A DNA stretch of 59,331 nt, filler included, from Rhizaria sp. SCN 62-66 (lineage: Eukaryota): NCBI GenBank assembly GCA_001724265.1. It is 3 parts of 3 records of this genome, joined end to end, with 100 filler letters (N's around TTAATTAATTAA, not from the genome) between each part and the next. Parts side by side here need not be neighbours in the genome. Positions count along the whole stretch, not along the records: positions 1 to 19,874 come from MEDY01000461.1; positions 19,975 to 39,755 come from MEDY01000462.1; positions 39,856 to 59,331 come from MEDY01000463.1. The stretch is one strand, 5' to 3'. Every line of letters starts with the position of its first letter. The stretch's first letter is position 1. Of the stretch, positions 1 to 59,331 are shown one piece after another. The position numbers and the translations under genes are program-made. Below the pieces are notes generated by a model. That model had not been told where the DNA came from, made no database searches, and saw only the letters and a program-made list of their open reading frames with translations.

Positions 1-43
1 TGACGAAGACGGCCCACGGTGTATTCCCCTCGCTGTGTCCAAA

Positions 44-202
44 GGTGGTGTTTCTGTGTTCAAAAGTGGTGTTTCTTGTGTAAATGATAAGCATTTAAAC
101 ACATATAATTCGAATTATATTCAGATAACACACACTTTAAACACAGAAAACACACACTTTAAAGACAGAATCCTTCTGTGTGTGTTCACAGAAAACACCA
201 CT
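44..202. repeat. Imperfect fold-back (inverted repeat) element built from ~20-bp subrepeats around a perfect 18-bp palindrome
   Basis: The left arm has two copies of GTGGTGTTTCT(T)GTGT (45-60, 66-81). The right arm has reverse-complement-like copies, ACACAGAAAACAC(A)CACT (~141-160, 187-202). The perfect palindrome ATATAATTCGAATTATAT lies at 103-120. Confidence 0.6.
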
Positions 203-1060
203 CTGATATATCGAGCTTAGGAGGTCATTGGGTGCCGTTTCTATGTGGATTTCCTGTGAGAGAGTCCCTTTATGTAAAATTTCGTGCGTAGCAACATTGT
301 CATTGCGATCGTTATTAATATCTCACTCGCACAAATCGAAGATCACAAAGTATGCAGTGTGGTTACAGTCAAGCAGAAAATAGTGGACGTGCTTTAGCCA
401 CAATTGCGCGACCGATCACAAGCAAGATTAACACATCTATAATACATGATATATAAAATCAACGATTTTTTTAAACAATAAACAGATGCAACATAGACGT
501 CATTTAGTGGGCTCAAACAGACGCATGACTGTGAGTCCACAATCCTTTTTTCAGAACCAAGTTTGAATGTTTGTTTGGCGGCCGACTCGAGCGAGTCGAG
601 CGAGTCACACTGAGTGCATCGCGACCGTCGTCTTGGGGCCAATTATGGACTTTGAATTGCCGTCACTTGGCCTTGTTCACGCATATTTTTATAGACTTTT
701 GCGAGTACAGTGCTATGCATTGCATTTTTAACGCGACGTGTGCGGTTGTGGGGCGTTTGTGCGGTGCTAGGTGCTCCATTTTCGCACGAGCTTGGAATCC
801 TTCGGGCAGCACATTTCGTTCGATTATACCCGCACCCGACGCACCCACAGCGAGTGCCTTAGGAGTGCTACACACTTTGCCACAACGACTCATCTCGTGG
901 CCTCCGTTGTTTTTGCACGGCACTGTGCTACACGCCAATTATGCACCCGAGTGGTCGCTTCAAATCAGACCTGATTCTTGACTTCACAACTCACTCCACT
1001 GTCATGTGTTTTTCTCACTTCCCTGCAATATTCCGCGGCTTTTTCTGTAGTCCGCTCACG

Positions 1061-2687
1061 ATGATGAAGGCCATGTTCGAGAGCGCTTTCCGCCCGACTG
1101 AAGTACGTCCTTATTTGCCTCATCTCTGCAACTATCTCTCGTCTTTTCCTCCCCAACTTCCTGTTTGACTTGAGGTCGTGAAAGATTGCTTATTGGCGCT
1201 TGTCACGAAATTGACACTTTTGCTTCTGCTAACATTACGTTATCTCTTCACAACCATTCTTTCTATCTTACCCCTCCAGATCGTGGCGATGCTGAAGCTC
1301 AAGTTCGCTTCCAAGGTCCGCAAGCCCCCGAAGCAGAAGCTTCGCATTCTGGCCAAGGAGCTCACGTACGTCGCACACTCTGTTGCTGCTGTTCTCATTG
1401 ATTTCACCTTTAAGACAATATCACTCTGTCTGTCACACAATCGCGTTTCCCTGCCTGTTACCAGCGCGCAACACACACTCCCACATCCTCACACGCTCCT
1501 GTCTCGTGTTCTTGTTCGTCTTTTGAAGTCCTATCGACTACTGCTATGCGGTGCTTCACAAGGTCTCCCGTTCCTTCACCGTGGTGATCCAGCAGCTGGA
1601 CGATGAGCTCAAGGACCCCGTGTGCATTTTCTACCTCGTACTCCGCGGCCTTGACTCGGTCGAGGACGACATGACCTTCCCTCTGGAGAACAAGCTGCCG
1701 CTGCTGCGGTGCTTCTACGAGAAGCTCGAGCAGCCCGGGTGGAACATCGAGAACGTCGGCGACTCGCCTGACTACCGCGACCTCATGGCCGACTTCGACC
1801 GCGTGATCCCCGCGTACCAGGCGCTCAAGCCCGAGTACCGCGCCGTCATCTCTGACATCACCAAGCGCATGGGCGCCGGCATGGCCGAGTTCGCTGAGCT
1901 TGGCGCCAAGCTGGGCAAGGGCTCCGTCGTCTCGGTCGAGAAGTACAACCTCTACTGCCACTACGTCGCTGGCCTTGTTGGTATCGGTCTCTCGCAGCTT
2001 TTCTCCGCCTCCGGGCTCGAGGCGCCCGAGGTGGCGAAGCAGGAGAAGCTGGCCAACTCGATGGGCCTGTTCCTGCAGAAGACCAACATCATCCGCGACT
2101 ATCTCGAGGATCAGGACCAAGAGCGCACGTGGTGGCCACAGGAGATCTGGGGCCAGTACGCTGACACGCTCGACTGGTTCGGCAAGCACCCCGACTCGCC
2201 GAAGTCGCTCGCGTGCCTCAACCACATGGTGACGGACGCGCTGGCGCATCTGCCCGACTGTGTGGCGTACCTGTCGATGCTCAAGTCGCCCACTATCTTC
2301 GAGTTCTGCGCCGTGCCGCAAGTCATGGCGCTGGCCACGCTCGCCAAGGTGTACAACAACCTCGCTGTGTTCCGGGGCGTCGTCAAGATCCGCAAGGGCT
2401 TCTCATGCGAGATGATGCTTAACTGCAACGATATGGACATGGTGCACTACTACTTCAACTCTCTCAGCGCCGAGTTCCTCGCCAAGACCCCCGCGGCGGA
2501 CCTCGCCAAGAGCACTGTGGGCGCCGTCGCGCTCAAAAACATCGAGACTGCGATGCGCCTGACGCAGGAGGGCAGCGACCGCGTGCGCAAGCGCTCTAAC
2601 TACAAGTTTATCGTGCCCGTCGTCACAGGCGTGCTCGCCGCCGCCGTCGCCTACTACGCCGTCTCCGCGCGCGGCCCTAAGGCGTAA
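1061..2687 (+). CDS. FDFT1: Squalene synthase (farnesyl-diphosphate farnesyltransferase), 3 exons: 1061-1102, 1280-1365, 1529-2687; ~428 aa
   Basis: Motifs include CYAVLHKVSRSF, YLVLRGLDSVEDD, YCHYVAGLVGIGL, MGLFLQKTNIIRDYLED, FCAVPQVMALATL and VKIRKG, plus a C-terminal TM anchor. Two GTACGT..AG introns restore the frame and a typical N-terminus (MMKAMFESAFRPTEIVAMLKLK). Stop is TAA. Confidence 0.96.
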
Positions 2688-3879
2688 ATGTGTGATCTGA
2701 GTGTGTGGCACAACGTCATATCCTATCCCTATCAATCATCACCCACTATCAGGACTCGCGGCGGTCTGATGCAAGTGCAGCTTTGCCAGTATAGGCAGAA
2801 ACACTGAGCACACAAACACGTGCGTACGGTCGCGCTCGTAATCACACGTTTAACCAATCCAAACCAAACTACATCACCACATCCTACCACATAACCACCC
2901 ACTCTCAAGCTGGGTGGGGCGTCCGTGTCCTGTCGCTGCCGACCGAGACGTACCAACAACGCCATTTACACTGCAACAACACTGCTGTTCTCGTTGCCGG
3001 TGTTGCCGTCTTTGCTATTTCTGTCTCTGTCGCAGCCGTCTCTTGGCGCGCGCTTGTCCCTCCCACCGCTGCTACCATAGTCTAGTACGTCACTGTCTTT
3101 GCTTCCACGTTCATGCTCGTCTTGATCTGCTGCACTCTTTCGATCCGAATCAAACTTCAGTGTATTCTTACAGTTTCGTTTTCTCATGTTGTGCTCTTTT
3201 TTGTTTTTTTTTTGCTGCATTTTCGTTCTTCTTTTCTTCTTTCTACTGATCGATCGTCCAGTTTCAGTTTGTATCTTGCGTTCGCAGTATCTTTTTTTGT
3301 AATCTCCGACTGGCGTCTCGGTGTCCTTGTCTTGCTGCTGCTGTTGTCGTCCACGAGCGTGCTCTCGCCGAAGCGTACATGCTCACCGTGCTTTTCAACA
3401 TACTGCAGGACGAAGTTACCGTGCGCCCGTCATCGTCCGTTGTCTGCAAGCCTGGTGACGGTCGTCGGGCGCTGAGAAGGAAGCACTCTCTCGCGCCCAA
3501 TATGTACACGTATTTCTGACACCTTCGAATTTGTTTTTATTAAAACGTATATAACAATACCTAATATCCTTTTAGTGGAGGATATAAATACAAACAAAAC
3601 TCTTCAACACGCATCTGCATTCGTTTTCTGTTGTTGTAGCTGTTGCAGGTCTGTGGCTTGGTTTGGGCGCGAGCAAAGGTGGCAGACAAGCACTAACTTT
3701 TGCTGAGTACTTGAGGCATATCCAGTCGTCACTTTGAAATGTTGCCACAGTATGTTTTATCTCACGCATGCTTTGATATTATATTCAATTTCTGCTTTTA
3801 GAGGCTTCTTTTTCCCCTCAATTGGATCATATAGAAACACACCCTCCCCGATTTGCCTTCGTAAAGTGCTCCTCTCTTC

Positions 3880-5057
3880 ATGCCGCCGCCCTCGTTGGCC
3901 TCAGGCTTTCAAGTCACCGTCACCGGTGAAGTGGCCGGTGCACAGGTACGCGCCCTACCACCCACGCTTGTTTGTATGCCTGCATCCCTCTATATCCTCC
4001 CCAGCCTCACCCATTCCCATTCGCTTTCGCTGGCGCCTGCCACTATTTCTCGTTATCATGCTAGATTAACGGCGCGGACAACATATACTGCAAGTATTCG
4101 ATGAACTACGGCGTCGACTGGTCCGTGCTGCACGGTCTGGAACATGGTATCTCACAGATTGCGCGCGGCTCCGCAGGCCGCTCGCAGCAGACGTTCGTGT
4201 GGAACTACCCCATCGACGTCACATTCTCCTCCACAAACGTCTTTGGCTGGCCGCAAACCGTGCTGTCCGTCTACAGCATCAACTCCAGCGGCAAGGACAT
4301 CGTTCAGGGCTACTGCAGCGTGCACATCCCCACGACCCCGGGGCGCCACGTGCGCTACGCACGGCTGTACCGGCCCGTGTCGTCGTCGCTCTGCCAGCGC
4401 TTTATGGCCTGGCTGCTGGGCAGTCCGCCGGAGTTCCTCAACGCCAAGTTCGTCGCCCAGGGACGCGGTACGTTGCACATCTACCAATCTCCTGCTCTAA
4501 CTTCGATTCCTTTGACCTTGGTTCTGTCAGATCTATATATAGCTCGTTTTCTATCACATCTCATTATCACTTTCACTGCATTTGAACTCTGTTAACTCAT
4601 TTGTACAGGCCGCGAGGTAACGCGCGTATCATCCAACGGCGTGATCAAGCTTGTGTTCAACGTGTCGACCAAGGGCATGGCTGAGTGGGGGTACAACACG
4701 CACTCTGCGTCGTCACAGCCGCCCACCATGGTGACCGCGCTGCCCGCCACGGCGCCGCACTCGGCCGCAGCCTTCGTCCCGCCCGGTGGCGGCTACGGCA
4801 GCTACGGCGCGGGTTACGCTGCTGCGGGCGCGGGCCCCGGCGCCCCGGGCGCTGGCGCCGCGGGCGGCCACACCATCGGCTCTATGGTCGGCGCGGGCCA
4901 GGGCGCCGAGGCCGAGGTGGCGCAGGGGCTGCGGGCACGCTTCTCCCCCACGCCCGGCCCCTCAGGGCTGCTGCGCGCGCTGCCGGGCCCCGCCGCGGGC
5001 ACCGTTGACGGGCACAGCGCCGCCATGATGGGCGCGCCCGGAGCGGGGTTTTATTGA
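3880..5057 (+). CDS. B9D1: B9 domain-containing protein 1 (ciliary transition zone, MKS module), 3 exons: 3880-3945, 4065-4467, 4609-5057; ~305 aa with Gly/Ala-rich C-terminal extension
   Basis: The spliced product reads FQVTVTGEVAGAQ-INGADNIYCKYSMNYGVDW..GLEHGISQ..VWNYPIDVTFSSTNVFGWPQ..PPEF..AQGRGREVTRVSSNG, matching B9D1/MKSR1. Introns have GTACG donors. Stop is TGA. Confidence 0.93.
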
Positions 5058-5457
5058 AGTCGGCGCTTAGACTGTGATGATTGATGTGAGTTTGGTTTGC
5101 TTTGCTGTTTGTAACGTTTTTTGATTGGTTATGAAAAACGCTTGAATTTCTGAGATATATACATAGGATTCTTCAATAATATACCGAGACGCATATGTCA
5201 TAGGAGAAGCTTGCTATATATTACGCTTGAAATTGGATCGATTGAGAACGCATACTGTGAGTTTCGTAACATCTTAGAGGAACGATGTGTTTGGACGCTG
5301 CAGACAGAGGATGCTGCCACTCCCCCCCAACGGCTCGTTGAACGAAGTTGGAGTAGAAGTCGCAAATTTGATCGTCAAATTGAAATTTGACAACACTTTA
5401 GCGACGTACACTCAATTTGGCCCACTTACTGCTTTTAGCACACATTAAGTACTCAAT

Positions 5458-6055
5458 ATGGACCTTCAAAGCGAGGTCCGCACCAAGGAGCGCGAACTGG
5501 CCAAGGTACGCACACAATCACTGCTCAAATACATCAAGGATGACAACGCACACGTATATATTTCGAATATCTCATCCAATAGTCATGTTTTTTACTCTCT
5601 AGCTTTTGCAAATGAAGGAGTATTCCGCTTCTGTTGTGGAATCGCTCGAATACCTCACCGCCAGTCTCCACACCCTCATGCAGGGCGCACAATGTACGTC
5701 ATTTATTATCCAACAAATGAAACTGAATGAACTTCTCTTTCGAATCAAGGATATCATCTAACACACTCTACATTATATTGCATTTTTCTGCTTTCTATCT
5801 TCTTTAGCGAGCGTGAGCACGTCGCATCCATGGGAGGAGGTAACGGAGCTCATGTCTGCCGCGGCCGTGAGCTCTGCCGCCGCCGCCGAAGTGACTGCTA
5901 ACGGCGGGGATGCCGCAGCTGCAGATGCTGCTGCTGCCGCTGCACACCCTGGCTTTGTGCTGATCCCACGCGCGGCGCTCGTGGCTGACACTGGCGCTCC
6001 CGCTACTTCCGCAGCAGTTGATGCACATTGTACTGGGCAGCATGTCGGACAGTGA
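5458..6055 (+). CDS. DAD2: DASH/Dam1 kinetochore complex subunit Dad2-like, 3 exons: 5458-5505, 5603-5693, 5808-6055; ~128 aa
   Basis: The spliced product is MDLQSEVRTKERELAKLLQMKEYSASVVESLEYLTASLHTLMQGAQSSVSTSHPWEEVTELMS...PGFVLIP. It shows the Dad2 layout: K-x-x-E-L..L....S coiled coil, G, conserved W, and a terminal P-x-x-V-x-I-P strand. Both introns are GTACG..AG and preserve frame. Stop is TGA. Confidence 0.72.
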
Positions 6056-6808
6056 GGCCGACTGCAACTGCACCTGAGATGCAATCAGGCATGGTGTACC
6101 GCGTTTCGCAGATGATTACATATGCGTGTCATGTGAAGTCTTTGATGTAGAACATGCTAATATGCTCATGTTGGCTCATGCATGTTTTGTTCTCCCCCGT
6201 GACTGAATGATTTAAGGCCACATAGCTGGTCATGTTATACACAAGCATGATTATTATAACCTTAGAGCCTTATATGATGGTAGTTATGTATGATTTCTGG
6301 GTATCAACTCTAGATACTATTGTTTGTGACTTGAAGTGCGCACTTTAGCCCCTTTTTTTTTTTTTAAATCGTTATCATCCTCGTTGCGATCACCGCGTGT
6401 GGTCCGATAGACTCTAAATTAAACGCTATTTGTGTGGAGCATGCCGATCGTCACTTAAACTGACGGTTTGCTTTTGAGAATAAAACCACGTAGTGTTTAC
6501 TATATTCCTTAGAAACCGCCTCGCACCCATTTTGTGGCTTGGTATTTTGCGTTGTGAGTCTTGATTATCCCGTCGTTCCTTTTCGTGATTCACCCGCCGA
6601 TCTTGAAGCTCCACACACCTATGTCGCAACAAGTCCAACACTTCTCTCGGATTTAAGATACTATATCTAACAAATAACAACATATTATACCGATGTGTGC
6701 GTAACTTTGCTCCAGACAACAAAGACTCTTGACCTTCTGAAGTCCCTCGCAGGCGATTTTCTGTCCTTAAGTTCTTCCGTGCCGCCGCTGCCGTAGCCGT
6801 CGCGCCCC

Positions 6809-9800
6809 ATGAGTCAGCCATCTTTGGCGCCTTCTTCGGCCGTTGTGCAGTTGAGCCTTACGGGCGGCTCTCACGCCACCGTGGCCTCCGCCGCCGCAGC
6901 GGCCAGCTGCGGCGTCTATGACCCCGCCGCCGTCGCGCACCTGCCCTCCGCACTAATCCACGCCTTCGCCTTCTGGGCCGCCGCGCCCGGCCTGGCGCTC
7001 GAGCGCGACAAGGTCTCCGCGCTGGAACTGCTCGAGTCGGAGGAGCGGCGCTGGCACGGCTCACCCTCGCTCTTCAGCTCGCTGCTCCCGCGCCCGCTGC
7101 TCGAGGCGCTGTCGTTCGACCTCTCGCGCGATGTGCGCATCGCGCTGATGCGCGCGCTGTCCACGGCGGCCTTCCTGCACCCGCTCGACCGTGCGCGGCT
7201 GTGGCGCCTTATCTCTCCGCGCGTGACCTTCTGCCTGAACTCGGAGATGGCGACTGTGCGCTGCGAGACGGTGCGTGCCATGTGCAACCTTTTCCAGTCC
7301 CCGCGCTCGCTTGCCTTCGACATCATGCTGCCGGACAACTCCGTGGTCAACATCATCTTCGGCAACCTGCGCTCTTCGCACCCGGGGCTGCTCACGCAGA
7401 CGCTGACGCTCATCGCCGCGTTCTGTCCGTACAAGAGCTATGCGCAGTGCATCGCAGACCTCAATATCAACTTGGCGGCGCTGCTGCCCGTCGGCGCCCC
7501 CGTCGCCGGCTCCGGAACCACGGACGCTGAGATGCGCCGCCATTACGTCGCGCTGACGGAGACGTACACAAACGCCGCCCGCCGCGCCATTATGCAGGCT
7601 CAACCGTCGTTTCTGACCGCTCCCGCCGCCGACGCGCCTGCGCCGTCCAAGGAGAGCGCTGCGGCCGAGCTGGCGCAAGCTAAGGGCATCGTCGCCGCGG
7701 CTGCGCGCGGACAGGATCCGCCGGCGCTGCTGTCGCAGAGCGTGCTGTCGCTCCTGCCGGCCTTCCTGGCGCCGCACCACGGACCCTACGTGCAGTTCGC
7801 GGCGCTGTCGGCGCTGGTCGCGGCCTTCCGCACCGGACTCTAGGACGGGGCAGTGTCGGAGACTTCCGTGTGGGTGCCCGCGGGCAGATTGGGCGATCCC
7901 GCCACGGCGGCGACGTCTGTGGCGCACGCGCTGCCATGGCGCTCGCCCACCGTCGCCTCGGTCGTGTTCGAGCTGCGGGTCACAGCGCTGTCCGAGGCCA
8001 TCGTCGCCGCGGACAAGGCCGCCACGGCCGCGAAGGCTGCCGGCGACACCGCGGCTGCTGATACGGCAGCGGCTGCGCTCAAGGCAGCTACAGACGCCAA
8101 GAACGCGCTGCCGCAACACCCTGCGCTGGTGCTGGAGCAGGCCCTCAAGTCCGGTGCGGACGTCAACAAGCTCGATGGCGTGCGGCTCGTGTACAAGCAG
8201 TCGCTGCTGGCCGCGCTCGTGGGCTCGACCGTCGCGCGCACGGGGCTCTGCGGCGCGCTCGCATCGACCTCTGCTGAAGTTGTGATTAAGGCATGCGAGG
8301 TTATTACAGCACTTCTGTCGCGCACTAGTGTTGGCCTCAACCACGCGTTAATGAGGCTTAAATTCCTGCGCCTGCTCGCGATGACGCCGCCCGCGCCACC
8401 CCGTCCCGCCGCAGGCGTGGGCGCGCCGCCGCAGCCGTCGCAGGTCCCGCGGTCGTGTCTCCATATGCTTGCCTCCCGCATCGCGGCGCCTCAGTCGTCG
8501 GAGGAGCTGGGCATGTGGACTGTGGAGCAGCGCGCCGTGCAGGAGTCCCTATGGGGCGTGGTCGCGCTGGCGTGCGCTGAGAGCGACTTCGCGCGCATCC
8601 TGGCGCCGCTGGTGCTGCAACGCGCGGTGATGGCGCTACAGATCCTGCCCGTCACACCCGAGGACGCGGCGCGGCAGACGGACAGCGAGGTGCGCATTGT
8701 CTCGCATCAGACGCCCACGCACCGCTGCGCGCCGGGATACATGATGGCCGCGCTTGTGATCTCCCAGCTCCAACACTTCGATCTGCTGAACAGCACGCGG
8801 CAGGAGCTCGACACTGCGGCCGCCAACGGCGCGCTGGAGGAAGTCAACGGCGCGCGCGGGCATCTTCTTCGTCTCACACCCGCCCACATTGCGACCGTTG
8901 TGCAAGACGTCTACACGCTGGCATCGAACCCGCTGTTCAAGTGCGACTCGTCGCGGCCCGCGCCCGTGACGGACGTCGGCGTCGCTGTGCCCGCCGTGGC
9001 CGGTGGAGCGGCCGCGGTGCCGTTGACGGCGCTTACGTCGGTCGTCTCGGACCCGTCGCGCGCGAGTTTGGCTAGCTCGTCGACCCCGATCAGCGTCGAG
9101 GACCGCATGTGGCGTAAGTGGCAGCGCGACTACGTCACTGCCAGTGCGATCGTCGCCAACTACTGCGTGACAATGCCGTCCGACCCCTCTGCGGTCTCCG
9201 CGGGCGCCAAGGGCGCGGGCGGCCCTCTGCGGCCGACCCCGGTGCAGATGTACCAGGACCACGTCGTGAAGTTCCTGCTCGGTTGGATGTGCTTGGCTCT
9301 TCAGCCGGGCTTTGTGCGCACGCTTCCGCTGCGCGGAGCTGCGGGCTCTGCTGCCGCCGCCGCTGCTGCCGCGGCAGCGACGGCTGCGTCTCACGCCGCT
9401 ACTGTCGCCGCATCGATGGGTCCCGACAGTCCTGAGGCGCGCGCTGCTTCCGCCGCCGCCGCTTCCGCCGCCGCCGCGGCCGCCGCAGCGGACCCCGCGA
9501 AGGTGGCGCCGCCGCTGCAGACGGCGTCGTCGCTGCTGACGCCTGCGTCGCTGGGCTTCATAACGGCCGAGATCGAGGCCGAGCTGGGGCCCGTGTTCGC
9601 GGAGACGGGCGGCCCGCTCGCACTCGCGGGGCTCTGTCTGCGGCCGGACATGCCCGCGCTGGCACCGCAGCTGGCTCCGGGCCTGGTGTCACTCATGCGG
9701 CAGTCTCCGCTGGCCCTGAGCGTTATGTGCATGCGCGGCATTAACCCGGAGCACATTCCCGCGCCGGTGAAGCAGGTCGAGTCCGTCGGCGCCGTCGGCG

Positions 9801-10573
9801 ACGGCGTGGCCACCCTGCTGCAGCTTGCGCGCCTGTGCGCGCAGCGCATCAAGGCCGCCTTGGAGGTTAAGAACCGCTTCCTGCAGGCGCAGACCGTCAA
9901 GAAGTCTCAGTTCAAGCGTCTGTACGCGGAGGATAAGGAGCTCCAGGCGCGCCGCGCCGCGATGCAGCCTTCCGTGGCCGCCGCCGTGGCCGCTGCGGGC
10001 GAGGACGATGCCGCCAAGAGTGTCGCCAAGGAGCCGCTGGCGGCGGTGGATAGGCAGTTGCGCGCGATCAGCGCGCGCTGGCCGTCAGTGTACCGCACCT
10101 ACGATTACTGTGCGCTCGTCACTGGGCGCTGCGACCAGGCGATCAGCGAGGCGCAGCGCGTCGGCGCGCACTGCGTGAGCGCGCTGGCCGCGATGCACCA
10201 GGTGGTGTCGCCTACGGGCGAGCAGCAGCCGCTGCACCCGTTGTTGTACTATAGCGACTTGTCACAGCTCGCTGAGACAGCGCTCAGGTTTGCCGGCGAT
10301 ATCGGGCTCCCACCGCTCGCGCGGGAGGCCTTGGAGCTTAAAAAGCAGCGGTATCAGCAGCATCTTCAATATCAGCAACAACTGCAACAGCAACAACAGC
10401 TCCAGCAACAGCAACAACAACCTCATCAACAGCAAATGATGCATCAGCAGCAGCACTACCAGCCACAGCAGTCCCAGCATCAACAGCAAGGATCGGCGTC
10501 CCGCGGCAAGACTGCCGCTTCGGAGGCTCCGGCAATTGAGCAGCAGACAAGGCGCGCGTTTGCGCAGCAGTGA
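6809..10573 (+). CDS. Large ARM/HEAT-like helical protein with C-terminal poly-Gln, ~1254 aa, with one in-frame TAG at 7841-7843
   Basis: ORFs 6809-7843 and 7853-10573 share a frame and are separated only by TAG GAC GGG GCA. GC-rich codon style is continuous on both sides and there is no intron signal. The protein has Leu/Ala-rich helical repeats (e.g. VRCETVRAMCNL, VIKACEVITALL). Terminal stop is TGA. Confidence 0.75.
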
Positions 10574-10772
10574 TAGATTTGATATGCGAAGAGTATGCGG
10601 ATGGCCGAGGACAGATATGCCGATAGTTTCTCGTGAGCTTGTAACATTGGATGATTATTTCAATAAACAATTTTTCATTTTTATTTAATAGCATTTGAAC
10701 ACTTTGTAACACTCTGCACATACTTTTTTGCGTGAAACCCGCTTTCGCTGTTCTTTTGTTCCTCTCCACACG

Positions 10773-11326
10773 TTAGACGTCGGCGCCGCCGTTGTTGGCG
10801 GCGTAACGCGGCGCCCACACCCATTCGGGCGGCACATCAAGCGCGACTGTGAGCACCGAGCTCTCCGCCCACGCCTCCCACAGCGCGCCTGTGCGCACGG
10901 TCGCGACGGCGCCAGCGCTGCTCACAGTCACCGCGCTGTTCACAGCCACCGCGCTGCTTACAGCCCCCGCGCTGCTCACAGTCGTCGTCGTCGCAGCAGC
11001 AGCAGCGACAGCAGCAGTGTCGGGGACGTAGCGTGCGATGGTGGCGCGCGGCAGGGCGGAGAAGTTAGGCCGCGGAGGCACGCTCAGAGGGCGCTTCATC
11101 GCCACACTGCCGCTGTCGCCGTTGGAGCCGCTGGCGCTACCGCTTTTAGTGCTCGCAGCATTCGCGCTCGCGTCGCCAGCGTTGGCGCCAGTTTCGCGTG
11201 CGCTCGCGGTATCAACCTCAATCGTGCCCTCATTCGCAGTCGTCGTCGCACGCGCGTCAGCAGGAGCAGCCGGCTCAGGCTTCGGCGTGGCATCGGGCTG
11301 AGGCGCCTGGGACTGAGATTCAAGCT

Positions 11327-11362
<36 letters not shown>

Positions 11363-11379
11363 CAGCAGCAGGAGCAGCA

Positions 11380-11415
<36 letters not shown>

Positions 11416-12959
11416 CCAGTCTTGGCAACATTCACAGCGCCAGCTTCACCAACAGGAGAACCCGCATCCTGCGCCTCAGCACTGCTCGCCTGTCCCTGTC
11501 CCTGAGCCTCCGCCTCTGCCTCTGCCTCAGCAGCCTCGAGCGCGGCGACTGCAGCGGCGGCAGCCGCGGCCTCGGCCTTGGCGGCGGCTTCGCGCTTGCG
11601 CTGCTGCTCGCCGACGCCCATCGCCGTCCGCGCGAAGCGGCGGCCGCGGTCGTCGACGCCCACGGCGAGTGCCTCGTACACGGACGTCAGGCCGCGCAGC
11701 GCGGGGAGCGTGGCTGCCGTGAAGGCGACGGGGCAGGCCTGGAACGAGAGGCCCATGACGAGCGCGAGCAGGCGCAATGAGAGCGCCGACGCGGGGTCGC
11801 GCGGGGCGGCCACCATCTGCAGCACCGACGCGGGCGGCTTCCTGCCTCCACTGTTGTCCCCATCCCCGCTGTCCGTGTCGCCGTCGCTGTCGCCGGGGCT
11901 CGAGGAGGGCGCGACAGGGGGCTTGCGAGGGCACGTCACCAGCACCAGCGTGGGCGGCGGCAGCGGGGACGCGAAGGCCGCTGAGTACTCGCAGCCGTAC
12001 ACGCTCACGGTCAGCGAGCCGGTCAGCGAGCCTGTCAGCGAGCCTGTCGCCGCCGCCGCGCTCGCCGCTGTGGTGGACGCAGTTGCGGCGTCAGTGGCGT
12101 TGGCAGCTGCAACGGCGTCCTCAGTGTCGGCAAAGGTAACCGCGACAGTGCTGAGCGGCGCCTCACTGGCGTCCATCAAGTTCACGCCCACACCGTCGCT
12201 GGGACTGGCGCCAGCGCAAGTGCCCGCGTTGATAGTCTCGTCACTGTTGGAGTCGTCGTCGTCCGGCGCCGCGTTCCAGTCGACGGCCCTGACCGTGAGC
12301 GCAACGTGCGGCAGCAGCGCGCGCAGCGGCGCCAGCGACACCGCCAGCGCGCGCGCAGCGGCGGCGCCCGCAGTTGTAGTCGCAGCCGCGGCAGCGCTAC
12401 CAGTTGCAGCTATCTTGTCACGCTCAGCAGCGGTGGCAGAGAGGGACGAACTTGAGACCGAAGCGGCTGCGGCAGCGATCAGGCCCGGTGCGACAAGATG
12501 AAGCTCTAGCGCAAGCGGGCGCGGCGCGGGGGACGCCATGAGGTCGAAGGTCGGTGCGGACGCGGCGGGGTACGACGTGTCATCGTCGCTGTCAGAGTCG
12601 AACGGGTTGCGGGGCGCGCCGGCACTCGCGCCGGCGTCGGCCGCAGGGCTGGGACCGGAACCATAGCCGCCGGTGTGCAGCGTGGCGAGCGCGCCGGCGA
12701 GCGTGGCGGCCAGCGGCGTGAGCCGGGACGCCGGGCAGGGTTCGGGCGCGGGGCTGGCGGCGGGGGCGGCGGCGTCATGGGCGTTAGTGGTGGTATGCGA
12801 GGCGAGGGCGAGGGAGGCCAGAGACGACGCGTAGCCAGGGTCTGCGGCGGCGATGAGCGCGTGCAGGTCGTCAAGGGAGCTCGCCGTGTGGTGGGCCGTC
12901 AGCAGGGCGCGGACGCGGGCCGGCACGGCGGCGGGAGAGGCATGGACACGAGAGTCCAT
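10773..12959 (-). CDS. Ala-rich hypothetical protein, ~728 aa, possibly with a divergent MSS51 C-terminal-like alpha/beta domain
   Basis: Long single-exon ORF with coding-like GC3, from ATG 12959 to TAA 10773, followed by an AT-rich intergenic region. Ordered segments (LELHLVAPGL, LRALLPHVALTVRAVDW, VSVYGCEYS..PTLVLV, PVAFTAAT) are separated by low-complexity inserts. The domain guess is weak. Confidence 0.7.
11327..11415. repeat. (CAG/GCT)n trinucleotide tract encoding poly-Ala with Pro interruptions on the minus strand
   Basis: Directly visible run of GCA with three GGA interruptions. Confidence 0.95.
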
Positions 12960-13625
12960 CGCTTCGCAGTCAGTCAAGTTGTCCAGAACACTGAAGATAC
13001 CTCACCACAGACAAGCCACAGCAGGAATATAAAAAAAGTTCAGCGGCTCTTCCTGCGTCTTAATTCAGAAAAAACAAGATATAACTGCCGGTGTGGACTG
13101 CGTATGTGGCGCGGGGTTCTAACGGTCGGCCTTATCGGCTCGATGTGGACGGCGTGACTGGGGGGCGGAGTCAGAGAGCATGTTGTGCGGAGATTTCGAA
13201 CCGCGAAACGACTCAATTTTACGTGCCTGTTAGCGCCCATGTAGAGTATCTAGATAGAACACACTTGGTTCTTATCTGAATTAAATTTATACGGTTATTC
13301 GTGGCTGATACAGGTCCCTGGTAACGTTCGGTGTTGTGCGTTTGCGGAGGTTTGAACATCTCACTATCCGTTTGTCTCGACGAACTCCTCCGCCATGTCT
13401 GGCCCCTGAGGCTGCGCCTGGTGCATGTCCGCACTGCTCTCAACGCACACTACTGACAACCGCTCTTTACTCTTTCTGTTTTGTCCTCATAGTTCGTTTT
13501 CCCGCTACTCCAGGTTTCATTGCCGCCGCTGTCGTTGTCGCCGCCGTCGTCCGTTGCCTAGTCCCGGTTCCGTCCTTTCGCAGCAGCCGCCCCCGTCGCC
13601 GCTGCCCCCATCCCGCCTGCCCGCG

Positions 13626-16600
13626 ATGATGCTGCATCCGATCACGACGACGGTCGTCGAGCGCGCGTCCGGCGCCTACTTCCGCTGCGGCATGGCTTCG
13701 ATGCAGGGCCGGCGCACAAGCATGGAGGACGCGCACATCGCCACCTCGCTGCCCGTGCCCGGCCTGCCCTCGCCGTCGCCGCTCGCCGGCGCCAACGTCT
13801 CCGTCTTCGGCGTCATCGACGGCCACGCCGGCGCGGACCTGTCGCGCTTCGTCGCGCTCAACCTGCCGCCGCTGCTCTCGACGCTCACGCCCACAGACCT
13901 CATGGACGACGCGCGGCTGCAGCAGCTTTTCCTCTCCCTCGACGCCGCCGCGCTCGCAGACCCCGCGCTGGCGCACCAGGGTGCCACGGCTTGCGTCGCT
14001 ATCGTCTGGCCCGCCGCGCGCCGCCGCCGCCGCCCCGCCACCGGCGCTGTCGCCGCTGAATCCACCGCCGAGTCCGAGCCTGAGGCTGAGTGGGAGTGGG
14101 TGACCGAGAGCCATCCGCTCAACGCTGCCGCGCAGCAGGCGATGCGCGAGCGCCTGCGCACTGAGACTGCGCGCTTCGACGAGGTCTTCACGTCCCGCGC
14201 CGTCGCGCCCACGCGCGCGCCATCGCAGCACCTGTACCAGGCCTCGGCCGCCGCCGTCGAGGCCTGCGAGGTCGAGGTCGAGCTCGCAGTCACCGTCATC
14301 AACCTCGGCGACTCGCGCGCCGTGCTCGTCCGCCAGTCTCCACCCTCGCCCCTCGAGGACGGCGACGCTGACGTCGACGCCGACGCCGACGCGGAGGCGG
14401 CCGCGCTGGCGGGCGAGCCCGAGGCGTCATACGCGGCGCTGACGATCGACCACACGCCCGCCGAGCCCTCGGAGGCGGCCCGCATCCGCGCCGCGGGCTA
14501 CCGCGTCGCCGACAACCGGCTGGCCATGCCGCGTGGCTCCCCCGTCTCGGCCTCGCTGGGGCCTTCGCGCTGCTTCGGCGACGTCATCTTCAAGCAGGCC
14601 GAGGGGCTGCCCGCCGCGGCGCAGGCGTGTACGGCCAACCCCCAGATCACGCGCACCCGCCTCGCGGCCGGCGACGTGCTGGCCATCTGCTGCGACGGCG
14701 TCTTCGAGGGCCTCGCCACGGACGACGTGGCGCTCGACGTTAACGGGCTGCAGGACGCCACTGGCGCCGCGGACCCCGCCCAGGTCGCGCAGGGGCTCGC
14801 GGGTCGCGCGCTCGCGGCTCAGTCGTGCGACAACCTTTCGGTGCTCATTGTCGCCGCGCTGTCGGGCGACAACTACCTCGCCTCGGCCTCGGCCGCGTCC
14901 ACGGCGGAGCAGCAGCGCCTCACGCAGGGCGGCGCCGCGCTCTTCTCGGCGCTCCCGGCGCGCGAGGTGCAGGTCGGCCCCTTTGAGCACCTGCTCGCCG
15001 ACGGCGTCCACCTCAACCGCAACTTCCTGCTCCAGTACTGCTCCAACCTGCTCTCGTCCTCGGCCATCGACGTTCCTTCGGCCGCGGCCGCCATGCTCGC
15101 GCTGGATCCCCGCGCCGGCGCGGCCGGGCTGGTCGCTGACGTGTGGGCGCTCTTCTCCGAGATGCAGGCGCTGCGTTTCACGCTCCAGTACGGGCCCGAG
15201 TTCGCGGTCGCCGCGGAGCTGCTCGGACACGTCTGCGGCGGCGCCAACCTCGCCGGTATCAACGCCAACAACGCCAACAACGACAACGACAATGCCGCTG
15301 CGACTGCGGCAGCTACTGCGACCGACTCTGCTGCGGAGGTTGCGGCCGCGCTGGGCGTGTTGCGCGCGCACGACTGGACGCCCAGCGCGGCTATTGCGGC
15401 GGCGGGCAACGCCGAGGTCGCCGCGACCGTGGCCGCTGCCGAGGCCACCATGATGACCGCACTCACTGCGGTGCTCTCGCCCGCGCACGTCGCCGCGCTT
15501 GCGCTTAACTTCCCCGCCTCCGCCTCCACCGCCGCCACTGAGAGCGCGGCCGCAGACGCCGTCGACAGCACCAGCAGCGACCCCGCTCTCGTGTCCGCGT
15601 CCGCGTCCACCGGCGGTTACGTCACTGCTGCGCAGCTCGCGCTGTGCGTGGCCACCGCCGCGCGCTTTGGCTCGGAGCGCATCTTCCACCGCGCATCGTT
15701 CCTGGCCGCGGCGGCCGCACGCTTCCCGGGCGCGTGCCTGCCCGCGCCGGCGCCCGGCGACGCGACGGCGCCGATCCCCGTCATCCGCAGCGACGTCACG
15801 CCCGCCATGGAGCAGGAGGGCCGTGCGCTGCTGCGTCGCTACGTCGCCGCCGCGCGCGCCAACAACACGCTTTCCGCCGGTGCCGCCGCGCTGCTGTCGC
15901 CGCCCGAGCTGCCCGCCGACGCCCCCGCCGCGGCCACTGCCGCCGCGGCGGAGGAGGCCGCCGCGATGGCCGCCGGCGCCCCCGCGCGCCAGATCTTCTG
16001 CCGCGTCGCGCGCGCCTTTGGCATCTCTGCGCGCCGCGTCGGGGCCGCGCAGCAACCAGCCATCGGCGCCGCCAGCGGGGTCAACCCTGTCACGGGCGCG
16101 CCTACGGCCGCCGCCGCCGCCGCCGCCGCGGCCGCCGCGGCACGGAACCCCTTCGCGCGCTTCCTGGTGGAGCTGGCGCAGGCCGAGGCCGCCGCGGCCG
16201 CGTCCGCCGCCGCCGCTGCCGCTGCCGCCGCCGCCGTGGCCGCCAGCGCGCCAGCGACGGTCCCCCAGCACGGCGCCGTCCTGGGCGCCGCGCTGGGCCA
16301 TGATGCCCCCGCCACGGCTACGGGCTCAGGCTCGGGCGCCGGCGCGGCGGCGGGCGCGGGTGGCGTGGGCGCGGGCGGCGTGTTCACCAGCAACGCGCGC
16401 GCCTTCTCCGCGTCGCTGCGCGGAACCCCGCTGCGCCGCCACGGCCTCGGTTTCGGGCTTGGGCTCATCGGTCACGGCCACTCGAGTTCGAGTGCGAGTG
16501 TGCCGATGTCGAGGCTGCCCCGCGCGATGCACTACGCGTTCGCGCCCATCTCTGCCGTCGACACTGGCGTTACCGCTAGCAACACCAGTGCCGCCGCCGC

Positions 16601-18345
16601 TGCCGCCGACGCCATCGCGGGCTCCGTGTTCGTCTCGGTGTCGTCGTCCGCCGCGGTCAAGGCCCTCGTCGCTAGCGCCACGCTCTCCACCACCCCCATC
16701 GCCACCAGCGTCATCACGACGACAGCTGACGCCAGTAGCGGGAGTATGTCGACTGCGCGGTCGTCGCGTCGCAAGTCGCTGCCCGCCGCCGTCGCCATCT
16801 CCGCCTCGGACCTCGACTTCGCCCCCACCGCGGACCGCGTTTCCGCCGCCGCCGCCGCCACGGGCCGCAGCGCTGGCGCTGGCAACAACAGCAGGAGCCG
16901 TGTGACGATTGCGTCCGCCGCCGCCGCCGCCGCCGCGCTCAACAGCCCCTCCAAGAAGGCCTCCGCGTCCCTCGGCCTCGCACCCCGCGCGGCGAGCGTC
17001 ACCGGCGCTGGCGCTGGCGCCGGCGCCGGTGTGGGCGCCAGCGGCTTTGTGGGCAGCACGGGCATGCGGCGCACACTGGGGCCGACGTTGCGGGTGACTC
17101 CCGTGACGGCGGCGGTCACGGCCTCGGTCGCCGCGGGCACCGTCGTCGGCCGCGCGCTCCGCTCCTTCTCCTCCAGCGCCACCCACAACAACGGCGGCAA
17201 CAACAGCGGCAACGGAAGTGGTAGCACTGTGAGCGACGCCGACTTCGATGCTTTGGTGCGCCGGCTGGGCGGCGTGACGCTGGATCCCGCCGCGCTGGCC
17301 GGCGACGATGCCGACGCCGCCGCCGCCACGGCCGCCGCCTCGGCGGAGCAGGCGGCGGCGGCGCTGCAGGCGCACTGCGACACCAACGACGGGTATATGG
17401 ACATGCCGCCGACTGAGGGCGAGGACGGCGACTTTGGCGACTTGCACCTGGGCGAGGTCCAGAAGGACGACGACGGCAACGAGTACGTTGACACGTTGGC
17501 GTCGGACAACGACAGCGAGTGGGAGCGCAACGCGATGGAGCAGATGCCACCGGAGCTGCGCGAGTATATCACGCCCGAGCTCATGTCCCGCGCGCGCGAC
17601 TTGCAGCAGCGCATGGACGCGCAGCAGGGCGACGACAACTACGGCATCACTGAGGAGGACTTCGTGTTCTCTGACTCGGAGCTGCTCGCCGAGCGGCCCG
17701 CGCCCGAGCCCAACCCCGAGCACCGCTACCGCCACGTGCCCAGCGCCATGCGCCACAGCTTCGGCTTCGACCCCGCCACGGCCGCGACGGGCGGCGGCGC
17801 GGGCTTCGCGAGCGCCGCCGCCTCGCTCGCGCCCGGCACTGCTGGCGGCGCCACCATCGGCACCCCGCAGCGCGGCGGCCCCGTCGGTGGCGACGGCGGC
17901 CGTCGCGAGTACTCGACCGCCTCGGTCTCCGCCTCAGTTTCCGCCTCTGTCTCCGCCTCTGGGGCTGTGCCCTCGACCCCGGCTTCGTCTTCCTCTGTGG
18001 CGAGCAGCGGCGGCGCTGTGTCGGTGTCGCCCGTGTCTGCGGCCACCGCGGCGGCCGCGGCGGCCATCGCGGCCGGCTCGCTGCTGCTGCCGCCGCCGTC
18101 GCCGTCGCCCACCCCCGGGAGCAGCGTCTGCGGCGGCGGCGTGAGCGGTGGCGTAAGCATGACCCTGAGCGGCAGCGGCAGCGACGGCAGTTGCGGCAGC
18201 AGCGGCAGCGGCAGCGGCAGCGGCAGCGTGTCCTGCACCTCCGGCTTCGGCTCGGGCCCCAACACGCCGCGCCGTATGCACCTGCACAGCCCCCGCGCAC
18301 CCGCTACGCCCGTGGGCGGGCTCTCGTCCAACGGCAGCACCGCCA

Positions 18346-18376
<31 letters not shown>

Positions 18377-18473
18377 GACGGGCCCAGGCGGGTCCGCGGC
18401 TGCGAGCGCCGTCGGGCGCGGGTCCGCCGCGCTCATGCAGGGCACGCTGCTCACCATGAAGAAGTTCGCGTGA
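13626..18473 (+). CDS. PP2C/PPM-family Ser/Thr phosphatase with ~1200-aa Ala/Ser/Gly-rich C-terminal extension; ~1615 aa (start could lie upstream, ORF open from 13425)
   Basis: All PP2C motifs are present in order: SMQGRRTSMEDAH, VIDGHAG, GATAC, INLGDSRA, LTIDH, SRCFGD, ICCDGVFE, SCDNLS. The catalytic domain spans ~13626-14860. A UBA-like segment (ALGVLRAHDWTPSAAI) lies near 15350. Stop is TGA. Confidence 0.9.
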
Positions 18474-18904
18474 AACGGGGCGGGCAGCGACGCTGCGAGG
18501 TTGTCGCCATTGTCCCAAACGCTAGACTCTGCGACGCTTTGAAGTGCCTCGTCGAGTTGCGAGTTTCCAGCTAAGACTTGTTTGATACTGTGCTATGATA
18601 GGAAACCGATGTGTTCATGTCGTGTTTGAGTAGATCAAACACATATTGAACTCTTGTTCGTTTTCCCTCTGTCACGATTACCGTTACTGTTGCTGTTACC
18701 TGCCCTGTTAGCAATTTCACTGGCCACTCTGGCCAAGCGTATTTAATGCCAATCACTATTATTACATCCATTTATTATATTTCAAAACTATATTTAAAAA
18801 TAGACATAATTTATTTGGAACAATCTCGAGCTATTCGCAACTCATAAGCACTTGGCCTTTTGCTCTCAGCGACTCCGCAACGCCTCTGCTAAACTCTCAC
18901 ACGC

Positions 18905-19489
18905 TCAGACCCAGCGCCCCGTGTGTCCCTCGCGGGCCTCGCGGCCACGTAGATTGGCCTCTGCCACCATGCCCGCAACCTCGGCCTCCGCAGCCGCGCC
19001 CGCCGCAGCCCTGGCCCCGTCTGCTGGAGTGAGACTGTCAAGGACATACCTCTCTGCCAACGCCGCTTCATTGGCCGCCGCCACTGTGCGGAGCCTCTCA
19101 ACTTCGCGCCCCCGGGCAACAGCAAGCGCGATATGCGCGGCATTGGAGCCCCGCGCGGCGGCCTCCGCTGCGGCCGCGACGGTGCGCGGCGATGCGTCGC
19201 CCAGGTCGCCCGTCCAGCTCGTACGCTCGGGGCCGGAGACGGCGACGAGCGACACGTCAGCAACGCGGCGGCCGCGCATGGACGCTGCGTATGTGTCGTA
19301 AGAGCTGGAGCCGAGACCGCCGTATGGGATTGAACTGCCCATGTTGCGGAAGCGGCCGCCCAGCGACGAGGAACCGAAACTACCCGGCTGGAAGCCAGTG
19401 CCTGCGCTTGAAAAGCGGCTCGTCGCGGACGCAGAGCGGACCAGAGATGCCAGAGCCAGCGCACAAACAAGCGTGAGCAAGTACATCAT
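18905..19489 (-). CDS. Putative secreted protein, ~194 aa
   Basis: ATG 19489 is followed by a signal-peptide-like sequence (MMYLLTLVCALALASLVRSASA), then a Gly/Ser-rich region and an Ala/Glu/Arg helical region. Stop is TGA. Confidence 0.65.
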   Translation of the reverse strand: MMYLLTLVCALALASLVRSASATSRFSSAGTGFQPGSFGSSSLGGRFRNMGSSIPYGGLGSSSYDTYAASMRGRRVADVSLVAVSGPERTSWTGDLGDASPRTVAAAAEAAARGSNAAHIALAVARGREVERLRTVAAANEAALAERYVLDSLTPADGARAAAGAAAEAEVAGMVAEANLRGREAREGHTGRWV

Positions 19490-19874
19490 GCATTGTTGGT
19501 AAAAAAATCGATCTTGACTTTTATAGCGTCGAACAAGAAGAGTGATGAGGTATGAGTTCGGTTGAACTGACAAGCGTAGTAACTTGAACAACAGATTTTG
19601 AAGATTGCATGGCAGCGCTGAACCAAGGCGCAGTACTATTAAGTTAACAACTCAGTTGCAAGGCAAAGTCAGTAATAGAAAGTTTTATCATGTTCTTACA
19701 ATGTGGCGACAAGTGTGCGGACGTCTTTGCGTCAGGTGCGTACGAATTGACATGATGTTAAATTATTTTCAAGTTGTCACACGGGGGTCGCGAATTGGGC
19801 CGTTTGCCTCTCCCACCCCACATGTTTGTGATGTTGAGGCACCCCCCATCCCCAATAAACATCCCTAGATTACC

Positions 19875-19974
19875 NNNNNNNNNNNNNNNNNNNNNNNNNN
19901 NNNNNNNNNNNNNNNNNNTTAATTAATTAANNNNNNNNNNNNNNNNNNNNNNNNNNNNNNNNNNNNNNNNNNNN
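19875..19974. other. Artificial contig-joining linker (44 N + TTAATTAATTAA + 44 N)
   Basis: Exactly 100 bp with a six-frame stop cassette in the middle, identical in structure to 39756-39855. Confidence 0.98.
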
Positions 19975-22900
19975 GGGGCCGGCGCGGGCGGTGCGGGTGC
20001 GCGCCCGCGGCCTCGGCGGCGGCGGCGCGGCGCTCAACGACAAACTCGTGGTCGGCGCCGAGCAGGTCCGCCGGTGTGGCCTGCGTGCCAACGGTGCACA
20101 GCGACAGCGGCGCCGGAAAGGACGGATACAGCCACAGCGGACCGCGCAGCCCGGCCTTGACGCTCGACGCGGCGTCAGGCGCAGCGGCCGACGCGGCGGC
20201 GACGGCGGCCGGAGACGTCACTGCAGCAGCGGCGGCGGCGGCGGCGGCGGCGGACGAGTGCGTGCCGGCACCGTGGCCCGCGGCCTGTGCGCCCGTGATC
20301 GTGGAGATGGTCGCTGTAGCGGCGCCCGCGACAGCAACGGCGGCAGCGGAGAGCTTGCTGAAGAATCCCTTCTTGCCGCTCTTGCCGCTGGCCCCGGAGG
20401 CGGCGTCGGCCGCGCTGTACGTACCGGGCGGGCCGATGCGCGACGGCTCGGCGCCCGACGCAGCCTCGGCGTCGGCCTCTGCGGCAGCGGCAGCGGCGGC
20501 CATCGTCGCAGCCTCCTTGAGCTCGGGCGTGTCGGCGAACGAGCCGGGACCCGGCGGCACGGCGCGGCCGTTGACGTACACGCAGACCTGCGACACAAGC
20601 ACCTGCTCGTCCGCGGCCGCGGAGCTATTGTTGTTGCTCGAGCTGCTGCGGGCGGCGCTGTTGGCGGGCGAGATGAGTGCGGCAGCTGAGGCGGCGCGGC
20701 GCGGCAGCGTGGCGAGGTACGGCGCGCCCTGCGTCACGCACACGTGGTGCCACTGCTGCAGCCCGACGCCGGCGGCGGATAAAGGCACGCGGTACTCTGC
20801 GCGCCGGCCTGCCGCGGCTGTGACCGCGAAGACGAGGTCGAACGCGGCGGGCGACAGCCGCGACCGCAGCAGCGCGGGCAGCGGCGCGAGCAGAGCAGTC
20901 TCGCCCTGCGGCAGCAGCGACCACAGAGACGGCACGGCCTCGGCGGCGCCGCCCGTCATAAGCGCGGCCGCGACGGCCGCGGGCGACGGCGGGGCGGGCG
21001 CGGCGGGCGTGGGGCGGGGCGACGGCGCCAGGAACAGCTCGATCCCTTCGCCGCGCGCGTTGCCGAAGCTGAAGAGGAACGGCGACGGCGGCGGGAGCGC
21101 GGCCAGCTCGCTGCGCAAACAGTCAAGCGACGGCAGAGAAAGCTCGGCCAGGGCGGACTTGGCTGCAGAGAGCACGGGGTCGCCCGTGGCGGCCGCGGCG
21201 GCAGTCACGGCCTCGGCAAGCGTGGTTGGCAGCACGGGCGCCACGACGGTCTGGTTATAAGACCGGGCGGGGGTCGCAAAGCCGACGGGCAGCGGCAGCG
21301 GCAGTCCGTTTGCACCAACATTGTTCGCGCCACTGCCGGCGTTCCCACTGCGCGCAGGCGTCGCGGGCGCGGGCGTCATCGCGGTGGCGTTGCTCTGGCT
21401 GTGGCTACCGTGAGGGCCGGGCGTGGCCAGAGCGGTCACAGCGCCCTTAATGCGGGAAAACAAGCCGCCCTTGCGCGGTGTCGCAGCAACGGGCGTGGCT
21501 GCCACGGCGGTATTCCCGTTGCCAGCGCCAGCGGGGCGGCTGGGGGTCACCGGCGGCTCCAAACCATTGCCCGCACTGCTCCGAGCAGCCGGTGTGCTGG
21601 CTGCGGCGGCCACGGGTGTAGCAGCGAGCAAGCGGGCCTTTTCCTCCGCAGCCGCGACCGCCGCGGCGGCGACGGCGGCGGCAACAGTGCGCGCGCGCAA
21701 CCGCTGCTTGACCTGCGCAACTGTCACGCCGGCCTCAGCCAGCGCGTCGCGCAGCGCAGCGTGCTCCCGGGCAATGGCAGGCGCCCACTTGGCGATTAAG
21801 CGGGCTTCGGCCGCGGCGCCCGTGGAGTCGAGCCGAGCCCAGAGCGAGATGGTGTATCCGCGCGTGGGGAAGACAGGCAGCGGCGGCAGCACGAGTCCGG
21901 AGCGCGTACCCGTAAGGTGCAGATGCCGCGCGGGCGCAGCGAGCGGACGCGGGGGCGCGGCGGCCAGCGCGGCAGCGGCGAGCAGCGGCGCGGCTGTCTC
22001 AGAGCGCACGCGCGCGATGTACGACTGCGGCAGCGCGTGGGATAGCGCGAACGCCACGCCTGCGACAGCGGCGGGCGAGGACTGCAGCGCGGGCAGCAAG
22101 GCGGAGAGCAGGAAGGCAGGGATCGGCGTGCCGAGCGCAGGGTAGGGCTTGAGCTCGGAGAGAGGCGAAGTGAACGTGTCAGCTTCCTCACCTTCGCTGT
22201 CGTCATCGAAGCATTCTCTAGCACTCGCGCTCGCACTCGCGGCGCTATCGGTGGTATTTGCATTGGCGCGAGCCGCGAGCAGGGCAGCGCGGCGGAGAAT
22301 GCGCTCAGTGCCGCGCGAGTGCACGGCGTCGCGCATCTCAAGACTTTTGTGCTTCGCACTCGCAATACTCGCACTACTCTCAGTCGCAGTAGCGGTGGCA
22401 GTGGCGGTGGCACTAAAGCCGTGTTTAGGCTTCTGTGGCTGGTCAAGCAGCTCAGCCGGGACAGGGTTGCCGGCAGCAACTGCGACCGCGGCGACAACGT
22501 TAAGCGGAGGCCTAAAACCGGCGCCGGCGCCGTCTCTGCCGTTGCCGCCGCCGCCGCCGCCGCCGGTCTGGCCGTTGAGCGAGCTGAGCCGCGCCGCGAG
22601 CGCCGCGATGGCCGTGGCGTGGGCCGGTGACGCGCGGTAAGCCGCGAGCACAGCAAACAGCGCGGCCTGCAGACTGAAGCGCGCGCGCAACAGCGAAGCC
22701 AGCGCGGGGAGAGTCTGTGCCACAGTCACGACAAGCGCGGGTGCCGCTGACTCGGTGTCAACATCGAGACTGCCGTCCGTACTTGTGGGACTCATGCTGG
22801 AGCTTGTTGTAGCGGTGGTGCTGCTGGGCACGAAACGCATGAGGGGCGGGTACGTCTGCGAGAGCGACTGAAGCGCGAGCCCTGCGCCCGCGGCAGCAGA

Positions 22901-23593
22901 CGCGATCGCGGGCGCGGCGGCGGCGGCCGGGACCGGGGAGTCAAGCGCGGGGGCGAGCAGCGCGCGCAGTTGCGGGGGCGCGAAGGCCGCGGCGTGGGTC
23001 AGCCACGCAACGGCGAGCGCGTCGTTGAGCGAGCGGTCGAGCAGACGCAGGAGCAGGTCGGGCACGCAGGCGTCGCAGGCGGCGGCGCGTGTGTCGTATG
23101 AGACACTCAACGCGCGGCCCGCGGCCAGGAGCGTCTGCGTCTGCGCAGGGAGGGAAAGAAAGGGCAAGACGCGGAACAGCAGCGACACGAGCGCCGGGTT
23201 GGCAAGCGCGAGCGACGGAAGCGTCGCGGTGAAGAGCTGCGGGTGCGTGAAGGCGAAGCACGGCGCGCCCGCAGCGCCGTCGAGCAGCAGCGCGGCCAGG
23301 GCGTGGGCAGCCGACTCGAAGGCGGTCGCGGCGGCCGCGGGTGTAGCGCCGGGGGCGGAGACGTGCGCGGCGAGCAGCGGCAGCACGCGGGCGTCGTCCG
23401 CGGCCGTGTATGGCCGGGCCGCGGACGCGGGGCTCTGAATGGCGGCCGGCGAGAGGAACGCCAGCGCCGCGTCAAGCGCGTGGGTGAGAGGCGCATAGCG
23501 GTGGCGCGCCGAGGCGCACTCGCGGAGGAAGGCGCGGAAGCAGTGCAGTTGCGTGCGGTCCGCGCCCATAAGGGCAAGTGGGCGGACAGACAT
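19975..23593 (-). CDS. BEACH-domain family protein (neurobeachin/LRBA-like), N-terminal part with ConA-like lectin domain; 3' truncated by contig end
   Basis: SGLVLPPLPVFPTRGYTISLWARLD...PFLFSFGNARGEGIELFL...QWHHVCVTQ...VCVYVNG matches the ConA-like region of NBEA/LRBA-type proteins. The ORF runs into the linker, so the BEACH/WD40 part is not in the window. Confidence 0.75.
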
Positions 23594-24093
23594 CGCGGCA
23601 AACGGGGGCCGGGTTTGGGCGTGCAGGAGTGATCGAAGGAAGCGAGGTAGGGTATCTCACTCAATCGAGTGGCTAAAAGTTGGATCTAGTTTTAAAAGCT
23701 AAGAACCATGTTATAAGAAATGTAGGAATAATAAATTAAATGTCCAGTTAGTATTACACCACAAAATTCAATGGTAGTGTTAGTTTACGGATGAACACCC
23801 CTTCAAAAAGATACAATTCGTTTTAGCTCTGGGACGTCTTCGCCTGACAGCCACACACGGCAACTCGGTTGTGGCGCCAGTCCACGTCGTGAGCATTAAT
23901 CTCCGAACACTTCTGCGGCTTGATATATCTTCGGACGTGTATCTATTCGAGTTAAAAATGCGCAAATATGGTTATATATCAGGTTAATTGTATTATAATT
24001 CAAATATTCGAGTCTAGGTATAGTCCGTCAATGAAGGGACATGTTTCTGTTTCCGCGTCATCACTGATGGTGTTGTTCTTGCTCTGGTTCCTG

Positions 24094-27000
24094 TTAATCA
24101 TGTTCCTACTGCTGCTGCTGTTCGTTCTCGCGCTCGTGCTCATCGCCAATGTCATCACCGCGCCGACTTGACAGCGGGGACCGGTGCCGACGCATCGCCT
24201 CCTCCCGCGCCATGTGACGCGACTCATGCTCATTCTCGTGCTGATTGCCATGATTGCCGCCATGATGATGATGATGGTCATGAATATTACGGTCATGATG
24301 ATCGCCGCTGTTGTCGCGGTCATGCTCGCTCTCGCTGTCGCTCTGGTTATCGCGGTGCTGACGCATAGTCTGCCTCCGCGCTGCCCGCGCAGCCGCCGCG
24401 GCCGCAGCCGCAGCAACAGGGGCGGTCGCAGTAGCAGCAGCCTCAGCATCCGGGCTCGGGGACTTCTGGCCATTCGCATCAGCACCATCGTCATCATCGT
24501 CGTCGTCATCGTCGTCGTCGTCATCGTCATCGTCGTTGCTGTTGCTGCCGTCGTCGCTCCCATCGCCGTCGCCCGTCGCCGGCACGAGTCTGACCGCCTC
24601 CACACACGCGTCCAGCGCGCGTCGCGCCGCGCCGTCCCGCGCGCGCGCCTCTTGCCACGCCCACTCAGCGCCCGCGCGCAGCGCAAAGGCGGCAGCGCGC
24701 ACGCCTGCGGCGGCGCCAGCGACCGCGCCAGCCGCGGGTGTCGCGCCGTCTGCGTCGTTGCCGTTCCCCGCGCTGCTGTTGAACACAGATGAGCCAATCG
24801 ACCCTGCGGCTGCGGCGGCGACTGCAGCGGCAGTGTCGACGCCGGACGCCGCAATAGCGTCCATCAGAGTCACACCGCGCTTGTTCAGGCCGTTGGTGTC
24901 GTTCACGGCCAAACCGCTGCTCTCTGCCAAGGTCAAACCACGCAGAGCGGCGACGAAAGCATCTTCGTCACCCTCAGGGCCGCTGACGCCGCCGATGTTC
25001 GCCGCTGCATTACTGCTGACAGCCGAGAGAGCTTTCGCAGCCAGCGACGCGGCGGAGCGTGAAGGCGCGACTGAGAGGTCCGGTGCGAGCGTGATCGCGA
25101 GGGCAGTCTCCGCCTCAGCCGCGGCGACGGCGGCCGCGACAGCGCACAGGGCCGCTTCGTCCGCCTGATCACGTGCGCACTGCGCCGCTTGCCCTAAGGC
25201 GTCCAGCCCCAGCCGCAGCGGACCAGCGCCCGCAGTGCTCGTCCCGGCGCTGGCGCTTACTCTCTCACGGTCCCGGTCAGACTGACTGTGGGATTGACTG
25301 TGGGCAGAGCTGCCGGCTGGGGTGCGGCGCAACACGGCACGCGCGCCGCCGCCGCCGCCGACGCGGCCTAAGTTCGAGTTCCCATCGATAAACGCGTCTG
25401 ACAGCGAACTACTGTTGTTGTTCGAGATCGCATTGCTGCCGGGGCTAAGAGCTGGCGCAAAGGAGAACCCGCCGCTGTCGGTGGCACTGATTTGGGACGG
25501 CGCTAGCAGCCCGCTCGTAGCCAGCCCGGCGAGCGACGACGTGCGACTGTGACCGTGAGGCCGGGTCACCCTGCCGCCGCCGCCGCCGCCGGCCTTCGCC
25601 GCCGCCGCCGCCGCTGCAGCCGTGGACGCTGCGGCCGCGACGAGCGAGGCGGGCAGCCCACGCCGTGCGCGCTCAGAAGCGGTGACTGCGCCCTCCCAGG
25701 CCAGCCGCTGCAGCGCAAGCGGGGGCGCGGCGGGCGGTCCCAGCCCCAGGTGCGAGTGCGCCGCCAGCAGCACCGGCGGCACGGGCGCAGGCGCAGGCAG
25801 AGACCGCCGCGGGACAGGGGGCGCGGGCGGCGGCGGCGGCGGCTGCGAGAAGAGGCCGCCGCGGGGGACACCGGCACCTGGGCGGCGGCCGCCGGCGGTC
25901 GCGGCGGCCTTCTTGTTGGGGGAACCGCTCAAACTCGCCGCGGCCGCTGCGCTTGCGGCCGCCGCTGCTGCCGCCGCTGCGGACGACGAAGACAACGAGC
26001 CGCGGCGGCCCCCGGTAACGGAGGCGCGGCGGGCACCGGCGCCAGAGGCGGCGGCGGCGTCCGCAGGCGAGGGGAGCGACGGCAGCGCAGTCGGCAGCAA
26101 CGCGGGCTGAAACCTGCGCTGGAAAGGGTGTGAACTGAGGCCCGCAGTCGTGTACGCGTACAATGCGGGCACGGAAGCAGGATGCAGTGAGCTAGCCAGC
26201 ACCGCGGCGGGCAGCGGCAGCGGCTGCGGTGGAGGCCATGGCAAGGCCCACAATGCAGCGGCCACTTCTGCCAGCGCTGCGCCCACAGTCACTTCGATTT
26301 CAGGCACACGCGCTGTGTTGACGCTCGGTGACCGCATGCCGGCGGCATTCGCGCTCACCGCTGCATTCGCTCCGTTGGCGATGCTATTGGCAGCGTTGCT
26401 CTGAGCGGCATTAGCGGCTGAGCTTTGATTCAGACTCGCGCGCGCGGCGGCAGCAGCCGTCGTTGCGGCGTCAGCCTCGGCCTGCTGCTGCATCAGCAAC
26501 AGCAGATCACCTGTCGCGGCCGCAGCCGCGCGCGCAGCGTTGGCAGCCTCGGCAGCGGCGACGGCGGCGGCGGCCTCCGCGGCGGCTGCGGGTGGACCGG
26601 CAGCGCGGAACAAAGCGCACAGCCTTGCGGCGGCCACGGCGGCTGCCGCGGGCGATACGCGCCAGTCATCTGCAGCAGTTGCAGACGCAGCACTGGCCGC
26701 GGGGCCGGTCGCAGCGCCGGTAGCAGTCGCATTATACAGTATATTCGCAGCAGTGTTGGCAGCGACCGAGGTGCCTGTGAGAGAGGCGAGCGCTGCGATA
26801 ATGCCAGACCCGTGCGCGGGCGCGGCTGAGAGCAGCGGCAAGCGAGCGCGTGCTTCGTCCGCTGCAATCCGCGCAACAACGGCCTCAGCTTCGCCGTCGG
26901 CAGCGCCGCTCACGGTCACGGGGCCTGTCGACCCCGGGCCGGCGTCGGCGTCGGCGTCAACGGCTGCGGCGGCCGCTGCGGCCTGCGCGGCCCTGGCGCG

Positions 27001-30000
27001 GCGGCGGGCGCGCGCGGAGAGAGCGGCGTTCCAGTCCGCCGCGGCCGTCGCGAGCGGCGCTGTGAACAGGCGCAGGAGTGCGTGCGCCGAGACGACGGCG
27101 GCGCGCGGGGCGGCGGCGGCGGCGGCGGCTGTGGCGGGGTCTGGGCTGGTCGTGACGCCCGCTGCGACGGCGGCGCCTGCAGCGGCAGCGGCAGCAGCTT
27201 CGATTGTGACGCCTGCGCTGACGACAACGCCATCCGTGCTCGCGCTATTCAGCCCCCTCGCGTTCGCACCCGCATTGCTGCTGCTGTTGGTGACGGTGGC
27301 TGAGACGGCGGCGGACACGGCGGCACTCAGCCCGAGCCACAAGCGCGCCACAGCCGCCGGCGACAGCGCATCCAACGCGTTGGTGCAACTGGCCGCCGTG
27401 GGAAGGCCGGTGACTGTGGGGGCCGCGCCAGGAGCAGGGGACATCAAAGCACCAGCAGCAGCACCACTGGGTCCGCCACTGACACTGCCGAACGCCATAG
27501 ACGTCCCAGCAGCAGCAGTGGCGGCGGCGGCAGTGGCGGCGGTGGGCGTGAGCATCGTCGGCGACTTCCGCCCGGCTAGCAGCGACTGCTGCAACAGCTG
27601 CGGGTGCTGCTGCTGGGCTTGCGGCTGCCAGAGCGGCGGCACGGCGATAAGCGGGAGCCCCCACTCCCAGTCGCCTCCGCTTACCACAGCAGACACGGCG
27701 CCGGGGGGCGCGGCGGCGCTCACCGCGGAGAGGCGGGCCTCAGCGCCCAGCAGCATTTCAGCCTTGGCCTTGAGCATCAGCAGTAGCACGGACGCGGGCG
27801 TACGCTGCCACCGGCGCTGCAACAGCGTCTCTGCCGCCGCAGCAGCCTCGGCGCGCGTGCTGATCGCGGCGGGCCACGGCGAGCCCCCCGCCTGCTTACT
27901 ATGAACGGCAGGGACCAGCTCCAGCGCAGCAGGAGTGACGCCGCTGTTGACGCTGCTTGCGCTGACGACAGACGCAAGCGCAGCCGCGGCAGCCGTCGCC
28001 GTCGCCGTCGCAGCGGTCGCAGCGGCAGCAGCGGCGCTCGCGGCAGCGTTCGCCTTGCTTCCCTGCCTCTGCCCTTGCTGTTTCTGCCTTGGCCCCTGCC
28101 CGCTCGTCGGCACGGCAGTCGCAGCCGACGCTACTGCGAGCGCCGCAGCCTCAGCCTCCGCGGCCGCCTCCGCCTCCGACGCAACAGCGGTGTAGACAGC
28201 GACTGCATACGCGTCGCCCGCCGCGCGCGCGCCTGGTGGCAGACCGAGATCCCGCGCGCGCTCCTTGGCCCGCGCGCGCGCGCGCCCGGCCTTGCGGGCG
28301 CGCCGGGCCCCCACGCGCGCGGCCGCCTTGCGGAGGCAGCGGACGAGGAACAAATGGCACAGCGACGCGACCCGCAGCGCGCGCGCGGCGGCCGCGGCGG
28401 TCGCTGCGCGCGCGCGGACCTGGCGCGCGCACAGCGCGGGGACGAGCTGCGGCGACAGCAGCGCGGGCGGGAGCTGCAATTGGCGCTGCAGCACGGTGCG
28501 CTGCGTCTCGGTGAGCTCGGCCACCGCTGCGCCGCCGGTGGAGTCGGTCGTAGCGGCCGAGGGCGCAGAGGCCAGCAGTGAGGCGACTGAAGCCGGCAGC
28601 GTCGCGAGGGTCGGGCAGTGCGCAACGACGGAGAGAGACGGGGGCAGCGGCGTGAGCAGCCTCGACGGCAGCAGCGGCAGCAGGCGTGTGGAGTCGTCGT
28701 CGTCGCCGCCGGTGCTCTCAGAGCCACGGCCGGGCGTGGCCGGGGGTCCGGTGGCGGAGGTGCTCGCAGCTACGGCCCGACTGGTCGAGTTAGAGCTCGG
28801 AACGCTCAATGTCGGGCCGATGACTGCGCTAGCGCTCATGCTCGTGGAGTTACCAAGTGATGTGGGTAAGTTCAATGGGTAGTCAAGACCGAGCGCACCG
28901 AATGCAAGCCGCCTGGCGACTCCGCTAGACTCGGTCACCGCCGCAGGTCCGCTCACAGTTATAGTCGTGACCGGTGCCATCGCACCGGCCGCATTGGCGG
29001 CGCTCGTGGGTGCAGAAAGCACGAGTCCTTCGACAATGCTCGGTGTCTGCAGCAAGTGCATTATCACTGACATGAATTTTTCGGAACTACGCGCGTCACC
29101 CGCCGCGGCCGCAACGGCGGCTCCAGTGGCGGCGGCTGCGGCACGGACGGCGCGGTCGCTCGGCGGCGCCGCGCTGCCGACTACAGTCGCACTCGCGGTC
29201 GCGCCGCTGTTGCTAGAGCCGGTACCGGTCATGCTTGCGGTGAGTCCGTTGCTCACAGGCACTGAAACAGCGCCAACACGCCACGTCGGCACCGCTGCGG
29301 ATGCTGTTGATGCTGATGCTGATCGGTTGCCACAGCTCCCGCCCGTGGCCGCCGCGATCGCGGCTGCGGCGGCGGCCGCCGCGGCGTCGAGTTCAGCGCG
29401 GACGAGCTCGGTGACCGTGGGCAGGCGCCTCTGAGCCTGGGGCCCGGTGGCGGCGCGACCGGTGCTCGCGCTGACCTGGGAGCCGACGCCGCCGCTGCCG
29501 TGAGAGAGGATAGTGCGGCCTGAGGGCGACAGAAGGCTGGCGGGCAGCGCTGGTGCCGCGTCGTTCGCGTCGTCGCCTGTATGATCGCCCTCGTTGGCAT
29601 CATCATCATCGTCGTCGTCATCCTCGTCGAAGGGGGAGTTAGAGCCAGAGTCCACAGCAAGTCTGAGGCCAGGGGTTAAGCCAGATTCATCGTCGCTGGC
29701 GTCCGCGCCAGCACCCGTCGCATCTGTGATACCATTACCATCACCCGCAGCAGCTGACGCGCCCGACTTGCCTTTCCCCTTGCTCTTGCCCTTGCTCTTC
29801 CCCTTAATCCCAGCTTTGTCAGGACGCGTGGTATTGCTCCGGTTGCTACGCTGCGAAGACTCGTCAGGGTTACCAGTAGTTTTACCAGCGTGAGAGTTAA
29901 CGCCCGCAACATCGCTCCTATTGTTCGCAGTATTATTACCACCGGTGCCGTCAGCCTTGCTTTTGCCAGCGTTGGCACCAGCAACTCCAGCAGTCTTGTT

Positions 30001-30324
30001 GCTGGTCTTACTGTTGCTGTTAGTTGAAGAGCGAGCTGAGGTCACGGGCAGCGCGGGCAACTGTGCAGGCGCGGCAACGGAAGCAAGGGACGCGGAAAAG
30101 CCGGAGCGGGGAAGCGACCCACGCTTTTTGGTATCGCGCGCGGACGCTGCTGTGGACTGGCCTGGAGCAGAAGCAGAAGATGAAGATGTGGGTGCGGCAG
30201 CTGCCGCCGACCCAGAGAGCGAAGACTGCAGAGACCCGAGAGATGTGAGCGAACCGCGAGAGGACTTAGGGGCGCGCGCAGGGGATCCCAGCTGCGGGAG
30301 CACAGCTGGGACCGCGGAAGACAT
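24094..30324 (-). CDS. Very large Ala-rich hypothetical protein, ~2076 aa if TAG at 24106-24108 is read as sense (next stop TAA 24094-24096)
   Basis: 6.2-kb uninterrupted ORF from ATG 30324. It ends CAG CAG CAG CAG TAG GAA CAT GAT TAA. I recognise no domain. Confidence 0.75.
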
Positions 30325-31007
30325 TAGTCCGAGAGAACGAAAGAGTCGTGCGTAGAGCGGAAAGTGTGGGATATCAGAAACGGATCCGCTGTTGCCGAAG
30401 ACCCTGTGTACTGGTCGAGTTAGAAAGGAGCTGTGAGAAATTAAAAAAGAAAATCAAATAAGTTAACAAATATCAGCAATACGTATTGAATCAACAGTCT
30501 TGCTGTCGGATGATACATGTCGCTCTATAAACTTAAAGTAAACGCGAGTTCAGAGCTCATCACAACAAAAACACATGGCGATAGAATGGACAAGACAGAG
30601 TTTAGAAGGACATGACAGGATGCAGTAGATGTGAAATGACAGTATTGTGTATGGTATGCAAGCTCGCATCTAATTCGGGCAATGTGTATCACCAGCAGCG
30701 CTCATGACGGTCTGGAAGCCAGAGAAAGGCTAGGTATCGGTTCCAGACACGGACAACAGCGCGCATTCACGGACGTCTACAAACGCACAGTCGAGGCGGC
30801 ACACAGCACAGTGCAACCAGGAGAGACTGATCTCTGTCTAGTTCAATGCACAAGGCGTGTGAGTTTCTGGCGAACGAGTGTGACGTCACGCGGGCGGGAT
30901 TAACGCAAAGGGCGAGAGACAGCATACGTGATCCTCCTTCCTCAACTGATCCTCAGTTCTTCAATTGTGGGGCAGCAACGTCGTGCTGGCGTCGGCCGGG
31001 CGGAGGC

Positions 31008-31556
31008 TTAGACGCGCGAAGGCACGAGATTGATGTCGATGGCCTCGACGCCGCGGCGACGAGGCGGGGGCGCGCTGTGCAAGGGAAACAAATCAAGGGA
31101 GCAAGAGTGAGGCGTTAGTGTTAGTCGAGACTTATTGGAGAGCCAAACAGTAGGATATCAATGAGTGCTAAGATGGCGTCGCGGTCACAGGTACAGTATG
31201 GAGTGATGTTAGTAAAGAACGTACGGGCGGGGCACGCGGGCCGCGATAGCGCCGATCTGACGGTGCAACTTGCGCATCTGCGTCGCCAGCTGCAGGCGGG
31301 CGGTGTCCTCAGAGGACAGCGAGCGCTCAAACGGGTCTATAGAAGGTCATAACAAAGCACATATAACGGATTAGGACAATTACAAGCTCTGCAAATGGTC
31401 AAGAGTTGTGTAGAAGGATAGAGAGAGGTTGTGTGACGTACTAGGCGCGTTCATCGTGAGGTTGGGCAAAGGAGGCTGCTCGGCATTGACAGCGAGGGCT
31501 GAGGCAACGAAGCCGAGAAGTGCCACGATTACCAACACCCAAAAGTTACCCTTCAT
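31008..31556 (-). CDS. Small secreted protein, 97 aa, 3 exons: 31556-31442, 31336-31225, 31074-31008 (not in the ORF track)
   Basis: Two GTACGT..CTAA(C/T)..YAG introns join in frame to give MKGNFWVLVIVALLGFVASALAVNAEQPPLPNLTMNAPNPFERSLSSEDTARLQLATQMRKLHRQIGAIAARVPRPAPPPRRRGVEAIDINLVPSRV followed by TAA. The signal peptide is clear. Confidence 0.82.
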
Positions 31557-31790
31557 TGCGTACTGATGTGAATCCGAAAACTCAAACCAACTTCAACGGG
31601 GTCTCCGTGACGAAAGTCATCGCCAAAGAAATCGTGGGTCGTCACACTGCAAGTCCAACGAGCCAACGAGCAGCAGGTGACCGTGAGCACTATCTGCACT
31701 CAAGCGCGCTCAGAACGGCTGTGAGGTGGAGATGAAGGCTGACTTAGGAAGTGTCCTTTGAGGTTGATTTGATCGTTGAATTGAATCAAA

Positions 31791-32781
31791 ATGCAGAGTC
31801 CCACTGCAAATGCGGGTCCTCGCCATCCCCTTGTTAAAAGTGACGCCATTGGTACGTTCTACAGCTAAACACATCGCCTCTTTTCGGCAGACTTGACCAG
31901 AGTCCAGCCTTCTCAACGACTCTCACCATTCCGACGCCACACCGCTATCGAATGACCCATGCTTACCCCCACACATCCACATCACTCGGCACATCATTGT
32001 TTTTACTCCACAGACGCTGTTTTGCAGTGCTGGCTGTGCAAGACCGTGAACCCTGACTCGCTGATGTGCACTCACTGCGCCAAACTCTTCTGTACTCCCT
32101 GCATGACAGTACGTATCCACGCCCTCTATAGCCACGCAATAAGGCTTTTTTATCCAAATCCGCATTCCCACAACACACCAATTGTTTTCTAACCCTGCGT
32201 ATTGTTCTCATTGCTGTTTGTGTTTCGTTTAGGCGTGGGCCCCAAAGCATAAGTGCGAGGACGTGACGTCTCGCTGCCCGTCGTGCTCCTCTCTCCCGCC
32301 CGCTCTCAACACACTCATCCCTGCCCGCCTCGCCGCGCGCATCCGCGAAGCTATTAACAAGGACCTCGACGTCGCCTCGAACTTCTTCAAGCACCAGTTC
32401 GACACGCTTCTGCTTGCGTACCGGCAGCAGGTGATCGCGACGTCCGAGCAGCAGGCCGGCGAGTACGTTAACGTGCGCTACGCAGAGCTCTTGCTGCCGC
32501 AGCTCAACGAGCAGGTCCAGTTCCTGCAGTCGCAGCCGCTGGGCAACGCGGCGCAGTTCGAGGTCAACAAGGCGGCGATGATCCAGGAGCAGTCCGTGCG
32601 CGCCGCCGCGCAGCGCGCCGCCATCGACGCCGAGCGCGCGGCGCTGCTGCGCGCTCAGGCCACGGTCATCGACACGGCCAATGCGGTGCAGTTCATCACG
32701 CCAGAGGGGGAGATCGCGCCCCCGCCGCAGGCCCCGCTGTCGGCGAGGCAGGTGCTCGCCGCCGCCAACGCCTCCAAGTGA
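31791..32781 (+). CDS. RING-finger (TRIM37-like RING) coiled-coil protein A, 3 exons: 31791-31851, 32014-32108, 32233-32781; ~234 aa
   Basis: The spliced product reads IDAVLQCWLCKTVNPDSLMCTHCAKLFCTPCMTAW..RCPSC..LIPARLAARI, followed by a Gln/Ala coiled coil. Introns have GTACGT donors. Stop is TGA. Confidence 0.82.
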
Positions 32782-33215
32782 GTCAAGCTTCGACTTGGGT
32801 GCGATTGGGGCTTGGGTGCGATTAGGACCGCGAAGTGTACCGCGAAGTTCTCACCTGAAACTGGTGGTACATGTACTGAATTGCGTGGTTCCGGGGCTAA
32901 AGGTCGTATGAAGGCCAGAGAACGTACCAGTCGCTGGCCACGTAACGTAATCCATGAATACACACTTTCTATTAACAAGACTATAGACTATGATAATATC
33001 TCAAAGATATATCAATGTAATGATCAAGACGCATGCAGCAAATGCCCGACTATTGGTATGGATGACAAACACCGTATTGAGCTTGAATGAGGAAGCCCGA
33101 GTGCAGCACGCCGGATCCGGACGGATAGCGAAAGGTCGCTTGGGGTCTCTGATGACCGACACTTACGAAAGAAGAGGTTGTGGATTACATTCAACAAAGA
33201 AGGACCTGACAAGAA

Positions 33216-34004
33216 ATGTCGGTGATACCTTTACCAGAAATGGGTACGTCTTTAATTCTCGCTTTTCAAAACATGTGTTCATTCATCCTCATTATTGCTT
33301 CTGAAAAACTCAACACCCAGACCCAGCTGAACGCATCTTGCCACGCGTCTTGAATCGCACTTTTTACCCCACTATAGAGTCTATTCTCCAGTGTGTTGTT
33401 TGTCTTGAAAAGGCAAACGAACCACTCATGTGTACAGTGTGTGCACACATCACATGCAAAGGCTGTGTCAGTGTACGTATCCCCGATACTTCGTCTTTAT
33501 CCTCCCCTTGCTTCTTTCGCTGGGCGTCATCACTATTAACCGGGTTGCATGTCTCACACCCTGCACAAACGCATGTTGATTTGATTGATAATCTGTACAT
33601 AGGGGTGGAATGCACAATCAGCGTCCTCAAGTTGCCCGTCGTGCCCTCCTGGCACTGTACGCTCGCGTCTTATCCCCGCGACCGCCTTCCTTTCCCGCGT
33701 CACCTCTGCCATGGCAACTGACGCGACGGCCACCGCGACTGCCTTCGCGCGTGCCGACGCGCTCGTCCGCGCCCGCCTGCTCGAACTCCAGCTCTCCGCC
33801 GCGCAAGCCTCCGCGCAGGACTCGCTCTACGCGTTGCGCCTCTCGTTCCAACAGCGCACCCTAGTCGAGCAGCTCGACCTCCTCACCCGCCAGCACGCCG
33901 CCGGCACCAGCACCGCCGCCGCCGCTGCCGCCGCCGCCGCTGCCAACGCGGCAGAGGAAGGAGACGCCGACCCCGCAGATGAGGGCATTATCGCCCATGA
34001 TGAC

Positions 34005-34063
<59 letters not shown>

Positions 34064-37000
34064 GGTGCAGCGCGAGCGCGCCGACCTGCTGCTCCGCCAA
34101 CAGGCCGCCCTGACCGAGTTTTACGCCGCGACCGTCGGCCCCGCCGAAGAGGCGGCGCGCGCGGTCGAGGCGCGGCTCGCGGCGCAGCTCGCCGACGCGC
34201 GCGCCGCCAGTGAAGTGGGCGACGCTGAGCTGGCTGCGACGGGCGCGGGCGCGGTGCGCGATCTGCTCGCCAGCGGCATCGACGTGCACGCGGCCGCTGC
34301 GGCCGCGGCGCGCGCGGCAGCGGCGCGGGCGGAGCAGGCACAGATGCTGCGGATGCAGGCGCAGATGCAGAGCATGGGCATGGGCATGGGCATGGGGCTC
34401 GGCGGCATGAGCGGCCTCGGCGCCATGGGCGGCTTCGGCGGCGGCTTAAGTGGCTTCAGCGGCTTTGGTGGCGGTCTCAGCAGCGGTCTCAGCGGCGGCA
34501 TGGACATGGGCACAAGGCTTAGTGGGCTCACCAGTGGCGGGCTCGGGCTTGGCACTGCTGGCATCTCCAGTCTCGGCTCTAGCTCTGCGACTCTGAGCGC
34601 TTTCACGGCCGCGATCCCTGCCGCGGGCCCTGTGTTCAGTGCAGTCTGCGCAACGACTGGCATGGCGTCTACCGGGAGCTCCTCTATTGCAAGCTCTGCG
34701 CCGGTGAGCACCGCGATGGATGCCGTCAGCTCCGCTCCGCCGCCGCCAGCCTACACTGCGACCGAGAGCGCCTCTGCGACTGAGGGCGCCAACAACTCAA
34801 GCCCCAGCGCGATCACTAGCTTCAACTCCAACACGTCGGCTGCGACGCCTGCGGGCGCTCCAGAGCCGGCCCTGAGCGTGGACGCTATCTTCGGCCTCGG
34901 CTCTGGTGGCTACACGGTTGAATCGATGATTGCGGCGATGTTAGCGCGCTCTAACGCCGAAGCCGAGGCCGAGGCTGAGGCAGACGCGTTCGGACTCTTC
35001 GGCAGTGGCGGAGATCAAGGCGACAACGCCGTCGAGAAGGACATGTTTGGACTCACGATCTCCCCCAAAACATCGACTAAATCGTTCTTCAACGCGAACA
35101 CCAACCCCAAGGCGAGCTCTAGCTCTCACTCTGGCGCCACGCCAGTGTCAGTGGCGTCGGCGTCGGCAGCGGCAGCTCCCAAGCTGGCTGTCCGCGCTCC
35201 CGCCCCCGCGCCCCCAGTCCTCGTGCCGCCGTCTCTCACCCCGGCGCAGGCCGACGCCCTCGAGCGCGCGCGCCGCGCCCACCACTGGGTGGCGGCCGCG
35301 GCGCCGCTGCTGCCGCTGGTGGCGGAGCGCGTGCTGGTCGTGCGCGACGTCGTCGCCGCGCTGTACGAAGAGCACGCCGCGCTGACGAACGAGATGCGGC
35401 CTGTGGCGGCCGAAAAGGCGGAGTGCCGCAGACACGCGCGCGCGCTCGAGCGCAGGCTCGCACGGCTCAATAAGCGCTTCCGCGCCACCGGCGGCGACGG
35501 TGACGGTGGCAGTCAAAATGACAACGTCGACGGCGACGACAACGGCGCGGACGAGGATGAGGATGGCTATGGCGACGACGACGACGATGACTGCGGGTAC
35601 GGCGAAGATGATGACGACCCCGCTGCCGCGGCCACGGTTGCCGCCTAGGCCGAGTTCCTCCGTGCACGCGAGGCCGAGCTCAGCGCCATCATGTCCGGCA
35701 CCGTCGCCCGCATCAAGGTCGTATACTCCGCCGTGCGCACTTTCAAGGCGCTGCGCATGCGGCTCCGCGCGCTCACCGGCGGCCTCCGCACCGCCGTGCT
35801 TGCCCAGCAGGAGCTGCTCGACGCCGCCGCGCGCGCCGTTGCCTCGGCCGCGGACCGCCGCCGGGTGGCCGCCGCGCTGGCCGCCGAGTCTGCCGCGGCG
35901 GCCGTCGCGGCGCTGCGCTACACCGTTACGCAGACCGGCGCGCCCGCCCTCGCGGCGGTCGAGTGGCGCGCGCTGACGGCCGCGGGCGCGGCGCCCCTGC
36001 TGTGGAGTGCGCGCGAGCTGCGGCTGATCGAGGCCGCGGTCACGGAACCGCTGCCCACCGAGGACGAGGCCGCGGATGTGGAAACGGCAGAGCGCGCCAA
36101 GGCGGCGGCCGCGGAGGCCGTTGCCGCCGCGCTTGCGGCCGGCCGCGGCAGTGACAAGAGGGGTGGCGACGCGGATGCGGAAGCTGACGCGGACGCCGAG
36201 GCTCAGACGCAAACTCGGACTGTGGCTCAAAGCAATGAGTACGATCGTTCTCAGGATCACGATCGTGGGAACAGTTCCGAGCAAGGCCACGCCGGCGACG
36301 ATTATGATCACGATCACGAAAACGAAGACGGTGACGATGACGGTAACGATCACAGCGACGACGATGAAGACGACGAGGAGGAGGACGGCAATCGCGCACC
36401 GCGTCAGCATCTGCAGCAGCAACAGCAGCAGCAGCAGCGCGTGCGATTGGATCCTGCTGCTTACAGTCACCTGAGCCGTGAAGAGGCGCGCGCCGCGATG
36501 AAACGCGACCGCCAGCGCGAGCGCCGCCGTCTTCGCCGCGAGGCCGAGCTGGCCGCTGCCGCTCCCGCCGCCAACACCAAGACCCAGATGGCGACTGCGA
36601 GTGTACCTGCGGCTATGAACTGTGAGGCCAAGGCAACGCCGAAGGCCGGGCACACTTCCGCCGAAGCCAGCCACCACGGCAGCCCCGACAATGACAACGG
36701 TAACAGCGGCGGCAACGGCAGTGTTCATGAGTGCGTGGGCGCTTCGTGGTGCCCCGTGGTGCAGCTGCTGATCAAAGAGGCCGACGGCGAGCGCGACACG
36801 CGCCGTGAACGCGAGTCCCGTCTCGCGGCCAAACTGGCCGACATCCGCGCCACCGCGGCGTCGGGCACGGTGCAGCCGGGCAGTAAGCAGCACGGCGCGC
36901 AGATCAACTCGGCCAACCAAGTCCGCGCCATCGTCGCCGTCACGCGGTACCGTGAGTTCATGTTGCGCGAGGCCGTGCGCGCGCACGGGCGCCGCGGCGG

Positions 37001-37900
37001 CGCCGGGTCAGGCGCGGCTGCCTGCGACGCCGCCGCAGCCAAGGACGTGCTCAAGGCCGTTCGCGCACCGCTGTGGGCGCTCAACGACACTGTGCTGCTG
37101 GCGCTCGGCCACGGCACCGTGCTCGAGGCAGTCACCAAGTACGTGTAACCATAACGTTGTCGTGCCAGAACACCCTCTCTTTTTCAATGAATCCACTTGA
37201 ATCGCAACATCTATCACACATTTGTGTGCCTGCTCCAATTCTCATGCGTACTTATTTTATTTTGTTTTGTTTTCTCCTTAGGGCGCTGTACGAGGCCGGT
37301 TGCACGCCGCAGAAGCGCGGTCTGATCCTGGCCGAGATGGGGCCTGACCCCGTTGACGTTTTCAACAGCGCGCTTCCCCACGCTTCCAACAACAACAGCA
37401 ACAACAACGGTTCCAAGAACTACGGCGGCAGCAGCAGCTTCAGGAACAACAACCGCAACAACAACAACAGCAACGCTGACCACAAGCGTCCCGACGACGG
37501 CCACGACGACGCTGGCGAGGAGGAGGGCCGCATGCGGGGCAGTAAGAGCAACAACAACGCGAACAGCAACAACAGGAACAAGGAAGGTAACAGCGTCAGC
37601 AACAGCAGCATCAACAGCAGCAGCAGCAGCAGCAACAACAAAGGCCGTAGTGGCAAGACTGTGTTCAACGTGCACGGCAGCGAGGGCATTCTTGTCGGTG
37701 AAGGCGCTGTCCGGGCCAGTCGCACTGATCTCTGGAAGGCAAAGAAGATTGTCGAGACCGTGAGTAGCACCGATAACAGCAGCAACATCAGCAGCACCAA
37801 CAGCCTGGGCAATAGCAATAGCGCTGGTAACAGCAATAACAACCGGGGCGGCGTCAAGGGCGACAACTCCCGGCGGAGGGCCGGCGACGCAGCGTACTGA
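33216..37900 (+). CDS. RING-finger coiled-coil protein B (paralog of A), 4 exons: 33216-33243, 33378-33472, 33603-37138, 37282-37900; ~1425 aa with one in-frame TAG at 35646-35648
   Basis: The spliced product reads ESILQCVVCLEKANEPLMCTVCAHITCKGCVSGW..SCPSC..LIPA. ORFs 33711-35648 and 35691-37148 are in frame across a single TAG. Intron 37139-37281 joins to the Asn/Ser-rich last exon. Stop is TGA. Confidence 0.78.
33999..34058 (+). repeat. (GAC)n tract encoding poly-Asp
   Basis: Directly visible inside RING protein B. Confidence 0.95.
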
Positions 37901-39755
37901 GGCTACAGTGCCGATATCCCGCTACAGTGTGACGTAACAGTGTGACGCACACTCGTGAACGGTGGACATGACCGCTGCGCTGGGAAGAGAAACTACTCTG
38001 TTGCTTCGCTTGAGAATTTGACTGTTATGAAGCGATATTTTTGTTCGAATGATGCTCGAGTAAAACATGGACATTAAATAATGTTGAAAACATGTTGTGT
38101 CATATTTGTTTGTGCTTGAATCAAGATGGACTACAAACGAGTACTAGGCTGGTGGATGCCTTGCTCGTTCAAAGCTGTCGACTCAGCGAAGCATGCACTA
38201 GTCAGCGGTCAACGAATTTGCCTTTAATGTTACGTCTTTCTGTTTCGGACTTGCATTAGAGACCTGAGATTCGCGAACTGTTGCTCGTCTATCATGTCGT
38301 TCCCATCTAGACATTTGCTTCCCGTATGACATTCTCTTCGCAGTTTTAATATCTTAACTCGATTGTTTCGTCATAGCCTTAATCAAGGGTGTGTACGAAC
38401 TAACTGAGTCCTCCAAACGTTGCTGTGTCGTGCTCGTATTGACACGGTTTCACGAGTCCTTTGTCAACTAGTATCTTCTCTGACGGCGGACATCCCATCT
38501 TGTGTCCAACCGCGACCAATATGATCTTCAACAGCCAACCGTCTCTCAAATAATCACTCACCAGCTCCTCGTTTCTAGTTTGCTTGCTCTCTGTGTCAGT
38601 AAAATGTGTGTCATTTTCGTATCGAATATTAGTCTTTCGCCAACTCGTCTTTTGTGTTTGTGAAATGAGCGTAATTCGAGCTGAAAACATGACTCCTACT
38701 CCACAAAGCGGCGACGCCGAGTCTCGGTTGCAGTGTAATTACATTTGTGTGACTGTAACAATCTCTCACTCGAGAGACACCGTTTGTTTTGAAAACGCAT
38801 CGTCCTAAGCACCACAACTATCGCGATGAGTGGCGCACGAAATCGTAACGAATTTTGCCTCTGCTCGAGTGTGAGGAGGCAAAGTGCAAAGTGTCACTCT
38901 TGATAGGAAACGTGTGTGATGATGTCGTACGGTGCAATTTTGCGAACTCAACATGCGTAATTTGTTTGTTTGTTTTTAGCTATAGCAACCGTTTTTATTT
39001 TATTGAACAATGTTCAAAGCTTTTTAAGAGCAACCCTAGTAATGTAATGCCTTATGCTTATCATTTTATTCTATGATTTCCCTGCTTGTCTCTCTGTCCT
39101 TGTCTCGTTTGTCTAAATGTTTATTTCCAGTGTATGTATTTTCTTTTTATTTATTGGTACTGTTGATCTGAGTACGCCAATGCTATCAGGTGTATGGCCA
39201 ACATGTGCTAGTCATGTTTACGTTATGCTGCACCAAGCATCTATTGTGCACTAGTGCTACAGCTTTTGGCTTGTTTAAACGACTAAGCTCGCAACTTGCA
39301 GGAACTTCCCAATGGTACCAATGAACGCAAAGAATTTGAAATCCATTTTTATTTTATTTTTTTGTCTGTCCTCTTCTTTTTCCTCACATGTGTGTCCTGA
39401 CTCCGCTTCTTGTGTACTGCGGTTACCGTTGGTTTTCGTTACTGTTTACTTCAACAAACCGCGTCCATGCAGAGTGTTTCGTGTCCCTTGCATTTTATTT
39501 TTTGCTGAACTGTGTCGTTGTTCAAACAACCTTGAAGCTCGTTTGACGTGCACCAACGTTGTCTGTCATGATTGCGCACATGTTTCAATGTTCTCCTTGT
39601 ACTTTGCTGTTTCTCATTTCATTGACACTGCAATCGACCACAACAAAAATGAAACTTACATGTACCCCCGATGTAGAGGTTTATGAAAAAACGTGTTTTC
39701 CGCGATTTTCGCGCCTTGGTGCGCACTTTTCTATTTCACTACGAGCGAAATAGTC

Positions 39756-39855
39756 NNNNNNNNNNNNNNNNNNNNNNNNNNNNNNNNNNNNNNNNNNNNT
39801 TAATTAATTAANNNNNNNNNNNNNNNNNNNNNNNNNNNNNNNNNNNNNNNNNNNN
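39756..39855. other. Artificial contig-joining linker (44 N + TTAATTAATTAA + 44 N)
   Basis: Same 100-bp structure as 19875-19974. Confidence 0.98.
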
Positions 39856-40176
39856 GGGAACGACGGGGAGGACGATGGCGCCGGAGATGCGGGCATCCTT
39901 GTTGACGTCGTAGTTCTTGAGGCCGAACTGGAGCTCGATGGTCTCAAGGAAGTTACGCTTCTTGTCGGTGGAAGCCTTAAGGACGGCGTCGATGGCGTCG
40001 CTAAGGAGATCGCTGGAAATCTTGCTGTGCAAAGTGCGAAAAAAACAAACCCAACCAGGAGCAGACGGGAAGGCAAAACGAAGGTGAGAATTTGTCCATC
40101 GCAGTACGCGCGCAAATCACGCCAAACACAAACGGGAATAACATACAAATAATTAAGAACGAGACACGTACCTCAT
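39856..40176 (-). CDS. RPL10A: 60S ribosomal protein L10a (uL1), 5' part; exon 1 40176-40172 (ATGAG), intron 40171-40025, exon 2 from 40024, truncated by contig end
   Basis: The spliced product is MSKISSDLLSDAIDAVLKASTDKKRNFLETIELQFGLKNYDVNKDARISGAIVLPVVP, a typical eukaryotic uL1 N-terminus. Confidence 0.95.
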
Positions 40177-40886
40177 TGCTGCTTTGGAAGTGCTGCTATG
40201 CTGCCATTAGACGCAAACAATCGATCCTCAGATCACCCCCAGGCCCTCGGACGGTCCCGCAATTGGACCGCAGAGACGACGCTCACGGTCACTTTTATTT
40301 AGACATATTTTTTCGGAACCACGATGACTGTGAGCACAAAAATGCCTTTTGACCGTAATGTCACCATCATACATTTGTATATTTATCAATAAGCACTTAT
40401 TTTAATTATGACAGAACAAATTCTTGTATAAACTATTTATTTATCTTCAAAGAGTGTGACCTTGCATGTGAATAACACCAAGTTAATATGGTTTCGCCAC
40501 TAACGGATTTGCATCCGCTTCAGAGGCAAACAGAGCCAATTCGGAGAATATTGGCAGATGAGCGATAAAAAAACTCGTTTATAAGATAAGCGCACTAATT
40601 TCATACACTATGTACGTGTTTATAGATGCGATGACCGAACTGGTCTTGCGTTGATGACATGAAACGTCCAGAGTAATTGAAAAGAGAGCTTGTATTTGTG
40701 ACAGAATAGTCACGATGATCGGTTAGTAAACCAAACAAATAACGGAAAATATCAAAATAGAAAGATGTAAACAAATCAAGTTAAATTAATGTTGCACTTG
40801 TTACACCAGGGGAAAGCACTAAATATTCATTAGGCAGAGAAATTAAACATAAGATTTGGATGGGGGATAGTCTTTAGGTAACCATT

Positions 40887-40908
40887 TGTGTGTGTGTGTG
40901 TGTGTGTG
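40887..40908. repeat. (TG)11 microsatellite
   Basis: Directly visible in the intergenic region. Confidence 0.95.
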
Positions 40909-41017
40909 TTCATAATCATTGCTTCACTTAAATTACGTCAAACGCGCTGTTGCGCATTCACTAGATATCGCTAGCAAACAGCGCCCACTGATCTTCGCAG
41001 CATGCGCGTGATAATAA

Positions 41018-44000
41018 TCAATTATCGTCGTCGTCATCGTCTAAGTATGTTGTGAACGCGACCATTTGCGGCGAGCCACGACCTTGGGTCTTCTGCGGCG
41101 CAGCGCCCGCCAAAAACATGACTCCCTTCGCAGTCACGGTGCCTACTGATGCCGGCGGTGCCGGTGCAAGTGCAGGTGCAGGTGTCGCATCGCCAGCGCC
41201 ACCTTGAGTGCGATTGAAACTCTCGGCGTCAGCGTCAGCGTCAGCTTCAGCGTCGGCGTCGAGTAGCAGTGGCGAGAGAACGACGGTGCGCACGCTCTCA
41301 CCAACGCTGATGGTGCTATTGTTGTCGCTGATGCTGTTGCTGCGGCTGTTGCTGCTGTGGAACATGCGCGGGTGCGGCTGCACGGGCGCGCGCGAGACGG
41401 GCAGGGGTGACAGCGAAAGCGGCCCCGTGTCCGCGCCAGACGCCGTGGTGAAGACCACTGAAGCAACGGCCGGGGGCGGAACGGAGGGTGCGGCCACGAT
41501 CGCGCCCACAGTCAATCTCGCGCTCGTGGTGACTGCAGCAGGCACAGGTAGGGACATTGGCAGGACCGGTGCGAACAATTGCACCTGCGTCTGCGTCTGC
41601 GTCTGCGTCTGCGCTGACTGCGACTGCACGTGCGAGTTTAAGCGCAGGTGCGACTGCGCGCGCGAGCCCATCGGGGAGTGTGACGCCGAGCCCGACTGCG
41701 ACTGTGTCTCTGGCAGCAATTGTGGCAGCGACTGAGAGACGGGCACCAAGTCATGGGAGGAGCCTAAGGCTGAGGCCGAGCCTGCTGAGCTGAAGTGCGG
41801 CATGGAGGCCACGCTTTGCGAGCCCGTGACTGCGACATGAGCTAACTCAGTAACGGGCATTGACGCGGGAGCTGTTGTTGCCGTCGAGCCTTCACTCTCG
41901 ACAGAGCCGGAGCTGTGGCCCGTGCCGCTGGGGGAGGCGGCCAGCGTCGCGGTCGCAGGTACAGCGTTATAGGTGCCTGCGGAAGGATACATCGCACTGC
42001 CGCTGTTGCTATGGCTGCTGCCGTTGAGGTGATATGGAGTTGCCTTGGCGGGGCCTGCCAGTGTGCGAGTCGTCATTACGGGGGTGACTGAGTGCGAGTT
42101 CGTAGCAGAGTGAACAACAGGATGTGGCGGCAGCGGCGGCTGTGCGCCAGCCAGCAGCCCTGAGGTCGAGGAGGTCGACATGGTCGGCGCTGCGGCAAGC
42201 GACCGGTAGTGCATCTGCGCCGACTGCGACTGGGGCAGCGCCGTCGACCCCGCGGCCGCAGTGCTGGCCGTGCTGCCCGCAGCCGGCGTGACGGGGGCGA
42301 GCGTGGAGATGGATTGTGAGGTGGCCAGGGGCGGGTACAGCGGCGTCGCGAGCACGCCTGCGCACCCCGCAGCTCCCGCCACAACGTGACTGTGGCCAAC
42401 AAGACTGTGTCCGCCGTAGCTGTAGCCACCGGGTTGTCCATAGAGACCCGAGTACGCGACGCGAGAGGTGATTGCGGACGCAGGGCCGAGGCGCGACACG
42501 AGCGCAAAGCCTGAGGTCGGGCCAAGCGTCGATACGATCGCGGGCTCGCGATCGGGCCGCGAGCCGCCGCGGGGACTGGGCACACGCCGGGCCTGCGAGT
42601 CGACGTCGGTGCCGGGCAGCGCGGGTGCGGAGACAAAGGCCGAAGCCACGCATGTGACGGTGTTTGTCGACATGATGTCATCGCGGTCACGGTCGGGGTA
42701 GGCGTCAGCCTCGCCTTGGGCGATAACATCTGCGTCGTGCTCCATGTCGGGGGAAGGAGATAAAATGGGACCGAGCAAGCTATGACCAAGACTGAGACCG
42801 ATTCCATGAGCGGGGCCTTGAGCATGATCTTGAGGCTGTACCAACCCAAGTTGCACGTCTCCATCCTGTTCCAGGCAATGCGCCAGTTCTTGTGCTTCAG
42901 CAGTCGCCAGCGCGTTCACACAATGACGAGCACCATCACCATCACCTGCACCCGCAGCAGCAGAGCCTATGTCGACACCTTCAGTCATGACAGCGGTGTT
43001 GCCAGCTGTTATGCTTCTTGTAGCGGTGAAATTGACCGTCATTCCTGCAGCAGCGCTGACGGCACCATCACGCGGAGTCGAACTGTCGTGCACGCCAATG
43101 GCGGGCGACAAATTCGTCACTTCATCATTCGTCGCTTCAGCTACCGGGGACAGCGACAGCGTCGGTGCGACAGCAGGAACGGATCCGTGCTGACTGCTAC
43201 CACTGGGGGTACTGTTGCCATCAGAGTAGTACTGATCGTTAGCAGTGATGTTGTAGCCGTGCTCTATAGCGACATGATTAAACATGACGCCACGCTGCTG
43301 TTGCTGCTGTTGCAGCACTTGCTGCTGTTGCGCGTACAAATTGTGCTGCCGTTCATGATGCAATGCAAAAGAGTCGGACCCAGCACCGTTGTTAACTACA
43401 GCTGCAAATGGGTGCCCCGCAGCCATAGCAGCGGCTGGGTGAGCGTGCCCCAATCTTGCACCCAGTCCGAGTCTGACACTAGGAGCAAGACTGATGCCAG
43501 GGATGCCGCTGTGTACAGGGAGTTGACCATCCTGGTTGTTGCCGACAACGTTGCTGTTGTTGTTGCGCGCATTACCAGGCCACGCCGGCGCGACATCCTG
43601 CGCCGTTGGAAACGACAGCATCGGTGCAGTGCGTGCATGTCCTTGATCCGGGGGCGCAATGTCGTGGCGTTCACCACCCGCAGCGGCTGCCACCACACGC
43701 GCAACAGGTGCAGCACGGCGCGGGAGTGGGGCGTCAGCATGGCGCTTATTGCGGCGACGGTGCTCCGCAATAGGCATCGCAGAGGCGCCCACGCCCGTGC
43801 CAGCAGTCGCGACCGCGCGCGAGACGGGGCCACCGGTGCGGCGTAGTGCGCGCGCGCCGCGCGCAGCTGCAGCGCGCGTGAGACGGCGCGCCTCTTCAAC
43901 ACATAGCGACTGCGGTAGCGAGAGCGAGGCGTGCGCAGGCATTGCCGACAGCGACAGAAGACAAGTCCCATCACACTCCGCACCGCTGTTCTTGACACCG

Positions 44001-47000
44001 GACCGCGCGCGCTCTTGAGCGAGTTGGCGCAAGATCAGCGGCAGTGGCTTAGGCAGCGCGGTGGAGTCCGCGCCTGGAAGCTTAAGCGGAACGAGCTGAG
44101 GACCCTCGGCCCCGCATACACAGAGCGCAAGCGGAAGCCGAATAGGCGGCAGCAACGCTGCCGCCGGCGTGGGCTGTCCCTCTGCCGCAAAAGCACGCGC
44201 CATCTCGAGCGAGACAAGCGGCGCGTGCGGCGACAGCGTAAGTTCGCCGAACTGCGTGATGTACAGCGGCAGCGGCTCCCACGGGCGTGCACATGCCGCG
44301 GCGGGCACGCCGTGCCGCTCGATCGCGACAAGCACGTGAGTTGCGAGCGAGAGAGAACGCGCGCGCAGTGACGTCTTGCTGGTCAGAAGTGACAACCCCG
44401 AATGAACAGCGGTCGCAGCCACACCCACTGCAGCCACAGTAGGACCTTCATGGCCCGGAAGTGGCGACGCAGTCATCCTATTGTACGGGCCCGCGTTCAA
44501 GGCAAGCTTGGTCGCGCTAGGACCAGCGCCCGTGAAGGATGACGGCGCCATACTGCCAGGTGGAGGCGAGGCGCCGAGTAGATAGTGCGCTCCGCCAGCG
44601 TTAGAGATAAAGTCTCCGTGTGCAGCGCCAAGTAGTGATCCACCAAGAGCAGCGTGATTTGGCGCAGCGGATTGGGCAGTCGGGGGCCGCCCACGCCCGT
44701 CGTAGAGCGAATCGACCGAGAATGCGCACGAACCACCTCGAGAGTTCAGCTCGTTACTTTGATTGTAGCCAAAAGCGGGAGTCTGTGAGGCGCAAGGGTC
44801 ATAATTGACAGGAAAGTTGTAGATCGCGTTGGCGTTGGCGCTGTTGGAGTTGTAATGTCCCGAGTTAAGACTCGCGAGAGCGTTGTCAACACCAAGACTG
44901 CCAACGCGCGCAAGTGCTTGCGATGGCAGCGGACACGCAGCCACAGCACCTGCAGCAGCAGCGGGGCCGATATATGGACTAAGGGGTTCTCCATCGGGCC
45001 CAACTGCATTAAAGTTCATACAAGCGTTGCCCGAGTTGGCCGCGGCCGCGGCAGCGGCGGCAGCAGCGATGGCGAGCGACGGTGTTGGACCAGGTGAAAC
45101 GACCGGGCCGCACGAGAGAGCAACTGCAATGCTGTCGGCCAGGCGTGTGCGTGTACAGGATGAGATACGAGCCACGCGGCGCTGGCCGACAGGGCAGAGC
45201 TGAGCTGTAGTTACAATAGCGGCGCCAATTGCGTAGAAAATCGGCTCCAGCACCACCATAGCGATGACAACACCACCAATCATCGCCAGAAGTGCAAACG
45301 CCGATGTTACACCAGGCACCGCGTCCGCGCCGCCGAGCTGCATGGCGCCGCTGAACGTAGCCAGGATAAGGACGACAAAAAAGACGGCTGTACAGACCCA
45401 AAGCACAACGCGCAGCGGTGCCACCTGATGCGGGGGCTTTACTACAGGAGCTGCTGCTGCAGGCGGCACGGGCGGGTCACTGGAGCGTTGACAGACGCCA
45501 AAAAAGCAGTTAGCGCGTGCGCGCCGCGCAGGCGCGGTGTAAGAAGCAACGAGACTGTCCTGCAACGGTGCCAGAGCCACGTGCTCGCGCAACAGCGCGG
45601 CTAGATACACTTCGGCGCGTGCAGGCCCGCTCAACGCGGCCTCGGCACTAGAGGCCGCGGTGATCATGCCAACAGCGTCAGTTGCGCGCAGTTTGCTACC
45701 GCGAGGCCCGATATGTGTGGCTGTGACCTTGGGATCATTGATGACAGCACTCTCAGAGTCGCACTCCGCACCAGCTGTGCCGCGCGTCGCAGTGCCGCGG
45801 GGGCTTGCGCGAGGGCTCGGCTGTGTCTGACCGCGCATCTGGGCAGGCGCAAGCGTATTTGCGCGCATATTCGGGCTGGGACTGCGGCTGGTGATGACGG
45901 GTGCAGATTGTGCAGCTGAAAGCCCAGAAGAGTGTACGTCGCTGCCATACGTCGCCAAAGATGCGCTTCCACGAGCATCAACCCTGCGCTGCACGAGCAC
46001 AGGGACTGGGATCGCGGAAGGACTCCGGCGTGCGTCAGAGTTGCGCCGGCCGCTTAGGCGAGTACTACTGTTGCCGCTCAGTCCGCTGGCGTGGCCTGTG
46101 TCGCTAGTGCCTGTGCTGGAGTGAATTGTCAGCGCAGCAGGTGGATGACGCATGCGCGGCGCTGCAGTAGAGCTCTGCATCCGTGTGTCAGGCTCAGGCA
46201 AAGAATCCGTTGTATCAAACTCGGCGTCTGAGTCGGCCCATCCCGCGCCGGCAGTGGCTGTGGGGTGGGCGCTTGAGCCAGCGTCGTTCTGTGCGGCCCG
46301 AAGTAGCGCAGCGTGCTCGCGGTACAGGGCCCTTGTGAGTGCAGCTTGTTTGTTTGCATAGGCACCGGCGTCGCGATCAAATGACCGCAGCCACGCGTGC
46401 GAGGGAAGTCGCAGAAGGCGTGCAAAAGCAGAGGTTTGCGTGAGCACAGGGGCACCAGCCTGAGCGGTTTGCGCGTCGTTATCTTCGTCGTCTTCACCGG
46501 GCATGCCGTATGCGTGCGGCGCGTGTGCGTGGGCCATTGCGTACGGATATGCGCGCATGTGCGCGAGCGCAAACGACGACGGGACGATGTCACTGCCGCC
46601 GACAGCGCCGGAAGTGGCATTTGCAGCCAACGCTTCGACTGGCGGCGCGTTGTCCGAGGTGAATGCAGAGGCGAGCGTCGAACCGAAATGTGACAGGTGC
46701 GGAGCATCAGCCCCAACTTCAGACCGTACATTGCGCTGTGATTGAAACACGTGCTGCGACGCCGACGCCGCGGGTATACGTCCTCCCGTTGCTGGCTGTC
46801 CACGAGGATGCGTTTGGCCATTACCATAAGCTGGGATGGCGTCACCGTCGCCGTCACCCTCACTTTCCCTATCAGCGGCGATGTCTGCAAACATAGACCG
46901 CCTCTGCGGCCCGTTGGCAGGGCGAAGAGTAACGCGACGCACAGTTTTATTGCGGCGCGGGCGCCCAGCGTTAAGCGCGAAGCCTGAAGTCGCGCCCACG

Positions 47001-50000
47001 CCAAAGCGGAAGCCGTAGCCAGGCATCAGAGCGTCCCATGCACCCACGCTGTCAATTGACTGCGGATTGCTCATGGACTGATGCTGATGTTGTTGCGGTG
47101 CACTGCCGTTCGAGAGCACAATACCGCGCACACCGCTGTGACTGGTTGTGTGCGCTGGATTTGATGATGACAAGTTGGAACTGTTACTGTTGCGCACTGG
47201 TGGCAGGAAGGTGTCCGTGTATGTCGTCGGCAGCAACGGCGGCTGGGGCGGAGGTAACGGCGCGTCGTTGCGGCCATTGTCATTCACAGCAACTCGCGGG
47301 GATGCACGTGGCGCGCCTGCCATGTTGACCGAGCCATTCGCAGCGTTGTTGCCAAGAAAGCGACGCGGACGGTTCAGGCCACTTCCACCAAGCGCATGTA
47401 TCGGTGATGCAGATGGTGACCGACGCGGGGTGCTGCCAGCAAGGCGTGAACCCGTGTTGGGACTGCGGAAGCGTTCACGACCGCGTGTGACAACACCACT
47501 ACTACGCTTGCCACCGCGTGGCCCACGATCACTGTCGCCGTTGGATGGTGATCGGTTGGGCATGTTAGGGTTTCCAGAGCTATTCGTATTACGCGTCTGC
47601 GTAACCTTAGATGGGGCGCGCGAGCCGCGTAAAGCGCGGTGCGAAGCGCGACCCGCGCGGTGCGAGCTTTTATCAGCACCTGATTGCGCAGAATCAAACG
47701 TATCATCGTAGTCGTCATCAGCCTCTGCACTGTGTGAAATATTAGCGCCAGCAGAGCCATCGTTCCCGGCCTTGAGCGCGGCCTCAACTAGTTGCTGCGC
47801 ATGTTTCATGTCTGCAACTTCATCAGCGATGGCTTCTTCACCCCACGCAGCACCACGTGCAATGAGATCAAGGCCGGATGTAACGCCACCTTGAGGACGC
47901 AGCGCAAGCAGACGGATGGCCTCCATGCGCGTGAACACGGAGGTGAGTCCAGTGTGGTAGAGTAATGCGACTTGTTCTGCATACGTGAAAACAAAGCGTT
48001 TGAGCCTCCCTGGGTCAGCGCGTGAGTATAACCGAGCGAGCACGCACGACAAAAGCATGAAGGCCACCGCGGCGGCACAAGCCGCAACAAGGAGCACAGG
48101 CAGCGCGCCAGTGCCGTGATGCACGCGCACCCACGGAGTCGCGTCTTCCGCGACCGGCGTCTGCGTGTCTGCAACAATTTCCACCACGGTGAAATATGAG
48201 CCAAGTATATCCGCTCCATAAGGGCCGGCGAACCACAGCGCAGCACACAGCGCGCCCGTGAGCGCGGTGGTAAGCACCAGCACGCGCTCTGCCGATGTGT
48301 AGGTGTCTGTATAGTCGCGCGTGAAGACGGACATCAGCGAGTGCGAACTTCGGAGCCGTTGCTTCGTGCGGCGCCCGCAAGTTATGAGACACCAGCAGAA
48401 TTGACAACGAGCCGGCTTGGCGTGCGCGGCAGAGGCCGTCCTGGACTGTGTTGTCGCCATGATAGGAGGCGTGACGATCGAGGCAGAGGGCGGGATGTGC
48501 GTCATCTGCTCTTTGCGCGCAGGCGAGTCTGGTGCAAACGGGGTCGCCGGCGGTGCGAGGGGGCCAGGAGAAGATGCGACACCGCCTCCCCACTCACAGT
48601 CACCAGCACTTCTGCGGCCGTCGTAACAGTAGCTGTCACCATTGTGGTCGTAGTTTGCGTTATGGTTGGCATCATCGAGACTACCGTCCCGCGCTGACTG
48701 GCCCCAGTGCGTGGCTCCCCAGTGCGTGGCGGGCTGTTCGCGGCTGTGCGCAGCGCGGGATCTCTCTTCGTCTGACGGCGCGCGCATTGACACAGAGGAA
48801 CCATGCACATCTATGCGATGAGGTTGACGTTGCTGCTGCAGCTGCTGCCGCAGTTGCTGCGGCGGTGACGGCGACGCGAGAGGCCGGTCACGGCTATTGC
48901 TGGGGTCATCGCCGCCGTCACCAGACTCATGACTCGCGCTGAGCGGCGGTAAAGTGGCACCTGTCACACGTGACGTCAATGAGCGCAGACTATGCGCGTC
49001 AGTCACCGCGACCGAGGGCACAACCTGCGAGGGTCCGACGAGAGAGTTACCAACGTACGACTGAGTCGCCAATGATGGCGCATCAAGTGACGGCGCAACA
49101 GCGCTAGAGTGGCGCGAGCGTCCACCGTTGCGTTTGGCCCTGCCAGAGTTGGTCGCAGATGACGCAGATGAGAACGAGTCCACAGAAGATGCACTGGGCG
49201 CGAGCGAGTTTGTTGCATTGGCAGAGTGGGGTACGGAGTTGGCGAGCGCGGACACAATGGCAAGATTTTCACCCGCAGTCACAGGCTCTGTAGAACAGCT
49301 AGTTTTCTCCTTCGCAGCAATTTCTGCGGCTGCGACCGCAGCCACCGCAGTTGCAAGCTGCACAAAAGCATCATCGAGCGGGCCATTTGTCGGGTCTGCG
49401 GGCAGCAAAGTCCAGCGTGTTGAGAGATCGCACAATGCTTGGGTATCGAGCTTAAGATCAAGCGTAACCGTGGCTTGTAGCGGACCCACAATGGCAAGTG
49501 CAAGAAGCACGATGAGCGCGATGAGGATGATGGGCGCAGACTCAGCAAGCCAAACGAGTGACAACGTCCGCATCGTTTGCTTTGGCGGCACAGGCGCGTA
49601 GTTACGCAGGGTCATGGGTGACAGCACACCGGAGCCGACGAGGAACGAGTCCTGCGATCGTGCGCGCACAATGCCCACCGACGCCGAACCCCGGCACGCT
49701 ATCGAGATGCCAGACGGAAGCTTATCCAGCCCATAAACGCTTGCGGACACAGTCGGTGCACACGTTGCAGCTGTTGCCGGAGTCGTTGCTGTCACGGTCG
49801 TCGAGTCCGCGCTGCTTGTCGTTCTTGTTGATGTAGTGCGCGTGAAACTCGACACACGCTGCTTCTGCGTTGCGAGCGTGGACACGCGCGGACTTTGAAC
49901 GCTGATTGAGGATACAGCGACATCGCCAACATTACCACTTTCGTCATCAGTATCAGAGATACTGTTCTCATCAACATTAATCGAGTTTGTATCCACATCC

Positions 50001-53000
50001 CCGGATGCCCACAGTGAACTCTCTGATGCAAGCGGAGACGCAAGGAACTGCCATAGCGCGCCAGGCTCAGCGGTGACAGTCGAGGAGTCCGTGTCGCTCA
50101 TGGATGACGACACGCTCCCACCTGTGGACGTGTTAGCGGCCACAGACCATTCCCACGAGACACCGGGCACAGCGGTTGTCGTTGACGAGCTGTCCGCCGG
50201 CAGCGCCGGGAGCGTGAAGAGCTGCTCTGCCGAGATAACATTCCGCAACACAGACTGAGAAAGCAATTGAGGCACAGGAGATGTCCCTGCAAACGCGCGC
50301 GGGGGAGATTCGTTTGTACTACCATTGCTGCTCAAATTGCTGCTATCGCCGCTGGTTTCACTTGTGGTCCCATATTCCGTCAGGGTGACCGTGCGAGGAA
50401 ACCAGTATGTCACAGCAAAGCGCCCGCCAAAGTCGAGTCGACGTAGCGCATCGGCAGTCGCAGATGGCAGTTTAGTGTAAGGTACATCTTCAGTCGGGAC
50501 CGCGTAAAAGGTGTGAAAGGGGTTGTGAGACTTTGCGTCATCAGTTATTTGCGTGAGTACACCTTTGCGGCCGCGATAAGGCAACGAGACATGACCTGTG
50601 TTCGGAGGCGCTCCGCGCAAATGCGGCAAAGCTGCGGTAGCCATGCGTGTGGTGTTCACTGTCGCGGAGGCAAACAAAGAAGCGTTGCGCGTGGTATCAT
50701 TGCGATTGGCCATCAAAGATTGCGTGGCTATCCCTGTTGAGGTTTGGAAAAACTGTGCTTCCTCGACTATGGCAATTTCCAGCGCGCTTGCCACGTCTAG
50801 CGCGCCATCTGGCAGGAATGGCAACAAACCGCGCGTGCCTGCAGGCGCTGAAGGAGCCATTTCGCGAACGAATACACGCACGTTAAGTGCCGGAGACGAC
50901 GCGGAAGGATCAAACCAGCTTGCGCGGTATTTAGACCCAGTCGTTGTGGTACTTACTCTTGTTCCAACCCGTGGACCCGTATTTGCTTTGGTACTCGCAG
51001 TGCTAACGTCACTGGCGCCCCAAATACGGGTCCAGAGCCCACGCGCAAGGGCGACGAACCCCGTATCAGCACTGTCATCGGCGGTGCTAGTATCAGCGCT
51101 TACGTCAACACTTTCATCGGTGTTCGCGGTTGCGTCAGCGGCCATGTTTTTCGAGCTGGTGCTGCTGCTGACGGTAGTGGTGCTGCGAGTATCTAATCCG
51201 TCGGACGAGTTGGAGATTGCAACAGTCGGAGCGGGCACAGTCGACGAGCCTGAAAAGTTGATCACAGACGAGATAATCTCAGTGACCAAGTCATCATCCG
51301 TAAATGCACCACCAGGTCCTGTGCCGACGCGGTCCTGACCGCCACCGAGCTTGATGTACCGACGCGCGGCAGCGAGTTGCGTGCGCACAAGCGTAATCTG
51401 ATCCGTCTTAAGAGCTGTGAGACTCGAAATGAACTCAGATCCACGGCCAGCCGCAGCGGCAGGGACGGGCGACGCAACCTGTGCAAGCACTACGTCAACG
51501 ACGGAGACATGGCGGCGGGCTAGGAAGCGGAACAACGAGTGCGGTAGCCACACCAGCGGCGCAGCCAGAGTATGAGGTGCCGCAGGGATATCGGTGCTTG
51601 TGGTCGTTGTCCACGTGGTTTTCGCGCGAGACGCAAATGTCTTAGATGCGGTCTTCTTGATCACGGGTTCAGTCTTCTTTGTCGCAGTCGCAGTCTGCGT
51701 CCTGGCTGTGCTTGCAGCTTTTGAGGTCATCCGAGACCGCGACGCAGCTGATTTCTTGCGAACGCGAAGAGCGTCAAACATTGGTTGCGCATCTTGAGAG
51801 TCCGTCTGAGAGTCGGCCACAGATGTGGTGGTCGTGCGCAGCGGCAACTGCACCGCTGCGTCGCGCATGCGCACAGGAGCCGCAATTCGAAGTGCACGTC
51901 CAGTGACAGTCTGCGCAGTAACATCAACACGCAACGAGCGCACAGCGAACCCACCCGCGGCGGCATTGCGCACGGGCTTTCCATCGTATGTGTAAGCCTC
52001 CGTCGATATGGGTTGGGGCTGGTCGAGAAGGTTTGTGTCCGGGTGCGAAGCATATCCGAGGGTCCAAAAGTCAGGTGCTTTGTCAGCCTCTGTCAGCGAG
52101 GCTACAGGATCAGCGGCGGATGCAAATGCAGGGTCAATCTCACATGTGACAACGGCACAGGTAATTTCACGCACAAGTGAAGGCGAAAGCCGGACAGAAG
52201 GTGCGCCGGTCTGAATAAGACCGCGGCCGAGTTGTACGCCAGCAGCAAGAACGGAATCAAGCACAGAGGTTGCTTCGAACGACGCTAGAAGCACTGCGCG
52301 CGCACCGGGAATTGCGCGCACAAGACCAAGCGCAGTCTTTGAAACAGTGTCACTGACTGTCGTAGTCGTGCGCGGACCGAGTGTGTTGACAGACTTCTGC
52401 TTTTGCTTCAACTGTGATAAACCGCTTGCCTTAGCGCTCGCAGCCATCGCAGAAAGCTTAGAAGCAGAGCTTGTTTTAGCACTAGCGGCAACAGAATCCG
52501 CTGCAATCTCAGCCTCAGACAGAAGATGACGAATACGGGCATCGTGCAACAGCTCCGTCACAACAGACTCCGTGGCGTAGTTGCTTGCCTCAAGCTGCAG
52601 TGTCACTGCACGTAGGACCAGCTCCAACACACGTGCCACTGCTGCAAACGTGTCTTCGACAATCAGACGTGAGCCACGGCCAATAACAGGTATGGCGTAT
52701 GATGAAAAGGAACCACCAAGCACACCACTGGTCTCATTGCCAGTGCGGCCCGCATCCCCTACCATGGCGGCATCAGTACGCAGACGCACATCTTGCCACT
52801 GATTCGCGGGCGGCGCGCCGGGCATTGGGCCACTTGAGGGATTATACGGCACGTCACCAACAACGAGCTGGAGCTGCCAGCGTAGCAAAGCTAACACGCG
52901 TGCACGCGCGGCAGGCAAGCGCAACAGTGTCGGTGTGACCGTCATAGTAATAAGGTGTAGCGCGGCGTGCGAAGAGAGACGCGTGGTCAAAACTGGCGTG

Positions 53001-56000
53001 GTCTGGTTTGAAGTTTCAACGGAAATTACAGTTCCGTTAAGGGCAATATCGTTAAGCGGCGAAGAGTGCGACAGTGGAATAGGAGTGTTCATGCGGATCG
53101 ACTGCTCGTCATGTGGCACGGCAGCGCGGGAAACTTCGCTGCGTTGACCAGGTGTTGCATCTTCGGTCGTCGCAAGTTGCGGTGCATGTTCAGCAAGGAG
53201 TGAAAGAAGCTTGAGTGCACGTCGTGTTGACGAGTCGTTGGCAATGTGCTCCGACACGGGCGCAACGTACTGCAACGCGTTAAGCGGTGCCACAAGCTCT
53301 GCGCCAGGGAGATACGGGACAATGTCGAACAAACGCCCAACAGCTGCCAGCGTTGCCGCCTCCGCCTCCCACGGCAGTGCAATCGGAAGTGAGGTCGGTG
53401 CGACTGTCCCATTACTATTGTGAGTAGAGATCCTATCAGAGTCGACAGCAGTAGTTTTAGCCTCGTTCTCAGCAGCCAGTGCAACAGCAACAAGATTAGC
53501 GCGCGCGGCGTAAATTGATGCCTCTGCGGTGGCAGCCAATGCCAGAGTCTGCATTTGCATGTCCGCGTTCTTCATTGCAGTCTTGGCAACAGTGGAGTAG
53601 GCCTCAGCTGCGGCTTCAGCGCGGTCAAGGATGCCACGCGCAACCGTGTAATGAGACGTGTTGGGTCCAGGTACAGGTGCAACAGCGGGGACAGGGACTG
53701 CGGGGAGTGTAATTGTCACTCGTTGCGATGACTTAGAGCCACTGCGCGAGTACACACTCACCATAACCTCAACAATGTCATTTTCGCCTGTCACCGTCCC
53801 GTCCGGAAGCGGCAGCCCTGGAGGCGGACGAGGAACCGAGACAACAAAGTATGGCAGCTGCTGCCAAGGTCCGCCCTCGAGCTCCAGTCCTTGAGCGGCC
53901 CAAGGTGAATTTGGCGCGCCTATAGGTCCCGGATTGATGTGCTGTGCAGCATAGGCAACTGCTTGCTCGAGAGTTGGACTGCGCGCAGTCCAGTGATACT
54001 CAAGAGGGTTCTCCTCAGCATCAAATGCCCCACCACCACACACAATCCCGACAACGGCGTGTAACGGCTCCACCAACGCAGTGATGTTACCCCACGGTGC
54101 AGAAATAAGACCACCCGTAAAAGGAATGATGTCTGCGTCGCGTTGGAGCGAAAGAGACTCGAGCGACAACTGCCGGCACGAGCCGTGCTTAGGCGCTGGA
54201 GGCAGTTGCACGCGCACCGCCGCCGAGTGTAGTGGACGCGCGAGTGCCACAGCGGCACGAAGAGCACTTGCCCACGCGTCGGTTGATACGAGTCCGCCGT
54301 CAACAGGACTAATCAGCGGAGTCAGAATTGCGACTGTAGCTTCCGCAGCTTCGCGCGCAAGCGTAGTGGGGCCTGGAGTTGAAGTTTGCGCAAGCTGCGA
54401 CGTGACGAGTGCGCCAAGAATATTAGAGACGACGTTTGTGACCGTAGTAAGATCAAAAGCAGCTGCCTCTAACACGTACGTCACACCGGGGAGCAATTGC
54501 GATGTGCGAAGAACAAGCGACTCGCCGTACGTCACGCTTGACAGGGCCAGCTCAGCTGATGCAGTCTTGCCAAAGAGTGGCGCCATTGCAGTGGGTAGCG
54601 CAACTTCGACTGCTGCAGCAAATGCAGCTGCGATCGTGCTATTGGCTACGCCTGCAGCCGCCGCAGCACTCTTCACCGACATCGTGGCCGCGGTGACGAT
54701 CGCCTGCCGCAGCCGAGTCAGCGCGAGCGGCGCGCCGGGCGCCATAACCTTAGCTGGGTCACCCAGAAAAAGCTCTGATGAGGCCAGCATGTCTGCACCT
54801 TTGATTGCTTCATCGGACTGATCACCAGAAGACTGCGAGTTACGTACCGCGGCGCGGCGTGTCGTAGATGGGGTGTCGTCCGCGGCGACGTTGGCTGTGA
54901 CCGTGCGCCAGCGGATAAAGAGGTTAGAGCGCACGCGCGCAACGTGATCGATGCTATTTGGGTCACAGTCCGCAGGCGCAGTGCTCTTTAGACACTCGAG
55001 AGCGCCCGCGTTGCTAACGTGAACATCGGCGTTGAGGTGCACACCTGCTCCGACACCGTTGGCGCTCGTGCGGGGACCTGTCGCAACTCGCGGCACAATG
55101 ACCACACGCAGCGCTGTGGCGATGCCAGCTGCGGCAGAGGCAGCGAGTACGGGTGCCCGCGGTGACGGTGCGTTATCACTGAGCGCAGCCGCAGCCTCTG
55201 CGCTGGGCGGAGGCACTGTGCGACGAAGTCGGAGCGTCACACTGGCGCGCTCTTGAGATGTCTGAACACGCGAAGCCCAAGAGGCTGCGCGAGGCGCAGA
55301 CACACTGTCGTCATTAACACCGACGCCCTCCTGGCCAGGCAAGTATGGCGCAGCTGTGAGCGTAAACGTGACCTCGACTGCAGTTGCGGTGGGTCCCATA
55401 AGAAGCGAAACAAGCTCTGGCGGAACGAACAGTTGCTCGTTAACGTCGCCTCGAACAGAAGTTGTACCGGAAGCGTATTTGGCTTCAAGGCGTGCTGCAA
55501 GTTCAATACCCGCGGTTGTGCCAAACAACGGAGAGGACACCGCAACTGGTTGAAAGCACGGCTAAGACGGGCCCAGCGGAGATGCACCACCACCCCAGTC
55601 GTACATTGGCGACCACTGCGCGCGTTGCAATGCGTCAGCCGGTGAGATACGAGCGTTGACGCCCAGACGGCGACGTACAGTGCAGTTCCAGCGGTACTCA
55701 ACAGCGAAGGGTCGCATAGTGGAGTTCAATGTACCATCAAGGTAAGTTGCATGTGCAGAGAGCCTGATGCCACTGGGCGCAGGAACAAAAAGCAGCGGCG
55801 TTGTAGGCGTAACAACGGTGATGCGCGGATGAATGGTGCCTGGCAGGACACGGACAGTGATGGTCTCAGTGGACGATAGCGAGGACGATGGCTGCGCATC
55901 GGATGTCAGCGGTGTTTGCGTTACAGTTGCGGAGAACGTGTACGTTGAGCCAGGCTGAAGTGAGCGTGGTGGCAACAACAGCATGCGTGCCATAGCGATA

Positions 56001-59000
56001 GCACTGCCGTCACGCAATACCTCAACAGTGGGACCAATATCAACGTTCCATCGGTGCGATAACGCATGTGTTTGTGCTGTCGCATTCAGTGAGAAGCGCG
56101 ACATAGCCATCAGCACGAGCGGTGTGTCAGCCAAGGCGTGAAGGTAACGCATACCCGTCGAAGTATCCAAGAGTACAGCGTCAAGGTTAGTGGACATCGG
56201 CGCACCAGCGGGCGCAAAGACTGAGGGGTCTGCTGCCGTGCTGCTGATGGAGGCCAGCGTTGCGCGTCCACCAAGCCCGGCTGCGGCGTACTCCGCGTCG
56301 CGCAGAGGAAGACTTTGCGAGATAATACTAATCTGTGGTGCAATGCGCGCAAGACGGACGAGGGGCATTGTGCACGACGAGCTCTGACCGAGCCAGTTGA
56401 TGATAACAAGCCGCACTTGGTGCGTCATGCCGGGCGGGAACAAGGCGTCAGCTGAGTCAGCATCGATGTACAGCGAAGGCAGCGGCGCGGGCGAAGATGT
56501 CGTCGTGAAAGGCACGCCGATACGCGTCGGCGTGTAGATGGAAGCGTACTCAGCAAACGCTGCGGTCAGAACACCTGTTGGATCACCACTTTGAGCAACA
56601 AGCTCAAAATTGTACTGCAGTAAACGGCCTGCACCACCACGGGAAAGACCACCGGCGATTGCGATGGGAGTCCCATAGCCAGACATCGTGGGGAATGTTA
56701 GCCGCGCCCTGACAGGTGACCAGCGAGAAAGGTCACGGCTGTGCTCGGGAAGCAGTCCGACACCCGGAGAACTCAGCGGCGCATTGTCCATCACAAGCTC
56801 AGGCATCTGTGTGTCAGCAAGCCGCGGCAGCGATGTGGGTGCGTCCGGGATAACGAGAATCAAAGGACCTAAAGCAGGAAACCCCGTCCAACTGCCATCC
56901 TCGCCATCACCAGTGTCGTCACCATCGTCATTAAAGTCAGATTCAGACGTCAGCGCAACAGCAACGCGTGGAATAATCAAACACGCAGGCGGGATAAAGT
57001 CAACACGCGGGTTCGCTGACAGAGGCTCGACTTCGCTTGCAGTGAGCCGCGCATCGCGCAGCCACGCATCAGCGGCCAACGCAGGCGGTTCCTGCGCCAC
57101 AGCAGCAAAGGAGGGCGTCTCGGCCTGGGTTGAACATACCGACTGCACCAGCTCCACGGGCCACGGGTAGCCGAGCGCAAAGGCTGCGGCCGCGGCAGGA
57201 CAACCACGCATGAGGTCCAGCGGCAGCCGGCGCGTGTCCATCGGGATGCGGTCCGCTTGTAGCGCGATTGTCGCCACAGCCCCGGGCTCCACGACAGACG
57301 AGCCAATAAGGGATGCCGGAGATAGTTTGTGGTTGACGCCGAGCGCAATGGTCAGTGTGTAGGCGCTGGACCAGTAGCACTTCGCATCCGTCCCACCAAT
57401 CGCGGCGAGTGACGCGGGCGCAATCAGAGCCTGACACGTCGCGTACGAAGACACTGCAGCAACGCTAGATGGCTCGAACGTGGAGCCTTCAACAATAGTG
57501 TAGGCCATCGCACGCGCCCGAGCCCGCGAGTTTGCCCGCTTTGTTGCGCCACCGATACGTTGAGCGATACCGCGACCACGTGGTGTTGCAGTGCCTGCGC
57601 GCGCCGCTGTTTTCCGAGGAGCAGTGACCTTGGCCTCAGCTGTGATGAAGGCGGTCTTGGGCTCAGACTGAGCGCTCAACTCCTCGTTTGTGTCACCATC
57701 AACTTCTGAGTTTGATGGGCTATTAACACCGGTGCCATCATCATCAGAGTCGTTTTCAACAGGCTCTTCGTCATCAATCGGGTCAGAGGTGTCGTTATCG
57801 TCGTCGTTGTCGAGGCTTCTCGCCTTGCCGCTGGTAGTGTCACTATCAGTGCTATTGGTGCCAGTGCTGTTGCTGCTGTCAGAAGTCGGGAGCGGCTCAA
57901 ACTCAGAGCTAGTGCGGGGAACTTCGCCCGCAGGCTGCTGTGCAAAGTCAGAGAAAGCGCTATCAGGCATGAACGCCGGCGCCGACGACCATGCCATGTT
58001 TATCGGAGGGACGGATGCGGCAGGCATGGTTGTGGGATGCGAGAATGTCGCTCGTGCGGTGAGCAAGTATGGATCAAAATCAAGCCGCATCGCGCGCAGC
58101 TTTCCGACACATACAACCTGCGAGCCGCTCCAGCGGCCATCCGAACCACAGACGCGACTCACTGTGGTCTTGTTGGCATCAGGGAAAGCGGGAAACTCCG
58201 TCCGCGCAGCGCGCACGCCGCGTGGAGGCAGTAGAGGCGTATAGCCTTCCTCACAACCGAGCTCAGCAACAGTGCCGACAGCGTAGCGCTCGTCGGCCGA
58301 AGACGGATCAAACGCACCCGGGCTTTGAGTGTAAACGGGCTTGATACCCCACGCCGGCAACAGCGAGTCGAGCGACGAGCACGACGCAGGCACACAGCGA
58401 ATCGCGGAAGCTACGGGCACAGACCACGCGCCTGTCGGAAGACATTCGAGCACGGACAACATCGATGCATCAGCTGCCGCAGCTGCGTTTACGGCACCAC
58501 GCAGCCGGAGTGCAGATAACCGAGCGCGCGTGTCGGGGCCCAACGACGAAAATGAAAACCCGGCGGTCGTGTCCGCAGCATTGGCTGTTGAGAACACAGG
58601 CAGTGTCGACTCCTCCAGCCACGCGCGCGCCGAGTACACCGACGCGGCGACGTTGGGGTCGGCCTGCAGTGCAGCTTTGGTGAGCTTTTCTGTCGGAATA
58701 TCCATCAGTTCGCCCAGCACAGCAGGGTCGTATCCAGGAACAAAGCCCGTGGGGCAGCTGGCGAGTCCAAGAGTGCCAATGCTGTACCCCGTCGTATGCG
58801 GGACCATGGGCGCAGTGTACGTGCGGACCACAAGGTCGTAGGCCAAGTCGGGAGCTGGAGAATCACCGCCGTCAGAGACCGCGACCGGGATGGATGACGA
58901 CGTGGGGACTGCCAAAGTCAGCGAGGCGCCTGGAGTGGACTGCAAAAGGCCGGTTAGCAGCGGACACTGGACGGGGTAACACGTCCATACAGTGCTCCAG

Positions 59001-59254
59001 TCAACTGTTGCCATGGCGCCCGTCGCAGGTGTTGTATCATCCACTGGCGGGGGCACCGTGGGCACTGTGACGTTGGCGGCAGCCATTGCGCGGACAGTTG
59101 CAGACGTCGGACCCCACCCCACTCCTGTCGTGCTGCCGCAGTACAGCTCCACGCCGCGCGGCATCGTCACCGAGATGTGGGACGCAGCACTGGGGTCTGA
59201 TGCATTTCTTGGTCCACTATTAACTGAGGACAGATAACCCCTATGTAGCGTCAA
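41018..59254 (-). CDS. Giant polycystin-1/REJ-like membrane receptor with N-terminal Sushi (CCP) modules, >=6078 aa, 5' probably incomplete, one in-frame TAG at 55562-55564
   Basis: Sushi-like module: C..GTVAELGCEEGY..RVCGSDGRWSGSQVVC. REJ/PKD-like strands: LQPGSTYTFSATV, YRWNC..PCF, LLPGVTYVLEA, PPAPKHGSC..PLEYHW. TM segments and polycystin-type motifs: HSLMSVFTRDYTDTYTSAERVLVL..ALWF and VVIAMVVLEPI. ORFs 55562-59254 and 41018-55540 are in frame across one TAG. Stop is TGA. Confidence 0.8.
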
Positions 59255-59331
59255 CTAAAAAACGCGATTTCGCGCTTTTTTTGCGACTTTGGCGCACTTT
59301 CGTAGAAGTTATCAAACTACGTGGTTTATTT

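Follow-up and report, generated by a model that had tools for sequence, protein, structure and literature searches.

In-frame UAG codons in long genes of an uncultured GC-rich flagellate: a possible case of UAG read as an amino acid

Uncoupled reassignment of UAG in nuclear genomes has been described for just a handful of lineages (PMC5304391; PMC11687900). In Iotanema spirale, as reported by Panek et al. 2017 (PMC5304391), UAG encodes glutamine in the nuclear code, and UAA and UGA are stops. That report gives 204 in-frame UAG codons in 126 genes, with glutamine at 22 of 28 hyperconserved positions, and UAA as the main stop (104 versus 15 UGA). It also describes UAG as a leucine codon in the rhizarian exLh (Sainouroidea). 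Other UAG-only changes described by McGowan et al. 2024 (PMC11687900) are those of phyllopharyngean ciliates, Protocruzia tuzeti (glutamine) and the green alga Scotinosphaera (serine). Ambiguous codes, in which codons act both as stop and as sense, are described from Condylostoma, Parduczia and karyorelict ciliates (PMC4967479; bioRxiv 10.1101/2022.04.12.488043).

The DNA analysed here, a window of 59,331 nucleotides, consists of three metagenome contigs joined at two runs of N (19875-19974 and 39756-39855). Its source is an uncultured, GC-rich flagellated eukaryote (protist) in samples from bioreactors and wastewater. Spliceosomal introns, a squalene synthase and a ciliary gene (B9) mark the window as cellular DNA. 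Its GC content of 50-75%, its introns of 97-150 nt that start with GTACG and its genes, some as long as 18 kb, are in our view unlike a ciliate genome. Pfam recognised three conserved genes, encoding squalene synthase (SQS), B9 and PP2C, and none of the three contains an in-frame TAG. Neither tRNA genes (ARAGORN) nor Rfam matches were found in the window.

An initial annotation had reported in-frame TAG codons at 7841 (+), 24106 (-), 35646 (+) and 55562 (-), from which it concluded that UAG is probably a sense codon in this organism. The letters of all four codons were checked and are present. We find that translation of UAG as an amino acid accounts better than any other single explanation for the codons at 7841 and 35646, and probably for the one at 55562, but not for 24106, and that the evidence is thinner than first described. 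Unproven from a 59-kb sample, this is a possible case of recoding, to which we give about an even chance. The features concerned are as follows.

6809..10573, plus strand: gene 1, an orphan of 1,254 codons from ATG 6809 to TGA 10571 and containing a single in-frame TAG
7841..7843, plus strand: codon 345 of gene 1, an internal TAG flanked as CTC TAG GAC
24094..24108, minus strand: gene end with four CAG codons, TAG, GAA CAT GAT and TAA; TGA TGA lies ten codons past the TAA
31075-31224 (150 nt) and 31337-31441 (105 nt), minus strand: RNA-supported introns; record 28 of the X7 contigs joins 31074 to 31225 and 31336 to 31442
33711..37900, plus strand: gene 3, low-complexity and coiled-coil-like, with an exon at 33711-37138 and a last exon running to TGA 37898
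35646..35648, plus strand: TAG inside gene 3, flanked as GCC TAG GCC
37139-37281, plus strand: inferred GTACG intron of gene 3, between exon 33711-37138 and the last exon
41018..59164, minus strand: giant orphan gene of 1,200 + 1 + 4,847 codons, from ATG 59164 to TGA 41018
55562..55564, minus strand: TAG inside the giant gene, flanked as TCT TAG CCG
55562..55678, minus strand: candidate in-frame intron of 117 nt, GTACGT...TCTTAG, whose 3' AG is that of the TAG itself

Like Iotanema as described, the window contains in-frame UAG only, keeps UAA and UGA, has clear gene ends without UAG and belongs to a non-ciliate flagellate. Unlike in Iotanema, there are three TAGs in about 15,000 codons and none at a conserved position; UGA rather than UAA is the main stop (8 versus 3), and one TAG may still terminate. 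The rhizarian exLh is likewise a non-ciliate protist with a reported UAG-only change, and its leucine means that UAG need not stand for glutamine. No phylogenetic link to exLh was found: the best named match of the squalene synthase, a chlorarachniophyte protein at 55% identity, has no value for placing the organism. This enzyme is of the eukaryote type according to Atlas and a homologue search, and its nearest relative, 77% identical, lies on a JGI contig. With the phyllopharyngeans, Protocruzia and Scotinosphaera as reported, the window would share an uncoupled UAG, and any new lineage would join a known kind of change.

We examined 14 coding segments with 15,065 codons in total and found neither TAA nor TGA in frame. 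In-frame stops there are limited to the internal TAGs at 7841, 35646 and 55562, a usage of about 0.2 per 1,000 codons. Twelve gene ends could be examined: eight TGA, three TAA and one TAG followed by TAA (24106/24094). GC falls after each of the eight TGA and three TAA ends, which agree on recount with the eleven clear ends first annotated as TGA or TAA and never TAG. UAA and UGA therefore still terminate. The absence of TAG from these ends is a weak argument for recoding, since zero TAGs in 11 clear ends has a probability of 0.012-0.167 at a normal TAG share of 0.33-0.15, and counting 24106 as a TAG stop would make it one in 12.

High GC3 (0.8-0.95) is a coding-specific mark in this DNA and does not dip across the TAGs at 7841 and 35646. 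Non-coding stretches have a GC content of 0.38-0.47 and the checked introns 0.31-0.55. Upstream of all other long ORFs the sequence becomes non-coding, so an in-frame TAG is no general artefact of GC-rich DNA. As had been noted, the frames stay open past three of the TAGs and keep their codon style: RSCU on the two sides correlates at r = 0.94 (7841), 0.89 (35646) and 0.90 (55562), and under phase-specific composition the log10 probability of the downstream frame being open by chance is -6.5, -1.8 and -34.5, respectively. Thus the TAGs at 7841 and 35646 lie inside continuous coding-styled sequence, and that at 55562 lies between long matching frames. Codon style nevertheless varies within the window: the gene on contig 3 has a GC3 of 0.59-0.61 versus 0.72-0.89 in contigs 1 and 2. 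That contig 3 belongs to the same organism rests on binning, and this deviation counts against UAG as a sense codon.

In gene 1, the codons ahead of the TAG have a GC of 0.67/0.53/0.87 at their three positions and those behind it 0.72/0.52/0.81. All 20-codon windows between 50 codons before the TAG and 69 codons after it keep a GC3 of 0.80-0.95, and the frame beyond the TAG stays open for 909 codons. None of the 56 in-frame GT..AG candidates at 7841 starts with GTACG or has a GC content of 0.55 or less, the lowest being 0.71. This TAG is within unbroken coding sequence, and a credible intron is absent. Outside the window, P0003, the ORF ending at TAG 7841, was found on six contigs in JGI/IMG, Logan and ENA, and one 91,750-nt contig carries both P0003 and the ORF P0004. 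The JGI contig L001, the only match of a metagenome scan, is identical to the window over 5933-8343 (2.4 kb). Gene 1, like the other TAG-bearing genes, matched no Pfam family at E 0.01. The whole gene yielded no homologue among 8,000 scored candidates, a list that was probably swamped by low-complexity words, and residues 1-1200 compared with 1.84 billion representatives returned only two fragments of itself.

In gene 3, GC3 remains at 0.65-0.95 across the TAG at 35646, which is followed by about 700 codons. Of 67 in-frame GT..AG candidates at this site, none has a GC content of 0.55 or less; two start with GTACG, measure 87 and 321 nt and have GC contents of 0.70 and 0.68. This TAG, too, is within unbroken coding sequence, and no credible intron is present. 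A polyA-RNA run (X5) contains pieces identical to the gene 3 region at 33610-33861, 34518-34784, 35147-35419, 36298-36804 and 36863-37140, which flank the TAG on both sides; no listed piece bridges it. Over the non-coding bins of 37795-39114, depth was 0.09 and 0 in X5 and 8.3 and 7.3 in a DNA-like run (X4). Exact ORF look-ups found no independent assembly carrying TAG 35646. Thirteen guessed ORFs, from the flanks of 35646, the gene ending at 24106 and gene 1 past 7841, gave no exact match, which counts neither for nor against the TAGs, as gene callers may have chosen different starts.

The two parts of the giant gene have similar GC at the three codon positions (0.62/0.58/0.61 and 0.65/0.58/0.59). 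The log10 probability of being open by chance is -9.2 for the 1,200 codons before the TAG, besides the value given above for the 4,847 codons after it. P0124 (1,200 aa), which ends at TAG 55562, is on six contigs in Logan and ENA, and P0125 (4,840 aa), which starts seven codons past the TAG, is on three. Two of the three internal TAGs, 7841 and 55562, thus recur in separate assemblies. The giant gene matched no Pfam family at E 0.01, a 601-residue stretch around the TAG returned no homologue, and a self-BLAST of the whole protein for internal repeats that might place the 38 codons before the TAG in a module gave no significant repeat. An AlphaFold2 model of 501 residues around the TAG had a mean pLDDT of 32 and was unusable. 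A Flavi_capsid match near the TAG in a search at E 10 (E 0.2, 11.9 bits versus a cut-off of 27), the only one there, is probably noise, and a REJ-like domain was unsupported by the Pfam search.

The TAG at 24106 had been annotated as internal, a reading that we abandon. GC3 drops there from 0.70 to 0.35, the next three codons all end in A or T and are followed by TAA, and TGA TGA comes 14 codons after the TAG. An E/Q/H-rich reading runs on through both the TAG and the TAA. Record 3 of the X4 contigs, from a 2025 sample, is identical to the window over 23429-24432. This TAG is best read as a gene end, either uninformative or an ordinary stop, and its resemblance to a working TAG stop (A/T-ending codons, falling GC3) counts against UAG as a sense codon. 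UAG might also be at an early or ambiguous stage of capture, sense inside long genes and still stop near the mRNA 3' end, as at 24106; we regard this as quite unlikely. It would make a non-ciliate, GC-rich flagellate a living intermediate of stop-codon reassignment. The dual use described for Condylostoma, Parduczia and karyorelicts, in which a codon is sense within genes but a stop towards the end of the mRNA, would fit both the internal TAGs and 24106. Unlike those codes, where several stops are reported to be involved and frequently used, a single codon is concerned here at very low frequency; dual use is possible.

Under the standard code, the internal TAGs could be recent nonsense variants of the CAG-to-TAG type, marks of young pseudogenes or metagenome consensus errors. 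The downstream frames would then still be open merely from lack of time. We consider such an origin unlikely, and the lack of time equally so. TAG is the nonsense codon to be expected: 59-62% of random nonsense substitutions under present codon usage give TAG, and three of three nonsense codons would be TAG by chance with a probability of about 0.22, so codon identity gives recoding no support. The three affected genes are fast-evolving orphans without detectable relatives, in which truncation might be tolerated. The tail at 24106 looks alike, with its TAG behind a CAG run, its TAA and TGA TGA and an E/Q/H-rich reading through both, and this TAG may work as a stop. However, when the window is compared with the contig pieces listed for an independent run from 2025, 2 of 7,447 letters are different. 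Random errors or variants as frequent as this would produce 0.28 nonsense codons in 45 kb of coding sequence, and the probability of at least three is 0.003 and of at least two 0.03. The 15,065 codons also contain no frameshift, besides lacking TAA and TGA. Further evidence against nonsense variants comes from the recovery of TAGs 7841 and 55562 in several assemblies, from polyA RNA that contains both halves of gene 3, and from the absence of any alternative letter at 10% or more at 35646 or 24106 in four runs (no listed piece bridges 35646).

Alternatively, the TAGs might never reach the ribosome, being spliced out in in-frame introns, most clearly at 55678-55562, or changed by U-to-C-type editing. 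This seems very unlikely. The two RNA-supported introns at 31075-31441 interrupt a small gene that ends in TAA 31008 (checked) and is covered by a spliced RNA contig; both start with GTACGT, and their GC contents are 0.46 and 0.40. All six checked introns are 97-150 nt long, start with GTACGT and have a GC content of 0.31-0.55 and a pyrimidine share of 0.59-0.91. Five of the seven introns read in the window end in TAG. A literature search on GTACGT intron starts yielded nothing useful. The initial annotation had ruled out removal of the TAGs by an intron, which holds for 7841 and 35646 and fails for 55562, where the 117-nt candidate (55678-55562) fits the six introns in start, length, YAG 3' end and pyrimidine share (0.68) and is a multiple of three. 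By a base-composition estimate, GTACG occurs by chance at an in-frame distance of 97-177 nt at about 0.03 per site. The candidate's GC content of 0.64, however, exceeds that of all six introns and all non-coding stretches and matches the coding sequence of the giant gene (mean 0.604, sd 0.055). TAG 7841 has no GTACG candidate, the candidates at 35646 keep their GC3 periodicity, and no splice joint at 35646 is among the joints listed. We know of no protist with nuclear U-to-C editing. Programmed, low-efficiency readthrough under the standard code, with UAG mostly terminating to yield short products and a fraction of ribosomes making long isoforms, would allow TAG to act as a stop at 24106 even though the frames past the internal TAGs are open and coding-styled. 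It is similarly improbable, because the downstream sequences, 909, about 700 and 4,847 codons with a full coding signature, far exceed known readthrough extensions. The contexts TAG-GAC, TAG-GCC and TAG-CCG have no motif in common, where programmed readthrough would be expected to show a shared stimulatory context, and in two of the three the base right after the stop is G, which in most eukaryotes promotes termination.

If UAG is a sense codon here, internal UAGs would be translated as an amino acid by true reassignment or by near-constitutive suppression through a UAG-reading tRNA, and UGA and UAA, which stand at 8 and 3 of the 12 gene ends, respectively, would act as terminators. We infer that ribosomes read through the TAGs and that this applies genome-wide. 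Glutamine would be a first guess for the amino acid, both from the known cases and because a single C-to-T change turns CAG, the glutamine codon used most here (388 CAG versus 124 CAA), into TAG. The only local hint at glutamine is the single TAG behind four CAG codons at 24106. GC3 bias, which had been proposed to explain the low use of UAG, leaves it unexplained, since TAG and CAG both end in G. Several points count against UAG as a sense codon. The internal sites number just three; each belongs to a low-complexity orphan protein and none to a conserved gene, and the one at 55562 is removable by a candidate in-frame intron with a consensus start and the right length. Usage is also far below the 204 UAGs in 126 genes given for Iotanema. 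No homologue spanning any site was found, so the amino acid is unreadable and continuity as a single polypeptide is a prediction.

Should the TAGs prove to be nonsense variants, or be due to an unusual intron, the finding would be ordinary. If UAG is indeed read as an amino acid, this would be an independent case in a GC-rich, intron-bearing flagellate of engineered water systems, and would extend such codes to a wider span of lineages and base compositions. That the codon is so rare would be relevant to the question whether reassignment begins with codon capture or with an ambiguous intermediate. Gene calling with the standard code splits this organism's genes at TAG; in public protein collections, gene 1 and the giant gene are already split in this way.

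The window comprises 59,331 bases in three contigs, with N runs at 19875-19974 and 39756-39855. It is eukaryotic DNA: a spliced RNA contig proves two of its introns, and the genes that can be recognised encode a B9 protein of the ciliary basal body, a PP2C phosphatase and a squalene synthase of eukaryote type. Given the B9-C2 basal-body gene, the organism builds a flagellum or cilium. Matching DNA is present in metagenomes of bioreactors, wastewater, activated sludge and microbial fuel cells. The part at 6000-11000 is partly present in 12 of the 14 listed runs, from eight studies, and three of the runs may be the source.

Features of the window, with coordinates and strand
1527-2687, plus strand: squalene synthase, eukaryote-type
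3881-5057, plus strand: B9-C2 ciliary basal-body gene (Pfam E = 8.7e-42 on exon 2)
3946-4064, 4468-4608, 5506-5602, 5694-5807 and 37139-37281, plus strand: introns predicted from sequence
6809-10573, plus strand: gene 1, with a TAG at 7841
31075-31224 and 31337-31441, minus strand: RNA-supported introns (joints of the spliced contig at 31074/31225 and 31336/31442)
33711-37900, plus strand: gene 3, with a TAG at 35646
41018-59164, minus strand: giant gene, with a TAG at 55562
55562-55678, minus strand: candidate intron, GTACGT...TCTTAG, 117 nt, in frame, pyrimidine share normal

Seven introns were read, two of them RNA-supported (both on the minus strand) and five predicted. All seven have GTACG at the 5' end, with T or C as the next base, and five end in TAG; the six that were measured span 97-150 nt with a GC of 0.31-0.55. 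So invariant a 5' splice site may be a clue to the organism's placement.

The initial annotation proposed that UAG alone is reassigned, and we found a TAG at each of its four positions: 7841 and 35646 (plus strand), 55562 and 24106 (minus strand). No in-frame TAA or TGA occurs in 14 coding segments (15,065 codons). The in-frame TAGs do not simply reflect long frames that stay open by chance where DNA is GC-rich, because the sequence upstream of every other long ORF becomes non-coding.

TAG 7841 lies inside coding sequence. Across it, GC3 stays at 0.8-0.95 in every 20-codon window while GC2 is lower throughout, a signature that only coding DNA has in this organism. As annotated, codon style is unchanged over the TAG (RSCU r = 0.94 between the two sides). 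A JGI contig is identical to the window over 5933-8343 and thus spans the TAG. The public ORF ending exactly at this codon is on six contigs from three public sources. Those ending at or beginning just after TAG 55562 are on six and three contigs, respectively; reads may be common to some of the assemblies, and their agreement is reproducibility, not full independence. Another public ORF, on an ENA contig of 11,891 nt, matches 7853-9000 and starts at a GTG three codons past TAG 7841. Its first 382 residues match the window and are followed by 40 unrelated ones, for which chimeric or frame-shifted assembly is the probable cause.

TAG 35646 is likewise inside coding sequence, with GC3 at 0.65-0.95 in every 20-codon window, GC2 lower throughout and the same codon style on both sides (RSCU r = 0.89). 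No independent assembly carrying this TAG was found, none of the listed contig pieces bridges it, and no alternative letter is reported at this position in four runs. A polyA-RNA run contains identical contig pieces on either side of the TAG, and its depth is almost nil in non-coding bins that are covered by a DNA-like run from 2025 (X4). Transcription of gene 3 is thus seen on both sides of the TAG, in separate pieces. In the giant gene, GC3 bias is weak, and the frames of 1,200 and 4,847 codons that meet at TAG 55562 have the same GC1, GC2 and GC3 and a common codon style (RSCU r = 0.90). The log10 probability of such open frames arising by chance is -9.2 and -34.5, respectively.

TAG 24106 did not hold up as an internal codon, as GC3 drops from 0.70 to 0.35 there. 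It is followed by three codons, all ending in A or T, and then by TAA, with TGA TGA ten codons later. This TAG is a gene end that is not countable as an internal sense codon, and is compatible with either an ordinary stop or a sense codon three codons ahead of a TAA stop. A contig of X4, which belongs to another study, is identical to the window over 23429-24432, covering the TAG. At 24058-24140 (minus strand), an E/Q/H-rich reading runs on past the TAG and then the TAA, up to the double TGA TGA; the C-terminus looks as if it had been shortened stepwise through CAG/CAA-to-TAG/TAA changes.

The twelve gene ends comprise eight TGA, three TAA and the TAG/TAA pair at 24106. That genes never end in TAG is thus true of the 11 clear ends, but one of 12 ends is an exception if 24106 is a TAG stop. 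With a TAG share of 0.15 to 0.33, the probability of finding no TAG among 11 ends is 0.167 to 0.012, and this argument for reassignment is weak. Strong GC3 bias had been offered as the reason for the rarity of TAG, which it leaves unexplained, G being the last base of TAG and CAG alike.

The best single explanation, to which we give about an even chance, is translation of internal UAG, which the ribosomes of this organism would read as an amino acid. The TAGs could instead be nonsense variants of recent origin, pseudogenes or errors of the consensus, which we consider unlikely. Most codons have G or C in third position, so that 59-62% of nonsense substitutions arising at random in the present codon usage would give TAG; three of three internal stops being TAG therefore has P of about 0.22 under plain mutation, and the argument that all are TAG is weak. 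The TAG at 24106 stands directly behind four CAG codons, a position as consistent with a CAG-to-TAG nonsense change as with UAG being Gln. Against such changes or errors, X4 differs from the window at two letters in 7,447 (listed pieces), a rate at which 0.28 nonsense codons are expected by chance per 45 kb of coding sequence and at least three have P = 0.003.

The TAGs are very unlikely to be removed or altered in RNA, all sites taken together. None of the 56 in-frame GT..AG candidates over TAG 7841 starts with GTACG, and the lowest GC among them is 0.71, in line with the annotated absence of a suitable intron. Two in-frame GTACG candidates over TAG 35646 (87 and 321 nt) have a GC of 0.70 and 0.68 and keep codon periodicity. 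Only at TAG 55562 does the claim that no in-frame intron is possible fail, since the candidate from GTACGT at 55678 to TCTTAG at 55562 would remove it. However, its GC of 0.64 equals that of the surrounding coding sequence and exceeds that of every checked intron and every non-coding stretch, and we regard it as unlikely to be a real intron. Low-efficiency programmed readthrough is an equally improbable account of all the sites.

If internal UAG is translated, the hint of Gln comes solely from precedent and from the CAG run before TAG 24106. No TAG-bearing gene has a Pfam family or a homologue in any search, and among 1.84 billion representatives an exhaustive search matched only two fragments of the query gene, split at the TAG. 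The predicted structure around 55562 was useless as a guide (pLDDT 32). UAG-only reassignment is established in Iotanema spirale (Gln) and a sainouroid rhizarian (Leu) (PMC5304391), and in Protocruzia, several phyllopharyngean ciliates and Scotinosphaera (PMC11687900). Iotanema has 204 UAGs in 126 genes (PMC5304391), whereas here there are three in about 15,000 codons. If UAG is indeed sense here, the present case would be a further UAG-only code, distinct in its very low UAG frequency, GC-rich genes and possible residual stop function. Within its limited coverage, a literature search turned up no description of such a code in a eukaryote from wastewater.

The giant gene reads as a single frame of about 6,050 codons without introns and has no internal repeats; the N-terminal part of its protein seems to contain Cys, and some stretches look hydrophobic and membrane-like. 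Coding GC3 is 0.72-0.89 in contigs 1 and 2 and 0.59-0.61 in contig 3 (39856-59331), while non-coding GC is 0.38-0.47 across all three and does not differ between contig 3 and the others (0.39-0.43). RSCU correlates at r = 0.84-0.97 among the genes of contigs 1 and 2, but at only 0.63-0.79 between these and the giant gene. This difference reflects either a codon style peculiar to the gene or a question of binning.

Within repeat-rich coding sequence, X4 lacks 3 nt at 37517 and has C and AC inserted behind 25292 and 25294. Gene 1 and the squalene synthase are also found together on a public contig of 91,750 nt. The closest relative of the squalene synthase is 77% identical and lies on a JGI contig of 1,954 nt. 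Several proteins of Chitinophagales MAGs named squalene synthase reach 55-61% identity, equal to named eukaryotes, and this similarity hints at gene transfer between domains.

What the first reader, a model, noticed from the sequence alone, without database searches (positions are those of the whole stretch)
55540..55700. In-frame TAG no. 4 falls inside a REJ-type repeat, between its paired cysteines
Seen on the minus strand: YRWNCTVRR...GGASPLGPS*PCFQPV...QLFVPPEL..VEVTFTLTA. Known: REJ-module repeats typically read Y-x-W-x-C ... P-C-(F) ... L-x-I-P ... F-T-L-T-V. The motif is complete only if TAG is translated. Stopping here would separate the ectodomain from all TM segments, and the downstream ORF has no nearby ATG or signal peptide. 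This is the strongest single site for UAG as a sense codon.
Basis: partly seen in the sequence, partly recalled or inferred. Interest (0 to 1): 0.8.

Follow-up and report, generated by a model that had tools for sequence, protein, structure and literature searches.

The report
Protist reads UAG stop as glutamate
This uncultured single-celled eukaryote appears to use a genetic code not found in the literature searched, in which the stop codon UAG is a rare codon for glutamate while UAA and UGA still end proteins; the flagged site is most likely one of many such codons.

Summary
The TAG at 55562-55564 (minus strand) is real: it joins a 1230- and a 4847-codon frame, and a contig from another study spans it unchanged. 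It reflects a genome-wide code change. In about 1.02 Mb of the 34.9 Mb genome, coding sequence stops at 67 of 68 TAA and 66 of 66 TGA, while 28 TAG have coding sequence on both sides against 2 TAA and 2 TGA. These include kinases, TOR and the only eRF1 gene, where TAG sits at residue 107 (Glu in 109 of 120 homologs). One tRNA with a CUA anticodon exists; it is tRNA-Glu by every comparison and has the C32-A38 pair that makes human tRNA-Glu an efficient amber reader. eRF1 carries T32S, G57S and T58K in the stop-codon pocket. Best reading: UAG = Glu (about 0.6% of Glu codons), UAA/UGA = stop, a combination in no NCBI table and in none of the papers found. Caveats: Gln/Lys are not excluded by profiles; REJ has only language-model support; this site could end a 117-nt intron (about 12%), so it is not the strongest site.

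The parts
55562..55564 (-). In-frame TAG (codon 1250 counted from 59311), most likely Glu
   Evidence: unchanged in X4 contig
55565..59254 (-). Upstream part of the giant membrane-protein gene (5' end probably off the contig or beyond an intron ending at 59255); Sushi domain then REJ-like beta repeats
   Evidence: Sushi E=1.2e-4, 22.8 bits at 58235-58309; REJ-like by ESM Atlas
41018..55561 (-). Downstream part, 4847 codons, ends in TGA; holds all predicted TM helices
55679..55696 (-). YRWNCT half of the REJ-like motif (C1210)
55547..55561 (-). PCFQP half of the motif (C1252), directly after the TAG
55562..55678 (-). Rival reading: possible 117-nt phase-0 intron (GTACGT donor, TAG acceptor); exon-like composition, 64% GC
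49478..49534 (-). First predicted TM helix (aa 3260-3278); further ones start at 48283, 48097, 45409, 45304
   Evidence: Kyte-Doolittle scan
7841..7843 (+). Another in-frame TAG joining 349- and 910-codon frames
35646..35648 (+). Another in-frame TAG joining 682- and 500-codon frames; passes the strict coding filter
24106..24108 (-). TAG after a poly-Gln run, 4 codons before a TAA (24094-24096): under this code the gene ends at the TAA
   Evidence: inference
1527..2687 (+). Squalene synthase gene ending in TAA (shows UAA is still a stop)

Best explanation
The organism uses a variant nuclear code: UAG = glutamate, UAA and UGA = stop. A single-copy, Pol III-type tRNA-Glu with a CUA anticodon (G000:C84:76,0xx; L032:1490-1562, minus) is charged by GluRS (inferred) and reads UAG; it cannot pair with UAA. 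eRF1 has changed residues lining the third-base pocket (T32S, G57S, T58K) and so competes poorly at UAG (inferred). UAG stays rare (about 0.6% of Glu codons, absent from strongly biased dynein exons), as expected for one weak tRNA competing with residual termination. The flagged TAG is one such Glu codon inside a 41-residue insertion of an REJ-like repeat, giving one roughly 6,000-residue PKD1-like surface protein (Sushi, REJ-like repeats, about five TM helices). Shown: the codon pattern, the tRNA gene and its ancestry, the eRF1 changes. Inferred: charging with Glu, loss of eRF1 recognition, translation of this particular site. Odds: UAG is sense genome-wide 0.95; Glu is the main residue 0.8; this site is translated rather than spliced 0.85.
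For: Codon pattern: after coding sequence TAA ends the frame in 67 of 68 and TGA in 66 of 66 cases, TAG continues in 17 of 39 at the same threshold; 28 TAG vs 2 TAA and 2 TGA have coding on both sides; in a 200-kb block 12 TAG, 0 TAA, 0 TGA, 1876 GAA/GAG; TAA/TGA are followed by G in 36 of 68 and 32 of 66, TAG in 10 of 39. Conserved genes with gap-free homology through TAG: eRF1 (identical in separate assembly L110), 4 kinase domains, TOR HEAT region, a USP. Residue: eRF1 column 107 is E 109, D 10, V 1 of 120; kinase L064 site is Asp in both paralogs; Pfam bit sums over 7 sites E 530.9, K 530.1, Q 529.7, S 525.9, D 525.4, Y 521.2, L 520.4, W 515.2 (summed). tRNA: 73 nt, short variable loop, T-run terminator; nearest own tRNA is Glu(CUC) 47 of 73 vs Gln 29-33; same first five acceptor pairs as both own tRNA-Glu; best E. 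coli match tRNA-Glu (51 of 73); 18 of 19 prokaryote loci sharing its 22-nt D-arm stretch gave tRNA calls, 17 loci plus E. coli all tRNA-Glu at that stretch. C32-A38 replaces C32-C38 of own tRNA-Glu; in human tRNA-Glu(CUA) this pair raised UAG reading >20-fold and about 95% Glu was inserted (PMC12204705 passages). No other CUA, UUA or UCA tRNA in four pattern searches. eRF1: T32 120 of 120, G57 120 of 120, T58 119 of 120 in homologs; T32 contacts the third stop base (PMC4605324, PMC5681627, PMC5304391 passages). Site is exon-like: LLR +30.6 vs introns -29.3 +/- 9.1 (max -6.4, n=80), frame periodicity fits by 6.5-12 nats; 0 of 89 forced introns reach 58% GC.
Against: No hyperconserved invariant-Glu site was found; Pfam separates E from Q and K by only about 1 bit. 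The closest eRF1 relative (P0126, 84%) has Val at 107, and tree-aware likelihood ranks V first, E -1.0, L -4.0, Q -4.3. Both TAGs of L103 align with CAG/Gln of paralogs, and several sites lie in Gln-rich runs. TOR site is Ser in human and yeast. Neighbour-context test was inconclusive (E minus Q = +3.3; expected about +22 for Glu, -28 for Gln). The tRNA has U31-A39 and A30-U40, which lowered or lacked the best suppression in the human study. 4 of 35 TAG sites have an in-phase GTACG donor upstream against 3% in controls, including this one. About 5 short ORFs might still end at TAG. No RNA, ribosome or protein data. Only about 3% of the genome was read.
Confidence: 0.72

Rival explanations
1. 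UAG is sense but means Gln (as NCBI table 15, Iotanema, some ciliates), or a Glu/Gln/Lys mixture from mischarging.
For: L103 TAGs replace CAG in paralogs; sites in Gln-rich runs; Pfam sums for Q and K within 1.2 bits of E; anticodon-changed E. coli tRNA-Glu inserts 17% Gln as quoted in PMC12204705.
Against: The only CUA tRNA is Glu-derived and lacks the acceptor stem of own tRNA-Gln (29-33 of 73 identity); 0 of 120 eRF1 homologs have Q at 107; L064 paralogs have Asp; CAG to TAG is a simple transition and Gln to Glu is tolerated (inference).
Confidence: 0.12
2. This one TAG is not a codon but the 3' splice site of a 117-nt intron (55678-55562); splicing joins YRWNCT to PCFQ. Independent of the genome-wide code.
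For: Perfect in-phase GTACGTCG donor, length inside the intron range (114 nt minimum), 37 of 80 introns end in TAG, 70% pyrimidine in the last 20 nt; such a donor is found for only 0.2-1.7% of control codons.
Against: 64% GC against 36 +/- 6% (max 51%, n=80) and 0 of 89 forced introns >= 58%; 40% G in last 40 nt against max 23%; codon periodicity in frame; only 2 of 80 introns are 3n and stop-free; GTACGTCG also occurs inside dynein frames; the rest of the 18-kb frame shows no intron break.
Confidence: 0.12
3. Ambiguous code: UAG is both read as Glu and still terminates part of the time (suppressor-like leakiness), so TAG genes make short and long products; here a shed ectodomain plus a full-length receptor.
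For: One tRNA copy against 8 tRNA-Glu(CUC) matches; TAG very rare and absent from about 33,000 dynein codons; NIKS, YxCxxxF, E55, L69 and S70 of eRF1 are intact; about 5 unresolved short ORFs stop near a TAG.
Against: No clear gene end at TAG among 12 examined 'ends' (intron, antisense or continuing); no +4 G bias after TAG; TAG in eRF1 and TOR demands efficient read-through. Partly compatible with the best explanation.
Confidence: 0.2
4. UAG = Leu as in Rhizaria sp. exLh.
For: Possible cercozoan affinity; Val at eRF1 107 in the closest relative; context test ties L with E.
Against: Pfam sum 10.5 bits below E; CUA tRNA has a 4-nt variable loop unlike the long-armed own tRNA-Leu; no Leu-type CUA tRNA; L69 of eRF1 is kept, unlike exLh.
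Confidence: 0.03
5. Pseudogene, nonsense allele, assembly error, or gene-specific programmed read-through under the standard code.
For: The gene is weakly biased (GC3 0.59) and one of a large REJ family (24 matches), so it could be dispensable.
Against: Same letters in another study; nonsense changes would give TAA and TGA too (28 vs 2 and 2); TAG in the only eRF1 gene; no stable fold after the TAG (z 0.31) and no Rfam hit in the window.
Confidence: 0.03

Closest known systems
UAG-only nuclear reassignments: Rhizaria sp. exLh (Leu), Iotanema spirale (Gln), phyllopharyngean ciliates (Leu, Gln), Protocruzia tuzeti (Gln), Scotinosphaera (Ser)
   Same: UAG is sense while UAA and UGA remain stops; a CUA-anticodon tRNA is the predicted or found decoder; Iotanema also changes T32 of eRF1 (T32G) (PMC5304391 and PMC11687900 passages).
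   Different: Amino acid is Glu, not listed among these; UAG is far rarer here (most exLh marker genes hold UAG); here T32S plus G57S and T58K.
Oligohymenophorea sp. PL0344 (UAA = Lys, UAG = Glu)
   Same: UAG = Glu through tRNA-Glu-derived CUA tRNAs (PMC10553269 passages).
   Different: There UAA is also sense and UGA the only stop, with 10 CUA tRNAs 69-93% like own tRNA-Glu; here UAA is a main stop and one CUA tRNA is 64% like own tRNA-Glu.
Peritrich code (NCBI 30) and Blastocrithidia code (NCBI 31)
   Same: UAG = Glu; reassigned codons avoided in highly expressed genes in Blastocrithidia (PMC12153298 passages).
   Different: Both read UAA as Glu too and Blastocrithidia has a UUA tRNA; no UUA tRNA here and TAA ends 67 of 68 frames. 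No NCBI table has TAG=E with TAA stop.
Engineered human amber suppressor tRNA-GluV13
   Same: tRNA-Glu body, CUA anticodon, C32-A38 pair.
   Different: Natural, with a bacterial-like D-arm and A30-U40/U31-A39 instead of G30-C40.
PKD1/REJ-family surface proteins (Pfam PF02010)
   Same: Very long ectodomain with W-x-C ... P-C ... L-x-[IV]-P ...
   Different: No Pfam REJ or GPS/PLAT match; long low-complexity insertions; a Sushi domain upstream.

Membership tests
UAG-only stop-to-sense nuclear code | In-frame UAG inside conserved, intact genes | tested here: met
   eRF1, 4 kinases, TOR, USP
UAG-only stop-to-sense nuclear code | UAA and UGA kept as stops | tested here: met
   67 of 68 and 66 of 66 end coding; eRF1 and squalene synthase end in TAA
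UAG-only stop-to-sense nuclear code | UAG no longer used as a terminator | tested here: inconclusive
   no clear TAG gene end among 12 of 17 'ends' examined; about 5 unresolved
UAG-only stop-to-sense nuclear code | Cognate CUA-anticodon tRNA, no UUA tRNA | tested here: met
   (intron-containing tRNAs not covered by the patterns)
UAG-only stop-to-sense nuclear code | Altered eRF1 stop-recognition motifs | tested here: met
   T32S, G57S, T58K against 120 homologs; effect on UAG not tested
UAG = Glu | UAG at hyperconserved Glu columns | tested here: inconclusive
   one site at a 109 of 120 Glu column; Pfam E about equal to K and Q; two sites at paralog Gln
UAG = Glu | Decoding tRNA of tRNA-Glu ancestry and identity | tested here: met
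UAG = Glu | Glu found in the protein at UAG | not testable with these tools
   needs proteomics
NCBI tables 30/31 (UAR = Glu) | UAA also read as Glu | tested here: not met
   0 in-frame TAA in the 200-kb block; 2 doubtful in all
Rhizaria sp. exLh code (UAG = Leu) | UAG at conserved Leu, Leu-type CUA tRNA, eRF1 L69A | tested here: not met
Pyrrolysine system | pylT-type tRNA and PylRS | not tested
   ARAGORN's 'Pyl' label comes from the anticodon only; sequence is tRNA-Glu-like; PylRS not searched
REJ domain (PF02010) | Profile match spanning the TAG | tested here: not met
REJ domain (PF02010) | REJ-like features or fold | tested here: inconclusive
   ESM Atlas 0.94 upstream, none downstream; fold unusable

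The most novel reading that the evidence does not exclude
A code change caught early and self-tuned: a single tRNA-Glu(CUA), possibly taken from a bacterium or mitochondrion (22 nt of its D-arm are identical to bacterial tRNA-Glu; it is closer to E. coli tRNA-Glu, 51 of 73, than to its own, 47 of 73), competes with a partly UAG-blind eRF1, and the UAG placed at codon 107 of the eRF1 gene itself forms a feedback loop (too much UAG termination truncates eRF1), a eukaryotic counterpart of bacterial RF2 self-regulation (recalled). The eRF1 exon has GC3 0.89 and 13 Glu-equivalent codons, one of them TAG, while about 2,200 Glu codons of dynein have none.
Probability: 0.15. Interest if true: 0.93.

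Novelty: new variant of a known kind. Interest (0 to 1): 0.78.

Why it matters
UAA and UAG almost always change meaning together; the few exceptions give Leu, Gln or Ser. UAG = Glu with UAA as a main stop would be a new nuclear code, outside ciliates, and here the decoding tRNA and the release-factor changes are both in hand, which is not so for exLh or Iotanema. The very low use of UAG makes it a candidate for the long-sought intermediate stage of stop-codon capture, and T32S/G57S/T58K give a direct test of how eRF1 tells UAG from UAA. The tRNA has independently reached the C32-A38 solution used in therapeutic Glu amber suppressors. In practice, standard-code annotation of this wastewater/bioreactor protist splits its genes (P0121 and P0122 are the two halves of this gene in a public protein collection), including eRF1 and TOR.

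Tried and rejected
Dynein heavy chains (10 loci, 35,034 codons in the longest frames): the 7 TAGs were intronic or upstream, so no residue information. Family searches for WD40 (0 of 149 matches with a stop), ABC (0 of 20), DEAD (1 of 43), kinesin (1 TAG of 51), myosin, UCH, MFS gave mostly intron-end TAGs; of 11 kinase matches with TAG, 5 were exonic and 6 intronic. A codon-phase pattern search was swamped by Ser repeats (344 matches). Neighbour-context likelihood: inconclusive. Homolog search for the TOR segment: none in the length range. Homologs and structure for the TAG-spanning repeat: none. RNA: run X8 has no true cover of the site, X5 and X6 only short identical pieces away from it. 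Metagenome scan for relatives gave only an identical eRF1 copy and three distant ones. Lineage: squalene synthase tree puts it in a clade of 8 unnamed sequences with no supported named sister; named hits include Guttulinopsis, Chlorarachnion, Lotharella but also Ploeotia; polyubiquitin junctions were not seen. A second REJ gene with one TAG inside the Pfam match (G000:C356) was not read. Downstream read-through structure: none.
Full report
Observation. The window is three contigs of one 34.9-Mb, 714-contig eukaryote assembly (G000: C461, C462 by order, C463) joined by N linkers at 19875-19974 and 39756-39855. On C463 the minus-strand TAG at 55562-55564 separates a 1230-codon and a 4847-codon frame; read through, the frame runs 6,097 codons to a TGA. 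A contig of run X4, from a study other than the possible source, spans the codon with 0 differences. Two more in-frame TAGs in the window (7841 +, 35646 +) also join long frames.

The protein. Pfam finds only a Sushi domain; PF02010 matches 24 places in the genome but not this one; phmmer of 496 residues over 1.84 billion representatives returns only the gene's own two halves, and PDB nothing. ESM Atlas features for the 265 residues before the TAG match REJ clusters (0.94, 28 of 30 hits), those after it nothing. The single-sequence model has pLDDT 31.7 and no fold match. So 'REJ-like, PKD1-like receptor' is a fair description, family membership and cysteine pairing are not shown.

Genome-wide use of the three codons. 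I read about 1.02 Mb including the window (about 3% of the genome) and trained a three-periodic coding model. Where the preceding 25 codons look coding, TAA ends the frame in 67 of 68 cases and TGA in 66 of 66; TAG continues in 17 of 39, is intermediate in 5 and 'ends' in 17. Of those 17 I looked closely at 12: four are antisense artefacts, two lie at or in introns, one continues, five are short ORFs of unknown status; none is a clear gene end. With 50 codons of coding on both sides there are 28 TAG, 2 TAA, 2 TGA (one TAG, L128, may be on the other strand, and the flagged site itself does not pass this filter because its gene is weakly biased). In an unselected 200-kb block TAG occurs 12 times against 1,876 GAA/GAG and no TAA/TGA. 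Exonic TAGs with gap-free homology on both sides occur in the only eRF1 gene (same letters in assembly L110), in four kinase domains, in TOR and in a USP. Dynein exons have none in about 33,000 codons. UAG is therefore a rare sense codon; UAA and UGA are stops.

Which amino acid. The eRF1 TAG is at human position 107: E in 109, D in 10, V in 1 of 120 homologs. The V is in the closest relative, so a tree-aware test ranks V, then E (-1.0), with L, Q, K at -4.0 to -4.6 (64 of the 120 homologs used). Kinase site L064 is Asp in both paralogs. Summed Pfam scores over 7 sites favour E, K, Q (530.9, 530.1, 529.7) over S, D (about 525) and Y, L, W (515-521). Against Glu: both TAGs of L103 replace CAG, the TOR column is Ser in human and yeast, and the neighbour-context test is inconclusive. 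Protein evidence thus excludes Leu, Tyr, Trp and favours Glu only modestly.

The tRNA settles most of the rest. One gene with a CUA anticodon lies on a nuclear contig (C84) between GC-rich genes, followed by a T run. It is 73 nt with a 4-nt variable loop; it shares 47 of 73 positions and the first five acceptor pairs with own tRNA-Glu(CUC), 40 with Glu(UUC), 29-33 with tRNA-Gln. Its best matches in E. coli genomes are tRNA-Glu in 10 of 10 rows shown, and in phages tRNA-Glu in 17 of the 21 annotated rows among 30 shown. A 22-nt stretch over the D-arm is identical in 19 prokaryote genomes; where ARAGORN called the tRNA (17 of 19 loci) it is tRNA-Glu, 51-55 of 73 identical (selected by that stretch, so biased upward). 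It has C32-A38 where own tRNA-Glu have C32-C38; in human tRNA-Glu(CUA) that change raised UAG reading over 20-fold, GluRS charged it normally and about 95% Glu was inserted, while U31-A39, also present here, lowered efficiency (PMC12204705, passages). Four pattern searches found no other CUA tRNA and no UUA or UCA tRNA (intron-containing genes not covered; the Rfam search scored 63 of 506 candidates).

Release factor. eRF1 keeps E55, NIKS, L69, S70 and YxCxxxF but has T32S, G57S and T58K; homologs have T32 and G57 in 120 of 120 and T58 in 119 of 120. T32 contacts the third stop base and T58-K63 line the pocket (PMC4605324 and PMC5681627, passages); T32G was proposed to weaken UAG binding in Iotanema (PMC5304391, passages). 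The effect here is inferred.

A rival specific to this site. The organism's main donor is GTACGT (48 of 111 predicted introns). One lies in phase 114 nt upstream, so the TAG could close a 117-nt intron, and splicing would join YRWNCT to PCFQ. Such donors precede 4 of 35 TAG sites against about 3% of controls. But the segment is 64% GC (introns 36 +/- 6%, n=80; none of 89 forced introns at 58% or more), scores as exon (+30.6 against -29.3 +/- 9.1) and keeps codon periodicity. I put the intron at about 12%. No RNA covers the place.

Comparison and novelty. Known UAG-only changes give Leu, Gln or Ser (PMC11687900 and PMC5304391, passages). UAG = Glu is known only with UAA also reassigned: peritrichs, Blastocrithidia (PMC12153298, passages), PL0344 (PMC10553269, passages). 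No NCBI table has TAG = Glu with TAA as stop. Searches found no report of this code; two recent Rhizaria papers do not mention it (PMC12930898, PMC13746701, term look-ups). Subscription journals and supplements were not seen. The lineage is unresolved: a GC3-rich, intron-bearing organism with at least 11 dynein heavy chains, a very divergent intron-laden 18S and ubiquitins starting MS-MQIF; Cercozoa is a hint only. The runs that hold it are labelled bioreactor or wastewater.

Verdict. Most likely a new variant nuclear code, UAG = Glu with UAA and UGA as stops (about 0.72 for the whole reading). Interest 0.78.

Noticed in passing
L033:1594-1596 (G000:C63, eRF1 gene, minus): The eRF1 gene itself carries the rare TAG at codon 107 in a strongly biased exon; possible feedback control of termination.
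   Followed up: partly
L032:1490-1562 (G000:C84): The CUA tRNA looks mosaic: D-arm identical over 22 nt to bacterial tRNA-Glu, acceptor and T stems like the host's cytosolic tRNA-Glu; origin by transfer from a bacterium or mitochondrion is possible, retention of an older eukaryotic D-arm also.
   Followed up: partly
protein P0126: eRF1 of an unnamed relative (84% identical) shares T58K and M34V but keeps T32 and G57 and has Val at 107: a candidate earlier stage of the code change.
   Followed up: partly
G000:C356:25516-26841 (+): A second REJ-family gene has one TAG inside a strong PF02010 match (E 1e-25); the genome holds at least 20 REJ loci.
   Followed up: no
L197:8002-8004 (G000:C4): TOR kinase gene with an in-frame TAG in the HEAT region.
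   Followed up: yes
L100 (G000:C706:4459-8903): 18S rRNA gene of about 4.4 kb, highly divergent, with several long insertions that look like group I introns, one with an ORF-like stretch rich in His and Cys (labels recalled, not tested).
   Followed up: no
L103:1-2085 (G000:C681): ORF with an internal duplication, a ubiquitin domain and a C-terminal coiled stretch; two TAGs, both from CAG; may be a mobile or decaying gene.
   Followed up: partly
L101, L104, L105, L106: Divergent ubiquitins beginning MS-MQIF and lacking the usual T-G-K at 9-11 (L-A-N-K instead); extra Ser recalls the rhizarian polyubiquitin insertion.
   Followed up: partly
genome-wide: Unusual dominant splice donor GTACG (80 of 111 predicted introns), introns 114-300 nt and AT-rich in a GC-rich genome; many genes are intron-free frames of several thousand codons with long Ala/Ser insertions.
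   Followed up: partly
window 19875-19974 and 39756-39855: Artificial N linkers with a 12-nt TTAA repeat join three unrelated contigs; frames across them are not real.
   Followed up: yes
window 13410-18473 (+): PP2C phosphatase domain at the start of a 1,687-codon low-complexity frame.
   Followed up: no
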